A program made the position numbers and the translations under genes. 64,000 bases of DNA from Leucoraja ocellata (Eukaryota). A model generated the notes under the pieces. It was not told where the DNA came from, did no database searches, and worked only from the letters and a program-made list of their open reading frames with translations. Shown one piece after another: positions 1-64,000 of the stretch. Location of the stretch: positions 2,852,001 to 2,916,000 of the forward strand of contig JAWMAR010000044.1 in the NCBI GenBank assembly GCA_036785375.1. The letters are read 5' to 3'. Positions within the stretch are counted from its first letter, which is position 1; every line of letters starts with the position of its first letter.

Positions 1-164
1 ATAAAATTAAGAACCAACTTTTGTAAGTGTAACTTTTGTAAGTCCCGGACATCAGTGCAAAGAGAGTACATTTTACTCAGTTTATGATGATGATTAGAAC
101 CCCACAATAATACCAGCATCCGTAGGCAATCCTAAAATGTAATTCCATGAAGAAATAATACAAT

Positions 165-481
165 ATATCAGGTGGATGCATAGAGTCTCTTGCCCAGAGT
201 AGGGGAATCAAGAAGCAGAGGCCATAGGTTTACGGTGAGGGGGGGAATGATTTAATAGGAAACTGCGGGTAACTTTTTCACACAACGGGTGGTGGGTGTA
301 TGGAACGAGCTGTTGGAGGAGGTACTATTGCAACGTTTAAGAAACATTTAGACAGGTACATGGATAGGACAGTTTTAGAGAGATATGGGCCAAATGCTGG
401 CAAATGGACTAGCGTAGATGGGACATGTTTGCCGGTGTGAGCAGGTTGGGCTCTGGCCTCTTTCCATGCTCTATGATTCTA
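165..481 (+). mobile_element. CR1/HER1-type LINE 3' end fragment
   Basis: Typical CR1 ORF2 C-terminal/3'UTR sequence (...aactttttcacacaacgggtggtgggtgtatggaacgagctg...) ending in a ctatgattcta tail. Confidence 0.8.
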
Positions 482-933
482 ATCAAATTAGTGCTCTGTA
501 CACAGTATTTCTCTGATATTCTGTGTTTCAGTAAATATATCACTCACTTTGCTTTCAAAACGCCCTTTATCTGCTGGTCAATCATATTCTAAAGATCCTC
601 CGGCATTTTGTATTTTGCTTAACCATTGGAACATTATTTGATGTCACTGCGCATGTCCAGGTGCCTCCCGTGTGTCTGCATATTACATGCACAAAGACTA
701 GCAAACTGGGTCAAACACTTGCTGAGCTATGTGAAACAATTTCCAGACCATGTTTCATTTATATTTCACTAATAACCTTCATCAGACTATTCAGCCCTCC
801 TTTTGACTTCCTCCACATCTTCTGTACAATATCACTGCTGGAGATCCAGACAGCACTAGCCCATGCCTGACTTTCTTCAAATCAATGAATTTCTCTCCCA
901 CAGAAGGTAGGGATGTTTGTTGAGCAATTGTTA

Positions 934-1420
934 AGGGCCTGTCCCACTTAGGCTATTTTTAGGCGACTACAGGGGACTAGGCTGTGGCCACATGGTCACC
1001 AGAATGTCGCCTCAGTCGCCCAAAGAGTCGTAGTCGTAACGTATTTCTGGTCGCTGCTGGATTCTCACAATACGTTCAAACATTTTTGGTGACAGTCAGC
1101 AACCAGTGGGCTTGAAGCCAATGAGCGTAGCTTGACTTCTCCTGATGTAGGTGCTGTCGTAGGTTGTCGCCAGGATGACGAAGGTTATCGCCGGTGCTGA
1201 GTTTGGCGAATTCCATTGGCGACTACCTACGTCAACCTACGTCAACCGCGACTGAATTGTCTTCAGTTGTTGCTGACGGGAGTCGTAGCTTGTCACGGGG
1301 TGGACGTAGGTTGTCGTAGGTGTGGTCGTAGGTGGACGTCCTAATGGGTCGCCGGTTGTCGGTAGATTGCCGTAGCTTGGCATCGTCTAGGTGGTAGGTT
1401 GTTGTTGCTTGTCGTAGACA
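934..1420. mobile_element. PIF/Harbinger-like non-autonomous DNA transposon, one end only
   Basis: TTA followed by TIR agggcctgtcccactt. Interior of (gtcgtag)-like repeats is homologous in reverse to the element at 50375-50978. No second TIR seen. Confidence 0.6.
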
Positions 1421-1518
1421 CACAGTGGAGGCATCTTCAGTCTCCCTAACCACTGACCACCACCACCCAGGAAAACATACGAAACAATGAGCAGGGAGCA
1501 TTCCCACCTGCAGCTCCT

Positions 1519-1618
1519 CAGTCTGAAGAAGGGTCTTGACCTGAAACGTCACCCGTTCTTTATCTCCAGTGATGCTGCCTGATCCGTTGGGTTACTCCAG
1601 CATTTTGTGTCTATCTCC
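1519..1618 (+). mobile_element. Penelope-derived short unit with minimal hammerhead motif
   Basis: gtCTGAAGAa-GGGT-cttg-ACCT-GAAAcgTC-acc at 1521-1553, followed by the conserved gatgctgcctga...ttactccagcattttgtgtc body. Confidence 0.8.
1523..1550 (+). ncRNA. Minimal type I hammerhead ribozyme motif
   Basis: Core CUGAAGA, one extra A, 4-bp stem II, GAAA, palindromic ACGU helix III, cleavage triplet GUC. Confidence 0.7.
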
Positions 1619-2114
1619 ATTCACATAACTTTGTGATTTGGAAGTATGAAGCCATTGCTCATCACTGGCGGTTTTCATTAATGGAACTCCCTACTGAATA
1701 GCAACATGGGATCACTTTTACCACAAAGACTACAGTGTTTCACCACCGCAGTCCTTCCCAAGGACAATTAGAGGTGGAAAATAATTGTAGCCATAACTGC
1801 ATTACCTAAACAGATTTTTTTTTTTTTGGAAACTTAATATCAACATATTTGACCAAGATCTTAATCATCTGTATTTCTAAACATGCTTTTGGCTTAGTTT
1901 CTATGATTTCCTTACGTCTCATCTCAGTATCTTCAAATATTTTCCTACGGTAAGTGTATAAAATAAGTACAAATTATTGTTTTGTCCATCAGCAGAGAGG
2001 ATTTTAATTGAGAGAAGGCATTTGATTCGGGTCTCTCGAATGACATTACTTGAATTACAGGTCAATAATGCACTGCAAGGTCTGGGAAAAGCTGGTCCAT
2101 TGATTTCTCTTTCC

Positions 2115-2372
2115 CAGCGCCAGAGACCCGGGTTTGATCCTGACTACGGAGCTATCTGTGTGGATTTTGTACGTGCTTGCTGTGACAGCGTGGGTTTTCT
2201 CCGGGTGCTCCAGTTTCCTCCCGCACTCCAAAGATGTGCAGGTTTGTAGGTTAATTGGCTCCAGTAAAATTTGTACAGTGTCCCTAATGTGTAGGAAAGT
2301 GCTAGCGTATGGGTGGTCACTGGTAGGCGTGGACTCGGTGGGCCGAAAGGTTCCACGCTGTATCTCTAAAGT
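2115..2372 (+). mobile_element. HE1/V-SINE (5' truncated)
   Basis: B-box-like ggtttgatcc, V-domain (gtgggttttctccgggtgctccagtttcctccc), CR1-like tail ctgtatctctaaa. Confidence 0.85.
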
Positions 2373-2460
2373 CTTCGCTGGTTCCAGAGTGAGAATATGT
2401 GTCTTGAGAAGATCAATAAACAAACTGTCATTAAAAGCTTTTGTTTACTAAAGTATACTG

Positions 2461-2686
2461 GAGGAAGGAAATGCAGATGCTGGCTTAAAGCAAAGATAGA
2501 CACAATAAGTTGGAGTAACTCAGCAGGTCAGACATCATCTCTGGAGGAAAGGAAAAGGTGACGTTTCGGGTCAAGATCCTTCTTCAGACAGCGAGAAGTC
2601 TTGACCCGAAACGTCACCTATTCCTTTTCTCCAGAGATGCTGCCTGACCCGCTGAGTTACTCCAGCCTTTTGTGTCTATCTTCAGG
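2461..2686. mobile_element. Inverted pair of Penelope-derived units; hammerhead motif on minus strand at 2560-2587
   Basis: Left arm ~2493-2575 is the imperfect reverse complement of right arm ~2599-2683. Minus arm reads gtctgaagaaggatcttgacccgaaacgtcacc. Confidence 0.85.
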
Positions 2687-2744
2687 TTCACTTGTATCCC
2701 TATCATTGACTGAGATTGAAAATTGTAACAAGAATGGCAGGAAT

Positions 2745-3085
2745 ACATTATGATACAATGATACGATACGATAGAACTATTTATCCCAGGAGGGAAATTC
2801 ATTTGCCGTCATAAAAAAACACAAAATACATGAAACATGAAATTAAAGTGACGAGTGGAAAGGCTTTGGGGATGTGCAAAGATTGAGGAGGTGGGGGATG
2901 GGGTGGGGGGTCAGTCTTAGTCTACCCCATGACAAAAGAGGAGGAGTTGTAAAGTTTGATAGCCACAGGGAAGAAGGATCTCCTGTGGTGTTCTGTCCTG
3001 CTTCTTGGTGGAACCAATCTGTTGTGGAAGGTGCTCCTTAGGTTGACCAGTGAAGCACATATCTGCAATGGACAACCAGTTTGAG
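2745..3085 (-). mobile_element. Rex1/Babar-type LINE 3' fragment
   Basis: (acgat)n tail. Same family as 43650-44040, which encodes ...FSNRLVPPRC...RRSFFPVAIKLYN. Confidence 0.75.
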
Positions 3086-3353
3086 TAGACAATTGCTGAG
3101 TGGGCCTCCTCTGTTTTTGCTGGGGAGCTTTAGCCGTTGTGGCAAGTAATGAATGTCCACTTGGTAATCATGTGCATCGTCCCATCTGCGCCTGCATAAT
3201 TCCAAGTTTGCTGACGAGACACAAAATCTCAGTGAGATTATGACTACAGAGGAGGTGCGAACATTTTTTAGACTTTCGTCTTTAGAGATACAATTTGAAA
3301 ACACGTACTTCAGTCCACTGAGTCCATGCTGACCAGCGATCACCTAGTACACG

Positions 3354-3494
3354 TCTTCTTCTTGCGTATGGCGTGCACAGCCTAAAGATGCAGGCCAACT
3401 TGTTCTATTTGATCTTATTTGATTGTGCACGCTGGGTTGATTGCATTGGTCAATAATCAGGGCGGACCACGTGAAGGTTGCAATCTCCCACCCC
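3354..3494 (-). mobile_element. Short non-autonomous element with 5' HDV-like ribozyme and Vingi-like (AAG)n tail
   Basis: TSD acctagtacac (3342-3352) / acctagcacac (3495-3505). 3' end reads ccatacgcaagaagaaga. Internal 9-bp inverted repeat at 3371-3379 / 3424-3432. Confidence 0.8.
3439..3494 (-). ncRNA. HDV-like (CPEB3-type) self-cleaving ribozyme with minimal P4
   Basis: GGGGTGG-GA-GATTGCA-ACC-TTCACGT-GGT-CCGCCCT-GATTATTGA-CCAA-TGCAATC gives a 7-bp P1 with G1.U wobble, a 7-bp P2, a 3-bp P3, a 7-nt L3 and a C-N-A-A J4/2. Confidence 0.8.
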
Positions 3495-4979
3495 ACCTAG
3501 CACACTAACTCTAATCTACACACAATTTTACAATTCTACCGAAGCTAATTAACCTACAAACCTGTACGTGTTTGGAGTGTGGGAGGAAACCGGAGCACCC
3601 GGGGCCAACCCACAAGGTCACGGGGAAAATGTACAAACTCCATACAGACAGTACCCGTAGTCAGAATCGAACCCGGGTCTCTGGCGGTGTAAGGCAGCGA
3701 CTCTACTACTGCGCCACCACTTTCTAGCCATTCCCTCCACAGATGCTGCCTTACCCCTGAGTTACTGCAACACTCTATATATCACCACAGATTCCAGCAT
3801 CCGCTGTTCTTTGTGTAGTCAGCATCCTTTTCAATTTAATAGGGGGGTAAATGGGACTGATGTAGATTGACATCATAGTTGGCACAGAAGAAGTGAGACA
3901 AGATGGCCCATTTTCGTGCTATGTAATTCTATGATCATAGAACAGCCAGTGAATATCTAAAGCATTGATGGAAATCTGTCTGAACACAAAATCCATTTGG
4001 AGTTATGCCTGGGCTGAACAATAAGGCTCAACTTCAGATATAAAACAAAGCATTAAATTGACAACTCGCTGCACTGATCAAACCAGTAACCATGAGTAAA
4101 TTAGTAGTTCTGCTTAATGTGTAAAAACCTTCTTATTTCATTGTCTGCTGCCATGAATGATGAAAGATGGCATTTATTGCTTCGAATTAAAAGGTAGTGG
4201 CAGCTGTTTATGAGAGCTTTTGTTGTTAGAAGAGGCAGAAATCATTGTTTGAGGTGGTACTGACTGAACTTAATATGATAATTGAAAATTCCAGCATTTA
4301 ATAAAGATCACACCTGCTGGTTCACTGTTCTGTTCACTTATAAGCCATTTGCAACTTAAGCAAAAAAAAAAAATTAACTCTAAAAGTATTCACGGCCCGT
4401 ATTTTGTTGCCAAAGAGCTGGCCAGTATGATGGGTTGTCTCATTATTCATGAGGTAATTGACCTGCATCGTGCAAGAAACACAATACACTCAACATTTGT
4501 AAAGATGAGGGAAATTCCCTAATACAGAGGTAGATTTTAAGATATTCTCCTTGAACAAGAATGTTGTGATATCACACTTGTTGATGCTAATTTGATTCTG
4601 CTTGACCAATTTTGGGCAATCTGATTCAACTTTCAAATGACCAAATATATCTACAGTTACCTGCATGTTAGTTATTATGTCATTGTTACCTTTGCATTGA
4701 TGGAGTTGCTATGTTACTCTAAGAACCTGTGTCATGTAATTAACCATTGAATGTACCATACTTCAACTCAGTTGGAGAGTTTGTAACTACTGATCAAAAC
4801 ATGTATACTTGATGCTCCCAGCTAAATGAATTGCATAATTCTGCATCTGACTGACTGATTGATTGATTGAAAGATAAGGATACAGGTGGAACACAGTCTC
4901 CTTGGCTCACCATATCCAAACCAAGCATCAATCACCCGGTCACACTAGTTCTATATCGTCCAAAAAAAAAGCATAGTGG

Positions 4980-5292
4980 CGGCACAGTGGCGGCACAGTG
5001 GCGCAGCGGTGGAATTATTTGCTGCCATACAGGGCCTGGATTGATGGGTTTGATCCTGACGACAGGAGCTGTCTGTACAGACTTTGAACATTCTCCCTGT
5101 GACTGCATGGGTTTTATCTGGGTGCTCTGGTTTCCTCCCATGTACAGGTTTGTAGGTTAATTGGCTTCGGTAAAACTGTTAAATTTCCCTTGCGTGTAGG
5201 TTAGTATTGGTGCATGGGTGACCGTTGGTCAGTCTGGACTCAGTGGGCCGAAGGGCCTGTTTCTAAGCTGTATCTCTAAAGTCTAGTCTAAA
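4980..5292 (+). mobile_element. HE1/V-SINE
   Basis: A-box head ggcacagtggcgcagcggt, V-domain, tail ctgtatctctaaagtctagtcta. Confidence 0.85.
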
Positions 5293-5359
5293 CGCACAAA
5301 TTGCTGGAGTACTTTGTGCCTTTCTTTTGTAAACTAGCATCTGCAGATCCTTGTGACTA

Positions 5360-5550
5360 TGTTATCCCAGTTTTCCATGATCCACTCCCTACACAAAAAG
5401 AGCAATTCAGGAGGCCTAATAACCTACAAACCGACTGACTTTGGGATGTAGGGGGGAACTGGATTACCTCGAGGAAACCCAGGTGGTCACAGGGCAAATG
5501 TGGAATTCACACAGACTGCACTCAATGTCAACATGGAACTGGGTCTGCAA
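5360..5550 (-). mobile_element. Diverged HE1/V-SINE fragment
   Basis: Degenerate reverse V-domain (aacctacaaacc...gaggaaacccaggtggtcacaggg). Confidence 0.6.
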
Positions 5551-5862
5551 GTCTTTTCCCAACACTTTCCTGCACCTTCACGATTCTTGCTCACTTTCCT
5601 TACTTCTTTTATTTCTATCTTTTTTAAAGCTCGAAAAACGAAGTGGTACAAGTGGTCTAGCACTGCAAGACCAATGGTGATGAGGATGGATACCTACTGG
5701 AGGGAGATTTTGCCAAATCTGCCTCTTAAGGAAAGCATTGTAAAACAGAAGGACCCATCCCTGAATAATAAAGATGCTGCAGGTGTAAAAAGCGATCAAG
5801 ACATTTGGCAGAAACAGAACAAATTGGGTACGTTGGAATATTGGTAAATATGAAATATGAAG

Positions 5863-6152
5863 GGGCAGCACGGTGGTGCAGCAGTAGAGTTGCTGCCTTA
5901 CAGCGCCAGAGACCCAGGTTTGATCTTGATTACGGGTGCTGTCCGTATGAGTTTATACGTTGGGTGGCTTTACTCCGGGTGCTCCTGTTTCCTCCCACAG
6001 TCCAAAGATGTACAGGTCTGCAGGTTAATTGGCTTCGGTAACATTGTAAATCATCCCTTGTGTGTGCGATAGTGCTAGTGTATTGGGATTGCTGGGCAGC
6101 GTGGACTCGGTGGGCCAAAGGGTCTGTTTCAACTCTGAATCTCTAAACTAAA
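5863..6152 (+). mobile_element. HE1/V-SINE
   Basis: tRNA head, V-domain, tctctaaactaaa tail. Confidence 0.85.
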
Positions 6153-6904
6153 AGTGTTTAGTATTTATCGTGAATGACTGGATCTGTTCTTCAATGCAAG
6201 TACTTTTTTGGTAAACAAAACGGTGCCAGTATGCACATAAATGTTCACACCAAACCATGGGTTGCTGTACATCAATCTAGTCTTTAATTGTTTAGAGGTA
6301 TCGGTACGTTGTACCACCACATACCCTCACCAAAAAAGCAGAGATCAAAGCCAATAACATTGTCAATGTTCTGAAGAACAACATGCAGTAACCTGTGTCC
6401 AAGAAGATCCAAAGGGATATTGAGGTGAAACATATTCACTTATTGTCACATTGTGGTGCAGTTGATGTCTTGTTTGAAGATGAGGTTGAAAAAATAAACT
6501 CATACTTCAACCTAGCATCATCTAAAACATTTGAAAGCGATAGGTTTCCTGCACTTGTGAAAATGCTGGAGGAACAACTGACAATTACATTGTGACTTTG
6601 AGAGACTTACCAAGACAAATAACAGGGCAACTGGAAAAATGCAGAGCAGGGCTGAGGCACAGCAAGGACCCAGTGGGCTGAATGGCCTCCTCTTGTGTTG
6701 TAATAAATATGTATCTGAGGAGCAGGTGAGGTTATAGTTTGGTTGATGAATGAATACATTCTCAGCTCTTTAACCTTCTAGACTTACTTTTGGAAAGGTA
6801 AGTAGAATTGCCATTACAATGGAAATGGAATTGAATAATGCAAACATGTTTAAATTAATTCAAGACATAGGGAGAAAATGATTATACAATCTTGATGTAG
6901 ATAG

Positions 6905-7350
6905 CAGTGCCATAGAGCCATTGGGCAAAACAGCACAAAACCAGCCATTTGGCCCACCTATTCCATGTCGATTAAATTGGCATGCTGGGATTGTCCCATT
7001 TGCTTGCAATTTGCCCATATCCCTCTAAACTCTCCCTAATCAGATATCTGTCCAAATGTCTTTTAAAAGTCATAATTGTATCCACTTCTATAGCTTTCTA
7101 TAGAAGCGCATTCCAGATACGGACTTCCCTCTGCATGAGAAGGTTGCCCCTGAGGTTCCTCTTAAATTCCTCCCCTCTTATGTCTCTTTTTTTTAGAATC
7201 CTCCACCCTGGGAATACGACTACAAGCGCTCACTTCATTCATGCTCCTCATCATTCTTGTGCATATCAATAAGGTCTCCCTCAGCCTTCTGTGATCCAAA
7301 AAAAAGTCCCAGCCTGTCCAAATTTTCCCAATTACACAAGCCCGCTAGTC
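6905..7350 (-). mobile_element. CR1/HER1 LINE 3' fragment
   Basis: Reverse CR1 3' end; the ORF track shows ...NLDRLGLFF...GDLID. Confidence 0.75.
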
Positions 7351-7509
7351 TCTTGGTCTCCCTTTGCTCCTGTGGTCTGTTAGACGTGGGCTCTGAATGG
7401 TATCTGTGCTGTGCCCTACAGAAATACCACTGAGCCCCTTCCCTGATGGTTGTTGAAAAAGGAGGAGGGGCATTATATGACCAAACAGGTTGGACTGATA
7501 ATATGCAAT

Positions 7510-7580
7510 AGATCGAACCCGGGTCTCCGGCGTTACAAGCGCTGTAATGCAGCAACTCTACCGCTGCGCCACCATGCCGC
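7510..7580 (-). mobile_element. V-SINE tRNA head fragment
   Basis: gatcgaacccgggtctccggcg...ctctaccgctgcgccaccatgccgc. Confidence 0.75.
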
Positions 7581-7596
7581 ACAGATTTAAGTAATG

Positions 7597-7728
7597 AAGT
7601 CTGAAGAAGGGTGCTGATGTGCAACATTGTCTATCCATATCTTCCAGAGATGCTGCCTGACCCACTGAGTTACTCCAGCACTTTGTGTTTTGCTCAATAT
7701 TCCAGTATCTTCAGTTTCTTGCTTCTCT
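7597..7728 (+). mobile_element. Penelope-derived unit with degenerate hammerhead
   Basis: gtctgaagaagggt followed by a mutated core, then gatgctgcctgacccactgagttactccagc. Confidence 0.7.
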
Positions 7729-7791
7729 ATATTCATGGTCACCGTTACTAATGTTGGTTTTTAATTCATAATTTCTTTAATTTCTTAAATC

Positions 7792-8095
7792 TGGGCGGCA
7801 CGGTGGAGCAGCGGTAGATTGCTGTCTTACAGCGCTTGCAACGCCAGAGACCTGCATTCGATCCCAACTATGGGTGATGTCTGTACGGTGTTTTTTACGT
7901 TCTCCCCGTGACGGTGTGGGTTTTCTCCTTGATCTTCGGTTTCTTCCTACACTCCAAAGACATACAGGTTTGTAGGTTAATTGGCTTGGGTTTGTATACT
8001 TGGTATACGTGTAAATTGTCCATAGTGTGTGTAGGATAGCGTTAATGTGCGGGAATTGTTGGTCGGCGCGGACTCGGTGGGCCAGAGGGCCTGCT
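7792..8095 (+). mobile_element. HE1/V-SINE
   Basis: gggcggcacggtggagcagcggtag head and V-domain. Confidence 0.85.
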
Positions 8096-8343
8096 TCTGG
8101 CAGCATCTCTGTAGAAAGTGGATTGGTGACGCCATGGATCGGGACACTTTATCAAACGGTTGCAACTAACTTTGCACTATTACAGTTTATCTGAGGAACT
8201 CGTTAATAATAAATAATGTTGCTGGATGAAAATGTAGTTTCCACTGTAGTATTCCGGCACCAGCATCAAAAACTGATGAATAATCAAGTTATCTTCTCTG
8301 TCCTAAAAACTTATCTTTGACTCATTCCTTACAACAGCAACCT

Positions 8344-8400
8344 TCCCTCCCCCTCCCCCTCCCCCTCCCCCTCCCCCTCCCCATCCCCCTCCCCATCCCC
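8344..8400 (+). repeat. (CCCCCT)n / (CCCCAT)n microsatellite
   Basis: Read directly; G4-capable on the minus strand. Confidence 0.9.
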
Positions 8401-9084
8401 ATTGTAACAGAAGAACATGTTATCATTTATTGCACTTGTCCAAGCCCTCTCTAACTGAACCTGCCAATTTAATGCCAAATTAGAAGCAGTTTTGGGTAAC
8501 AGAATAAATTTATAGAGATGGACAGTCACCATCTGTGAGGCACAAGTGGGGAACCGCTATTCCTAAAAGCTGCTCAACCAGGTTGATTCCTCTCTCACAC
8601 ACACTACACCTATTGTCCCACCTGATTTCTGATCATTCTCTACGCAGCTGCTCAGAGACCCTCCTCTTTTGGAAGAGCTGAGCCAATACCTACAATACAA
8701 TACAGACCAGCTGTTTAATAAATGACCTACCTACCATCAGCCGGGTGCAGTTGTGACTCCGCTGGGTAACATTGATCCAATCTGCCTGCTCTGGTCAGGA
8801 ATTTAAAGAAAGAGGAATGATTACCAATGACTGCAAAATAAAGGCATAATTTTTGGGGAACCCATTAGAGCTCGTAAGACTACATCTGAATTATCCGCTC
8901 CAGCTACCAGTATCTGTAAACCATTCATCTCTTGGTGTTTAATAGATTTGTTTCAATTTAAATCAGGGTTTTACTACTTTTAGACAGAGCTTGTTTTTAT
9001 TATAACTCTTAAATATGTTGAAACACATTGTTAATTAAATGGCAGTGCATAAATGCATGCATTTGCTATTTTTGTCAGAAGTGT

Positions 9085-9470
9085 AAACATAGAGAACATA
9101 GACCAGTGCTGCTCAGGTTCAGGCCCTTCAGCCCACAATGTCTGTGCTACACATGATGCCAAATTGAACGTATCCCTTCTGCCTGCACATGATCCATATA
9201 CCTGTTCCCTGCATATTTATGTGCCTTTCGAGAAGTGTCTAAAATGCCATTATCATACCTGTTTACATAATCACCCTTGCTGACACATTCTATGTGTAAG
9301 GATCTTGCCCTGCACATCTCCTTTAAACTACCCCCCCTCGTGCTTTGAAGCTATACTCTCTAGTGTTTGACATTCTAATCTAGGAAGGTTCCAACTGTCT
9401 GCTATATCTAAACTTTGATTAGAAGTTTATGAACTTTCATTAGATTTCTCCTCAGCTTCTGATGGTCCAG
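9085..9470 (-). mobile_element. Diverged CR1 3' fragment
   Basis: aacatagagaacatag tail and caggcccttcagcccacaatgtc. Confidence 0.65.
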
Positions 9471-10568
9471 AGTTTATGCAAATGTTCTTAAAAAAGAACA
9501 AGTCACACAATAAACACAAATGCAACTATTGTCCACTTTGAATTTCAGAGTTTATGACCTTGTGCCGTCTCTCATGCCTGATGTACAACCCTAAGCAAGA
9601 ACTGGGTTATCAGTCCATACAGAAATTTTGTTATTTGGCAGATACAATGTGGAAGAGACAAATTCAGGATAGTAACGAACATCCCAACTATATTTTCTAC
9701 CTTTATTTATTTCTCATGTGCTCTGGATATGAACTGAAACAATAACATTCCTACTTGCTATAGGTTTACAGGCACATTAGACACTACAATAATAATAACT
9801 GCAATAAATGATCAGTTATTCTAAGTAAACCAGATGATGAAAGCACAAAACCCGAGGAACAGACAAACTATGGTAGAACAAAGTCTGTATTGGTTTGATG
9901 CTGGTAGGATTTTGTTTAAGGTTGTGCAGGATGGTTTAAGGGTCATATGGTGGATGGGAAGAAGCTGCTCTAAAACCTGAGTGTTTCTCAGGCTTCTGTA
10001 CCTTCCTCCCAGTGGTAGCAGATAGACGAGAATGTGGCCAGAGTGCAGTGAGTCTATGATGATAACAGCTGCCTAATTGAGAACATTGAGTTTGTGGGTC
10101 AACAGGTCCAGAACGAGGCATCAGTGGAGTGGGCCGCTGGAGGCCCTGCAGCAGCCTGAGGCTCGAGTGAATCAGATGCCGCTCCAAGAGGCCAAGCATA
10201 TGGGGTGGACGTGGCTTGCAGCAGCTCAGAGTGGCGGAGCAGTGGTGGTGGACATCAACAACACTCCTGGGCAGACCAATCCTCCAACTCCGACCCAGTG
10301 TACCCACCAGGACAATGGGCCCTCATGGCCAAGTTAAGACTCTACATTTAAGACTCTACAACAAAATGGTGCTGGCCATGCAATATGGCAAATCTTGTGC
10401 ACTGTCTCAGCATAATCTACTATTCCTACACTCTTGTACTTAAGTATGACTCTGCCTATGTATACAAGATTTTTACTGAACTCTATGCAAAAAATAATTT
10501 TCACTGGACCGAGGGCACTTCCTGTAGATCACTGATGATGGTGAGATCAGTCCTCGTGATGGATCAAC

Positions 10569-10913
10569 AGGAAGGCAACCTCATCTGCATTACACAGCTA
10601 CATCTCTTCACCAGATAAAAACTGTCCAGGGTCTGACCTCCCCAGAGGAGCATGAGTGAAGCTCAACAGACTTTGTACTGGAGTTGGGCGTTTCAATGCC
10701 AGCATGTGGAGATGGGGGCTCCACCAGAGCCCAGCCTGTGAATGCGGAGCAGAACAACAGACAGCCAACCATGTCATCTCTGGGTGCCCGCTCTACCACC
10801 CACCAAATGGAGCTCAGGGCCTGGCAGACATTGACGCAGAGGCAACAACCTGGCTGCTCAACACCCGGCTTGAGATCTAACTTTGGTTTATGTTTCAGTT
10901 GCAAGAAGAAGAA
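10569..10913 (+). mobile_element. Vingi (Ingi-group) LINE, 5'-truncated
   Basis: ORF ...KLNRLCTGVGRFNASMWRWGLHQSPACECGAEQQTANHVISGCP... (CCHC-like C-terminus), stop at 10880, (AAG)n tail. TSD gatggatcaac at 10558-10568 / 10914-10924. Confidence 0.8.
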
Positions 10914-11509
10914 GATGGATCAACCAATGTCCAACACTTTCTACAGTCTAGCGTCTTAAATACCGAACCAGGCCGTGATTCAACCAATCACCATGCCCGC
11001 CTCTGTTCACCTGTAGGTTCAATTTTAACATTATACATTTTTTAAATTCCTTATAGATATATATTTCATGCTTAAAATCGTAATGGTATGAATTCCCTGT
11101 CAGGAGCCAGCTTCATTGTCTATGTATATTTTTATTCAAAGTTGCCTTGACTAGGTGGTGTTCTTCCTAAGCTTCTGGTAAAGATTAGATGCTACTGAGT
11201 GGCTTGCAAAGTCACTCCACATGGATGTCAAGGGTCAGTGGCATGGTGTGAGATTAACATCACAGGCTAGGTATGGACATCAAGTTTCCATTTCTGAAGG
11301 ACTTGAGTCAATCTGTCAGGCATTCATGACAATGGTTACTTTTTAGTGGTAAAGACTTCTCAAAAATCCAGTTGTGTTAAGAAATTCATACACCTTATTT
11401 GAGAATCGAACTTGCTTTCACTGGACTAATTGACCAGTAACCCAATCACATTGCCAATGTTCCACACATGCACACAAAAATGCACATTTAAATAGAGTTT
11501 GGAATGTAC

Positions 11510-11810
11510 ATATTAGAGTCATTCAGCACAAAAATATGCCTTTCGGCCCAACTCATCCATGCTGACCATCTAAGCTAGTCCCATTTGCCTGCATTTGACC
11601 CATATCCCAGTAAATCTTTCCTATCCACGTACTTGTCCAAGTGTCCTTTAAATGCTGTCATAGTATCTTGCTCAACCACCTCCTCTTTCAGCTCGTCTCA
11701 TATGACCACTACATCTGAGTGAAAAACCTGCCCCTTAGGTTCATATTAAACCTTGCCCCCCCCCCCCTTAAAGATTTGCCCTCTTAGTTTTGATTCCCAT
11801 ACCCTGGGTT
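11510..11810 (-). mobile_element. CR1 3' fragment
   Basis: ggcccaactcatccatgctgacc...tttcctatccacgtacttgtcc. Confidence 0.75.
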
Positions 11811-12371
11811 GGGGTTTTAGGTTTGGCGGTAAATTTATTGCCATTTTTAAAGCTCATGTTATATTGACTTTTGTATTCGGTGTGGACATTAAACATGAAA
11901 CAAATGTATTCAAAGTTTCAAAATATGATGATCATTTTTACAAAGAATAGTCTTTAATATTGCAGCATCTGCAGATAATGCATGTCTATCTACCCTTGTG
12001 CTGCCTACAAAACAGTGGGTAGTCAAGCTTGGCGAACATAATGAAATACTGCATTAGTATTAAATATTTGTGATCTCTATAACTCTTGGCAGAGCAATAC
12101 CCTTTGGCCCAATGGTGCTGCCTGAGCTCAAGACCTCTTTCATTATTAGAGAGACGAATGTCAAGGTCACAGTGTCTCTGTTCTAAGAGAAGATTTATCC
12201 AGCGGTAGATGCAAATGACAGAATCCATTAAAATGACCTCATCAATTAAAATAAATAAATAGCGATGGACAGGCAATATATTTTTGATGAAGATGCCTTT
12301 TCCGTTTTAAAAGCATTTTAGGAAAATAAAATTAGTATATAATTTTGGTTTGCAGTCATCAAAGGGGTAAT

Positions 12372-12642
12372 CTTTAGACTTCAGACTTTAGAGATACAGC
12401 TTGGAAACAGGCCCTTCAGCACTACCAAGTCCGCATTGACCAATGGTTGCCCTTTACAATTAACCTACAACCCTGTATGTCTTTGGTGTATGGGAGGAAA
12501 CCTGAGCACCCGGAGAAAACCCATTCGGTTCACAGGGAAAACATACTGTACAAACTCCGTACAGACAGCACCCATAGTCGGGATCGAACCTGGGTCTCTG
12601 GCGCTGTAAGGCAGCAACTCTACCACTGCGCCACTGTGCCAC
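12372..12642 (-). mobile_element. HE1/V-SINE
   Basis: Complete head, V-domain and (tttagac)n tail. Confidence 0.85.
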
Positions 12643-13534
12643 CCAAATTAATCCTATAATTAAGTGTCCCAGCAAAGATCTGCAGTCAGTGCAATGTGTG
12701 GGAGCTGCTTTTCTGGTGTTTTATCTATATCCTAACAACTTCACTCCCATCTGGAAACAGGTGAGTGCAAATTTAAACTTGCTATTTGAGTCTGCTTACT
12801 TTGGATTTGGCTGTTGAGAAAACATGTGCAGATTTTCCCTCATGGATCAACTAATTGATGCATATTAACTATATTCCATAAATTAATATTTCTGTTTATC
12901 CTATTCAGAGGGTTTATCGGTGAGGCCTCAAATGGTTTAGACATGTGGCGAATTTAACCCCACCTAAAATAAATATACTATTCCTCTCAAATATCACCAT
13001 TAAATTCAATTCGATGTTAAAATAAAGTTATGTGGATACTTTTACCCTCTGTTTTTCTCTTTTATATCCCTAGTTTTAGTTTAGTTTATTGTCACGTGTA
13101 TCCATGATTATAATCAAACAGTCCGCATTGCACAGATCTGCTGTTGAAGTAATAATTTAAAAGAGTGGAGCGTTTGTAATAAATGATTGCAGATCCACTT
13201 CTGGGACCAGCATACATGGAGTCACCTGGCTACGATGCCATCTTGGTTCCGATCTTTTCCCTTTCATAAAGGAATGACATATCTTCTGGATAACAGCTGC
13301 CCTGCACTATCTTCCTTATTTGTCCACGCTTCATTTGTATACCCCTTACAAATGGAGGTAGCAGGCGATTTGATCAGTCTTTGAGAGCACAGCCAAGCTT
13401 GCCCTGCTTGAGGTGATGCTTTCTGCTGTATGCCCATCTTGAAATAGTAAATGTATGCAAACACCAAGAGCATGTCTAAAAGTAAACAGAAACTGCACTG
13501 CAATCCACAGAATTATTTTCATCTCAGGAATAAG

Positions 13535-13790
13535 AGTCAAGTCAAGAGTCAAGAGAGTTTATTGTCATGTGTCCCAGGTAGGACAATGGAATTCTTGCTT
13601 TGTTTCAGCACAACAGAATATAGTAGGCATGGAAACAGAACAGATCAGTGAGTCCATATACCATTATATAAATATATACACACATCAATAAATAGACAGA
13701 TAACATGCAAATAAACAGATAATGGTCTATTAATGTTCAGAGATTTCAGTTGTTTAATAGCCTGATGGCTGTGGGGAAGTAGCTATTTCT
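13535..13790 (-). mobile_element. Rex1-type LINE 3' end
   Basis: (gtcaaga)n tail, tttattgtcatgtg, gcctgatggctgtggggaagtagct. Confidence 0.65.
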
Positions 13791-14024
13791 ATTAATGATA
13801 ATTTATGATAATTAATAAATTAAGAAAGCCGTGTCCCTATATTTAACTTTTAGAAGTGGAATTATGACCATATCATAGAGAATTAGACGGTTTGTTGTTG
13901 GGCCACACCAAGAACAGTCCTGAGCTCTACATCAGTTTTAATCAAATAAGCTATGAATAAGAGTACATTAAAACAGACTTTATCGGACTTCACTGTTGCA
14001 TCTTTACACTAAATGTTGTACCTT

Positions 14025-14341
14025 TAGACTCTGGACCTCATAAAACAGGGTGAAAACAGGCCCTTCGGCCCATCGGGTCCACGCTGATCAGCGGTCGCCG
14101 TACATTAGACACTAACACTATCTTACACGTTAGGGACAATATAAAATTGTCCCAAAGCCAATGAACAAACAAACCTGTACGTCTTTGGGATGTGGGAGGA
14201 AATCGGAGCACCTGGGAAAAACTCACACGGTCACGGGGAGAACATGCAAACTCCACACAGACAACACTCGCCGTCGTCAGGATCAAACCCGCATTTCTGG
14301 CGCTGCGAGACAGCACCTCCACCACTGCGCCACAGTGCCAC
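14025..14341 (-). mobile_element. HE1/V-SINE
   Basis: Head, V-domain and tail on the reverse strand. Confidence 0.85.
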
Positions 14342-15129
14342 ACTTTGTATTGTATTCTGGGCATTGAATAGACTTTATCCTTTATCTGTGCACTGCAGAC
14401 AGTTTGATTGTATTCATGTCTAGTCTATTCTTTGACTGGATGACATGCAAACAAAAGCTTTTCACTATACCTCGATACACGTGGTAAACTTAACTAAACT
14501 AAAAGAAGTGAGAAACATTTATGATCTGTGGCCTCTAACATGGCTGCCTCAATTATTGTTAGCTTTTAGTGGAGCAAGGCCAGAGGAGAGAGTGACCCCA
14601 GGAGTGCAGAGGGCAAGGGGACTGTTCCACTTCAGGGAAAGAAGTACCTTAGGCAGTAAATCTATGCAACAGTGTCAGGTTTTTAGATACAATAGAGGAG
14701 CAAGGGCTCAGCAGAGAACTTAGAACAGAAACAGGATTAGTGAACCTTTCGCATTGCACAGTTGACAACAATGTGCACTAACCCTTACACCGGCAGAACC
14801 TTGCAGGCACCCATATGGGTGGGGAACTGACAATGTTGCCATTGACATCACCATGATGGAGTTATCACCTACATGCAGTTTGACAGTGACCAGCAACACC
14901 CCCAGTAACAAAAGTAGATGCATATCAATGCTTGTCTTAAAACGACAGGCCATTCATGCAGCAACCATCAATCCCATAGTCTATTAGACAAAGGTCTATT
15001 CAGCTGTCAACATTTAAATATTTATGCATCATTGACAATAAGCACGATGCAATAATGGGTGGTTCCAGGGCAAGGATAGAGAGGGTAGGGATGGCGGAGT
15101 GTTGAGCAGAACATTGTGAAGGTTTCCTG

Positions 15130-15462
15130 AGGTGGCACAGTGGGGCAGCGGTAGAGTTGCTGCCTCACAGCGCCAGAGACCCAGGTTCAATCCTGACTAT
15201 GGGCGCTGTCTGTACGGAGTTTGTGCATTCTCCCTGTGACCGTGTGGGTTTTCTCCAGGTGCTCCAGTTTCCTCCCACACACCAAAGGCATACAAGATGT
15301 GCAGGTTTGTAGGTTTGTAGCCCAATTAAGTTAATTGGCATCGGTAAAATTGTAAAATGTCCCTAGGGTGTAGGATGGTGTCAGTGTACGGGGTGATCGC
15401 TGGTCGGCACGGACTCAATGGGCCGAAGGGCCAGTTTCCGTGCTGTGTCTCTCAAGTCTAAA
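15130..15462 (+). mobile_element. HE1/V-SINE
   Basis: Head, V-domain and tail. Confidence 0.9.
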
Positions 15463-15607
15463 CTTTTGTTATGAGACATGATTGAGCTCTTGAAAAGAGA
15501 GCAGACAGTTGTAGATCTTGGCTGTGTAATGTAGTCAGAGACAATAGCATCCTCTATATAATGTACATAACCCAGTAGAGGATGAATAGTCCAAGATATA
15601 CAAACAA

Positions 15608-15738
15608 GTCTGAAGAAGCGTTTCGGCCTGAAACGTTGCCTATCTCCTTCGCTCCATAGATGCTGCTGCACCCGCTGAGTTTCTCCAGCATTTTTGTGTA
15701 CCTTCGATTTTCCAGCATCTGCAGTTCCTTCTTAAACA
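15608..15738 (+). mobile_element. 131-bp Penelope-derived hammerhead unit with 12-bp TSD
   Basis: TSD atatacaaacaa at 15596-15607 / 15739-15750. The unit starts gtCTGAAGAagcgtttcggcctGAAAcgTT. Confidence 0.85.
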
Positions 15739-16159
15739 ATATACAAACAAATCATTGTATTCACTGACATACGTGACACTAAACATCATAAAGACAAAGG
15801 TGTAATATTCCCTGAAGCAATATGAGAAATTATAAGAAATGTTGCCTAAAATTGTTAATGACACGTATCCTAACGTAGACTAAACCACGGAGCAATAACA
15901 AGCTACAGAAGAGCAAGAAGTTGCTGGTGTGTGCTCTCTCTATTATAGTGAGTGATCAACTAACAAGTTAAAGGGGATACTGGAATTCCACATTGTGGAT
16001 ATGTGACTTCCCATGATATCCCTGAATCAGTGCTCAAATATACATCATTGTGTTTGCCGAAAGCTTATTGCTTGCTGAAGCATTTCCTGCATTCAAAATG
16101 GGGTACAAAGAGTGGCACCGGATTGTTGGTATTATCCATGAATGCATTTACTAGAGGAC

Positions 16160-16268
16160 ATAGACACAGAGTGCTGGAGCATCTCAGCGGATCAGTCAGC
16201 TTCCCACGAGAACCTGTATAGGTGAAATTTCGGGTCTGAACCCTTCTTCAGACAGGCTGAAACGTCAT
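16160..16268 (-). mobile_element. Penelope-derived unit with hammerhead core at 16224-16251
   Basis: Reverse complement reads gtctgaagaagggttcagacccgaaatttcacc. Confidence 0.75.
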
Positions 16269-17477
16269 TTGGCTTTGCAAATCCTTTATCACCAACATAC
16301 TTCATTTGGATTATGTGAAACAGAACTCTTGATTCCCAGCAAAAACTTCATCCAGTTGACACAGGCAGGTTTTAAGAATGCAGCCAGGTACATCATCAGT
16401 GCCAGACGCTTTTGGATGGTTCACCCTCATGAAGGATCTTCTGATATCAGCCTTGGTGACTGAGATTACTGTGCCACCATGGTTGTTGGAAGCCAATCAT
16501 TTAGGACTTCACTATTAATGCAGGAGTTTCCCATGGCAGCATCCACCATTAGCTGATTCATCAAGAGTCTCTCTATGGTCAAATACAAATCAAGTAATTA
16601 ACAAATAATTTTCTGATGTCCAGCACATTCATGTCCTTTCCAATAAGAAAATGAGACATGACAGCCTAGAGGAGGAACTGAACCACTTGTACTCTGCAGA
16701 GATAGATACAAAGTGCCGGAGTAACTCAGCAGGTCAGGAGGAAAGGATAGGTCTGAAGAAGAGTCGGGTACCTTGTTCAGACTGAAAGTAGGGGGTGGGT
16801 GAGGGGGGTGAAGAGCTGGAGGTGAGAAAAGACCAAGACCAGGTCTGCGGTTCTTGGTTTCTATACTCTACAGGGAATTGATTACTCCAAACCCCATCAG
16901 CCAGCTCCATGGTATCTGCAGCCACAAGTAGCAATCCACAAATTCTTCTCACCCTGGCCTCGGCTTTGATCATTTGAGACAAAATGTTTTGCGCCAATGA
17001 CTCTTTTGGTCAGTGCATTGACATTTATGGCACCCGTGAACCATTACATTTTGAGCTCAACAATTAACTACCATGAACATAATACAGAATTAGGTCAAAA
17101 TAAATTTGTAGTCATCAGACAAGCATCACATTTGCTTTCCTGCAATACACTTCAGTGTTCACATCCGAAAGGGGTTTCTGACTGTAATGGAAGGGAGACA
17201 CAAAGTGCTGCAGTAACTCAGCGGGTGAGGCAGCATCTCTAGAGAAAAATTGCTGGAGATAAACCAACATCTGCAGTTCCTTCCTACACATCTTGTAATG
17301 GAAACTGGTGTCAGGCTTCAGTTATTACCACAGCCGTAACACAACATGGTGTCAGAAGTGGGATTCGAGTGCTGAACAAAACACTCAAAACTCCCTATCT
17401 CTATAGACTCCTCCTTGTAAGAATTCTGTGCTACAATCCTGGCAATTTCCACATCACAGATGATTAATCTTCCCTGA

Positions 17478-17755
17478 GTGGCACACTTATGTAGTGGTAG
17501 TACCGTTAGCTCAACACCAGAGACCCCGGTCCAGTCATGACATTGGATGCTGTTTGTAGACAATTTCCACAAATTTCCTGTGACCATGTGGGTTACCTCT
17601 TGTTTCCTTCCACATCCCAGAGATGTGCAGATTTGTTAGCTAATTGGCCACCATAAATTACCTCTGGTGTGTAGGTGAGTAATGGAATTTGGGGGACATT
17701 GATGAGAATGTGAGGTTTTTTTTAAATGGGATTCATGTGGGATTTGTGTAACGGG
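17478..17755 (+). mobile_element. Diverged V-SINE
   Basis: Degenerate head and V-domain. Confidence 0.6.
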
Positions 17756-17761
17756 TTGGGC

Positions 17762-18060
17762 AAAACACAAAATGCTGGACTGAGCGGTCAGGCAGTATCC
17801 ATGGAGGACATGAACTGGCAGCGTTTTGGATGGGGACCCATCTTTAGACTCTTAAAAAAAATCTCCTGCAGATGTAGAGGAAAGTGCCTGATGGGGTGGG
17901 GGCCAGTTTGGGTGGGAAGGGATGAGTGAACCAAGGAGTTGCAAAGCAATTGGGCTCTGCAGAAAGTGGAAAGCGGTGGTGTTGGGAAGAAGTGGCTGGT
18001 GATGGGATCACGTTGAAGGTGACTGAAATGTCAGAGAATAGTATGTTGATGGTTGGCATG
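17762..18060 (-). mobile_element. Penelope-like element remnant (degenerate hammerhead unit plus ORF piece)
   Basis: Same body as the other units. Downstream sequence resembles 39470-39640 (...aaccaaggagttgc...). Confidence 0.6.
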
Positions 18061-19043
18061 GACGCAGGGGTTGGAATTCACCAGCTAATCCATTCTTCCC
18101 CAATATCGCTCTCTCCACTCATTTAAGGCGATCTTTAAAACTTACTATCAACTCAAGGTTTTTTCACTATTTATTTGTTTAAGAGTCAATGAGATTTGTG
18201 GATCTGGGGCTCTTTTAGTGTTTTGGTGAGCCATTTATATTATTGATTGATTATCTTGTGAGTTCTTGGTCACCAATATGTTTCTATTCTAGATTTATGT
18301 AATTACTTGACTTTAAGTTCTCCATCTCTGGTGATGGGAATTGATTTCATGTCATTGGGTCAATAGCTTTGGATTTTAGATTAGTAACTAAACCACCACA
18401 GTGCTGTGCCCCGTGACACCTGTATTAATTTGAAGCTCTCTGTCAATGTTTATATGATCATACTTATGTGAAGGGATTTTGGTAGTTTTACTGATAAGGT
18501 TGTTACAAGGATACAAATTGCTATTGATGATGATCAGATGATGGTTCTTGTGGTTAAGTAGAGGAACGACACTTACTCTCCATGCTCCCGAGTGAACAAT
18601 GGACTAATGGATGAAGAATCACGGGGGAGCTACTGGTTGAGGGATCAGAAGCCAGACCGCACCCATGAAACAGAACCACATGTTGTCACGAGTCAGTGGT
18701 TTCATGATAAGGTGCATTGTGCATTGTATCCCATTAGCAACTGAGGACAGTGAACCATATGCCAAAGAGGAAATCTTACAAAGACTTACAGTAACTTAGA
18801 AAAGTATGTACCATTGGTAGTATATTTCAATTAGAAATAATAATGAACATGTAAAAAATGATGTGCTCTTAATCTTTCAGTCTCTCTCTCATCCTTCAAT
18901 TATATTATTGTCCAGTATTCTCAAGGTCTTAAAAGTCTTTTGCTTGCAATATAGATCCCAATGTTAAACCTACACACCCAAAATGCGCACACACACCCAC
19001 ACCCTGATGCACTTCGACAGAGAGCCACAGCTACACAGACACA

Positions 19044-19219
19044 NNNNNNNNNNNNNNNNNNNNNNNNNNNNNNNNNNNNNNNNNNNNNNNNNNNNNNNNN
19101 NNNNNNNNNNNNNNNNNNNNNNNNNNNNNNNNNNNNNNNNNNNNNNNNNNNNNNNNNNNNNNNNNNNNNNNNNNNNNNNNNNNNNNNNNNNNNNNNNNNN
19201 NNNNNNNNNNNNNNNNNNN
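19044..19219. other. Assembly gap
   Basis: Run of N next to CA-rich sequence. Confidence 1.
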
Positions 19220-20007
19220 GCCCTATGGTTTTGCTTATCTGTTACCATACAGTAATGCACCAATGAATCAATAAAATGATGACAACGCAATCTGTAAAAT
19301 AACAAGCTTGTTGAAATACTGCCCTCATCTGCACAGAGCTGAAGTTAATAATTAATAACATATTGATGGAGAGTATGTATTGATGGATTGCATACTACTC
19401 CAATATCAGGGATATGGAGAGAGTTCTATTAAAGGTCTGCTCTATCTTTGGAGAGATTGATTTCTAACGCAGTAAGTAAAATGCAGCTGGTTGACAATAT
19501 TTAGGAGAAAGGTGCACAGATTCCCAGAATTTATGCTTTGGAGAAGAAATCCATTGGCCAAACATTACTATTTTCCCTACTTCATGGCAAAATTCAATTG
19601 GATGGTTTAAAGGAGATATCCATACCCCACCAGGGAAGTCAAAGGATATTACAATCATGCTGCTTGATCATTAGGTTATTTTATGACTGATAATGATAAT
19701 GTTTTAATCATAATTTTCAACTATTACTCTGCTTATTCTCTCATTATTTAATTACTTTAAAATATATTTTGGTTTTAGTTTGGTTTGGTTGATGCAACTG
19801 ATTGCAAAATGATTCATTCGTTAGTATTGCTATTGGTATAATTGTCACTTGTGCCGAAATACAGTGATAAACCTTTTTTGCACGCTATCCAGGCAAGTTG
19901 TGCCACACATAAGTACATCAGATAGTGCAAAATAGAAAATAGTGTTACAACTGCAGAGAAAGTGCAGATGGAAAGCAGGGAATCATATCTGCTGAGAGAA
20001 ATGTTTG

Positions 20008-20285
20008 AAGTTTAGTTTAATTTAATTTAGAGATAGAGTGTGGAAGCAAGCCCTTCTGTCCACTGAGTCTGCTCTGACCAGCAATCACCTATACACCAGT
20101 TCTATCCTACACCCCAGGGTCAATTTACGGAAGCCAATTAACCCACAAACCGGAGCACTCGGAGAAAAACCACGTGGTCAAAGGAGGAGCATGCAAACTC
20201 CATACACACTGCACCCGTGGTCAGGCTTGAACCTGGTCTCTGGTGCTGCAAGACAGCAACTTAATTGCTGCACCACTGTGCCGCT
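20008..20285 (-). mobile_element. HE1/V-SINE
   Basis: Head and tail on the reverse strand, internal deletion. Confidence 0.8.
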
Positions 20286-20734
20286 CTGATCTGAACAGTA
20301 CCGGTTCTTGCCACAGAAAATGGAATTGTCCTATTTTCCAAGGATTTGCAACCATAAAAACAAACGCATGAGAAAGTCCCAAATAAAATTGTTGCTTAGA
20401 GGGCTGAATAGTTTTGATTGGAAGTTATTCTTTAACTGTCGGATAACATGGATTTCCCAGCTCATGGGTTGGATGTAAAAGACTCACCAAGATTCATTTA
20501 CCCCTCAGTTCCTGACTCCATGACTATGGCTCCTGGTGAAACAACAACTCAATTTTAAATTCCTTTACTTTCTTTGCAGCTCTCTAATTCAACTCCTTCA
20601 TTATCCCAGAATTTTTTAATCACTCCTTGCCCTTGTGAGAAACTCAAAACTTGCAGATTTGAACTTTGAATAAGCCTACAGTCATCTGACCTGATTTCCC
20701 TTTATGTTCTCTAAGTTTATAAAATGATGAAACA

Positions 20735-21090
20735 ATAGATAGGGTAGACAGTCAGAACCTGTTTCCTCCTTGGTGTCAAAGACAAAGTCAAAGAATAGAG
20801 GGCACAGCTCTAAGGTAAGAGTGAAAAGTTGAAAGGAGATGAGCTGGGCAAATGTTTGGCACAGCGAGTGGTGGGTGCCTGTAACGCATTGCTGGGGTGA
20901 TGGTAGAGGCAGATACAGTAAAGGCATTGAAGAGGCGTTTAAATAGGAATATGGATATGCAGATAATGGAGGGATAAAGGTCATGGGCATGCAGAAATTA
21001 ATGTAACTTGGTATCAGGTGCGGCACAGACTTGATGGGCTGAAGGGCCAGTTCTGCAACTGTGCAGCACTGTATATTTTCAATGTGCTAT
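20735..21090 (+). mobile_element. CR1 3' fragment
   Basis: gatagggtagacagtcagaacct...gatgggctgaagggcc. Confidence 0.75.
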
Positions 21091-21702
21091 GCAACCTGGC
21101 ACAATTATTGCTTGAAAGTATTCTGGTGAAGCCCACTGTAGCAGTTTGCTGCCTTAATGACAGCAACTAAATGGAGGTAACTGCAGCTGCAGGAACTGAT
21201 GTTTCTCGTTCATCACAGCAGAAGCAGTTCACTCCTATTGCAAGGAATAGGGACCTCTTCCATCTGCCATTGACTCACGTTGTTTATCTACCTTGATTGA
21301 ATGCCTGCATTCCAGCACAGTTGATTTCCACCTGCCCTTCATCCTGCATTTGCTCTTAGTTCTGGGTAGCGCTGTTTCAATCCATGGTTCACAAACCCTG
21401 GCTCTATAGTCACTCGCATGCCTTTGACTTTGCCTTCAACATTGGAGCTCACACATCATCACTTGACTCAGCAAGTCACATGCCTGCCCTTGACTTCACA
21501 CTTCAGACCTTCCTCCTTGATTCAGCACTTCACCAGCTCATCCCCGCCTCGTGCACATTCGCTCGCTTATCCTGTGAGAGCAAAGTAAAACCTGGAAGCG
21601 GAACACAATTCCAGTATTCATTCCTTATTACTGTTTCACAATATTAATCCGTACTGGGTGCCTGGAACGCATTGCCGGGGTGGTGGTGGAGGCAGGGACA
21701 CT

Positions 21703-22795
21703 TAAATTCCCGATGTTGGGGGAGTCCAGAACCAGGGGCCACAGTTTAAGAATAAGGAGTAAGCCATTTAGATTGGAGACGAGGGAACACTTTTTCTCAC
21801 AGAGAATGAATGAATGAATGAATGAATCTCTTTATTGTCATTGCACATGGTACAACGAAATTTAAAAGTCAATCCCACGGTGCGATTCACAAGAGCAATT
21901 TTAAATATATAAGAAAAGAAAAGGTAAAAATATATACATATTTTAAAAAATTACAGATAAATAACAATAGCAGCTGAGGTAGAACCATTCAGTTCAATGT
22001 GAGTGTTATTTCTTATTTTGCATTGTTAAGTTCACATATGGCTATGGGGGTAGAAGCTGTCTCTGAGTCTGTTTGTGCGAGTTTTGAAAGACCTGTACCG
22101 TCTGCCAGAGGGCAGCAGGTGGAACAGGTTGTGTCCAGGGTGGGAAGGGTCCTTCAGGATGTTGGCTGCCCTGCCAAGGCAGCGAGAGCTGAAGATGTCC
22201 TTCAGGGAAGGCAGTGGGCAGCCAGTGGTTTTTTGTGCGGTGTTGATGACCCTTTGAAGGCTCTCCTGTCCGCTGCAGAGCAGCTGGCATACCATGTGGT
22301 TATACAGTACGCCAGCACACTCTCGATGGAGCAGCGGTAGAAGGACACCAGCAGCTTCTCCTCCAGGTTGTTTTTCCTGAGGATCCTCAGAAAGTAGAGT
22401 CGCTGCTGGGCCTTCTTGACTGCTGTGGTGGTGTTTGTAGTCCAGGAGAGATCCTCTGTAATTTGTGTGCCCAGGAATCTGAAGTCTGAGACCCTTTCCA
22501 CACAGTCCCCATTGATGAATAGGGATTTGGGGGCTGCACTGTTCTTATGGAAGAACAGAGAGTGGTGAGTCTGTGGAATTCTCTGCCTCAGAGGGCGGTG
22601 GAGGCAGGTTCTCCGGATGCTTTCAAGAGAGAGCTAGATAGGGCTCTTAAAAATAGCAGAGTCAGGGGATATGGGGAGAAAGCAGGAACGGGGTACTGAT
22701 TGGGGATGATCAGCCATGATCACATTGAATGGCGGTTCTGGCTTGAAGGGCCAAATGGCCTGCTCCTGCACCTATTGTCTATTGTCTATTGTCTA
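21703..22795 (+). mobile_element. Young CR1/HER1 3' fragment interrupted by Rex1
   Basis: Continuous CR1 sequence ...tttttctcacagag|agtggtgagtctgtggaattc...; (ctattgt)n tail. Confidence 0.85.
21806..22554 (-). mobile_element. Rex1/Babar LINE, 5'-truncated
   Basis: ERVSDFRFLG...LSWTTNT...KKAQQRLYFLRILRK...FYRCSIESVL...WY; (ATTC)n tail. TSD acagaga at 21799-21805 / 22555-22561. Confidence 0.9.
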
Positions 22796-23065
22796 TAAAG
22801 ACGTTTAAGAAGCTTTTGGAGAGGCATATTGATACGCAGAGAATGGAGGGATAAGAATCACTTGCAGGCAGATGCGTTGAACTTGATATCACGTTCAGCA
22901 CAGATTTGGTGGGCTGAAGGGCCTGCTCTGTGCTGCACTTTTTAAATTTTCTATGTGTTATGTGACCTGGCACAATTAAAGTATTCTGGCGATTCTTGTG
23001 ACAGTTTGCTACCTTAATGACAGCATCTGTAAGAGCTGATTTTCTTGTTAATCCTAGCAGTGTAA

Positions 23066-23367
23066 GTTTAGACTTTAGACATTAGAGATACAGCACAGAA
23101 ACAGGCCCTTCAGCACACCAAATCCGCATCGACCAGCAATCACCCCGTACATTAACACTATCCTACACACTAGGGCTAATCCACAATTTTTTTGCCAAAA
23201 CCTGTACGTCTTTGGAGTGTGGGTGGAAACTGGAGCACCCGGAGAAAATCCACATGGTCACAGGGAGAATGTACAAACTTTGTACAGTCAGCACCCATAG
23301 TCAGGATCAAACCCGGGTCTCTGGCGCTGTAAGGCAGCAACTCTACCGCAACGCCATTGTGCTGCCC
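23066..23367 (-). mobile_element. HE1/V-SINE
   Basis: Head, V-domain and tail. Confidence 0.9.
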
Positions 23368-24396
23368 ACTGTGCTGTTATTCTATCAATTACTTTACTTA
23401 AACAAATGATGTTGGAACCAGAGCTTATAAATGTATATCTTAGTGATGCACGGCTCCAGCCTCTTGCTGTTCTTCACCAGATGATAAATAAGAAAGAAGA
23501 AAATGGAAGTCCAAAGCATGCCAATATGTTTTAACACATGTCTGTTGGCAGAGTATATTGATAATCTGACCTCTAGTTCCACGACAATCACCTGGGAGCC
23601 CTAAGTAACAGTGCTTCTGCTCGTAATGAATTGCACCGCAAATGAAAAGAAGATGGATTGAAAAATCCAAAAGTCCGCTGTGTCATGTATAATTGATGAT
23701 ATCCTGAGCGATGTTTTAGTAGCTAATAAATTATTAAAATCCAGCTCATTAGGGAAGATTTCATTATGGGATAATTTAATTAAATGACAGGTAAAAGGGT
23801 TATAGGGGCTGAATTCTCCTTTGGCTTCACCAAATATTGATGGGTTCGGGATGCCAGTGAATGATAATGGACCAAAATCTATAGTTTATAAATGGACTCT
23901 AACAGTGCTGAGACATTTCCCTCTATTGAAAGCTGTAAAGACAGAGAGAGGCTGATGTGCTTTTATGTGCATGTAAGAACTATCAAAAATAAGAGGAAAG
24001 GACTTTAACAACAGAGAAATGCAGGGAGAGAATCAGTAACACATTTCAGCACTTTATGCTTTTTTTAATGTTACACTTGGATATAAAAAGCTAATTAATA
24101 GCAATGTTGATCACTAAGCAGCCTGGCAGTTACCATCTAATCAGACAATATCATAGCATCTTCTAACAAGCACCTTCATTCCCAATTTCATTACTGCTTT
24201 CTTGGTCCCTTCCTCTTAACAACATACTTAAAGTTAGTTTCAAAATGTGGAGCATTTGTCATCAGTTTCTTGCATTTCAAAGACATTGGCCATTCAATGT
24301 AGATTTGTAAAGGATGGCAAGACTCGACGGTTTCAGTTGCCTTACGTTTTGTAAAAATTTATTCTATACAAAATGTTAAGTCACATAAGATATATT

Positions 24397-24835
24397 AAGG
24401 TAGACAAAAATGCTGGAGAAACTCAGCGGGTGAAGCAGCATCTATGGAGCGAGGGAATAGGTGACGTTTCAGGTTGAGACCCTTCTTCAGACTGATGTGG
24501 AGGTGGGGGGGGGGGGGGGGAGGTGGGAAGAAGAAAGGAAGAGGCGGAGACAGTAGGTGATGGGAGAGCTGGGAAGGGGAGGGGAAGGAGGGAGAAAGCA
24601 AGGACTACCTGAAATTGGAGAAGTCAATGTTCATACCGCTGGGGCGTAAACTGCCCAAGTGGAATATGTAGGTGCTGCTCCTCCAATTTGCGGTGGGACT
24701 CACTCTGGCCATGGAGGAGATAGAGTTCAGGCATAAGGCCAGTGTACGCCTGAACCAAGGATTGTTCAACGTACCCAACAAAGAGGCAGGCATAGCTGGG
24801 GCCCATGTGGGTGCCCATAGCTAAACCTTGGACTT
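24397..24835 (-). mobile_element. Penelope-like element fragment with internal deletion and intact hammerhead core (24463-24490)
   Basis: RT motif MGTHMGPSYACLFVGYVEQ is joined to the GIY-YIG C-terminus RKLEEQH..IFHLGSLRPSGMNIDF, then a 3'UTR and agtctgaagaagggtctcaacctgaaacgtcacc. Confidence 0.85.
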
Positions 24836-26244
24836 CAAGGTTTCAAGGTTTCATGGTCAGTTTATTGTCACATGTACCAGTTAAGGTACAGTGAAATTTG
24901 AGTTACCATACAGCTATACTAAGTGAAAAGCAACAAGATGCACAACCACATAAAAGTTAACATAAACATCCACCACATCCCCCATCTAAACTATTTCCAT
25001 TTGCCTGTGTTTGGCCCATATGCTTCTAAATCTGTCCCATCCAGATTTTCTTGCTTGTAAAGATCAAGCTAAGGAAGAGACACAAGGAAATGCAGATGTT
25101 GGAATCTTAATCTCCCGTGGGTCTGTGGAGGAAATGGATAGATGATGTTTTGGGTTGGGACCCTTCTTCAGACTCTTCTTCAGATTTTGGAACAAGTGTA
25201 CAGATCACTGTTAGGGGATTTTATGGAAGAGAAACGGTGGAAAACACATGGCGGAAGGATATGCCTAAAATTTCTTAATGTGCAGATTGCAGCACATGCC
25301 ATAACATAATGGTGCTAGCTCAAAGGGCCAAATGGCTTCCTCCTGCAACTACTTTCTATAACACCTATTTTTTTGGTCCTTGGGATGCGAGTAACCCTGG
25401 TAACACTTTCCTAGTTGCTTGGTCTTCTGAGAAGGTGATGGGGGACATTACTTCATTCATAATTTTTTAAAAAGAGAACTAGCATTAATGGAGTTTAAAA
25501 CCATGAGAGTTTACTTGTCATATGCATTGCGAACAGTACAATAAAACTCTTACTTGCTGCTACTTTACTGCACTTTAACGTGATAAAACAATAAAGAAAA
25601 TACAATAAACAACAATACAATAAATTATCAGATATCAGTGGCATAAATTAACTGAAAATAATTTACCAGCATCATTCTATTCCAAACACATGCCCTTGAG
25701 GTTTGTTGGATAGTGTATGGGGTGATTGCTGGTCGGCGCGGACTCGGTTGTCCGAAGGGCCTGATTTCTCACTGTATCTCTAAATTAAATTAACCTAAAT
25801 AGGATATTTTTTCCTTTTGTTGTATCAGCCCAAATTACCTGCTCTATTCCTGATGTGGAGAATGAAATCACAACTACCTAACTCACATGGGAATGTTGTT
25901 ACATAAGGCAGCATGAGTAACAAACTAAACTGTACTTCTAAAAGGGACAGATTCGCTGTACCCAAGACTTAATATATTCGACACCTTTACCTGAGCATAT
26001 TAACTCATATGCAATAGCAAATAAAGAACTTGTCCTGCTTTAAGAAGCTTTAGTCTGATACTTGAACAATCATTATCGCAAAGGCTAATGATTTGTGAGC
26101 TGAAGAACGACATTCAAATCTATTTTTACACATATATGTCATTTCTTTAATATAAGGCACAATGGATTACAAATTACATTACTATTTATGCTCTTTACCA
26201 CGATATACTCCTCATTGTTAATAGAATTGGTGTGAATTTTTAAT

Positions 26245-26537
26245 GTGCGGTAGAGGTGCTGGCTTACAGCGCAGAGACCCAGGTTCGATCCTGACGATGG
26301 GTGCTGCCTGTATGGAGTTTGTACATTCTCCCTGTGCACGAGTGGGTTTTCCCCAGGTGCTCCGGTTTCTTCCCACATTCCAACAACATAAAGGTTTGTT
26401 GGTTAACTGGCTGCTGTAAAAACTGTAAATTGTCCCTTGTGTGTAGGATAGTGCTGGAGTACAGGGATCGCAGATTGGCACGGATTCGGTGGGCCGAAGG
26501 GCCTGTTTCCATGCTGTAACTTTAAACCAAACTAAAA
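26245..26537 (+). mobile_element. HE1/V-SINE
   Basis: Head, V-domain and tail. Confidence 0.85.
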
Positions 26538-26809
26538 TAGGAACGGAGTTATGATTCATTGTGTTAAATCAAGTCAAGTTTATTGTCTTAGGCACAAGTA
26601 CAGTGAGATACAGGTGCAATGAAAAATCTTGCCTGCAGCGGCATCATATACTCAGTCAAATACACACAAAGAATTATGCAGATACTAAACAGAAATGATA
26701 CAGAAAATGACACAGAAAATTTCCAAGAACAAGAAGACTGTGCAAACAAAATAAGACTTTACTGCAAAAACATATTTTAGAGGGGGAAAACAAATTAAGT
26801 CCATGGTAA

Positions 26810-27078
26810 AGCCCCTGTCCCACGATGCAAGTTTGCCCAAGAGCTCTCCCGAGTTAAAAAAAAATCAAACTCGTGGTACTTCATCACCAGTATTTTTTTA
26901 CTCTTGGAAATTTTTCACACTGTTGATAAAACTTCACGAGTTACCGCGTTTCCCGAGTACCTGCTGTTAGCATTACGAGCCGCTACGAGACATCCACGAG
27001 CTCCGACGTACCCGCTACGTACATTCTACGTACTTACCACGAGTTTGATTTTTTTTTTAAACTCGGAAGACAGGGGCT
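26810..27078. mobile_element. PIF/Harbinger-like MITE
   Basis: TIRs agcccctgtc / gacaggggct, long subterminal inverted repeat ccgagtt(a)9tcaaactcgtggta, flanks taa / gaa. Confidence 0.75.
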
Positions 27079-28760
27079 GAAGGCAAAATGGGCCATAATG
27101 TTCCATGGTCAATATGGGATTAGGGTTTTGCATATTGATTCAAGAACCTGATATCTGTAGGAAAGGAGCTGTTCCTTAACCTGGTCGTGCAAGACTTCAG
27201 ACTTTTCTACCTCAGCAGTATTCACAAATTTATGGATGCTAATATATTTGAGTTCAAAAATTGTTGAAAGAATGAAACAGCTTGCATTGGAAAGCCTTTG
27301 TTACATGACCTAAACAGATGGAACTTTGATGCCGATAACTTTAACCATCTTATTCTGCTGAGGAAGAGGAATACAATGAGGAAACAATTTAACTGAGTGC
27401 CTTTAAATTATAAATGCTTCTTCAGGTTGTTTGGTTGCTAAAACAATAATTGTATGTTGCATGAAAATGATATAGTTGTGTAAAGAGTGATTTACAATTT
27501 TGTTCAAGTTGAACAGCAGTAGTAAGAAAGAGAAGGAGGATTGAAATGACCTTCCTTCAAAGGATCAGACATTAGTGGAAATGCCTGAGATAAGGCGAGA
27601 TCGTATCCACGGTCATTACAATGTTTTACCACAGGGAAGCATAAATTACAGTCTTTTTACAGCACAGCAGTATTTTGTTTTCAGGTTATTATCCTAAATA
27701 CTCATAAAACAAGGGCCTGCCTTAATACAGCTATAAATACAGATAGATATTGTAGTTAGAGCATTCATAACTTTTTCTGTCACATTGACCATGAATTTTG
27801 TTCGTTTTATTATTAGAATAAGGTGCCAATCTGCCAGATTATTATGCTACTGTATCTATAGTTCTCCCTTGATTTAATCCACAAGCAAAAGGTGGATAGG
27901 CGATGGATTCTGGTGCAGCTCAGCTACTATAACGTAATAAAGGTACAACAGCCATCCGACAATAAAGAAATAGTCTTTCATTTACTGGCTGCTGGGTTTG
28001 GTGGTGCAGTAAATGGTGGTATCTGCATACACATTGAAGTTTTTTCTACTCTTTGCCGAGATGGATTCTACATAGATGCATAGACAATAGGTGCAGGAGT
28101 GGACCATTCGGCCCTTTGAGCCAGCACCGCCATTCAATGTGATCATGGCTGATCATCTACAATCAGTACCCCGTTCCTGTCTTCTCCCCATACCCCTTGA
28201 TTCTGCTAGCCCTAAGAGCTCTATCTTACTCCCTTTTGAATGCATCCAGTGAATCAGCCTCCACTGCCTTCAGAGGCAGAGAATTCCACAAATTCACAAC
28301 TGTGTGAAAAAGCTCTTCCTCATCTCAGTTCTAAATGGCCTACCCCTTATTCTTAAACTGTGGCCCCTGGTTTTGGACTCCCCCAACATCGGGAACATGT
28401 TTCCTGCATCTAGCGTGTCCAATTCATTAATAATTTATTTTTTATTTTAATGAGCCCCTCTCATCCATCTAAATTCCAGTGACTACAAGCCCAGTCGCTC
28501 CATTCTTTCATCATTTGTCAGTCCCGCCATCCTGGGAATTAACCTCGTGAACCTACACTACACTTCCTCAATAGTAAGAATGTCCTTCCTCAAATTAGGA
28601 GACCAAAACTGTACACAATACTCCAGGTGAGATCTCACCAGGGCCCTGTACAACTGCAGAAGAACCTCTTTGCTCCTATACTCAACTCCTCTAGTTATGA
28701 AGGCCAACATGCCATTAGCTTTCTTCACTGCCTGTTGTAACTGTATGCTTACTTTCAGTG

Positions 28761-28878
28761 TTTAAGAAGGAACTGCAGATGCTGGAAAATCGAAGGTACA
28801 CAAAAATGCTGGAGAAACTCAGCGGGTGCAGCAGCATCTATGGAGCGAAGGAAATAGGCAACGTTTCGGGCCGAAACC
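28761..28878 (-). mobile_element. Penelope-derived unit inserted in CR1, truncated inside the hammerhead
   Basis: TSD cttactttcagtg at 28748-28760 / 28879-28891. Near-identical to 15608-15738. Confidence 0.85.
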
Positions 28879-29302
28879 CTTACTTTCAGTGACTGATGTA
28901 CTAGGACACTCGGGTCTCGTTGTCCTGGGTTTCCCTTCCTAATCTGGCACCCTTCCCCTTTTCCTAACCTGACACCATTCAGATAATTATCTGCCTTTCC
29001 GTTCTTGCTTCCAAATTGGATAACCTTACATTTATCCACATTAAACTGCATCTGCCATGCATCTGCCCACTCACCCAACCTGTCCAAGTCACTGCATCCT
29101 CATAGCATCCTCATAGCATCCTCTTCACAGTTCACACTGCCACCAGGCTTAGCGACATCTGCAAATTTGCTAATGTTACTTTTAATTCCTTCATCTAAAT
29201 TATTACTGTATATTGTAAATAGCTGCGGTCCCAGCACCGAGCCTTGCGGCACCCCACCAGTCACTGCCTGCCATTCTGAAGTGACCCTTTAATCCCTACT
29301 CT

Positions 29303-30155
29303 TCAATCAATCAATCAATCAGTTTTATTAGTCACATTACACATAAAGTGCAAGTGAAATGAATTTGTCAGCAGCGGTACAATGATAAAGAACACACAAA
29401 AACACAATAACAATTTAACACAAACATCTACCACAGCATTCATCACTGTGGTGGAAGGCACAAAATTTGGCCAGTCCTCCTCCATTTCCCCCCGTGGTCA
29501 GGACCAGAGTCAGTCCAGGATCAGCTCTTCCCCACCGGAGAGCGCGGCTTTAGGTTGGTGTAGGCCGCAGGCCGGCGGTCGAAGATTTAAAGTTCCCGCC
29601 GCAGCCAGAAGCACCGCAGACCGCAGGGCCGGCGGTCGAAGCTCCCCTCTAGGGGTGATGGTAAGTCCACGCTGGGTCCGCGGTAGAAGTTGGCCGCGGG
29701 CCGGGCGATGGAGCTTCTTCCCCCGGATCCCCCAAGAGGGATCCCGGGCTGTAGACGCCGCGCCAGCTGGAGCTCTGCAGACCGCGGCTTCAGGCTGCCG
29801 GCTGCCGCGGGCCAGCGAAATGGAGCGCTCCCCTCCAGCGAGCCCCAGCGAGGGCTCGCCCGCGCCACACCGAGAGTCCACGCTGCGCCCGCTGCTGAAG
29901 CCCCAGGCGCGTCTTCGGGAAAGGCCGCCTGATCCTCATTGTTAGGCCACGGGGGAGGCGACCTTGAAAAAGTTGCCTCTGCATGGAGGAGGCGACCAAA
30001 CCGGTTTCCCCCTCACCCCCCCACACCACCCCCCACACAATACACACAAAGAAACACAAAAAACATACTTTAAAACATACTAAAAAAAACAAAAAAAATT
30101 GGGGGAAAAAACGGACACGCTGCTGACAGGGCGCTGGCTTGCAGCGCCCCCACCG
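29303..30155 (-). mobile_element. GC/CpG-rich non-autonomous element with Rex1-like 3' tail
   Basis: (TTGA)n tail with aataaa, CpG-rich core 29490-30000, 5' hairpin gggcgctg/cagcgccc. Second copy at 60579-60975. Confidence 0.7.
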
Positions 30156-30720
30156 ACTTTGTTTCCAGTCTGCCAACCAATTTTCTATCCATGCAATACG
30201 CTACCCTCAATACCATGTCCTCTAATTTTGCCCACTAATCTCCTGTGTGGGACCTTATCAAATGCTTTCCGAGTCCAGGTACACTACATCCACTGGCTCT
30301 CCCTTGTCCAATTTACTTGTTACATCCTCAAAAATTCCAGAAGATTTGTCAAGCATGATTTCCCCTTTGTAAATTCATGTTGACCCGGACTGATCCTGTT
30401 ACTGCTATCCAAATGCGCCGCTATTACATATTTGATAATCGACTCCACCACTGATGTCAGACTAACTGGTCTATAATTCCCTGCCTTCTCTTTCCCTCCT
30501 TTGTTGAAAAGTGGGATAACATTAGCTACCCTCCAAACCACAGGAACTGATCTAGAATCTATAGAACATAAAAAATGATCAACAATGCGTCCACGATTTC
30601 TAGAGCCATCTCCTTATGTACCCTGGATGCAGACCATTACGCCATTGGAATTTATCAGCCTTCAGTCCCATCAGTCTACCCAACACCATTTCTTGACTAT
30701 ACCTAAACTAGCTTCAATGA

Positions 30721-30851
30721 AATGTAGTCTGAAGAAGGGTCTCCACCCAAAACATCACTTCAGTCAGCAGAGGGTCTCGACCCAAAACGTCACCTATTCT
30801 TTTTCTCCAGAGATGCTGCCTGACCCGTTGAGTTATTCCAGCATTTTGTGT
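30721..30851 (+). mobile_element. Penelope-derived unit with two tandem degenerate hammerhead cores
   Basis: Flanking direct repeat ctagcttcaatga at 30708-30720 / 30852-30864. Confidence 0.8.
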
Positions 30852-32429
30852 CTAGCTTCAATGACGCACACCTTTGTTTAATCTGCTTCAGGTTATGAAT
30901 CACCAATGAGGGTCAATTAGTCAATTTAGCTCCAAAATTAGTACTTCCCGAATTTTCCACAATTATTTATCAGTATATTATTGAAGCTATTACCATATCA
31001 TTGTATATATATATCATTACTATATCAGACCACGTGGCCATCAGAATGTGCATATTTAGCAACCATATTCCATAGATTGAATCCTGGATGTGACTTGAAG
31101 GTGTCCTTTATTCAATGGCAGCTTGCATATCCAAATGCTTACTGCACTGATTTGAAAAAATGAGTGAAATAATCAGATCTACTCTATCCCAACATGCTTC
31201 TTCTCAAGGCCTGAATCTGATACACTTTCAGCTGTCCTTGCTCCATTAAAAAAAATGGGAAAGTTAGACTGAGCTATTTTGTCTGGAGATTTTTTTGAAT
31301 AAATAAAGATGGAAAAGAATTAGGGACACATGACAAGCAATAATTTGGAATTGCAATTTATGCTTCAGCCTTTTGTCAAATATGTCCTATTGGTATGGGT
31401 TTAAAATTCATGATTTAATATACTGTATTATGTATTGTTAATTGCATAATAAGTACGACAATTTGTAACAGCATTTTAACTCATTATTAAATGCTGGAAT
31501 ATTAATAACTAGGATATATATGCAATGTTTGATGTTTTGAAACTGGCTACAATGATTTTGTATAGTTTATGATTATGTGACATATTTATGAGGCAATATT
31601 AATATTGCATCGATGGAAACTACATTATATCCAACATTTTTTTACGATTTACCTGGCATGAACAAAACTGCTGGCTACAAATGCTCTCCCTCACTCTAAC
31701 TTGTAGTGGAATGCATGGTTGCTTTTCATGCTGCCAAAGGATTTAAAAAAATCATTCTAAGTTGCTTTGAAATTGTTTTATATGGTTTATTCTATTGAGG
31801 TCATTCAGCCAAGTCTTGTAATCCTCTTGATTAAAGAAATTATTGTGGCCATATTTGCAATAGATTTGCAATTTTTTTAACACAGATTTTTCTTTGCCAT
31901 CTCTTTAACTAAGCTGAGAGATTTATGCTCCAAGTTGAGTATTTTATGTGTTTGGTCGTGGTGCTTTGGTATTCTATCACTGATGGAAACTTAGGTCTGC
32001 CTTGTTAGGAAAGTTTAATGTGAATGATTTCTCAATGTTCCATTTAATGGATTTGTTATTGTGAGCTGAAGTATGAAATAAAACAGTGGTAAACCGTATA
32101 TCTGGCATTTATAGAAACACAGCATCAGACAGCGGAGAGCAGGTCCAATCCTCTTGTGATGTCTTTGCCAGCTCCTTGAAAAAGCTAACCAATTAGTCCC
32201 ACTCTTCTGCTCTTTATCCAGAACCCCAGATACTTTTCCATCGATATATCTGTCCTTTTGAAAATTATCACTAAATATACATTCCCTGCCCTTTCAAGAC
32301 AATGCATTTCAGATCAGTATAACTTGTTTTGTGAAAATAATTCTCATTTTTCTCTTGCATTTCTTCCTCATTATTTTTACTTCCATTTATTTAATAACCA
32401 AATACATTGTGGTTCCTCTGAGATATTAG

Positions 32430-32659
32430 CTTGTGTCCAAGATGGCTGTCGGAAGGGAGAGTGTACGCTGGCGCGGTTTAGCTGCCGCTGCTCTCTCTTC
32501 ACATTGTGTTTTTGATTTTTTGTCTTTGGAGCAAATTCTGTCTTTAATTTGTGTATTGGTGATGTCCTTATTATTTATTTTACTCCGACTATATGTTTTT
32601 TCTCTCTTGTTAATTTCTGTAAGGTGTCCTTGAGACTTTGAAAGGCGCCCGCAAATAAA

Positions 32660-32698
<39 letters not shown>
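32430..32698 (+). mobile_element. L2-tailed non-autonomous element
   Basis: 5' ccaagatggc; 3' tgtaaggtgtccttgagactttgaaaggcgcccgcaaataaaat followed by (TTA)n. Confidence 0.7.
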
Positions 32699-32700
<2 letters not shown>

Positions 32701-33159
32701 TTCCAATATTACAACAGTTAGCATTATTTAAAAATGTATGTATTACGTAAAAACCTTTGGGGCATTCTAAGCCCATGAGTATTTTATTTAAAAAAAATCA
32801 TTTATGTATTTATTTACAATAATAAAACTATTGTTTATAGATTGTAAACTTGTTTTAGTTTTTTAAATTGTAGCAGTCATTTTGTGCGGAATTAGGGTGA
32901 AGCGCAGATAAAGATCAACTGGAGCAAGGGAGGATTTATCTTAAAGGATAACTCCCAGATTTCAATTGTATCCAGAAATTAAAAATGGGACAGCGCTGAT
33001 AACTTGGATTATTTTGCTTTTAGCCTGGAAAGATGCAATCAATTAATCCGTAACTTGAAGGACAGCAGGGTGAATTGTTGAACTTCCTATTTCAGCCAGC
33101 ACCCTGAAAATAGCGGATGATGATAAAATGGCCATTGCCACTGTCTACGTTAGTTAAGA

Positions 33160-33468
33160 TTAATTTAGTTTAGTTTAGAGATACAGCATGGAAACATGCC
33201 TTTTGGCCCACAGAGTCCTTGCCGACCAGCGATCACAGCACACTAACACTTTCCTAGACTAGGGACAATTTACAATTTTACCAACGTCAATTAACCTACA
33301 AACCTGCAGGTCTTTGGACTTTGGGAGGAAACCGGAGCAGCCGGAGAAAACCCACACAGGTCATGGGGAGAATGTACAAAATCCGTACAGACAACACCTG
33401 TAGTCAGGATCAAACATGGGTCTCGGGCGCTGTAAGGCAGCGACTCTACCTCTGCGCCACTGTGCTGC
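33160..33468 (-). mobile_element. HE1/V-SINE
   Basis: Head, V-domain and tail. Confidence 0.85.
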
Positions 33469-34027
33469 ACCAGTTCATTGTAGCCCAATGGTAATCTTGT
33501 CTGACATTACCACAGTGGCCAGATAGCTTCCTTGGGTCAGGCAGAAGTCCAATTTAAGTTGCTGATCAGTGCCTTTGGTTTGATCACATCAATTTTATCT
33601 GGATCATGTGCCCTGCATGCACTGGCCATTGCAAAAGAAACAGGGGAAGTCCCCAGTGGCTCGTTGAGTCTGCTCCACCCTTCAGTGAGGTCATGGCTGA
33701 TATATAAACTGACTCCAAACACCTGCCTTAACCACAGACCCTCCCCCATCCTTTGAATATATTTGGTTATAATAAATTATCACTCAGATTTAAAAATTAA
33801 AAATTACAATTTTCATGTGTGTTTTGAAACTTCAACTCTGAAATGTCTGGTTCTGTTTTAGATTCCCCCCCCTATTTTACAAAGGTAATTAGCAGACATT
33901 GTTCTCTGCAGTTATCTAATCAAATCCCCTTAATATCTTTAAAGGGTCCAAAATATCCCGCACTCCCTATTTAAAATCATATGTCTGCCCCTTGCTTGAC
34001 CTCATCTGCCTCCTCCAGTTCATTAGT

Positions 34028-34352
34028 GTAGAGATACAGCATGAAAACAGGCCCTTTGGCCCACCGTGTCAATGCCAACCACATGTCTATGTCGCCCGTT
34101 CACACTAGTTCTATGTTTTCCCTCTTTCACATCCACTCCCTGCACATAGGGAGTAATTTCACACAAGCCAATTAACTTAATAATCCACATATTTTAGGGA
34201 TGTGGGAGAAAACCAGAGCACCTGCAGGAAACCCACGTGGTCACAGTTGAGAAAGTGCAAATCCACACAGACAGCACCCGAGGTCAGGATCGAACCTGGG
34301 TCTCTGGTGCCGTGAGGCACCAACTCTACCAGATGCACCACTGTGCCGCCCT
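34028..34352 (-). mobile_element. HE1/V-SINE
   Basis: Head, V-domain and tail. Confidence 0.85.
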
Positions 34353-35020
34353 GTTACTTCTTACATACTCTCTCAGTGCCTGGACATGAGCTAGACTATC
34401 CTATATTGAGACACCACCTGGGCACTGAGTTGATCTTAGAAGCTCAGTCTATTGCTGTTGCCTTCTGGTCTTGTCTAATGGAAGCCAGGCTGCCAGCGCT
34501 ATGATTGCTGGCAACCGTGATAGGGAAAATCCACCCTTTGTTTCTGAAGATCATTCTTTCACAAAGTACTGAAGTAATAGGTGTTTAGAAACTATAAACA
34601 GCAATTAGTAGGCTGTTAAAAAATATTTTCTTTTGCTTAAACCTGTCAAATTCGCGATCAAAGCTGTCTGTGAGTTAAAGTAAGCACAGGTGGGCTTTCA
34701 CAAGTGTGATATTAGTCAACCTAAATTATTATCGCAATTACAGCAGAAAGCAACGATATTGAATGCATGCAAGTGTACAATACCTTTAGTTTATTCAACA
34801 TGCCAAGGCACTTAACAGACATTTAATGGGGGGGAAAATAGACCAACCAAAGTAGACAATAAAATCAGAAAATGCTGGAAATACTCAGTGGGTTTAGCAG
34901 CATCTACAGATGATGGAAAGCCCTTCAACAGATTTTAATTTTCATTTCCAAGCTAAAGTGTACATTAGAAGGAGCCACATAGATTTACATGGAATCTACA
35001 GTGCTGAAACAGACATCATT

Positions 35021-35106
35021 TGTCTGAAGAAGAGTCCCGACCCTAAACCTTGCCTGTCCATTCCCTCCATTGAGCCGTTGAGTTTCCAGCACTTTGTGTT
35101 CTGCTC
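35021..35106 (+). mobile_element. Penelope-derived unit with degenerate hammerhead
   Basis: gtctgaagaagagtcccgaccctaaaccttgcc...gagtttccagcactttgtgt. Confidence 0.65.
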
Positions 35107-35349
35107 CAAAACCAATTAGTCTATTGGGGTTTTACTCAAATCACTCTCTCACACACTAATGAACTTTTCCCAGACTGGTCCCATATTCATCTTTACCTTT
35201 CTCTCTTTCTCTCTGTCTCCGTTTCTCTATCTCTCGCTCTGTATTTCTGTCAGTCTGTCTCTCTGTCACTGTCACTCTCCCTCTCCCTCTCTCTCTCTCC
35301 CTCTCGCATGCTCTCAGTCTGTCTCGTTCTTTCTCCCTCTCTCTTGATG

Positions 35350-35536
35350 NNNNNNNNNNNNNNNNNNNNNNNNNNNNNNNNNNNNNNNNNNNNNNNNNNN
35401 NNNNNNNNNNNNNNNNNNNNNNNNNNNNNNNNNNNNNNNNNNNNNNNNNNNNNNNNNNNNNNNNNNNNNNNNNNNNNNNNNNNNNNNNNNNNNNNNNNNN
35501 NNNNNNNNNNNNNNNNNNNNNNNNNNNNNNNNNNNN
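35350..35536. other. Assembly gap within CT-rich simple repeat
   Basis: Run of N. Confidence 1.
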
Positions 35537-36210
35537 ATCCTGGACAGTATGTGCTGCCAGGGTATGCAGATGGTATGACTGTGACTCTCTGCAAGAGGTG
35601 CCCGTCTTTCACCAAAATATCTCTCTCTTTCTACCTGTCTCTCCTTCTCTCTGTCCCTCTCTGTCTGTCCTTGCTGTATTTAACAAGATGCATCTTTAAT
35701 GTTTCAACACCATTTTATGCAAGGGTGACTTCCACATTTTAACCACACTATCTGTAAAGAAATATTTCCTAAATTCTTTATTTGATCCATCGGTGATTAG
35801 CTAAAATCGATTATTCATGTCCGACATCAAATACATTCATAACTATGAAGATGTCTCACAGTCCTCAGCTCTCCTGGGAAGTATGCTTCAATTTGCTCCA
35901 TGTTACATTATTACTGCTTTAATTCTAAGCAATCAAAAAGGGGGATTATTTTTATGGGCTTTGAAGAATGTGATGTAAGTAACGAGTTTCGTAAGGAGGT
36001 TGCAATGATGTAGCCCGAGACAGCAGTAGACATGCTACCAACACTGGGACATATGGTATAAAGGATTGACAACAGATGAGAGTGGATAGAAGCTCTGTGG
36101 GACGAGGAGTTATGAACATGTTTCAGTTTAAACATTACAATGAGCATTTTAAATTGAAGAGACTGGGTGACTGGGAGCCAAGTAGGTTGGTTGGTAAGTG
36201 GTGAAGAAGG

Positions 36211-36440
36211 ACTGATGACGGGTCCAGACCCGAAACATGCATCAGAGGTTATGGGCAGAAGGCAGGAGAATATGGTTAGGAGGGAGAGATAGATCAGCCA
36301 TGATTGAATGATGGAGTAGATTTGATGGGTCGAATGGCCTAATTCTACTCCTATCACTCATGACCTTATGAACATCACTTATCCTTGTTCTACGGGGATG
36401 TTGCCTGACCCGCTGAGTTACTCCAGCGATTTTGTGTGGT
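36211..36440 (+). mobile_element. Penelope-derived hammerhead unit split by a CR1 3' end
   Basis: CTGATGAcGGGTccagACCCGAAACAT [CR1 tail 36239-36370] aacatCactt...; duplicated aacat. Confidence 0.75.
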
Positions 36441-36554
36441 TTTATAGTTAGTAAGTGGGTCCAGTTGCAGAATAAAATCCACAGATATTTTGACATCTGG
36501 AAGTTTTGAGAGGAAGTTAATAGGAATGGTCCAGGATTGTTTAATGACCGGTAA

Positions 36555-36933
36555 AGGGGCTGTCCCACTTGGGCAACCTAATTGGCGAGTTTAGAAGAGT
36601 TTGAAAAAATGACATGTTGAAGACCTTCGACTATGTAGAAGACCTCCTTCGACCTCCTTTAACTATGTTGAAGACTAGCTTCGACTATGTTGAAGACTAG
36701 CTTTGACTAGCTACCACTAACTTCAGGAAAATTGGACACCGAATAGTGGAGAGTGAAGACAACCTCCTTCGACCTCCCTTTGACTATCCAATGAAGACTA
36801 TCCACGACTACCCTCGACTACCCTCGATTACCTACGACTAACATGATGACCTACTACGACCTACTATGACTAAACCCATTAGGGGCGCAAAGTCTCCAGA
36901 GGTTTCCATTCAGGTTTCCTAAGTGGGACAGGG
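36555..36933. mobile_element. PIF/Harbinger-like MITE
   Basis: taa followed by aggggctgtcccactt ... aagtgggacaggg; internal (cgacta)-like repeats. Confidence 0.7.
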
Positions 36934-37829
36934 ACACAAGTCCATAAGTTTTGGGAGCAGAATTAGGCCATTCGGCCCATCAAGTCGGCTCTGCCTTTTA
37001 ATCATGGCTGATCTATCTTTCCCTCTCAAGCCCATTCTCCTGCCTTCTTCCCATAAGCCCTGACACCCTTACTAATCAACAACTCTCCTTACTCATATTG
37101 TTCCTTTGATTTCCTCTGGGTGAATAAGCTAGCCATTTAGAGGTTTACATACTGACCATATCAAACTTGACTTCATAATTGCATGAATATTTTTCTGCTC
37201 TATACTCAGGCTGATATGAATACTACTCTCACTAAATGTTACTGTTTAGTTTTAATTTCTTCTACTTTGCTCTCTTTTTTTCCATTGCCTAGAAGATTAA
37301 TCTACTAACCTTTCCTCTCATAATTGAGCAGAGGCCAAGGTAGCCATGTTGTTCACTTAAGCACTCTTTTGGCATTGTGATTTATATTTGTTTGAGGCCA
37401 GGAAATCTGAAACCCATAAATTGATTGTGGTGTCATACAGGATCCATTAGGCTAGCCCTCAAAGCCAGCATAACTCCTTCATCCTACTCTGCAGCGAGGG
37501 CACTTAATTAGGTCATAATAACTCTGCTGGCTTAATGCCGTAAGACTATATTAGCAGTTAAATGACAAGCTATTTTTATTATGGCTCACAAATTTTATTG
37601 CAGATATATTGGAGGCAGCTTTTATATTAAATACACATGAGATGGCTGGCACGAACAACATTGTATATGATGTTTTAAATTGGTACAAAATAAACTATAC
37701 TTACACAGCATGAAGGCATATTATTGGGCATAGGTGTACAAAAGAGGGTAAGCTTCTTAATGTTTAAGGTCCAAAATATTTTTGAGATACTTAAATAGTG
37801 CCCTGGTGCACGGATTTAAAGAATGTAGC

Positions 37830-38812
37830 TAACATAAGAATTATAAGCAGGAGTAGGCGGTTTGGCCTGTGTTTTATAGTGAGATCATGGCAGATCTTTC
37901 ACCTAGTGCCACTTTCCTGCATCCTTTAATTCCCCTGGCATCTATAAATCTATCAATCTCTACCTTGAATATACTCAGCTGCAAAACCTCTACATCCTTC
38001 TTGAGTAGGGAATTCCTATCCGAACTTCTGAGTGGGGAAACTTCTATACTTCTCAGTCCCGAATGGCCGACTTCTTATTTACCGTGGTTCTAAACGACCC
38101 AGCAGAAGAAACAATAACCCTCCATCTAACTTGTCGAATCTCATAATAATTTTGCATGTTTCAATGTGATCACCTCTTCTAAAGTACAGCTCCAATCTGC
38201 TTAACCCTTTCTCATAGCACTACAACCTCTCCCAGCAATCATCCCAGTAAACTTGTATTGCACTCATATTGGAAGAAAGCAAGCAAGACGGGTGTCAGGT
38301 TTTATGGGGAGAAGTGGGGTTGAGAGGGAAAGATGGATCAGCCATGAATGAATTGCAGAGTAGGTGTGATGGACTGAATGGCCTAATTCTGTTCCTATAA
38401 CTTAAGAACTTATGAACTTATGAAATCTTTTTTTTATATGGGAAGATCAGTTTGCTGCACAATATCTCAGACATGGTCTCACCTAAGCTCCAAGTAATTG
38501 CCGAATTACATCTTTCCTCTTCAAGTCAAATCTGAATGCTGTAAAGGAAATATGCCTCCTCAACACTACCATTCAACATAGTATCAGCTACGAAAATGGA
38601 TATTTTACACATGGTCCCCGTATCAAAATCATTGATATAGATTATTAATAGTTGGGTCCCCAGCACCAATCGACGTGTATTTCACTTTTCATAATCTCCC
38701 AACTGCAACTTTAAACCTTCTGAGACTTCCTTGCCTACTCCACCATTCACTGAGGCAGTGTTCTCCAGATGTTAATCACCCTTTGGGTGAAAAATAATTC
38801 TTCCCCTCTCAT
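37830..38812 (-). mobile_element. Diverged CR1 fragments, with a nested plus-strand CR1 tail at ~38285-38422
   Basis: aacataagaattataagcaggagtaggc tail and decayed RT sequence. Confidence 0.6.
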
Positions 38813-39805
38813 TACACAAAAAGCTGGAGTAACTCTGCGGGACAGGCAGCATCTTTGGAGAGAAGGAATGGGTGGCGTTTTGGGTCGAGACACTTCTTCA
38901 GACTGATTAGGGATAAGGGAAACGAGAGACATAGACAGTGGTATGGAGAGATAAATAACAATGAATGAAAGATATGCAAAAAAGTAACAGGCCATTATTA
39001 GCTGTTTGTAGGGTGAAATGAGAAGCTAGTGCGACATGGGTGGGGAAGGGATAGAGAGAGAGGGAATGCCAGGGCTACGTGAAGTGAGAGAAATCAATAT
39101 TCATACCACTGGGCTGTAAGCTGCCCAAGCAAAATATGAAAATCCTGTTCCTCCAATTTACGTTTAGTCTCGTTCTGGCAATGGTGGAGACTTAGGACAG
39201 AAAGGTCTGTGTAGGAATGGGAAGGATAATTCAATTACCAGCAACCGGGAGATCAGGTTGGTTCACGTGGGCTGAGCGAAGGTGTTCCATGAAATGATCG
39301 CCCAGTCTGCGTTTAGCCTTGCCGATGTACAAGAGTCCACATCTTGAAGAACAGGCACATTAGATGAGGTTGGAGGAGGTGCAAGAGAACCGCTGCCTAA
39401 CCTGAAAGGACCTGAAAGGACTGTCGGGGTCCTTGGACAGAGTCAAGGGAGGAGGTATAACAACAGATTTTGCATCTTCAGCAGTTGCAGGAGAAGGTTC
39501 CTGGGGAGGGGGTGGTTTGGGCGGGAAGGGAAGAGTTAACCAGGGAGTTGCGGACGGAATGGTCTCTGTGGAAGGTGGCGAGGGGTGGGGGGTGGGAGGG
39601 CTCGAGGTGGGATTGTGTTGGAGGAGCATGTTGTATGTGACGGCTGATGGGGTGGAAAGTAAGGACCAGGGGGACTGACTCTGTTGTGACAAGTGGGAGG
39701 GGGAGCAAGGGTGGAGCTGCAGGGTACCAAGAAGACACAATTGGGGGCCTCATCTATGAGGGGAGAGGGGAACCTCCATTCCTTAAAGAATGAGGACATT
39801 TGCAT
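38812..39805 (-). mobile_element. Penelope-like element (Neptune-type) 3' part: RT thumb, Cys linker, GIY-YIG, 3'UTR, degenerate hammerhead
   Basis: Frameshifted MSSFFKEWRFP, VPLVLTFHP, PGTFSCNC..., QVRQRFSCTSSNLI, CSRCGLLYIG. Hammerhead at ~38873-38901 has two core mutations. Confidence 0.85.
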
Positions 39806-40111
39806 CTTCTACACCTAAAACTCATGAGCCTTTGTTTAAGCATTTCCATTCCAGGAAAGTTTAACTACCCAACTTATCTATAACCTTTCTACCATGCCTC
39901 TCTGCTCCAAGGTATACAGACCCAGCCTATCCAGCCTCGTGTCATAACTGAATCATTCCATACCAGGCAACATCCTAGTAAATCTCCTCTGTACCCACTC
40001 CACTGCATTTATATCTATCCTACAGTGTGGCAATAAGAACTGTTTGCAATTTCCCAACTGTGGCCAAATCAAAGTTTGATTAAGTTTTACCATGACCTCC
40101 AGGGTCTTATA

Positions 40112-40465
40112 TTTAGTTCAGTTTAGTTTAGTTTAGTTTAGTTTAGTTTAGTTCAGTTTAGTTTAGTTTGGTTTAGTTTAGAGATGCAGCATGGAACAAG
40201 CCCATTGAACCACCATCCATGCCAACCAACAATTACCCATACACTAGTTCTATGTTATCTCACTTTGCATATCCTACACACTAGGGGCAATTTCCACCAC
40301 CTAATTAACCTACAAACCTGCACGTCTTTTGGATGTGGGAGGAAACTAAGAGAATACCCACGTGGTCACAGGGAGAACGTATAAATTCCATTTAGACAGC
40401 ATCCATAGTCAGAATCGAACCAGGGTCTCTGCCGCTGTGAGGCAGCAACTCTACAACTGCGCCAC
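40112..40465 (-). mobile_element. HE1/V-SINE with expanded (TAAAC)n tail
   Basis: (gttta)n at 40113-40180, V-domain and head. Confidence 0.85.
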
Positions 40466-42206
40466 TATTATTCTACGCCCTAGCTAATGAAGGTCAATAT
40501 TATGCATGTCTCTTCCATCACATTTCTATCTGATCTACCTTTAGCGATCTATGAACTTGCACCTAGTGATCTATTCCTCGATACTCTCTCAGGCTCTACC
40601 ATAGATGGCATTGCTCTACCTTTATTAGACCTCCTAAAATGCCTCACCTTGCACTCATCAGCATCAAATTCCATCTGCTCCACTTAACTTATCAGCTGAT
40701 CAATATTGTGCTGTAACCTAAGACTCTCCTCCTCACTATCAACAACAACAGCAACTTTAATGTTTTAAATTCTCTTCCATAACCCTCAATTACTACTACG
40801 TTTACCACATCCTCTTCGCACAGTAACCAACAATCTTTCTCATTCAGGATTCATACCTACAATCTACAGAAGACAAGGTGGAAGACAACTGAAATCTAGC
40901 CAATATGTGTAGGCAACATAGAGGTGGTAACCAACTTCCTAATAGCTGATGCAGCTGAACCCCGAACTGCTGCCATCAAGATTCTGGATGCCAGTATTCA
41001 GGTAGACTTGTAGCGTCCCCTACCAACCTATCAATTTGTCCATTAACAGATTGTGAGGTTGTTGAGGTGTTGTTCGGAGAAGTTGCACTACTTCAATGCA
41101 GCAGGAACTTGAAAGTGCAATTTAGGCAGACCAGTTGCATTTTGTAAATGGCTGAATTTCACCTCTATTATAATAGTGTTAGTCTATGAATGCTTTGATT
41201 CGTTCTGCTCATAGTACACTCAACTAGATAGGTTTTACAGCAAGACCTTTGCAAATATAAAGAAATGAACTTTGTTATGGTTACTTGGTGTCCATGGCAA
41301 TGATTTAGAATTTCTATTTGCTTTTGGCTAGACATAGACATTCAGTAATTACGCACTGTGACCACAATTTCCTCTTTTTCATTATTGTCAAACGCCTAAC
41401 ATCTTCCCCACAGCCCCGCTGAAAGTAACCACAACAGAATCAATGCAGAGTAGGAATGAGTGTGAAAATCCATAGAGGATCAAGCTGAAGAAAGACATGG
41501 CGAGTCTGTTAACATTCTCTGTTGAAAATGTGTTCCCACATAGACTGTGCCAACATGTTCTAATGACTGAATTAATTGGCCAATATAAGAAAAAAACCTT
41601 TAATACTTATCTGGCTATTCATTTTCTTAAAACTGTTAAATCTCTAACTTCTTCCAGTTCTGTGAAAGGTCATTGAAGAGAAATGTTAACTGTTTCTCTA
41701 CCGGGAATGTTGCCTGATATACTACATGGTTTCCATATACTATGCATTTTACTTTAGAATTAATACGTCAAGCTGCGCACAATGTAATGGAACTTATTTA
41801 TTTCCACACTGTGATTCCACATCCCTTCCCATCTGTTGTATTGTCTCCAGCCCAGAAAACTGGCTTCAGAATGATAGAACTCATCACAAATCACAACACA
41901 AAGTAAGACTTCTCTGTTTCCATAGTTCAACAGTCAACTGTAACAGCATATCCTTACCAGTTTCACTAGCAATACTTACACTTCAGTGACATTGCCAATC
42001 CTTTAGAAATTCCCTTCTTCTGCAGAACCTTGCCATCTCCTTGAAATTAAATCTTACCTCTTCAAATATATATTTGCTGCCTCTTCATCTACCCCCTTCC
42101 CACCCTGTAATCCATCTGCCATCCTAAAGCTCTTAACAGAGCTCCACGCATTTACATAATGGGCACTGCGGGGATATAGATTATTAATACCACATTTACA
42201 AATCTA

Positions 42207-42346
42207 GTGTGAACTGCAGATGCTGGTTAACACCGAAGATAGACACAAAGTGTCGAAGAAAGGCCTCTACCCGAAACGTCACCTATTCCTTTTCTCCAGA
42301 GATGCTGCCTGACCTGCTGAGTTACTCCAGCACATTTGTGTCTGGC
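42207..42346. mobile_element. Penelope-derived unit with inverted 5' segment and 12-bp TSD
   Basis: TSD tttacaaatcta at 42195-42206 / 42347-42358. 42207-42253 is the antisense 3' end; the remainder is sense with ccGAAAcgTCacc. Confidence 0.85.
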
Positions 42347-42589
42347 TTTACAAATCTAAAGGCTTCTCAGTACAAGTTGTAAGATTCTAAACAGTGGTTT
42401 TAAAATTAGTCCAAAGATCTACTTTGGTGACATTGGTCATTTTCCAAGAAGTCTTGGTTGAACTATATTCTCTCACGACTCTCACCTCCACTGCCCTATA
42501 CCAAGGGGTAAGTGTGGAAGAAGCTCACCAATATGGCTAATAAATTGTCACTAGTAAATCCTCGGAGATAGAAGCCTTTGTGTGAAAAT

Positions 42590-43150
42590 CATAGATTCAA
42601 AGAAATGTGCAGGACAGAAATTGCCCCTTTGGTCCACCTTCTCCACATCGACTATGGTGCCTGTCTACAATAATCCCATGTGCCTGCATGAGGCCTGTAA
42701 CGCGCTGCACCTTTCCTATCCAAGTACTTATCCAAATGCCTTTTAAACATCGCAATTGTATCTGCCTCCACCATCTCCTCTGGCAGCTCATTTCAAATAT
42801 TCACCACTCACTGTGTGAAAATGTAATCCCTCAGATTTCCCCTACCTACTTTAAATCTATGCCCTCTAGTTTTTGACCCGCTCATCTTGAAAAAAAATAT
42901 TCTGACTATGTACCCTATCTATGCCGGCTTATAGTATTATAAACCCCTATAAGACACTTCTCAGTCCTCCTATGTTCCAGCGAGAACAATCTTGCCTATT
43001 TAATCTCTCTTTATAACTACAGCCCTCCATTGCAGTTAACATCCTAATAAATCTATTCTGCCTTCTCTCTATTGCCACCACATCCTTCATGTAGCAAAGT
43101 GCCAGCACTGCACACAATACTCTTGAGTGCTGTCGAAACAATATTTGATG
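42590..43150 (-). mobile_element. CR1 3' fragment
   Basis: ORF pieces KDVVAIERRQNRFIRML...SYKERL. Confidence 0.75.
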
Positions 43151-43344
43151 CAACTGAGCAAGATAATGTTAACAAAAATTACCTGTTGTTTTTCAGATAT
43201 GAAAGTATTCACTTGTAAGAAATCTTGGATTTGATACTCAATTTATCAAGAATTATGAAATTACAGAGCAAAACCAGCCATTTGGCCATGAGGGAGAATT
43301 TGGGCAGAATGCCCCAATTACTACTATTCTTTGGATTTTTAAAG

Positions 43345-43585
43345 AGGTTTAGAGAAGTACAGCATGGAAAACAGATCCTTCAACCATTAATCACCCATTC
43401 ACACTAGTTATCTCACAGACACCATGGGGCAATTTACAGAGGCCATTTAACCTGCATGAGGAAGCCAGAGCACCGAAGGAAATTCACGTGATCACAGGGA
43501 GAACGTGCAAACTCCATTCAGAGAGCACCCAAGGTCAGGATCGAACCCAAGTCTCTGGTCAAGGCCAGGATCGAACCCAAGTCTC
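43345..43585 (-). mobile_element. Degenerate V-SINE with duplicated B-box segment
   Basis: caggatcgaacccaagtctc occurs twice. Confidence 0.7.
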
Positions 43586-43649
43586 AGTCGTATACAAGAA
43601 ATGCATGTTGAAGTCAACAGCTGCTGTGGGCAGCAGATGCGTCCAACTT

Positions 43650-44040
43650 ACAGTACGATACGAAACAATAGAACTTTATTTTTTCCAGGAGGGAAATTGA
43701 TCTGCCAACAGTCATAAAAACACAAAGTACACAAAACGCAAAGTACACGAAACATGAAATTAAAGTGACGAGAGGAAAGGCTTGGGGGAGTTGTAAAGTT
43801 TGATAGCCACAGGGAAGAAGGATCTCCTGTGGTGTATTTTACTGCATCTTGGTGGAACCAGTCTGTTGCTGAAGGTACTCTTCAGATTGACCAGTGTGTC
43901 AAGGAGGGGGTGAGTTGTACTGTCCAAGGTGCTCCACAGTTTGAGGAGCATACTACCCTCCAAGGCCATCTCGCATGAATACAACTCCATCCCCAGGATG
44001 AAACTAGCCTTCCTGATGAGTTTGCTGATCCTATTGGCCA
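43650..44040 (-). mobile_element. Rex1/Babar LINE 3' fragment
   Basis: ANRISKLIRKASFILG...THPLLDTL...FSNRLVPPRC...RRSFFPVAIKLYN. Confidence 0.85.
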
Positions 44041-45169
44041 ATTGATCCAATTCTGCCGAATGTGAGATAATTATACATTTATTTTCCACAAATTATAATA
44101 CTTTTTATTTGCTTCTCTCTCCTGTGTGTGTCCAAACATTATTTTAATTTATATATTTTGACCACATTTAGAAAAGGCATGGTCAAGCTTTGAACAGTTA
44201 CACATCACTGCTATCCTGGTCTGAGTTTTTTGAGTGTTGTAATTTATAAAATAAATTGACATCATCAGTGTTTTAGTAAAGGCCACTTGGTAACAAACGG
44301 GCCTGAAGCCAGGATTAACATGTTAACTTAATGTCTGTCAACCTGTCACTAAAATATTTATGTTACTTTTGACCGCTTACATTAAAAACCCATTAACCTG
44401 GGATTAGATTCTCGCTAGTGAGTGTGATTTCACAATATAGCAAGGTACACCCAGCCTCGCCATTGTTTGTATGGTAAATAAGTTAAAATGGGGGACAGTA
44501 CACGTTAACATATCATGTGTCATTCAGCAGTTCTAAAGAATCTATCGAAAATAAGGTAGAAATCAAGATTTCAAAGTACAGAAAATTTGGATCACTGTTT
44601 GTTCAAGTGACTTAGTCATTTTATTCGAGGTGCATTTTACCGTTATCCTCTGTGGGACTTGCATATACTTGCCTGAGGAACCACAGACTAGATTTATGGG
44701 TACACACTTTTCCTGAGGGTGTATTGGCAAGGTGTTTGGCTAAATGCTTTTTTTTTGGATTTAGTGCCAACATCTTACTCATTCATTGCAACAAAGGGGC
44801 AAAAGGTGAATTCAGTAACTACTGGGAGCACTAAATCTTTCAAATGGGGAATTCAAAAGAAACCTTTACACAAGGACTGTGATGAAATTGTAGAACACAC
44901 TCCCACAGGAAAAAGAGGTGAAAAGAAATAAAATAAACTTAGATAAACACATCAACAAGAAGGGAAAAGAGTGTTATGCTGGTGGAGTTAAATGTGATGA
45001 TTGAAAGGATGCTTGAGTGGAGAATAAATAATGACTTAAGATGTTATGGATCATATGCCCTATTTCTGTGCTGCATATTCTTTATGCTTAGTTGGAAACA
45101 CTTTCTGAGTCAAGAACTCTGCATAGTTACCTTGGAGAAAAGAATACATGCCAAAACTCCAAATAAAAC

Positions 45170-45525
45170 TCAGTGGTGCAGTGGTGCAGTGGTAGACTTG
45201 CTACTTTACAGCGCTTACAGCTCCAGAGACCCGGGTTCGATCCCGACTACGGGCGCCATTTCTGTGCAGAGTTTGCATGTTCTCCCCGTGACCGTGTGGG
45301 TTTTCCCCAAGATCTTCGGTTTCCTCCCACACTCCAAAGACGCACAGGTTTGTAGGTAAATTGGCTTTGGTATAAATGTAACAATTGGCCCTAGTGTGTG
45401 TAGGACAATGTTAATGTGTGGGGATTACTTGTCAATGTAGACTCGGTGGGCCGAAGGGCCAGGAATTGTTTTTTTTTATTTGATCCAATTATTATGGCCT
45501 CATCTCTAAACTAAACTAAACTAAA
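45170..45525 (+). mobile_element. HE1/V-SINE
   Basis: Head, V-domain and (ctaaa)n tail. Confidence 0.85.
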
Positions 45526-45884
45526 ATGGATGTGTAACAGTGCAAAAAATATTACCAACAGTTAGTGACTGCAAAAAAAAGGTACTTACTGAAGGACTCC
45601 GTGGGTCTCCATGCTGTATCTCTAAACTGGTGTGGTTGAATGACAAAAAAAATGGTGAGAAATTGGTGGAGACATGGGGCTTGATGGGAAAGCAAATGGA
45701 AAAATGGAATTGATGTAAATGGGTGCATCATGGTTGGTGCAGATGCCTGGGGACTGAAGGGCCTGTTTCCATGCTATGTGACTATTCTATATGTACTCAC
45801 AAACCATTGGAAGCAATTTATTTGCAGTCTTTTATTTTTGCTTTATCATCTGAAGGTGGGGATGCTACTATGCATGAATATAAG

Positions 45885-46330
45885 TTATGACCATAAGTCT
45901 GATGGCTCTGGGCCTGTATTCACTGGAGGTTGGAAAGATGATGGAGGATCTCATTGAAACCTACCGCATAATAAAAAGCCTGGATAGAGTGGATATTAAG
46001 AAGATGTTTCCAGTAATGGGAGAGTCTAGGACCAGAGGGCACAGCCTCAGAATAAAAGGTTGTATCTTTAGAAGGCGATGAGGAGGAATCTCTTTTGCCA
46101 AAAGGTGGTGAATCATGGAATTCATTGCCACAGAAGGCATTGGGGGTCAAGTCATTGGGTATTTTTAAAGCGGAGATGTCAAAGGGATGTCAAAGGGATG
46201 TCAAAGGTTACGGTGAGAAGGCAGGAGAATAGGGTTGAGAGGGGAAAATAGATCCGCCATGATTGAATTGCAGAACAGACTTAATGGGCTAAATGGCATA
46301 ATTCTGCTCCTATCTCTTATGGTCTTATGT
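45885..46330 (+). mobile_element. CR1/HER1 3' fragment
   Basis: LMALGLYSLE...DLIETYRIIKSLDRVD...GESRTRGHSLRIKG. Confidence 0.85.
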
Positions 46331-47179
46331 GAAACAGAGGATCATAGAAATAGCCAGAACAGTCATTTTAAGCATGCCATAATACCCGAGCCAGTTTAGT
46401 TAATTGTCACGTGTACCAAGGTACAGTGGAAAGATTTTATTGTGTGCTAACCAGTCAGCAGAAAGACAATACATGATTACAAGCGATCGATTTACAGTGA
46501 AAAGATACATTGCCAACTGCAAAATACTGAGTGTTAATGTTGCACTGGATTAGCGTATCAGCATTTTTTGGGCCTTGCCCCTGATTTGAATCTTGAATCT
46601 GAGGCATCACTGATTTACTAATTTCTGCTGTTTTCACATCGGGAATTCACATCGCATTATTAATGTTGTCGCAGCTGCCATTATCAATTTTACTTGGTGA
46701 GTTAAAAATAACAAACTTGAATAAAGGGAAAAGCTTCACAGTCTGTTATCTTGGAATTGGTTCCGCCAACGCAACTGTTCTCAAAAGGAAAATGTTGCTG
46801 ACTAAATTTCTAACATTATCTTGAAAGACTCGCAATAGAAAAAAGAGAGTGTTACAATATAACTTAAAATCATTTATTTCTACTAAGGGAATGTTGGAAA
46901 CTATTAATTTTTCACAAATTTAGTGTGAAAAAAGGAGCACGTTTTAACATTAGTTATTTTGCTAATTAGTAAATCATTAATAACAAACAATATCTAAAAT
47001 TAACCTATAAACACACAAAGGCTTTATAACATTTCTAAGGAAATGCTGACAAAATACTCAGCTTTATTTTTCAGTGTATGTTTAGGAGGATGATATGTTG
47101 GGCAAGTGGGCTGTGGAATGGTTAATAAAGTTTAATGCAGAAAAGTGCAAGATTTCATTTAGTTTAGTTGTTTAATTTA

Positions 47180-47532
47180 TTTTAGCTAGGTTTAATTTAA
47201 TTTAGTTTAGTTTAGTTTAGTTTAGTTTAGTTTAGTTTAGTTTAGTTTAGTTTAGTGATACAGCATGGAAACAGGTTCTTCAGCCCCCCGAGCCCACGGC
47301 TACCATCAATTCACCGTACACACTACTTCTATGCTATCCCATTTTCTCTTCCGCTTCCTACACACTAGGGACAATTTTACAGAGGCCAATTAATCTACAA
47401 ACCCACACATCTTGGGGATGTGGGAGAAAACCAGAGCACCCGGAGGAAACTCAAGCAGCCACAGGGAGTTTGTGCAAACTCCACAGACATCACCCAAGGT
47501 CAGGATTGAAGCCGGGGCTCTGGTGCTGTGAG
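47180..47532 (-). mobile_element. HE1/V-SINE with (TAAAC)n tail
   Basis: (gttta)n at ~47200-47256 and V-domain. Confidence 0.8.
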
Positions 47533-47885
47533 CTGACATTTTGGAAAGTAAAACCAGGGCAGGACCTAGGCAGTGAATAGCAGAGCCGTGAGGAATGTTG
47601 TAGAGCAGAGGGAATAGATAGACTGAATGCACAGAGACTTTAAACCATAGTAGGGGAATCAAGAGTAGGGGAATAAGCTGCCATAGGAGGTAGTTGAAGC
47701 AAGTACTATGACAGCATTTAAAATAAATTTGGACAGGTACATCGAAAGAAAAAGTTTAAAGGGATATGGGCCTTAACATGGGCAGGAACGGATGGTGTAG
47801 ATGGGGCATCTTAGTTGGCGTGGCCTAGATGGGCTGAAGGGTCTGTTTCCCTGCCCCATGACTACATGACTATGACTCTATGAGC
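47533..47885 (+). mobile_element. Deleted CR1 fragment
   Basis: CR1 RT remnant and (ctatga)n tail. Confidence 0.65.
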
Positions 47886-49399
47886 AGTTAAATATCTCTT
47901 TAAAAAATATTTCACCCTCACCATATTCACTGTCCTCACAGTTTTTTTTATAGCTGTGAGTTCAGGTTGGGCACTTCCTGATTTTTATCATATCTTAAAC
48001 CAGAGAACTGGTCACAGCAGGGAAGTAATAACCTGGGCAATCAACGATCCCGTTTCTCTTCCCTCCACTTGGAAAAACAGATTTAGACTTCACTCACTAT
48101 GGGGGAGAAAGTGAGAATCTAAAACTGCAGTGAGCTGTGAAGGCAAACTAACATTCTACAGCTTTGCACTGAAGCATATTGGAGCCGGGTCTCTGGCACT
48201 GTGAGGCAACCACTCTGCCAACTGTACCACTGTGCCGCTCCTCAGGCTTTGCATTTTGGAAAGCAAATATGTAAACGTGCACTATACAATTTTTCCTCTG
48301 ACGATAGAAGACAAGTTTATGATGAAGCTGTGCGACTATTTAAATACAGTATTCTGGGCAAGTCGCTGAAACAAAACACGGAAATGTTGAGGCACTGTGG
48401 GTGGTGTAGTGTAGACCTATCTCTAACATTAGAGAAGCACTGGACAGAGTTGGACCTCTTAGCCTGGAGGGCAAATGCACTAGAGTTAATCTTGTGGAGC
48501 TGTTTAAGCAAACCCTGATTCTTTTCAGCTTTTACTCCTTTACTGATAATTAGAAAAATAAAATAAAGTGAGACATAAAACTCTTTTTTTTACACAAATA
48601 AACTTCAGCATTGGCAACATATTTTAGCATTACAACCATTACTTTGCTTTTAAAATGCAAATTTTATTCATAGGTTACTAATCAATTGCATATGGATACT
48701 AAGTCAATGAAACAAAAACCAAGGATTAGTAAGAACGGGGCACAATGGACAGCTTTGAATATTCAGGTAATATTTATTGTAAAAAGCAAATTTCTTTACA
48801 TTTTCCACCAGTGGTTTTTTTAAGACAAAATCATTTAGTCAGATAACGATAATAAATGAAAAGCAATTCTTAACTAAAGCAAAATTAATATCAAAAAAAA
48901 ATCAAGCCCAATAAATAATCCATCTGAAGTACTAATTTGAAGAGAATCGATGTAGAAGCATGCATTAATACTAATAAAATTATAATTAATTTAACAAGGT
49001 CCCTCCTCTTAAAGAAAGAGATAATAGAGGTAAAAATCCTCGAATCTTATAAAATGCAGCAATTGGAAATAACTCGAATGATCCTATGTTTGGATTAAGT
49101 TGAATAATTTTGTTCATCCTTAAATAACTTGAAATATTGGTGATGTAAGATGTTTAGACTTTCTTCACCAAGAATATTTGGAATTTTACATGCAAGACAC
49201 ATATCTAATTTTATCGCTTTGGCTTCCTCTCATTCACTGTGGAAATTATAAAGGGGCACATACCCACCTCTGTTTTGGATCTGCCAGTACCGCTCAGCTC
49301 CAGGCCTTTTTACAACTCTGGTTTGCAAGAATTTAAATCCAGAATTTAAGGGGAGAGTGATTGTCTTTGAATTGAATGCAGGATGCGTATGTACTCAAG

Positions 49400-49718
49400 A
49401 GACTTTAGTTTTATTTTAGTTTTGAGATACAGAGCGGACGCAGGTCCTTCGGCCCACCGAGTCCACGCCGACCAGCGATCCCTGCACACTAACACTATCC
49501 CACACACATTTGGGGCAATTTTACATTTTATATCAAGCCAATTAACCTACAAACCTGTGCGTCTTTGGAGTGTGGGAGGTAAATGGAGCTTCCCAGAGGA
49601 AACCCACGCAGGTCACGGAGTGAACGTATAAACTACGTGCAGACACCACCTATAATCAGGATCATGCCTGGGTCTCTGGTGCTGTAAGGCAGGAACTCTA
49701 CCACTGTGCCAGCATGCC
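49400..49718 (-). mobile_element. HE1/V-SINE
   Basis: Head, V-domain and tail. Confidence 0.85.
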
Positions 49719-50374
49719 AAACAGTAGTAACGCTAAATTCAGTGGGGATCGGGGGGAAGAAACCTCCCTGACAGCTGGAAGTATCCAAAACACAAAGGCA
49801 GGGCATTTAGAAGTCAATCATCTCATTTGCTCAACATATTGTCCAAGCCAATCATTTTTGAATGCCACATCTATAAACTTATAATGGCTGAGGAGGAGGC
49901 CATTCAATCCGTTGTGCTTATGTAATTTCTCAGTAGAGCAATCCCATCAGTCTCATTCACCTTTTATTTTCCCCTCTTGCTTTGTAATTAATTTTCTCAC
50001 ACATGTCTGTCAACACTTACTTGCACTCTGAGGTAAATAACAATTGCCAGTTAGACTGCCAGCACGTCCTTCGAATGTGGGAGGAAACTGGATTAGCCAA
50101 GAGAAACCCACAGTGGTTACAGAAATAATATATAAACTCCTGAATAACACCTATGGTTAGTATTGAACCTGGGACCCCTAGCCTGTCTCCACTTGTACTG
50201 TACTACAGTGTTATACATTGGTGTGGGCATGTCTGTCACTGTATGACACCGAGGTACATCATTGGAGGAGTACTTGCACTGTACCACAAGTGATGTAGTA
50301 TCTCTAACTGCTGCATGACCATACTACCTGCTCTCCTTTATAAAGTTGGAAGTGGGGATAATTGCTAAGAGTAA

Positions 50375-50978
50375 TGGGCCCGTCCCACTTAGACGATTTT
50401 TCAGGCTACTGCCGGCGACAGTCAAGTTACCGGCAGTTGCCTAAAAAACGGCAACTGGAACGGCGATTGTTATAGTGGAACACACACACACAAAACATCA
50501 CTTCCCTCACCAGCCCGTTATGCAGGCAGGGGACAGGGCAAGCAGGGTGAGCGCTGTCTGAGTGAAATTCACACAGTGCAAAGCCAAGGTGCTACAGACA
50601 CACACCAAGATAAGCAGGAAGGTTGGCACTCTAATTAAGACGCCTAAAGCACAGTGTACAGTAAGTCCTTTAAAAGAGGGGAAGGGGAGGGAGAAGGGGG
50701 GGGAGAAGGGGGGGAGAAGGGGGGAGAGAAGGGGGGAGAGAAGGGGGGAGAGAAGGGGGGAGAGAAGGGGGGAGACAACTTTTAAGAAGTCAGAGATACA
50801 CAGCTGTGAAGCTCGGCGCACATTTAACTTTATCGGTCGGTTATCCTTGGTTCTGAAAAGTACTGCTTATGATTTTTTACCCAATGAGCCAATGAAATTC
50901 ACCGGTCAGCACCAGCTACAACCTATGAGAATCTACGAGAACCTTCAACCTCCTAGCGACTCACTAGGAACAGGCCCA
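50375..50978. mobile_element. PIF/Harbinger-like MITE containing a G-rich minisatellite
   Basis: taa-tgggcccgtccc ... ggaacaggccca-tta; (GAGAAGGGGGGA)n at ~50680-50775. Confidence 0.75.
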
Positions 50979-53599
50979 TTACAAATGCTGTTTAGTTATA
51001 TTCACAATGCCTCAGAAAATGAAGTTGTCCAGACCATGTACACCAATACCTGACCAACCTCACTGCCTGGCTTTATAGGTGGCAAGTAATATTTACACCA
51101 AATGTGCATGGGAGTAGTGACAATTTAAAACAAGTAAGGCTAACCTTCTCCTTTGATGTTTGTGGCCAAAGTGGTGTGTGGACGGGTGTGCATTTTTTTA
51201 ATGATATCCCAACATATTGCACGGCCAGGTACATTGCCAGCAACAACTGTACCTCACAAATGAATATACAAAGATGGAGATTTGTGCTTGATAAGACTTT
51301 GAGAGTGGTTTAAATTTTAAACAGCTAGCTTTTTTTTTAATATACTGCAGCGTGTTATTTAGATTCCGTAAATAGTTATCCCAATATCTCATTTTGGAAT
51401 TTAAATCAGAAACAACAGTCCGCAGGTTAGAAATGTATCTTTGGTTGAATAAACATTAAATTCTATTGAAGTCAATGGAGCCAAACTTAAAATTAAACAA
51501 GTTCAACAGATAAACAATACCACATTACGTATTCATGATGTCTATTCCCTATTGCCTCTGTATACAACTGTCTCCATAAAGTAGTTGTGAGATCTAATGC
51601 AACTCGTGTTAAAGGCTTGAATTACATATGAGAATAATGATGCTGCTGTTATGGATCAAACGGTTTGTTTATGGCAACGAAGACTAACTGAAAGATTAAA
51701 GACTTTTATCAGAAATTGTAGCCGCTATGAATGAATCAAGTGCCCTATGGTGCGAAAAAAAAGAGAGCTGCACTAATGTAGATCAAACAACCTTGGGTAC
51801 ATGCAAAAGTATCATAATGTCTTCAAAATCTGGGGTTCAATTCATCGAAGTTTAAGAGTAAAAACTGGCTATATTGAGTTCAAGGAAAGTTTACGGAGAC
51901 TATATTAGCTTCAGCCCAACTGATTATCCTATGAAAGGAAATAAGGACTATAAGAGCAGAATGAGTGATTGGTGACGTTTTATTTTGTTAACTTTCATGA
52001 AATTAAGTGTTAAAAGTGATTTTAGTTTATAATACAACCAAAGGGTTGAACGTGTGGTGAGGAGGAGGGAAGCCATTCAGAACTGTTGCTCAGTATGTTC
52101 CAAGTACAGTTAATTTTTAAGTATGAATTTGATTATTTTGGCACTGTCAGTAAGTTAAATTAACATTCCCTTTAGTAGTCAGCTTGTGTGGATTCCAGTA
52201 AGGTCCAAATGAAATGCACATTGGAGCAAATGAGAAAAAGGCTCAAAACCCCCTTGATTGACAGCTTCTTTCTGTTTTAGGGATTATGTCAGGATTGGGG
52301 AGGATTATGTCATTTACTTCAATTAACCCTTCTGTTTAACTTTGGCATTTTTAGTGTGCTGAGTTGCAATGAAGTTGAGACCTTTCACCTCCCTAGGAAT
52401 TATTACATTTTTCTACTTACACGTAATAAACAAAGGCATATTCGCCCATTTTAAATACTCAAATGCTGAATTTAATTTTTGATTCCTTCATTTCTCTTTG
52501 CTGGTGGTTCAACGGAGTGTCAGAGATGTTGATGCGGACAACAAGTTACGCGGGAAGATCCGCCCTCGAACAGTTAAAGAAAGTAACATCTGCTTTTGAT
52601 TTGAGGTCCAGTCAATGATGTTTTGACTGAGTCTTCTTGAGGACTTTTTGTACTTCATAGTAGTTTGTTGTTGAATAACAAATGAGTTTTAGATCAAGTC
52701 TTCCAACTTCGCCCCCACATATTGTAGGGGGTGGAGAAGGGGTTAGGTCGGGGTAGATTGCCGGGCTGATACATGGTTTAAGTTTGTTGTAGTGGCATTA
52801 GTTAAAAACTGAAATAGACCTTCACCATTTTCCTCAATGCAATTAAACAGCATATTTTTTTAAATCAATAGAATAGTCAGATTAATGTTGATGATGGACT
52901 ATTATTTCATTTAGTGGCAGTCGGAGACTTAACACCTAAAATACACAATACCAATGTTAATAGCATATATTTCCCCAGTTGTATTACTGGGGAATGCAAA
53001 ATCAGATACTGGTAACAGATACGATCAATTACTAATACCTGTACTTACTGGAATCAACAGGAATGTGAAATTCATTGAGGTACACAGGATTTTTGGGAAG
53101 TATTGACAGAGCAGATGCGCAGAGACCTTTTCTAGTTGGAGAATCCAGAACTAGGAGGAGCAGTCTCAAGGGAAGGGGATAGCCATTTAGGAATGAGCTG
53201 AAGAAGGCTACCCATACTATCCACTAAGAGTAAATGGAAAAGCCACGCAGAATTGATGTTTGAAGTAGCAGGCGATTTATAAAACTGGTGCGCACCAGGA
53301 GACCAGTCAAAGCTGATCTGCTGAGCACAACTTTGGTACACCTTTTATATTCTCAGTTGACAAGATTACACAGAAACTTGATTAACAACAAAACTAGGTT
53401 TGATTACAGAATGGAGGTTACAGAAATACTTCATTAGGTAACAAACTCGGTCTTGATTACAGAATGAAATGATTATCCACAAGTCTAACTTTGTTTTCAA
53501 ACTTTGTTTTTGGATAACTTCCATTGTGCTGTCTGGCTCTACCTTCATGCTAAATGGAATATAGTCAGAAAATGTCTGTCAATGCGACGTTGGGTAACT

Positions 53600-54790
53600 A
53601 TAAGGCACTTTGGTCACCTGCAGTAGCAGGAATATACCCCACCACGATATGTGAACAGAAAACCTTGTATATTCGTTATACTATCACTGCCTTCATGCAG
53701 AGGTTTAAACCTGGTCATACTTCCTACAAGAGAATTTGGGTGAGATTGCTGGTCCTTAATCCAAGTTGTTTCTAGAGGAATTCTCAGCTTCTCCAGTGTC
53801 CAGTGTCACAGTGTCCAGAGCCTAACCATTTTCAGCTGCTTCATCAATAGCCCTATTTCCATAATAAGGTCAGCAAGGGAAGATTTACTGACTACTGTAT
53901 AATTCCATTCCATTGCAACTCCTCAGAAAATGAAGCAGGAAAATGAAAGAATGTTCATGCACATGGCAAGTAACATCTGTGCTTGCAAATATTGTTCCAA
54001 AAAGAGAGAGTCCAATCATCTATCCTTGATATTCAACGGCATTACCTTTGTTGGGTTCCACATCACCATTCTTAGAAACTTAACAAGTCCTGCCACAGTG
54101 AAAACAAGGGGTGGTCAGAGACTTAGTATTCTGTGACAAGTTACTCTCCTCCTGAGAACCCGGATTTATTCCATTTACTGGACAGAAGTTCAGTATGTGA
54201 TGCAACACTCTTCATATACATGCACGAGTGCTACTCCAATAATACTCAACAGGCTTGACACTATCGAGACAAAGCATTCCACTTTGTTGGCACTACGTCC
54301 ATGACTCAAACATTCACTCACCCCAAAAATTGCTTATCTTCGCCATTTTCTATCAAACGTGTATACTATGCTACATTTATTCACCAAGAATACTCCAACA
54401 GCACTTCAAAATCTGTGACCTCTGCCACCACTAGTGACAAGGGCAATGGATACACCAGAACAGTCTCATCTCCAAATTACACACTATCTGGGTTAGGCCT
54501 TCATCATGACCATGTATAAATCCTGAACTCCAAACTTTATAACATTGGGCATTGGGAGTCTGAATAAGGGGCCCAAACTGACCCACTGAGGTACTCTAGC
54601 ACGTTGTGATTTTCTCATGTTTTTAACACCTGCAGTTCCTTGCACCATTTTATTTCACTGGAAGTACCATCTCCAAATGGACTACAGCTGTTCAAAACAA
54701 TGGCACAAATCACCTTGGCAAGGACAATTAGCAATTGGCATAAATATATTGTCTTTGCAAGTGACAATAAATTCACAAAACAAAATTTAA
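53600..54790 (+). mobile_element. Ancient decayed LINE (CR1/L2-like)
   Basis: Degenerate RT-like sequence. The 3' end ggactacagctgttcaa...caaggacaattagcaattggcataaat is also seen at 1630-1800. Confidence 0.5.
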
Positions 54791-54914
54791 AAAATAAACA
54801 CTGAGGTTTATAAAACTTTGGAATCCTTTACGTCAGGGTCTGTGAATATCTAGTCCTTTGTAATTTCAAGGCAGAGATCAATAGAATTGTGAACACCATG
54901 GGAATCATAACATA

Positions 54915-55736
54915 GGCTGCACCCTCAGCCCCCTGCTCTACTCACTCTATACTCATGACTGTGTAGCCGGACACAGTTCGAACTCCGACGACACCGCCAT
55001 TGTTGGACGAGTTATAAATGTTGATGAGTCAGAGTATAGGAGGAAGATTGATCGACTGACTAAATGGTGCCAGAACAACAGCCTTGCTCTCAACATCAGT
55101 AAGACCAAGGAAGTGATTGTGGACTTTGGAAGAGGAAGAATGAAGATGCACAAACCTGTCATCATCGACAGAACGGTGGTGGAGAGAGTCACAAGCTTCA
55201 AATTTGCGGGCGTGCATCTCTCGAAAGATCTGTCCTGGACCCAGCCCATCGATGCAATCATAAAGAAAGGACATCAACGCCTCCACTTTCGTCGAAGATC
55301 GAGGAGATTCAGTATGTCGACAAATACTCTCTTGAACTTCTACAGGTGTATAGTAGAAAGCATATTGACTAGTAGCATCACAGCCTAGTTTGTCAACTCA
55401 AGCGCCCAGGAATGAGGAAGAATGCCGCCCAGTCCATCACAGGTACTGGCCTCCCCACTATCGAAGGGATCTACAAGAGTTGCTGCCACAAAAAGGCATC
55501 CAGCATTATCGGACACCCACCCTGGCAAGCTCTCATTTTACTACTGCCATTGGGAAGAAGGTACAGGAGCCTACAAACTGTAACTTCCAGGTTCAGAAGT
55601 AACTTCTTCCCTACAACCCGGGTTGTAGGGAAGAAGTTCATGTTATTAAACACTACGACCTCCAAATAGGCCCGAACTATATGGACTTGAGGTCATTAAT
55701 TTTTTTCACTACTATTGTCTATTTATTTGTCTGTTT

Positions 55737-55788
<52 letters not shown>

Positions 55789-55925
55789 TGCACTTTTTGT
55801 TGTTTATTATTGGTGTTTTCAGAGTATTATGTTTACATTTCTGTCGTGCTGCTCCAAGCAAGAATCCCATTGGTCCGTTTTGAGACATATGACAATAAAA
55901 CACATTTTACAATAAAACACTCTCT
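54915..55925 (+). mobile_element. Rex1/Babar LINE fragment (RT to 3'UTR)
   Basis: GCTLSPLLYSLYTHDCVA...DDTAIVG; IVDFGR...ERVTSFKFAGVHLSKDLSW...NFYRCIVESILT; (AT)n at 55740-55787. Confidence 0.9.
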
Positions 55926-56320
55926 CGATATATGAATAAGGCAGAAAAGTGACTTGAAGAATCGGGTCAAATTGTAAAGGAGCTTGTTCTCATTATACTG
56001 TTAGTTGGTGATAGACTGGGATTGTGGTATTAGAATTAGTTGGGAATGATGCTGGCCCTAGAATTGGACATATAATTATTAAGATGCTCGTAATAAAAAT
56101 TATATTAACAATATGTTGCAATAGTATTGAATGACACATTTATATGTAAGTTACAATGGATCTACTATTCATAACTTGCATTTTGTTCTTGTATTGTACT
56201 AATGTCAGTAATACCTTGGCATAGATTCCTGTTTTGCAAATAGATATGAAACAAAATTCTGCTAATGGGAAGAGTGCATCATTTGTAATAGATTTCAAGT
56301 AACTGAAGTTACTAGCATTA

Positions 56321-56413
56321 ACTGGCTATGTTACTGATAACATACTGGCTGTAACATACTGGCTATGTTACTGATGACATACTGGCTATAACATACTGGC
56401 TACGTTACTGATA
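56321..56413 (+). repeat. Compound minisatellite (23-bp and 14-bp units, 37-bp period, about 2.5 copies)
   Basis: actggctatgttactgataacat alternates with actggctRtaacat. Confidence 0.85.
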
Positions 56414-57636
56414 GATTGGAATCAACACTACTTTGTTCATCCATTGATAAAAGAAAGAAAAGGATTTAAACTTATCAGTCTCGTGCATGTCCCGCTCATC
56501 AATAAAAATGTATGGTATCTGCTATCCATAATTTCAGGATCAAAATGGGTAATAGATCGAGATGAATGAAGTAATTGAATGTCTATACAATGGGACACGC
56601 TCTGTATTCCAAAAGCATTAATGGGCATAGCTTTTGTGATGTTGATCAATAGACCAAGAAACATACAAGGACAAATCTAATTTGGTTCATTAATATGAAA
56701 TATTTATATCCCCAAAATAATTGTAACTAGAGCTGGAAGAATAGAAATGATTATTTATATGTAAGCATTTTAGCTATTCTTTCTTGCTGTCAATGACTTT
56801 TCGGCAATACTGCAGTTCAAATAGAATTGCTTAGTTAGTCCTTCCTATAAGTTGTCCAAGACCCATTATCTATGAGCTGACCTTTCAACTTATACATTCC
56901 AACTATTAATGCAAATCTATACTGAGGACAGCATCAAAAGCACAACATTCATGTTATGACAAAGTAGCCAAAATCTCTGAATTCTAAAAATGAATTGGTG
57001 GTGCAGAGATTTCCAAAGTAATTGAATCCCTGTACTGTGAAAATAAGAGTCTTGTGTGTGGATGATGGACAGATATTGATTCTGATATTGATAGTGACCA
57101 AGAACTGATGATGTTATTGATTCCAGAATGCATAATTGCTTTATGTCAATTTAAGCATGGTTAAGGAGATAGTTTAAATTTATTCTTCAATCTATTTCAG
57201 GTCACCCAGTACCATAATTCTCCTTTAATCTTTTACTAGAAAAAGCGATGACCAGAAAGATTAATTAGTATAGATATCCTATAGGTATCAAAGCAGCATT
57301 TGTGTAAAACAAAATTCATCTTCTTGAATGTCAATATCTGTCTCTCCATCAATACGATTGTTATATTCTGTATCGCCACACATATTTTATCATCACTATG
57401 AACTATATCTTGATCAGGATCTTTTATTTTCATGAATGTCTGCTTTGGTATTAGTGAAAATGAAACACTATTTGGATGGAGGTAGGGGACTACATTAAAG
57501 CTGAGCTTAGTGCTATTCTCACTTAACATCCACACTTCTGAATTTCGAACAGGAATCAGGCAGTTGTGAGCAGGAATACTTGGAGACGTTGTCCTGGAAC
57601 TTAAGGTGCCGTCATTACAGTTGTCCCATCACTGCT

Positions 57637-57952
57637 TTAGTTTAGTTTAGTTTAGAGATACAGTGCAGAAACAGGCCTATCGGCCCACCGAGTCCGTGCC
57701 GACCAGCGATTATCACACACTAACGCTATCCAACACACACTAGGGATAATTTACAAATGTTACCAAGCCAATTAGCCTGCAAGCCTGTTCATCTTTAGAG
57801 TGTTGGAGGAAACCGGAGCTCCCGGAGAAAACCCCTGCAGGTCATGGTGAGAACATACAAACTCCGTACAGACAGCACCCTTAGTCAGAATCGAACCTGG
57901 GTCTCCGGCGCTGTAAGGCAGCAACCGTACAGCTGCGCCACCCTGTCACCCT
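57637..57952 (-). mobile_element. HE1/V-SINE
   Basis: Head, V-domain and tail. Confidence 0.9.
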
Positions 57953-59099
57953 AAATCATTTGCTGAATCAACCAATTCAGCATTACAAAATGGATTAATG
58001 GGAAGTGCTTTTATCAACACTCCTGGCACAGCATAAATGAAGGCAAAGTAAGCTTTTGCTTAGTGCTCAGAAAGTCTGAGATTTGGTGAATTATTTTAAA
58101 ATATTCATTGGTTTTCATATTGATATCTGGAAACTCAAGATGAAATATTTTGTACAATTTTAGCTGTTCTCTTCTGCGCCAGCTCATTACATGGGATTCT
58201 TTCCCCCGCCACCTCTTTTTATTATTATGCAGGACAATGTCTAATGTTATGAAGATATTTCCATGTGTGGGGAGATTTAACACACAGTTTGTGCCTGAAA
58301 AGCTCCAAATGTACAAGACTAATGGAACTTTAGCTGAGTAAGGTACCACTGTACCTAGTATTTTTTTTTTTACTATTTTTTACTATTGTACCTATTATTT
58401 TCTTTTAAGTTATTTGTAATTTCCAGAAAACTTGAAAACAGGAGAACCTATCAATATTGGATCAGGGTAGGACCACCTACAAAGGAAAAAGCAAAGTAGA
58501 CATTTTATGTTGAAAACCCATCATCAGACCTCCAAAAACCTGCCTTACACCAATGTCAACTCATGCTGTTCCTAGATTTCTCTGCTCATATTATACTCAC
58601 GTAAAGTCAGGATACCCAAGTATTAATACAGATGAAAGGTAGAGGGTTTTTTCATGTTGTCGAGGCTTATAAGCCTGAGAAAATATATAACACCTATCTG
58701 AGGACAATATGTCAGGATGAAAATTCAGTGGACAAATTCTTATCATAAACAAAGGATATGTTTGACATTGTAATGAATTTCACGTTGGAGCCAAATGAAA
58801 AACAAAGCCAATTTTGTGGTGTAGCAAACTTAAAGTTGATGAAAAGAAAATGTAAGTGTTGAAGTGGAGATTTATTTTTAGTGGGTTTTCCAATGGAAAA
58901 TTTAGTATGATGTTATATTTGGGGAATTTGGGGACATATCGCAGCCTTGCAATTCTGCCTTTTAAACCCAAAATAATTTATCTTGGCAAGAATGCTGATA
59001 ATTCAGAACTGAACATTAAGCAGGTCTAGACACACCAATACATTGTCTTGTTCCTTTCATCAAGGTTAGAAAACTTGGTGCATCATTTTAATTTAGTGA

Positions 59100-59580
59100 G
59101 TGGTTCAATGGTTCAACGTTTCTTTATTGTCACGTGTGCACTGCAGAGTTAAATCTTCTTTGTATTGCTTAGACATGCACAGGTTGTCATATTTGGGTCC
59201 CATTTACACAAGGAAAAAGTCCAAGGTCCAGTCCACATGCTGGATGTACTGGAGAGCCCCTGATCCAGATAAGCCCAGGTAGGCCTCAGGCTGTTGCAGG
59301 GCCTCCTCCAATGCCCCTGTACCAACATCCCTCTCCTCGCTCAACCACCCTTGTGTCCCGGGGGTGCCCCTGCAGCTAACCTTGAAGGCGCTTCAGGCAA
59401 TACCCCAGTCCATCTTCTACCGGCCCATTCCTCTCATCCAATGTCACCCACAGCTCCCTCCTCCTCGACTCGCTGGTCTCTGGGGCCGAGCCTGGCGGCT
59501 TCCGAACTTCACCTGCAGGCAACGGCCCAGCGAGTCCTCCATCGTTCCCAGCTGCCTGCCGGGTTCTTCGCAGCAAATGG
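59100..59580 (-). mobile_element. Diverged GC-rich Rex1-tailed element
   Basis: (tggttcaa)n tail with tttattgtcacgtg; GC-rich body. Confidence 0.5.
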
Positions 59581-60177
59581 AACATTTTCTAATTAACAGT
59601 CTACTCTAATTCTATCCAGCAATACAATTTTTTTAAGCACACAATAGAAATGTAACTGTGAGTACCACATGGGACCCATGAAATCCTAGATAAACATACA
59701 GCAATAATTACATTATAAATTTGCTAAATTATCATTTGCTAAATGGCTGTGTTTTTAGCAATCGAAATGAAACATCAATTGCTCTTTTTTTTCTTTCTTC
59801 AGTCCACCAATCCCCGTTATCTCAAACTTTATTAAAACCTTAAATCACAAAGGTTCCTAATGTTAACAGCAAAGGCATTATCTCCTTTAAGATGAATGGA
59901 TGCACACCCCTGTTAAGTATCACACTGGGAAACATCATGTGAATGTGTTGAACATTCATCTGCTATTATGCTGACAACGGGATGTAACCTACGTTGCTCA
60001 CTTGACCTTGTGAAAAAGATTTATTTCCATGTACTGGAAATAAAAATCATTACGCTGCATCATTGAAAAGCTAATTCCACAGAAGGATTGTCTTCAGGAA
60101 CAAGTGTGAGGACTTGGTTTCTTTGCTCTCTAAATGAACTTGACTGGTTGCCCAAACTCTCAAGTTTTGCACAAAAG

Positions 60178-60262
60178 GGCACAAAGGCTGGAGTAACTCA
60201 GCGGGTCAGGCAGCATCTCTGGAGAACATGGATAGCTGACATTTCAGGCATGGACCCTTCAA
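60178..60262 (-). mobile_element. Penelope-derived unit, truncated
   Basis: gctggagtaactcagcgggtcaggcagcatctctggag. Confidence 0.75.
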
Positions 60263-60410
60263 GCCATTATACTCTCACTGATTTCTCCATTAACACTGGT
60301 TGACCCAAAATGAGCAATGGAAGTTCTTGCACATTTTAGGGCCACATCACTTCCCAAAATTCTTTACAACTCATAATGCGTAGATACTGCAGCGATAATG
60401 CAAACCTAGT

Positions 60411-60561
60411 TCGTTCGCACGTGCGTCAGACGACGTATTGCGCGCTGTTGGCTTCTGTCGTTGTCCAACATGTTGATAGAATTGGTCAACCGACACGTCA
60501 CAGAGTTCATCGTGTGGTCGTTTCCGGGGATCGCCACGAGGAGGCTTCTGTCATGATCCCC
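60411..60561 (-). mobile_element. 151-bp CpG-rich non-autonomous retroelement with 5' HDV-like ribozyme
   Basis: Perfect 13-bp TSD atgcaaacctagt at 60398-60410 / 60562-60574; 3' stem-loop and a (GAAC)-like end. Confidence 0.85.
60500..60561 (-). ncRNA. HDV-like ribozyme fold (catalytic C apparently mutated to T)
   Basis: GGGGATC-ATG-ACAGAA-GCC-TCCTCGT-GGC-GATCCCC-GG-AAACGACCACACGA-TGAA-CTCTGT. Confidence 0.75.
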
Positions 60562-60578
60562 ATGCAAACCTAGTAGTT

Positions 60579-60975
60579 ACAATACAATACAATACAATAC
60601 GGTTTTATTCGTCACATTGCACATAAAGTGCAAGTGAACTGAATTTGTCAGCAGCGGTACAATGATAAAGAACACACAAACTCAATAACATTTTAACACA
60701 AACATCCACCGCAGCAATCATCACTGTGGTGGAAGGCGCAAAAATTGACCAGTCCTCCTCCATTTCCCCCCGTGGTTGGGACCTCAACCCTCCGCAGCCA
60801 TCGCTGTCGGCGTCCAAATGGTAAAAGGACAAGGTAAAAGTCAAGGGAAGTCCAGAATCGGCTCTTCCCCACCAGAGACCGCGGCTTCAGGCCGGTGTAG
60901 GCCGCAGGCCAGAGGTCGAAGATTTAAAGTTCCCGCCGCGCCGCGGCCAGAAGCACCGCAGACCGCAGGGCCGAC
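60579..60975 (-). mobile_element. 5'-truncated copy of the GC-rich Rex1-tailed element
   Basis: Highly similar to 29320-29640; (CAATA)n tail. Confidence 0.75.
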
Positions 60976-61329
60976 AGACGAAGCTCAGTTTAAGCGCCAG
61001 ACTAAGTTTAAATGCAAAGAAAAAACACTGGAAGATCTCAGTGGGCCGAGCAGCATTTGTACGAGGAAATAAATTGTCCACATTTTGGGTTGAACAAGAC
61101 CAAGAATGGGAAAGGATGATAACCAGTATAAAGAGGACAGGGTCAGGGGCGAGGCAGGTGCTAGTAGGTATTAAGTGGACCAAGAAGGGCTGAAGTATGG
61201 TGGGCAGAATGAGACAGACAGTGTGTGTAGGGGTGAGGGGTTCAGTTAGCAGGCAAATGGCCCATAATTAATGGCAAAACAATCTGCTTTTATTGGGTTC
61301 ATTCGCTTTGGTCATGAAACTGGGGATTA

Positions 61330-61572
61330 CCTTTAGCTAAGTTCAATTTAGAGATACAGCACAGAAACTGGTCCTTTGGCCCACCGAGTCCACAACGCCC
61401 ATCGATCCACAAACACCAGTACTATCCTACACACTAGAGACAATTTACAATTGTTACCAAAGCCAATTAACCTACAAATCTGTATGTCTTTGGTGCGGGA
61501 GGAAAAGCGGAGAAAATTCACACGATCACAGGGGGAATGTACAAACTCCATGCAGACTGCACCCCTGGGTAG
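61330..61572 (-). mobile_element. HE1/V-SINE (head truncated)
   Basis: V-domain and tail. Confidence 0.8.
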
Positions 61573-62079
61573 GATATGTGTCCTCAACAACCAATGAAAT
61601 ATAATTATTATCTCAGTTTAACATCTTACTCAAAAGCCTAGAAATTCAGCCCTGACAAATGCATTATACAGCAGCAGCTGCAAATTGTTCTCTGCATCTG
61701 AAATACATCGCATTTAATGCTATTGGCAAACTGATGGCTTGACCATGTCTGTGCACATAAAAATGTTTTACTGTTACTGGAAAGAAAAGGGTGTCGCAGT
61801 TTACTCACAAACAGACTGATGGTCTGTTGCCTTACAGCAGAACAACACATCGATGTAAGATTTCAATTCCGAAACTCCTTATGATTTTCTGAGGCTGTGG
61901 AGTCCATTAGCACATTATGCTATCTTACTTTCCAATGTTTGCGCCTTGTTTTGTTTCTATACAACCAGATTAACAGAATTGCTGAACATTTATAGAAGGG
62001 AATGTGTTTTTAATCTTAAATAGCTATCCATCCTGAAGTAAATAGTGTTTGGTATGAATTAATCATCAGACTGCAAGAA

Positions 62080-62590
62080 GGCGTGTGGTATGATTGTCTT
62101 CATTGCTTGGGGCATTGAGTGCAGGAGTCAGAAAGTCAGGTAGCAGCTTTATTGGACTTTTGTAAAGCCACATTTGGAGTAGTGCCATGTAGTTCTGGTC
62201 ACCCCAATACAGGAAGGATGTGGAGGCCTTGGAAAGGGTGCAGAATGATGCCTGTTTTAGAGGTATTGGTTACAAGAAGAGGTTGGACAGAATTGGTTTG
62301 TTTTCTCTGGAATGCTGGATATTGAGGGAAGATCTGATGGAAGTATTATATGATTACGAGAGATACAGTCAGAACCTTTCCCAGGGTGGAAATATGAAAC
62401 ACTAACTTTAAGGTGAAAAGTGGGGCAAGTTTCTTGCTCAGAGGGTGGTAGGTGCCTGGAATGTGCTGCCAGGGGTGATAATGGAGACAGATTTGATAGT
62501 GGTGTTTAAGAAGCTTTTAGATAGGCACATGGATATGCAGGGGGTGGGGAGGTATGGATTATTTACTGGCAGATAAGAGATGGTCTTGGC
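62080..62590 (+). mobile_element. CR1 3' fragment
   Basis: EALERVQ...GYKKRLDRIGLFSLEC..LREDLMEV. Confidence 0.8.
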
Positions 62591-62782
62591 ATGTTTCATA
62601 TTTTTTTGCAATATTATAAGGGATCGTTCAGACCATCACGTTTCTGCAAATCCTGAGTGAATCCACAGCCACAGTCCACAGCCTATTCTATCTCACATGC
62701 CCATTAACTTTCCTCTGATTTTCTTACCATCCACCTACTCTAGAGGTGGAATAAGTTACCATTTACCTGCTGTGGAGGTAGG

Positions 62783-62852
<70 letters not shown>

Positions 62853-62900
62853 ATTTTATTTGTATGGCGCTTTTCAAGGACTCAAAGTCGCATGTCACCA
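62783..62900 (-). mobile_element. L2-type 3' tail with long (ATT)n microsatellite
   Basis: Reverse complement reads ctttgagtccttgaaaagcgccatacaaataaaatgt(att)n. Confidence 0.75.
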
Positions 62901-62914
62901 TCCACCATCTACTG

Positions 62915-63227
62915 TAGACTTTAGACTTTAGACTTAAGAGATACAGCATGGAAACTGGCCCTTCGGCCCTCTGGGTCTGCACTGACCAGTGATCATCCCA
63001 TACACTAGCACCACCCTACACACTAGGGACAATTTTCAGAAGCCAATTAACCTACAAACCTGTTCGTCTTGGGAGTGTGGGTGGAAACCAAATCACCCGG
63101 AGAAAACCCACGCAGTCTCAGGGAGAACATCCAAACTCTGTACCGACAGCACTCGTGGTCAGGATCGAACCTGGGTCCCTGGCTCTGGAGGACAGCACAT
63201 TTACCGCTGGGTCACCGTGCCGCCCTG
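62915..63227 (-). mobile_element. HE1/V-SINE
   Basis: Head, V-domain and (tttagac)n tail. Confidence 0.85.
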
Positions 63228-63928
63228 TGCCACTGCTTCTTCAGCTTGCTGGAGCTGTGAGGCTGTAGTGCAAATTGTTATGCCGTTGTGCCAATTATGC
63301 GTCAATACGGGTCCAGTGTTAAACTGTTGCAATATCTGTTTTACTCAATTGCATCAATTGATACACTGAGAATGATTTGACTCTGAGTCAAGTGGCAAAG
63401 CCAATGGCTCTCTTGCATATATCTTTATCACTGTTTGCGGCTATCACTCACAGGGTCTAAAGATGATCCTGGTGATGATTTTAACTTTTAGAAATGTGAC
63501 ACTAGCGGGCACTAATCTCATATTACTCTGTTTATATTAAAGGCAATCAGTAGAAATGTTCAGAATTTCATTTCATTCAATACATTTGTGTGGTTTAGTT
63601 TTGTTCAGAGATACAGTGCCCTTTGGCCTACCGAGTCCTTGCCAACCAGCAATCCCTATATACCAGCACTCTAGGGACAATTTACAATTTCTACCAAAGC
63701 CAATTAGCACATAAACCTGTACGGCTTTGCACAGGAGGCAGTGGAGGCCAATTCACTGGATGTTTGCAAGATAGATTTAGCTCAAGGGGGAAAGCAGGAA
63801 TGGGGTACTGATTTGCAAACCTATACTACTTTAAGAATCTCAGTTTCAGCTGAACTATATTTGAACTAAAACCATTTTCAATGCCCTGTCGTTATGTCAG
63901 AAGATGAAAGGAAAGTTAACAATTTATC

Positions 63929-64000
63929 TGTAGGAAGGAACTGCAGATGCTGCTTTAATCTGAAGATAAACGCAAAATGCTGGATTAACTCAGCAGGACA
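63929..64000 (-). mobile_element. Penelope-derived unit running off the window end
   Basis: tgtaggaaggaactgcagatgctg...aatgctggattaactcagcagg. Confidence 0.75.

Follow-up and report, generated by a model that had tools for sequence, protein, structure and literature searches.

The window analyzed here is a 64,000-nucleotide stretch of DNA that carries, on its minus strand, a 142-bp non-autonomous element (3353..3494) with ~94% identity to its closest genomic relatives. The insert begins at G3494 (G1) and ends in (AAG)3AC, the (AAG)n tail itself lying at 3363-3355. An 11-bp target-site duplication with one mismatch brackets the insert, with one copy adjoining G1 (3495..3505) and the other behind the tail (3342..3352). 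The initial annotation had described a 141-bp mobile element whose G1 abuts the duplication; mobility and the junction directly at G3494 were both borne out, but the length was one base pair short. The element sits in the body of another repeat (3719-3260, minus strand), presumably a tRNA-derived SINE. On the same strand, that repeat contains an A-box-like motif (3716-3706) and a B-box-like motif (3673-3664), and the repeat could supply read-through transcripts.

When the minus strand is read for pairing, the first 56 nt of the window copy (3439..3494) contain all helices of an HDV-type double pseudoknot except P4. From this pairing and from cross-family covariation, the segment is a predicted minimal, P4-less HDV-like ribozyme that would cut 5' of G3494. 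P1 (3494-3488/3465-3459) includes a G1.U wobble (G3494.U3459) and one further U.G pair, all seven P2 pairs (3485-3479/3445-3439) are Watson-Crick, and P3 is formed by ACC/GGT (3478-3476/3468-3466) around the L3 sequence TTCACGT (3475-3469). For P1.1, G3458 can pair with the third L3 base, a C, giving a single C-G plus a U.U. The J4/2 segment, CCAA in the window copy, opens with C3449, the predicted catalytic base, and P4 is replaced by a linker, which measures 7 nt in the window copy and 5 nt in the majority sequence of the family. Our reading agrees with the initial annotation on the P1, P2, and P3 coordinates, the wobble, a possible P1.1, a nearly absent P4, and C3449 as putative catalytic base, a position that holds C in 21 of 22 sampled copies. 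Chance formation of the fold was ruled out by its 26-nt core, which has a single occurrence in the window and none in 100 shuffles, and by the genome-wide dispersal of the family. The single-strand folding energy of the element was unremarkable (z +0.54) in a folding program that does not model pseudoknots.

The family is dispersed throughout the genome. From the 1,969 candidates of a DNA search, 40 were scored and showed 93-100% identity. A 20-mer taken from mid-element had 9,310 exact matches in the genome (reversed control, 0), a lower bound as regards diverged copies and one drawn from an assembly that contains duplicated stretches. The genome-wide family envisaged by the initial annotation is thus real and comprises thousands of dispersed copies, with at least that many exact-motif matches; near-identical sequence is also present in DNA sequencing runs of five organisms. 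To compare 5' ends, we took the first 30 copies on contig 1 that match an internal motif, a choice made irrespective of the 5' end; seven of the 30 share flanks with another locus. Within this sample, 29 copies align from nt 1-4, target duplications of 8-15 bp are detectable in 28, and the duplication ends at or on G1 in 25, consistent with the anticipated pile-up of 5' ends at G1. Removal of the seven flank duplicates and one 5'-truncated copy left 22 copies, half of which (11/22) retain an intact core (all pairs plus core bases). Non-CpG divergence among the 22 amounted to 23/976 in the ribozyme versus 53/998 outside it, as counts without tree correction. The family-majority head is 54 nt long, with the linker GT-TTCGA followed by CGAA or CTAA. 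The window copy departs from the sample majority by seven substitutions and a 2-nt insertion, all outside helices, and the insertion and three of the substitutions fall between P1 and P2'. Elsewhere in the genome, ~2-3 kb units are tandemly amplified (L119-L131, G000:C1 19.26-19.43 Mb), each with a subfamily B copy in the same flanks.

Both ends of the short element derive from a LINE. In contigs aligned to one copy, from two organisms, a different recurrent sequence joins at element nt 101. This joining motif has 518 genomic matches, and the sequence upstream of it encodes the C-terminus of a reverse transcriptase (RT). The last 40 nt of the short element (3353..3392 in the window, minus strand) correspond to the LINE's last codons, stop, short 3' UTR, and tail, including a TAG stop inherited from the LINE open reading frame (ORF) (3384-3382, minus strand). 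Walking 5' from the RT ORF, we found its start preceded by the ribozyme head, with 84-90% identity over nt 1-77 (3416..3494 in the window, minus strand). At 5 of 20 fetched loci (L174-L177, L186), head and tail are 2.8-4.2 kb apart, with target duplications beside G1. The partner LINE is ~3 kb long, with a single ORF encoding an apurinic-type endonuclease (APE) and RT, and it shares the G1 start and (AAG)n tail of the short element. Pieces of its ORF match PF03372, PF14529, and PF00078, and an intact relative (P0001, 1019 aa, 71% identical over the queried 286 aa) has only those three domains; a PDB search returned only distant matches, to L1, R2, and group II intron RTs. All LINE copies examined were broken, and no active driver was seen among them. 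The short element is therefore derived from the LINE through internal deletion, consisting of the LINE's first 77 and last 40 nt with the interior deleted and no ORF. The intervening ~23 nt (3393..3415, minus strand) are absent from the LINE as a contiguous stretch and are diagnostic for the short family. An I-like LINE family returned by the PF14529 search was rejected as the partner, being unrelated to the element. That family (L031-L060) is abundant and apparently young, with open frames of up to 1268 aa.

This origin overturns the initial proposal of an independent SINE-like element, as head and tail both come from a full-length LINE that starts with the same 77 nt. The accompanying statement that the element has no tRNA head stands: the head is a LINE 5' end, and Rfam returned no small-RNA match, which also disposes of a classical SINE with a tRNA, 7SL, 5S, or snRNA head. 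We assign a very slight probability to an independent class of ribozyme-headed SINEs, in which a small RNA head directly related to the CPEB3 ribozyme was captured onto a LINE tail. The lack of an ORF, the high copy number, the ~23 middle nt, and an L3 and GT/CGAA context identical to those of CPEB3 would all suit such a capture, but the full-length LINEs with the same 77 nt as their own 5' end largely refute it. The P2, P3, and P4 regions also differ from the Rfam CPEB3 consensus, and the CPEB3-like heads lie in another branch of the RT tree (95/100).

That tree has 20 rows; its ribozyme-headed elements are all united in one clade (100/100), and the CPEB3-like heads form a sub-branch without the short element's LINE. 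We consider the partner LINE likely to be of the Vingi type, a name reached indirectly, through the heads of sister families, in a tree that contains no named Vingi protein. No RNase H domain was matched by Pfam on five LINE pieces or among the precomputed domains of P0001, and Vingi is described as a compact single ORF without RNase H, unlike Ingi (PMC13708176). Vingi is also among the clades, with Ingi, RTE, and R2, that give two-ended derivatives (PMC5786205). Placement in another clade, Ingi proper or RTE, would leave the mechanism unchanged; we see only a small chance of it. The RT tree places no named reference protein, and RTE elements are likewise single-ORF without RNase H. Against it, the absent RNase H is the feature that separates Vingi from Ingi (PMC13708176), and heads of sister families in the same 100/100 clade resemble, by eye, the printed Repbase 5' ends of Vingi-1_BF, Vingi-2_SPur, Vingi-2_Gav, and Vingi-4_Crp (PMC5786205 supplement).

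Ribozyme heads also precede related RT frames outside this genome. Among 19 metagenome RT relatives, a structure descriptor placed an HDV-like head upstream of five, four of them distinct (L260, 2722-2788; L266, 12-84; L299, 3117-3189; and L311), versus 0 of 950 shuffles, and gave no match for the other 14. The L299 head reaches 55.6 bits on RF00622, and the L266 head has the short element's geometry and P3, but its P1 and P2 differ and it possesses a genuine P4. Another short family, F5 (~165 bp, 1,825 candidates; L334-L353, about 1501-1670), has an AAG tail and target duplications and differs in sequence from the short element. Its head has a CPEB3-type P3, a 6-bp P1, no P4, and the same J4/2 CCAA as the window copy.

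An Rfam scan of the window copy returned no ribozyme at E<=10, so the match to a CPEB3 or HDV model that the initial annotation proposed to look for was not obtained. A near-majority copy scored 14.4 bits to HDV-F-prausnitzii (cut-off 44), and RF00622 (cut-off 35 bits) matched neither the window copy, L018, and L016 nor the LINE copy L177. Support for the fold therefore comes from covariation. Within the short family, covariation is weak because copies decay neutrally, and cross-family comparison alone is informative. We aligned 11 heads with MAFFT, leaving out L311 and decayed C3 copies; four rows belong to the short element's own family, and one row has a misaligned P2. Across this set, 95.4% of 196 cells pair, compared with 71.0+-2.2% after shuffling, a control inflated by the relatedness of the rows, and 37-48.5% after sliding. 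Compensatory changes occur in P1, P2, and P3, as the initial annotation had expected of its stems, with 12 of 18 pairs changing on both sides across related families. P1.1 consists of one invariant C-G pair, without covariation. Once 5'-end decay and CpG decay are set aside, the LINE and short-element heads differ at J4/2 position 2 and in a P1 pair altered on a single side (U-A to U.G).

We regard it as highly probable that the short element is a copy, lacking coding capacity and its interior, of a LINE that likely belongs to Vingi, and that it opens with a minimal HDV-like fold whose predicted cut falls exactly before G1. A copy would be transcribed inside a longer RNA, by read-through or from an internal promoter; the ribozyme would then release the precise 5' end, perhaps also shielding it, and the LINE protein would bind the LINE-derived 3' end in trans, with insertion of the RNA through target-primed reverse transcription. 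Release of the short RNA by self-cleavage is, on the pairing and covariation, strongly favored, and by analogy with established non-LTR biology, mobilization in trans by the LINE protein is almost certainly how such an RNA would be copied. Alternatively, the head could act mainly as an internal promoter or protein-binding fold, with G1 as the transcription start and the fold non-cutting or too slow. An internal promoter starting at G1 would also give uniform 5' ends. The 77-nt head of L1Tc, homologous in position, works as a promoter besides being a ribozyme, and among trypanosome SIDER heads some that fold well were inactive in vitro (PMC4035085). With such a dual head on record, the word "promoterless" in the initial annotation describes no more than a possible property of the short RNA. 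The absence of P4 and a P1.1 of one C-G pair plus a U.U point the same way. This alternative is nonetheless unlikely: the C at the catalytic position persists in 10 of 11 heads (the exception being the misaligned row) and the following A in 11 of 11, despite turnover of the helix sequences, and in vitro activity is documented for HDV-like ribozymes that have no P4 (PMC10879173).

Folding and duplex calculations point to a second structural element, a predicted head-to-tail helix. A 9-bp complement joins a 5' arm just behind the ribozyme (3424..3432, minus strand) to a 3' arm in the 3' UTR (3371..3379, minus strand). The comparison covered the short element, its LINE, C1, C4, and F5, with one copy per family and window sizes that we set. 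In all five elements, from four families, the best partner for the 22 nt that follow the ribozyme is the 28-nt stretch immediately ahead of the tail of the element's own type. The duplexes range from -12.8 to -18.5 kcal/mol, values as low being reached in 0-23 of 1,000 shuffles. Such a helix would close the RNA into a loop, which could account for a need to keep both ends. On these models, we lean moderately toward head-tail looping of the RNA. Inverted nt ~7-77 are found at the 5' end of many truncated LINE copies (L066, L079, L080, L089, L106, L165, and L168), an arrangement that may arise because the looped head would adjoin the 3' end during reverse transcription. The ribozyme head is likewise inverted in L240 and L244, and most of the interior is missing from such copies.

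The relationship to the CPEB3 ribozyme is one of lineage. The two share a seven-base L3 with an ACGU palindrome, a weak P1.1 (C-G plus U.U), a G1.U wobble, and a J4/2 layout with C first (bioRxiv 10.1101/2022.09.22.508989). The RF00622 consensus has a P3 of GCG/CGC and a 7-bp P4, whereas the short element has ACC/GGT as P3, an unrelated P2, and no P4. CPEB3 is also a single-copy intron element, and the short element is a mobile family below any Rfam threshold. The label "CPEB3-like" in the initial annotation accordingly fits L3, P1.1, and J4/2 but not P2, P3, P4, or the RF00622 score. Direct orthology to CPEB3 was rejected on these differences, on the sub-threshold score, and on the location of CPEB3-like heads in the other RT branch. 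Those heads belong to sister families in the same genome. Of 59 candidates scored in an RF00622 search of the genome, 56 exceeded the cut-off; an APE-RT frame akin to that of P0001 follows 6 of the first 10 and 3 of 20 others. The cut-off is passed by four or more sister families, at 35-64.7 bits: C1 (L198/L200), C2 (L199/L240), C3 (L354-L360), and C4 (L243/L248). C1 scores highest (64.7 bits) and looks young, its copies being 96-97% alike. C3 is closest to the CPEB3 consensus; compared by eye, L354 agrees with it at 55 of 62 positions, both P4 arms included, and has one insertion. L354 has neither the 5' strand of P1 nor an ORF, and its family has seven motif matches, one of which adjoins an inverted RT fragment.

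Because sister heads are near-copies of CPEB3 and a single RT clade is supported, the short element is, as judged from sequence, a cousin of the CPEB3 ribozyme. The initial idea of a mobile CPEB3 relative therefore survives as a link of lineage, the near-copies sitting on sister families and not on the short element. A Vingi origin of the mammalian CPEB3 ribozyme appears likely, exaptation of a Vingi head being the simplest reading. It is suggested by sister heads that match at up to 55/62 positions, including the catalytically dispensable P4 arms, and by the similar look of the Vingi ends that Repbase lists for crocodilians, sea urchin, and lancelet. The likeness of CPEB3-type cores may also reflect convergence on a constrained fold. 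More broadly, we find it reasonably probable that the Vingi clade starts with HDV-like ribozymes, that a Vingi 5' end was domesticated as the CPEB3 intron ribozyme, and that the short element is a stripped-down branch, in which a 54-nt P4-less ribozyme and a head-to-tail helix would suffice for release and copying of a 140-base RNA. The occurrence of HDV-like ribozymes in sea urchin, lamprey, and lancelet has already been published, as has their dispersal by retrotransposition (PMC8256844, PMC6765202). In the paper on ancestral CPEB3, term searches turned up nothing on transposons or ribozyme origin (PMC8233481). Our literature search found no paper tying Vingi to a ribozyme or to CPEB3, although an earlier mention is still possible.

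Ribozyme-headed deleted LINEs are already known; what is notable here is a P4-less predicted ribozyme in an animal retroelement and the lineage link to CPEB3. The closest parallels are NARTc/L1Tc and RIME/ingi of trypanosomes (Pr77 head, L1TcRz), where short non-autonomous copies of the two ends of Ingi-group LINEs share with them ~77 5' nt that form an HDV-like ribozyme from the element's first base (PMC4035085). Unlike these, the short element has an animal host, a partner without RNase H, a predicted P4-less 54-nt ribozyme, and an (AAG)n tail. R2 SIDEs of Drosophila are also internally deleted LINE derivatives, and the R2 5' end is a self-cleaving ribozyme (PMC3414825), but R2 is rDNA-specific and uses a restriction-like endonuclease, whereas the short element is dispersed, APE-driven, and present in thousands of copies. 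Vingi derivatives (Vingi-1_EE deletions, SINE2-1_ACar, and SINE2-1_AMi) have the same bipartite structure of 5' and 3' Vingi sequence (PMC5786205). Minimal HDV-like ribozymes (drz-Mtgn-1, theta ribozymes) likewise lack P4 and place the catalytic C first in J4/2, but nearly all are from phages, often behind tRNAs, whereas here the fold heads a retroelement. The tRNA-linked forms were absent from the eukaryotes searched in that study, which calls the origin and role of minimal forms open (PMC10879173).

The short element gives P4-less HDV-like ribozymes, known so far chiefly from phages, a place in eukaryotes and a candidate job. It also points to where the best-known human ribozyme probably came from, a question that the CPEB3 papers searched do not address, and this origin can be checked through Vingi remnants beside the mammalian locus. 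The Vingi clade is under development for RNA-guided gene insertion (PMC13708176), and the short element is a natural minimal template for it, with ribozyme, head-tail helix, and 40-nt tail. With an intact core in half of the sampled copies, thousands of potentially self-cutting RNAs could cut host transcripts when lying in sense orientation in introns. Two further repeats were observed in the window. A fragment of another RT frame, unrelated to the short element, lies at 54885-55388, and a long near-perfect inverted repeat at 2519-2657, which draws spurious miRNA matches, is probably a miniature DNA transposon.

Follow-up and report, generated by a model that had tools for sequence, protein, structure and literature searches.

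Within a single stretch of 64,000 nucleotides of Leucoraja ocellata contig JAWMAR010000044.1 (hereafter the window), three kinds of short repeats contain predicted ribozymes: two carry HDV-like folds and one a hammerhead. Are these independent SINE-like families, each released from transcripts by its own ribozyme, or are they pieces of larger retroelements? We consider it highly probable that the first two, families A and B, are short copies that arose by internal deletion, in each case from a different Vingi-type LINE, with the HDV-like fold starting at base 1. This judgment is a joint one: it covers the LINE origin of A and B, their likely release by the ribozyme, their copying in trans, and the identity of the hammerhead repeats as clipped ends of Penelope-like elements (PLEs). 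The features are listed in table 1. No recognizable host gene was found in the list of open reading frames of the window.

Table 1. Features annotated or predicted in the window (TSD, target site duplication).
Feature	Positions	Strand	Remarks
Head-to-head inverted pair of PLE ends	2464..2688		One of several
tRNA-type SINE, host of the family A copy	about 3267-3717		A inserted within
Family A TSD	3342..3352, partner 3495-3505		11 bp, 1 mismatch
Family A copy, putative internally deleted Vingi-type element	3353..3494	-	142 bp, (GAA)n tail
HDV-like fold of A	3439..3494	-	56 nt, G1 = 3494
5'-truncated 3' fragment of a third Vingi-type LINE family	10569..10913	+	TSD 11 bp, 10558-10568/10914-10924
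Solo 3' end (pLTR + tail) of PLE	15608..15738	+	131 bp, 12-bp TSD
Minimal hammerhead core	15608-15639	+	Predicted cut after 15637
Longer PLE 3' fragment: GIY-YIG coding end, then the same hammerhead-bearing end	38813..39772	-	
Family B TSD	60398..60410, partner 60562-60574		13 bp, exact
Family B copy, putative internally deleted Vingi-type element	60411..60561	-	151 bp
HDV-like fold of B	60474..60561	-	88 nt, long P4, G1 = 60561, one P2 mismatch

The presence of two distinct HDV-type mini-elements with TSDs and no Pol III head, as first predicted for this locus, is borne out. A nested-pseudoknot descriptor gave two matches in 204 kb, which correspond to A and B, and none in the reversed sequence or in any of 10 shuffles. 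Both folds show the nested double pseudoknot of HDV-like ribozymes (P1, P2, P3, and P1.1, the last judged by eye only), with a 7-nt L3 and a C in J4/2. In the A fold, P4 is reduced to a linker of 7–9 nt, all 17 pairs of P1, P2, and P3 are intact, and the C is present at the catalytic position. The A-type fold measures 54 nt in 38 of the 41 matches to the descriptor. An Rfam search gave no match for A and likewise left minimal hammerheads undetected.

Both families are dispersed as precise units. A genome search returned 1,484 exact matches to a 35-mer of A and 42 to a 36-mer of B, with none for the reversed controls, and a first look for family B yielded 1,495 candidates. We estimate the abundance at ~1–2 x 10^4 copies for A and ~1,500 for B, diverging from their majority sequences by ~7% and ~10%, respectively. 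Among unique copies chosen by an intact 5' 35- or 36-mer, a sample that says nothing on truncated copies, the TSD adjoins G1 in 24 of 28 for A and 19 of 27 for B, compared with 7/866 and 13/864 for mismatched flank pairs. The base at -1 differs between copies and recurs in the 3' TSD (22/24 A and 18/19 B copies). A and B are amplified as units, with TSDs and without coding capacity, as are SIDEs and other bipartite non-autonomous LINEs.

The two ends of each family match two separate LINEs of the same genome, 2.8 kb each. A consists of the first ~77 nt and the last ~40 nt of its parent, with ~17–25 nt in the middle that are not assigned to the parent; B consists of the first ~124 nt and the last ~27 nt of the second LINE. 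Thirteen loci were fetched for the parent of A: eight contain the A head (82–92% identity to a good A copy over 65–77 nt), seven the A tail (89–97% over 34–42 nt), and four both ends, flanking APE and RT coding sequence. One of the A-parent loci, L369, is 2.77 kb long with a TSD of 11–12 bp. A pattern built on guessed 3' codons of this parent had no match, the guess being wrong on the upstream codons, and a further search gave 12 matches, 11 to ordinary A copies and one to the parent. Among the 15 loci fetched for the parent of B, five match B positions 1–124 or 4–124 with 83–90% identity and one matches positions 4–106. The 3' match of B comes from a single duplicated locus (L351/L352), whose own ribozyme is partly deleted; it contains the first 57 nt of B, APE, RT, and the last 27 nt of B. 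The LINE 5' ends matched by A 1–77 and B 1–124 lead into APE coding DNA. The 5' and 3' parts of a mini-element are thus found in one and the same LINE at four loci for A and at L351/L352 for B. All parent copies seen are broken; as none is intact and as A and B have diverged to the extent given above, both families may be extinct.

The Vingi clade is characterized by a compact single ORF encoding APE and RT, without RNase H (PMC13708176). The parents agree with this in their size and single-ORF APE/RT layout. In the parent of B, RVT_1 is the only domain in 635 and 716 aa spanning RT to the 3' end; the domains of the parent of A were identified by tblastn only. From these features, both parents appear to be Vingi-type, a label that does not come from our RT tree, which contains only families of this genome and no reference Vingi or Ingi elements. 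The RT identity of 34–37% between them points to separate origins of A and B.

The original prediction regarded the Vingi-type fragment and the PLE fragment of the window as candidate helpers. Both fragments exist, but neither A nor B derives from the Vingi-type family represented at 10569. The full-length members of this family bear an HDV head of their own and encode Exo_endo_phos_2 and RVT_1 domains. Head and tail differ from those of A and B, the RT identity to their parents is 32–38%, and the resemblance to the A tail is limited to a 15/16-nt match. Two more LINE families, retrieved with protein searches, are not the parents either, nor are the CPEB3-like LINEs described below. The nearness of helper elements to A and B carries no meaning, nor does the co-occurrence of three families in one window, which is what their copy numbers predict.

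A and B are not SINEs in the strict sense: they have no Pol III head (tRNA, 7SL, or 5S), and their head is traced to a LINE. A, B, and the hammerhead copy all lacked an A/B-box pair in a search in which one of two tRNA-SINE controls gave a pair, and a tRNA gene search found none. They belong instead to a known kind that includes the R2 SIDEs and NARTc/RIME. Like A and B, the Drosophila R2 SIDEs are described as internally deleted, trans-mobilized elements with a 5' HDV-like ribozyme, the parental 3' end, and no Pol III promoter (Eickbush and Eickbush 2012, PMC3414825). They are located in rDNA, ~500 bp long, and few, whereas A and B are 140–150 bp long, dispersed in 10^3–10^4 copies, and derived from APE-type parents. 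In trypanosomatids, NARTc, RIME, and SIDER, related to L1Tc/ingi of the sister clade, also have a ribozyme at +1 and are short partners retaining both ends (PMC4035085, PMC3383444). In contrast, the elements described here reside in an animal genome, form several parallel families with different heads, and in the case of A have a head without P4. Cleavage was tested for the R2 SIDEs (PMC3414825) and for NARTc/SIDER (PMC4035085).

Bipartite non-autonomous elements made of 5' and 3' parts have been reported in four clades, RTE, Ingi, Vingi, and R2, and a ribozyme was suggested as the reason why they retain the 5' end (Kojima 2018, PMC5786205). The six clades given there with a 5' ribozyme are R1, R2, R4, RTE, and Ingi, as well as LOA; Vingi is absent from this list. 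Judging from the predicted folds, three features appear to be new here: the HDV heads on Vingi-type LINEs, the occurrence in an animal LINE of a head of 54 nt without P4, and the sister heads with scores of up to 64.7 bits against the CPEB3 ribozyme model. Vingi would join the LINE clades with a predicted ribozyme head, which provides a testable reason why few clades make 5'+3' mini-elements. P4-less HDV-like ribozymes of ~54 nt are known as minimal (theta) ribozymes, nearly 99% of them phage-derived (PMC10879173), whereas the A fold heads an animal LINE and its ~10^4 derivatives. Sense-oriented copies of such a phage-like fold could cleave host transcripts that contain them in an intron or UTR.

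Does the fold act as a ribozyme? Nine heads can be aligned over an ungapped 36-nt P1–P3 core with only 17–27 of 36 positions identical to A or B. In these heads 146 of 153 pairs are formed, a count favored by taking the best match as the P2 partner of each head, compared with a mean of 11.2 out of 17 when strands are swapped between families. The fold is maintained between families through compensatory substitutions. The catalytic-position C and the next A are kept in seven of the nine heads and in 25 of 30 A copies of a sample unbiased downstream (two others have C-to-T changes at a CpG, and three were unparsed), and the G1 wobble, L3, and J4/2 conform to the HDV pattern in unrelated families. 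Ribozyme release from read-through transcripts is the likeliest mechanism for A and B. A copy would be transcribed from a host or neighboring promoter, and its fold would self-cleave ahead of G1 and thereby define the 5' end precisely. A Vingi protein would then bind the parent-derived 3' end and insert the RNA by target-primed reverse transcription, leaving a TSD of 11–12 bp that often ends in T. The ribozyme, inherited with the LINE 5' end and not newly recruited, would make a Pol III head unnecessary.

The 5' head might instead have a different main role, as an internal Pol II promoter with G1 as the transcription start or as a protein-binding and end-protecting structure, self-cleavage being weak or dispensable. 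An internal promoter would account equally well for the precise start at G1. The Pr77 of L1Tc and NARTc is reported to be promoter and ribozyme at once (PMC3383444), some adequate-looking SIDER folds failed to cleave (PMC4035085), and the A head has no P4. Among the reads listed from 6% of a polyA RNA-seq run on a related organism, starts did not accumulate at G1. In the same data, A reads are ~2:1 on one mate orientation and those of the host SINE ~1.4:1 on the other, in counts that pool all copies and for which strandedness is not given; we base no argument on these ratios. Among the RNA records listed, none matches the window stretch. Nevertheless, a mainly promoter or binding role is unlikely in view of the retention of the catalytic-position C and the next A and of the HDV pattern in unrelated families; moreover, the promoter and ribozyme roles are not mutually exclusive. 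A and B would also delimit the minimal cis-elements, as they occur in nature (77+40 and 124+27 nt), of a clade that is currently employed for RNA-based gene insertion (PMC13708176).

The B fold resembles the CPEB3 ribozyme. Against the CPEB3 model (RF00622) it scored 27.9 bits (E 0.003), and 31.3 bits for a second B score, below the cut-off of 35; in the first 37 nt of B, 26 positions counted by eye equal the model consensus, with paired changes. Among the matches listed, at least 56 other LINE heads of the genome exceed this cut-off (35.1–64.7 bits), and one sister LINE head agrees with 55 of 62 CPEB3 consensus positions. The CPEB3 ribozyme occurs once, in an intron, whereas here the fold constitutes the 5' end of mobile elements. 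We are inclined to think that Vingi-type LINEs underwent a radiation of HDV-like 5' ribozymes, from the 54-nt P4-less form to near-CPEB3 forms, that each head could spawn a promoter-less mini-element, and that the mammalian CPEB3 ribozyme arose through domestication of the 5' end of one such element, with the CPEB3-like LINE heads as a concrete candidate source. Neither these elements nor a Vingi origin of CPEB3 turned up in the literature searched, mostly at the level of titles and the beginnings of abstracts.

The hammerhead repeats have another origin. They had been described as a uniform family of 120–150 bp; the window instead contains 19 fragments of ~40 to 960 bp, four of them with the full core pattern, and their sequence is that of the 3' end of the PLE at 38813-39772. 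In all other copies of this longer fragment (14/14), GIY-YIG coding DNA is followed by the same hammerhead-bearing sequence as the terminus, and the GIY-YIG domain was above the Pfam cut-off in one of three proteins. A hammerhead-bearing end after a GIY-YIG ORF, an optional tail, and inverted 5' copies, all found here, characterize a pLTR. By their sequence, the hammerhead repeats are clipped 3' ends (pLTRs) of a PLE and not a family of their own; they would be produced when PLEs integrate, a process that often ends at the hammerhead's front edge. Since no tandem direct arrays occur among the 19 window fragments, they are not retrozymes in the strict sense; non-LTR retrozymes are defined by tandem units with a complete type I hammerhead.

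That all three repeats are independent SINE-like families released by ribozymes, and that this lineage thereby has its own substitute for tRNA promoters, is very improbable. For A and B, independence stands, given their different parents; both are also abundant and retain an intact fold. Their heads are inherited from LINEs, and the design was already published (PMC3414825, PMC4035085; for Vingi, PMC5786205). For the hammerhead repeats it fails: the hammerhead is predicted to cut 30 nt into the element and therefore cannot make its 5' end, and cleavage would remove the ribozyme from the unit. Solo PLE units might re-mobilize, as 31 of the 83 PLE-end fragments counted in 204 kb begin in an interval of 11 nt at the hammerhead front edge, some with clean TSDs, and non-LTR retrozymes, monomers included, have been presented as non-autonomous PLE derivatives (bioRxiv 10.64898/2026.07.22.740005). 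However, 43 of the 83 start further inside and nine further upstream, head-to-head inversions are common, and full cores number only 11. Furthermore, the 2-bp stem I and palindromic stem III correspond to the minimal, dimer-type form, described as of low activity (PMC4209133), and insertion of an anole PLE in vitro did not need hammerhead cleavage (PMC11167929).

Identified as PLE ends, these repeats share with the minimal hammerheads reported in PLE pLTRs (Cervera and de la Pena 2014, PMC4209133) and in non-LTR retrozymes (bioRxiv 2026.07.22.740005) the core, an unpaired base before stem II, a G-C closing pair, the palindromic stem III, and mostly single truncated copies. They differ in being very dense in the 204 kb. 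The latter study covers one chondrichthyan genome and may list the hammerhead repeat.

The original prediction placed three ribozyme-bearing mini-families in this window. The two with HDV-like heads, families A and B, stand, and the hammerhead repeat is an ordinary end of a Penelope-like element (PLE). A and B are two real, internally deleted Vingi-type families with predicted ribozymes at their heads. The window, from an assembly of 3.44 Gb, is rich in repeats, and no host gene was recognised in it. Over 204 kb (the window and 14 stretches of 10 kb), a strict HDV structure descriptor gave two matches, the A and B folds, and none in the reversed 204 kb or in 10 shuffles. As had been predicted, Pol III A and B boxes were found in neither family; the expected pair was present in one of two tRNA-SINE controls. 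We found no account of either family among the papers listed by our literature searches.

Coordinates of the ribozyme-bearing elements and related LINEs (L-numbers are loci elsewhere in the same genome)
Feature	Position	Strand	Remarks
Family A copy	3353–3494	−	11-bp TSD; host site is a tRNA-type SINE
HDV-like fold, family A	3439–3494	−	structure descriptor
5′-truncated LINE 3′ end	10569–10913		2,185 candidates
Clean 131-bp insertion, hammerhead-bearing	15608–15738		12-bp TSD
Family B copy	60411–60561	−	13-bp TSD
HDV-like fold, family B	60474–60561	−	structure descriptor
LINE 5′ ends above CPEB3 cut-off, followed by APE and RT coding DNA	L273–L301, L304, L312

The 5′ ends were analyzed in the first 30 loci per search, selected by head pattern only. 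Among unique copies, the upstream TSD abuts G1, the first base of the fold, in 24/28 for A and 19/27 for B (mismatched flank pairs: 7/866 and 13/864, respectively); TSD length peaks at 11–12 bp. The preceding base is T in 16/28 A and 18/27 B copies and is otherwise variable. As it recurs in the downstream TSD, this base belongs to the target DNA. With the TSD abutting G1, both families begin, judged from sequence, at the very base at which an HDV-type ribozyme would cleave. Transcription starting at G1 from a promoter would give an identical 5′-end picture.

The predicted HDV-type ribozymes were compared across nine heads: A, B, five LINE families, and two more short elements. They have in common an ungapped 36-nt core, P1-J1/2-P2-P3-L3-P3-P1, of which the A and B heads share only 20 positions. 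With P2 partners taken as the best match per head, 146 of 153 pairs are formed, and single positions show as many as five pair types; strand swaps across families form a mean of 11.2 of 17 pairs. The head of L314, a short element, has just five of seven pairs in P2. In A, P1 and J4/2 are spaced by only 7 nt in 39 of 41 descriptor matches, which is the P4-less form; the LINE parent of A also has this short head. PMC10879173 describes the P4-less HDV-like form as nearly exclusive to phages. The minimal phage ribozymes described there lack P4 as A does, whereas the A head belongs to an element of the Leucoraja genome.

One of 12 pattern matches proved to be the A parent, APE coding DNA following its A head. 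Among its 13 loci, eight carry the A head, seven the A tail, four both, and two neither; one of them, L369, is a TSD-flanked element of 2.77 kb. Two of the 30 B-head loci, representing one duplicated locus, run over 2.8 kb into APE, RT, and the last 27 nt of B. Fifteen further B-parent loci match B for 103–127 nt from the start (six), at positions 97–124 only (two), or not at all (seven). Every parent copy seen is broken. From the head and tail matches at these loci, each family consists of two pieces of its own parent, about 77 + 40 nt for A and about 124 + 27 nt for B. In the RT region, the parents share 34–37% identity. The LINE at 10569, proposed as a Vingi helper, was rejected as parent, the true parents being two other LINE families: walking upstream in its family led through APE and RT coding DNA to a 90-nt HDV fold of its own, differing from both A and B, and its RT region is 32–38% identical to those of the parents. 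A protein search identified two further LINE families, whose HDV heads differ again. Downstream of its RT, the B parent showed no RNase H, which fits Vingi as described in PMC13708176; the parents are termed Vingi-type by such features. In a midpoint-rooted RT tree restricted to families of this genome, the B parent falls with two LINE families bearing CPEB3-like heads (100/100). Kojima 2018 (PMC5786205) lists Vingi among four clades making bipartite elements, and does not include it in the six clades with known 5′ ribozymes.

By eye, 9-bp inverted repeats behind the A ribozyme (3353–3438) and two interleaved 6-bp stems behind that of B (60411–60473) unite 5′-derived and 3′-derived sequence. 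One Vingi-type family (L197, L208–L210) forms a 1.8-kb partial tandem with two heads and two endonuclease regions, part of a larger unit that recurs across dozens of small contigs, in the manner of a satellite or a segmental amplification. At L172, adjacent to the Vingi head, an insertion within a Vingi 5′ end begins with another HDV-like head; we take this insertion to be RTE-like.

With the Rfam CPEB3 model, 56 of 59 scored candidates exceeded the cut-off, the best reaching 64.7 bits; 14 control genomes gave no match. In 13 of the best 25 loci, the head is followed by APE coding sequence akin to that of the Vingi-type query, and three full-length CPEB3-headed elements possess RT and a (GAA)-type tail. 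At L292:1501–1571 (−), 55 of 62 CPEB3 consensus positions are matched by eye, P4 included; no LINE body was found downstream of this head. The L319 and L320 heads are likewise very near the consensus, including P4, and the B head (27.9 bits) is a more distant member. CPEB3-like heads on LINEs make a retrotransposon origin of the mammalian CPEB3 ribozyme likely, judging from this genome. The L319 head precedes a short remnant resembling, by eye, the Vingi C-terminal cysteine motif. A short element of ~165 bp (L314, L318) combines a CPEB3-like head with a coding remnant and a (GAA)n tail; it is a third HDV-headed mini family of the genome, absent from the window.

Exact genome matches number 1,484 for the first 35 nt of A and 42 for the first 36 nt of B, with none for the reversed sequences. 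The 28 A copies diverge from the majority sequence by 6.8% on average, and 25 of the 27 B copies by 9.8%, the other two being too divergent or short. From these counts and divergences, we estimate 1–2 × 10^4 copies of A and about 1,500 of B. These figures fit the three additional copies of A in flanks totalling 0.58 Mb, a single one in unselected DNA of 140 kb, and the 1,495 candidates from a first look at B. About 0.2–0.4 A and 0.03 B copies are expected per 64 kb, so that the two would fall together in some hundreds of windows. At such densities their co-occurrence needs no explanation: copy numbers alone predict the three-family coincidence that had been considered meaningful. What gives the finding weight is instead the heads of the Vingi-type elements, the form without P4, and the link to CPEB3. 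Near-identical flanks at paired loci (e.g., L143/L136, L144/L145, L351/L352) suggest duplicated haplotypes, and copy counts may be inflated. A-like sequence is also present on contigs of other organisms. PolyA reads of a relative (run X24) cover A (3354–3494) at about 2:1 and the host SINE at about 1.4:1 in the opposite direction; this contrast, of mate orientation only and not strand-resolved, could reflect loss of sense copies.

The hammerhead-bearing insertion is the 3′ end of a PLE. Other copies of the PLE fragment at 38812 all end in the hammerhead sequence after GIY-YIG coding DNA (14/14). This fragment, proposed as a helper, is the same element as the repeats, only less truncated. There are 83 PLE-end fragments in 204 kb (the window and L324–L337), or about one per 2.5 kb; 19 of them lie within the window. 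Their starts vary, 31 lying at most 11 nt from the front edge of the hammerhead, 43 further inside, and nine further upstream, and the full core is kept in 11 (four in the window). The 14 concordant copies and the variable starts argue against a separate hammerhead mini-family. The core matches the minimal PLE hammerhead of PMC4209133, whose cleavage is poor and takes place as a dimer. Since the predicted cut lies 30 nt inside the unit, the hammerhead cannot generate its 5′ end. For the anole PLE, insertion in vitro did not require hammerhead cleavage (PMC11167929). Inverted head-to-head pairs of PLE ends are frequent.

Follow-up and report, generated by a model that had tools for sequence, protein, structure and literature searches.

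The locus considered here raises the question of what a short insert between exact repeats is, and what copied it into place. The window, that is, the whole 64,000-nt stretch of Leucoraja ocellata DNA that was analysed, contains a 151-bp island that the original prediction described as one copy of a multi-copy mini-retroelement family headed by a ribozyme like that of hepatitis delta virus (HDV). The island is CpG-rich, as had been described, with 16 CpGs and a CpG observed/expected ratio of 1.40 compared with 0.39 in the window. The proposed 13-bp target-site duplication (TSD) is an exact direct repeat (60398-60410 and 60562-60574) with no further extension. A 13-bp repeat is by itself not rare, as four such pairs occur in the window at 60–600 bp spacing, and the first 2 bases of the 60398..60410 copy, read along the minus strand, are also compatible with the GAAC repeat of the insert's tail. 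A very high-copy repeat lies just past the 3' flank (window 60183-60250), and directly next to the other TSD copy is a TACAA microsatellite (window 60575-60600). In the following, the insert is called the focal copy and the repeat family to which it belongs is called the mini-element; the outer features are listed below.

60411..60561, minus strand: focal copy, a whole 151-bp bipartite non-autonomous LINE copy
60562..60574, no strand: 13-bp TSD copy 5' of the focal copy
60398..60410, no strand: 13-bp TSD copy 3' of the focal copy

A DNA search of the organism's own genome (3.44 Gb) returned 1508 first-look candidates, of which 40 were scored and were 88–91% identical to the focal copy. Exact-pattern searches located a 3' 26-mer at 18 places and a 5' 27-mer at 82 places. 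Three of the 15 mini-element places from the 3' set were also in the 5' set, an overlap from which our own arithmetic, which is biased low, gives a family of about 400 places. The family thus comprises roughly several hundred to about 1,500 places, with assembly duplicates counted. When 78 loci were pooled, 19 proved to be repeats of another locus, leaving 59 distinct loci, 53 of them full length. An 8–14-bp TSD flanks 40 of these 53 copies, and 46 begin at the element's first base, G1, with at most one mismatch. The insert is therefore a member of a dispersed repeat with hundreds of copies and their own TSDs, as had been predicted. Because the copies were selected on similarity or on exact motifs, conservation within those motifs is overestimated; positions 60509, 60507, 60477 and 60485, discussed below for the fold, lie outside them. 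At least half of the sampled words of the mini-element family were present in eight organisms (16 runs). An empty-site search of four runs gave no joint across the focal copy among the matches listed, and one contig of run X1 spans its 3' junction.

Immediately 5' of G1, 34 of the 53 copies have T and one has G, against 29% T and 20% G in the flank (p about 1e-7 and 1e-4). T is also dominant before copies of a second family in the window, represented by the element at 3354-3494. This could reflect a preference in second-strand nicking that would also leave a base suited to cleavage at -1; a literature search on a -1 nucleotide preference found nothing.

The source of the mini-element emerged from the 3' motif, as two of its 18 matches (one duplicated locus) are the end of a coding LINE fragment. 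Walking upstream from this fragment led to full-length copies of about 3.0 kb that start with the mini-element's first 122 bases. Bases 1-122 of the focal copy are 83–85% identical to four LINE loci representing two independent insertions, and bases 1-57 are 93% identical to a third. The 3' part of the mini-element is the extreme 3' end of the LINE, shared from base 126 (10 of the 16 LINE ends tried could be parsed), and the two ends meet at element position 125 in 2–3 nt of microhomology. An autonomous LINE sharing both ends, which the original prediction had proposed to look for, is thus found in the same genome, in copies that are all frameshifted among those seen; no partner LINE is among the open reading frames of the window. 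Because both of its parts are ends of one LINE, the mini-element is a bipartite non-autonomous LINE of the SIDE/NARTc type. It is multi-copy with its own TSDs, and has neither coding capacity nor a Pol III head. The focal copy divides as follows.

60438..60561, minus strand: LINE 5'-end part (element 1-124), with the ribozyme and the first 11 codons
60438..60471, minus strand: likely start codon of the LINE ORF (60471-60469), with the codons that follow it
60411..60436, minus strand: LINE 3'-end part (element 126-151), with the last codons, the stop codon at 60428-60426 (element 134-136), a short 3' UTR and a GAAC-repeat tail

The ATG, which lies four bases past P2, is a likely start codon, since its frame reads into an APE motif in two of five LINE copies; private indels are present in the remaining three. 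The 10-mer reported to recur in the insert was found again at 60459-60450, where it sits in these first LINE codons, and the GAAC-like tail noted earlier is the end of the 3' part. The stem-loop described near the 3' end does fold in the focal copy, at -11.2 kcal/mol; it is not a family feature, as 3 of the 9 pairs are lost in the majority sequence and the median of the other copies is -5.3. Other deletion forms of the same LINE were also encountered: a longer bipartite join (L226:1451-1640, plus strand), a short variant that lies within another repeat (L061), and a nearly complete copy that lacks 179 nt after base 57 and with them the 3' half of the ribozyme (L075/L110).

The LINE protein has a single ORF with an RVT_1 match and weak APE matches, and neither an RNase H after the reverse transcriptase (RT) nor a DUF6451 was found (Pfam, E<=0.1). 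It is collinear to the C-terminus with six homologues that lack RNase H, and PF00075 is absent from the 240 listed homologues. These are mostly APE-RT proteins of about 900–1050 amino acids at 46–55% identity, including a 22-member Anolis cluster. In an RT tree built with no named Vingi and no Ingi/RTE outgroup, the LINE groups with an Anolis multi-copy protein (P0115, 46–48%) and with echinoderm and insect proteins. A C-terminal CCHC zinc finger is a trait of the Vingi clade, and the LINE protein carries one (C-x-C-G...H-x3-C). Some elements called Ingi in 2011 were later renamed Vingi. A review characterises Vingi elements as compact, single-ORF, APE-type LINEs without RNase H (PMC13708176; here as elsewhere, what we say of published work relates to the accessible parts of each paper). 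The partner LINE has both a compact single ORF with APE and RT and no RNase H, and it likely belongs to the Vingi clade, an assignment made from architecture and unnamed homologues with no named Vingi reference in the comparison.

The original prediction had named an RTE-type LINE as the probable mobiliser. The partner RT is 51–53% identical to those of sister Vingi-type families in the genome and only 23–28% identical to that of a DUF6451-bearing family, which we take to be RTE-type. The latter (L031-L050) is abundant, with 1150 candidates, an AAG tail and copies 81–94% alike. It was rejected as a partner because of its AAG tail and because its ends do not match the element; this search scored 150 of the 1150 candidates, fetched 20 loci and concerned one family. 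We found no support for horizontal transfer of the partner LINE, whose best homologue, at 55–56% identity, lies on a long branch of unsettled position.

The remaining question about the insert is whether its head is a ribozyme. The elements of the fold, in the register that the family supports, are given below.

60555..60561, minus strand: P1 5' strand; 60561 is G1, the element's 5' end and the predicted cleavage site
60526..60532, minus strand: P1 3' strand; 322/333 cells paired, with covariation
60546..60552, minus strand: P2 5' strand (element 10-16)
60533..60545, minus strand: P3 (60545-60543 with 60535-60533) and L3 (60542-60536)
C60541/C60540 with G60524/G60525, minus strand: P1.1, formed by L3
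60486..60523, minus strand: P4 hairpin of 38 nt, including T60509; -10.8 kcal/mol in the focal copy, -9.4 in the majority
60482..60485, minus strand: J4/2 CCAA, in which C60485, intact in the focal copy, is predicted to be catalytic (HDV C75 equivalent)
60475..60481, minus strand: P2 3' strand (element 81-87)

The 7-bp P1 from base 1, P3, the HDV-type L3 and the GG available for P1.1 are present as originally described, and together with P2 they make an HDV-like nested double pseudoknot with a 3-bp P3 and a 7-nt L3. The P2 proposed earlier, a 5-bp helix closing at 60504-60500, is rejected because with it there is neither a P4 nor a catalytic C. The family P2 has 7 bp (element 10-16 with 81-87; 352/362 cells paired) and closes at 60481-60475 with CCAA directly before it, and a paired P4, which had been named as a point to check in the consensus, is present in this register. 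In HDV-like ribozymes, the P2 3' strand is immediately preceded by C-N-A-A, the C being catalytic. The Rfam consensus likewise shows C-N-A-A there, and the focal copy matches it with C60485 (element 77), which is C in 46 of 52 other copies. In an alignment of nine heads from four families (the mini-element family, two sister LINE families and the 3354-3494 element), C77, A79 and A80 do not vary, both partners are exchanged in 12 of 19 core pairs and 91% of cells are paired, with none of 500 shuffles reaching the observed pairing and slid controls at 31–49%; these figures are tempered by the small set of nine sequences in four related groups, from which the structure itself was drawn. All core pairs, C77 and A80 are kept together in only 15 of 52 copies. 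On this structural evidence, the mini-element head is predicted to be a self-cleaving HDV-like RNA.

Rfam gives no match at gathering level in the 64-kb window, and the focal copy is below the cut-offs of RF00622, RF00094 and RF02682 (27.9/35, 22.6/50 and 23.3/44 bits). Across the mini-element family, RF00622 scores are 24.9–32.9 bits (32.9 for the LINE head) against the cut-off of 35. This CPEB3 model aligns the focal copy in the register proposed earlier, whereas the two remaining HDV models place it in that of the family. The z-scores of non-nested folding (-1.57 and -0.01) do not stand out. The family is separate from the 3354-3494 element, as had been stated: their only match is of 18 nt, at the J4/2-P2 junction. 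That element, also on the minus strand, represents a family with 1655 first-look candidates, a minimal P4-less HDV-like head and an AAG tail, and its parent is not among the 82 LINE-search loci compared. The repeated 10-mer was also considered as an attenuator pairing with the P2 3' strand. It is complementary in 347/360 cells, but the pairing has a probability of 0.00–0.03 in the majority and the focal copy, and base 107 is A in LINE copies; the complementarity was treated as chance.

The original prediction had also read J4/2 as TGAA and taken the T at 60509 for a catalytic C lost by CpG deamination after insertion. There is indeed a T at this position, but it is the family state: among 52 other copies, 49 have T, two have A and none has C, the LINE parent has T at the equivalent position, and in four runs from four organisms no alternative letter is listed at >=10%. 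Deamination at 60509 is thereby refuted. TGAA itself is private to the focal copy, as 48 of the 52 others have C at 60507. Another private change, G to A at 60477 (G in 51 of the 52 others), creates a C.A mismatch in P2, the duplex having -1.4 kcal/mol in the focal copy against -7.6. In four runs from four organisms, the family letter makes up 94–99% of the depth at both 60507 and 60477. With P1 masked, native P2 has a probability of 0.94–0.96 at all lengths in the family majority, compared with 0.78, 0.02, 0.11 and 0.40 at 90, 112, 125 and 151 nt in the focal copy, in which the 5-bp helix reaches 0.43–0.89 with downstream sequence. Downstream sequence likewise shifts the predicted fold off native P2 in LINE copy L100. 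The fold originally proposed may thus be a plausible misfold of the focal copy with U at the catalytic place. The P2 mismatch, rather than loss of the catalytic C, likely makes the focal copy a weak or misfolded ribozyme, and by itself this copy is an unexceptional, decayed representative of a family of this kind.

Nor does its age fit the earlier description as young. The focal copy carries 11 changes and lies 9.3% from the majority, with only 7 of 23 comparison copies more diverged, and the family is in eight organisms. Outside the selecting motif, these 23 copies diverge from the majority by 8.1% (6.0% at non-CpG and 15.1% at CpG sites), and LINE copies are 84–92% alike over long matches, versus 93–97% within sister families A and B. 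By copy divergence and these identities, the mini-element family is moderately old and older than the two sister families. The CpG richness is, judging from the 18 CpGs in the majority, inherited from the element.

Taken together, the mini-element is very probably an internally deleted, non-coding copy of a likely Vingi LINE of about 3.0 kb, made of its first 124 and last ~26 bases; its HDV-like head is predicted to release it by cleavage from read-through transcripts of the host, and the LINE protein would copy it in trans. The ends it has in common with the LINE, joined at microhomology, would have been brought together by a template switch or by deletion of one LINE copy. A host promoter would drive co-transcription, self-cleavage 5' of G1 via C60485 would give the precise 5' end, and the APE-RT protein would then recognise the 3' UTR/GAAC tail, nick the target and prime reverse transcription. 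The full-length insertions with TSDs are the visible end of this path. Release from a host co-transcript and subsequent target-primed reverse transcription is a model taken from L1Tc/NARTc and R2 SIDEs (PMC3185411, PMC4035085, PMC3414825, PMC6765202), both of which cleave in vitro (PMC3185411, PMC3414825). The same bipartite element might instead owe its precise 5' end to an internal promoter (cf. Pr77 of L1Tc), the ribozyme fold being a passenger that is vestigial in the mini-element. The first 77 nt of L1Tc are promoter and ribozyme both (PMC3185411, PMC4035085), a 151-nt RNA is readily copied to its end whatever made that end, and the predicted fold moves off native P2 with downstream sequence in the focal copy and in L100. 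However, the paired covariation of P1, P2, P3 and P1.1 across four families, with the invariant C77, A79 and A80, argues for selection on catalysis, and the family majority retains native P2 at every length; we judge a passenger fold to be improbable.

Two further readings fare worse. A short-P4 ribozyme with the 5-bp P2, a catalytic C deaminated at 60509 and an RTE LINE as mobiliser, as first proposed, can draw on the register of the Rfam CPEB3 model and on the probability of the 5-bp helix in the focal copy, but the absence of C at 60509 from all 52 copies and from the LINE parent, together with the AAG tail, unmatched ends and distant RT of the RTE-type family, makes it very hard to sustain. 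That the mini-element is a Pol III SINE with a small-RNA head and a merely borrowed LINE tail would suit its size, its copy number and the 3' tail in common with the LINE. From base 1, however, its 5' part is the LINE's own 5' end, which leaves no room for a tRNA, 5S or 7SL head and excludes this origin for practical purposes.

With the deleted LINE copy as the preferred reading, its head can be compared with those of related LINEs. A protein search of the genome found further Vingi-type families, one of which has a 1020–1031-aa frame, and an HDV-like fold sits at the exact 5' end of families A and B alike. The family A head scores 56.2 bits on the Rfam mammalian CPEB3 model (RF00622, cut-off 35), and heads of family A loci (L111:3353-3437, minus strand; L173-L197) score 56–65 bits. 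Of 59 matches scored in a genome search with this model, 56 are above the cut-off, the highest at 64.7 bits, and 15 of 25 fetched loci have an APE-like frame downstream; the same search of 14 control genomes gave none above the cut-off. The family B head (L113:3287-3385, minus strand; L123) has an A-U first pair, a CCAA junction and a 2–3-nt insertion in P2/J4-2, and matches no Rfam model at E<=0.5. A further head family (L178, L183, L187, L189, L190 and L207) is also CPEB3-like, at about 51–60 bits, and Vingi-type APE or RT fragments follow the head in four of these loci. The closest resemblance to CPEB3 is in an old family of 11 places.

L192:1501-1571, minus strand; L198-L206, L208: old low-copy CPEB3-like family

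By our own count, this family matches 55 of 62 CPEB3 consensus positions, including J1/2 and P4, which are not fixed by catalysis, and 8 of 10 further loci are above the CPEB3 cut-off. At L204/L205, one duplicated locus, a Vingi-type C-terminal fragment follows the head (profile E 4e-5 and 0.009 among 96 frames), and these look like another bipartite element; tblastn linked no LINE to the old low-copy family. Heads in this genome form a graded series from the mini-element family (33 bits) through family A (56–65 bits) to the old low-copy family (55/62). Because sister Vingi-type heads are above the CPEB3 cut-off and one family matches even in P4, sequence comparison suggests that the CPEB3 ribozyme derives from a Vingi 5' end by domestication. 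The accessible text of Bendixsen et al. 2021 (PMC8233481) states that this ribozyme is 'not found outside of mammals' and that an outgroup is missing, and human DNA contains a Vingi relic (PMC5753468). Combined, we find it reasonably probable that HDV-like ribozymes are the standard Vingi 5' end, that the mini-element, with its ribozyme and 26-nt tail, is a natural 151-nt minimal template for a Vingi protein and that a domesticated Vingi 5' end gave rise to the CPEB3 'memory' ribozyme of mammals. The accessible parts of the literature consulted (including PMC7761336, PMC8256844, PMC10274809, PMC8233481, PMC4494074, PMC5753468 and PMC3391268) mention neither an HDV-like ribozyme on Vingi nor a derivation of CPEB3 from it; Vingi ribozymes may already be described in Ruminski 2011, Kojima 2011, Webb 2009 or Webb & Luptak 2011, in supplements, in Repbase or in patents.

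Among known systems, NARTc/RIME (L1Tc/ingi, L1TcRz) are alike in being non-autonomous, in having the ends of an Ingi-group LINE with an HDV-like ribozyme from base 1, and in their dispersed insertion with a TSD of about 12 bp (PMC3185411, PMC4035085). The mini-element differs from them in its animal genome, its 151-bp length, a parent without RNase H, a GAAC-repeat tail in place of poly(A), a long P4 and the retention of a likely start codon and 11 codons. R2 SIDEs also join a 5' HDV-like ribozyme to a LINE 3' end, move in trans and have no Pol III head, but they are RLE-type and specific to an rDNA site, whereas the mini-element is APE-type and dispersed (Eickbush & Eickbush 2012, PMC3414825). 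Internal-deletion derivatives of Vingi-1_EE and bipartite RTE elements are likewise bipartite derivatives of compact single-ORF APE-RT LINEs, as cited in PMC5786205 and PMC4494074, and several deletion forms coexist (here L226, L061 and L075/L110). The mammalian CPEB3 ribozyme (RF00622) shares the fold and, in sequence, the P2 core and much of P1/P3; the mini-element differs in scoring below the cut-off of 35 and in its 2-bp P1.1, G-C first pair and 38-nt P4, and it is mobile, whereas the CPEB3 ribozyme is a single intronic copy.

With the mini-element, the range of short ribozyme-headed elements made by internal deletion, which took in Ingi of trypanosomes and R2 of insects, now reaches a Vingi-type LINE in a large animal genome. 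The family also indicates that 124 + 26 nt of cis sequence suffice for hundreds of precise insertions. Vingi proteins serve as RNA-only gene writers, in which template ends and truncation matter (PMC13708176). While the family is instructive, most of the interest comes from the connection between a Vingi ribozyme and CPEB3: the sister heads would supply the outgroup described as missing for the CPEB3 ribozyme in the accessible text of Bendixsen et al. 2021 (PMC8233481), so that its origin becomes testable.
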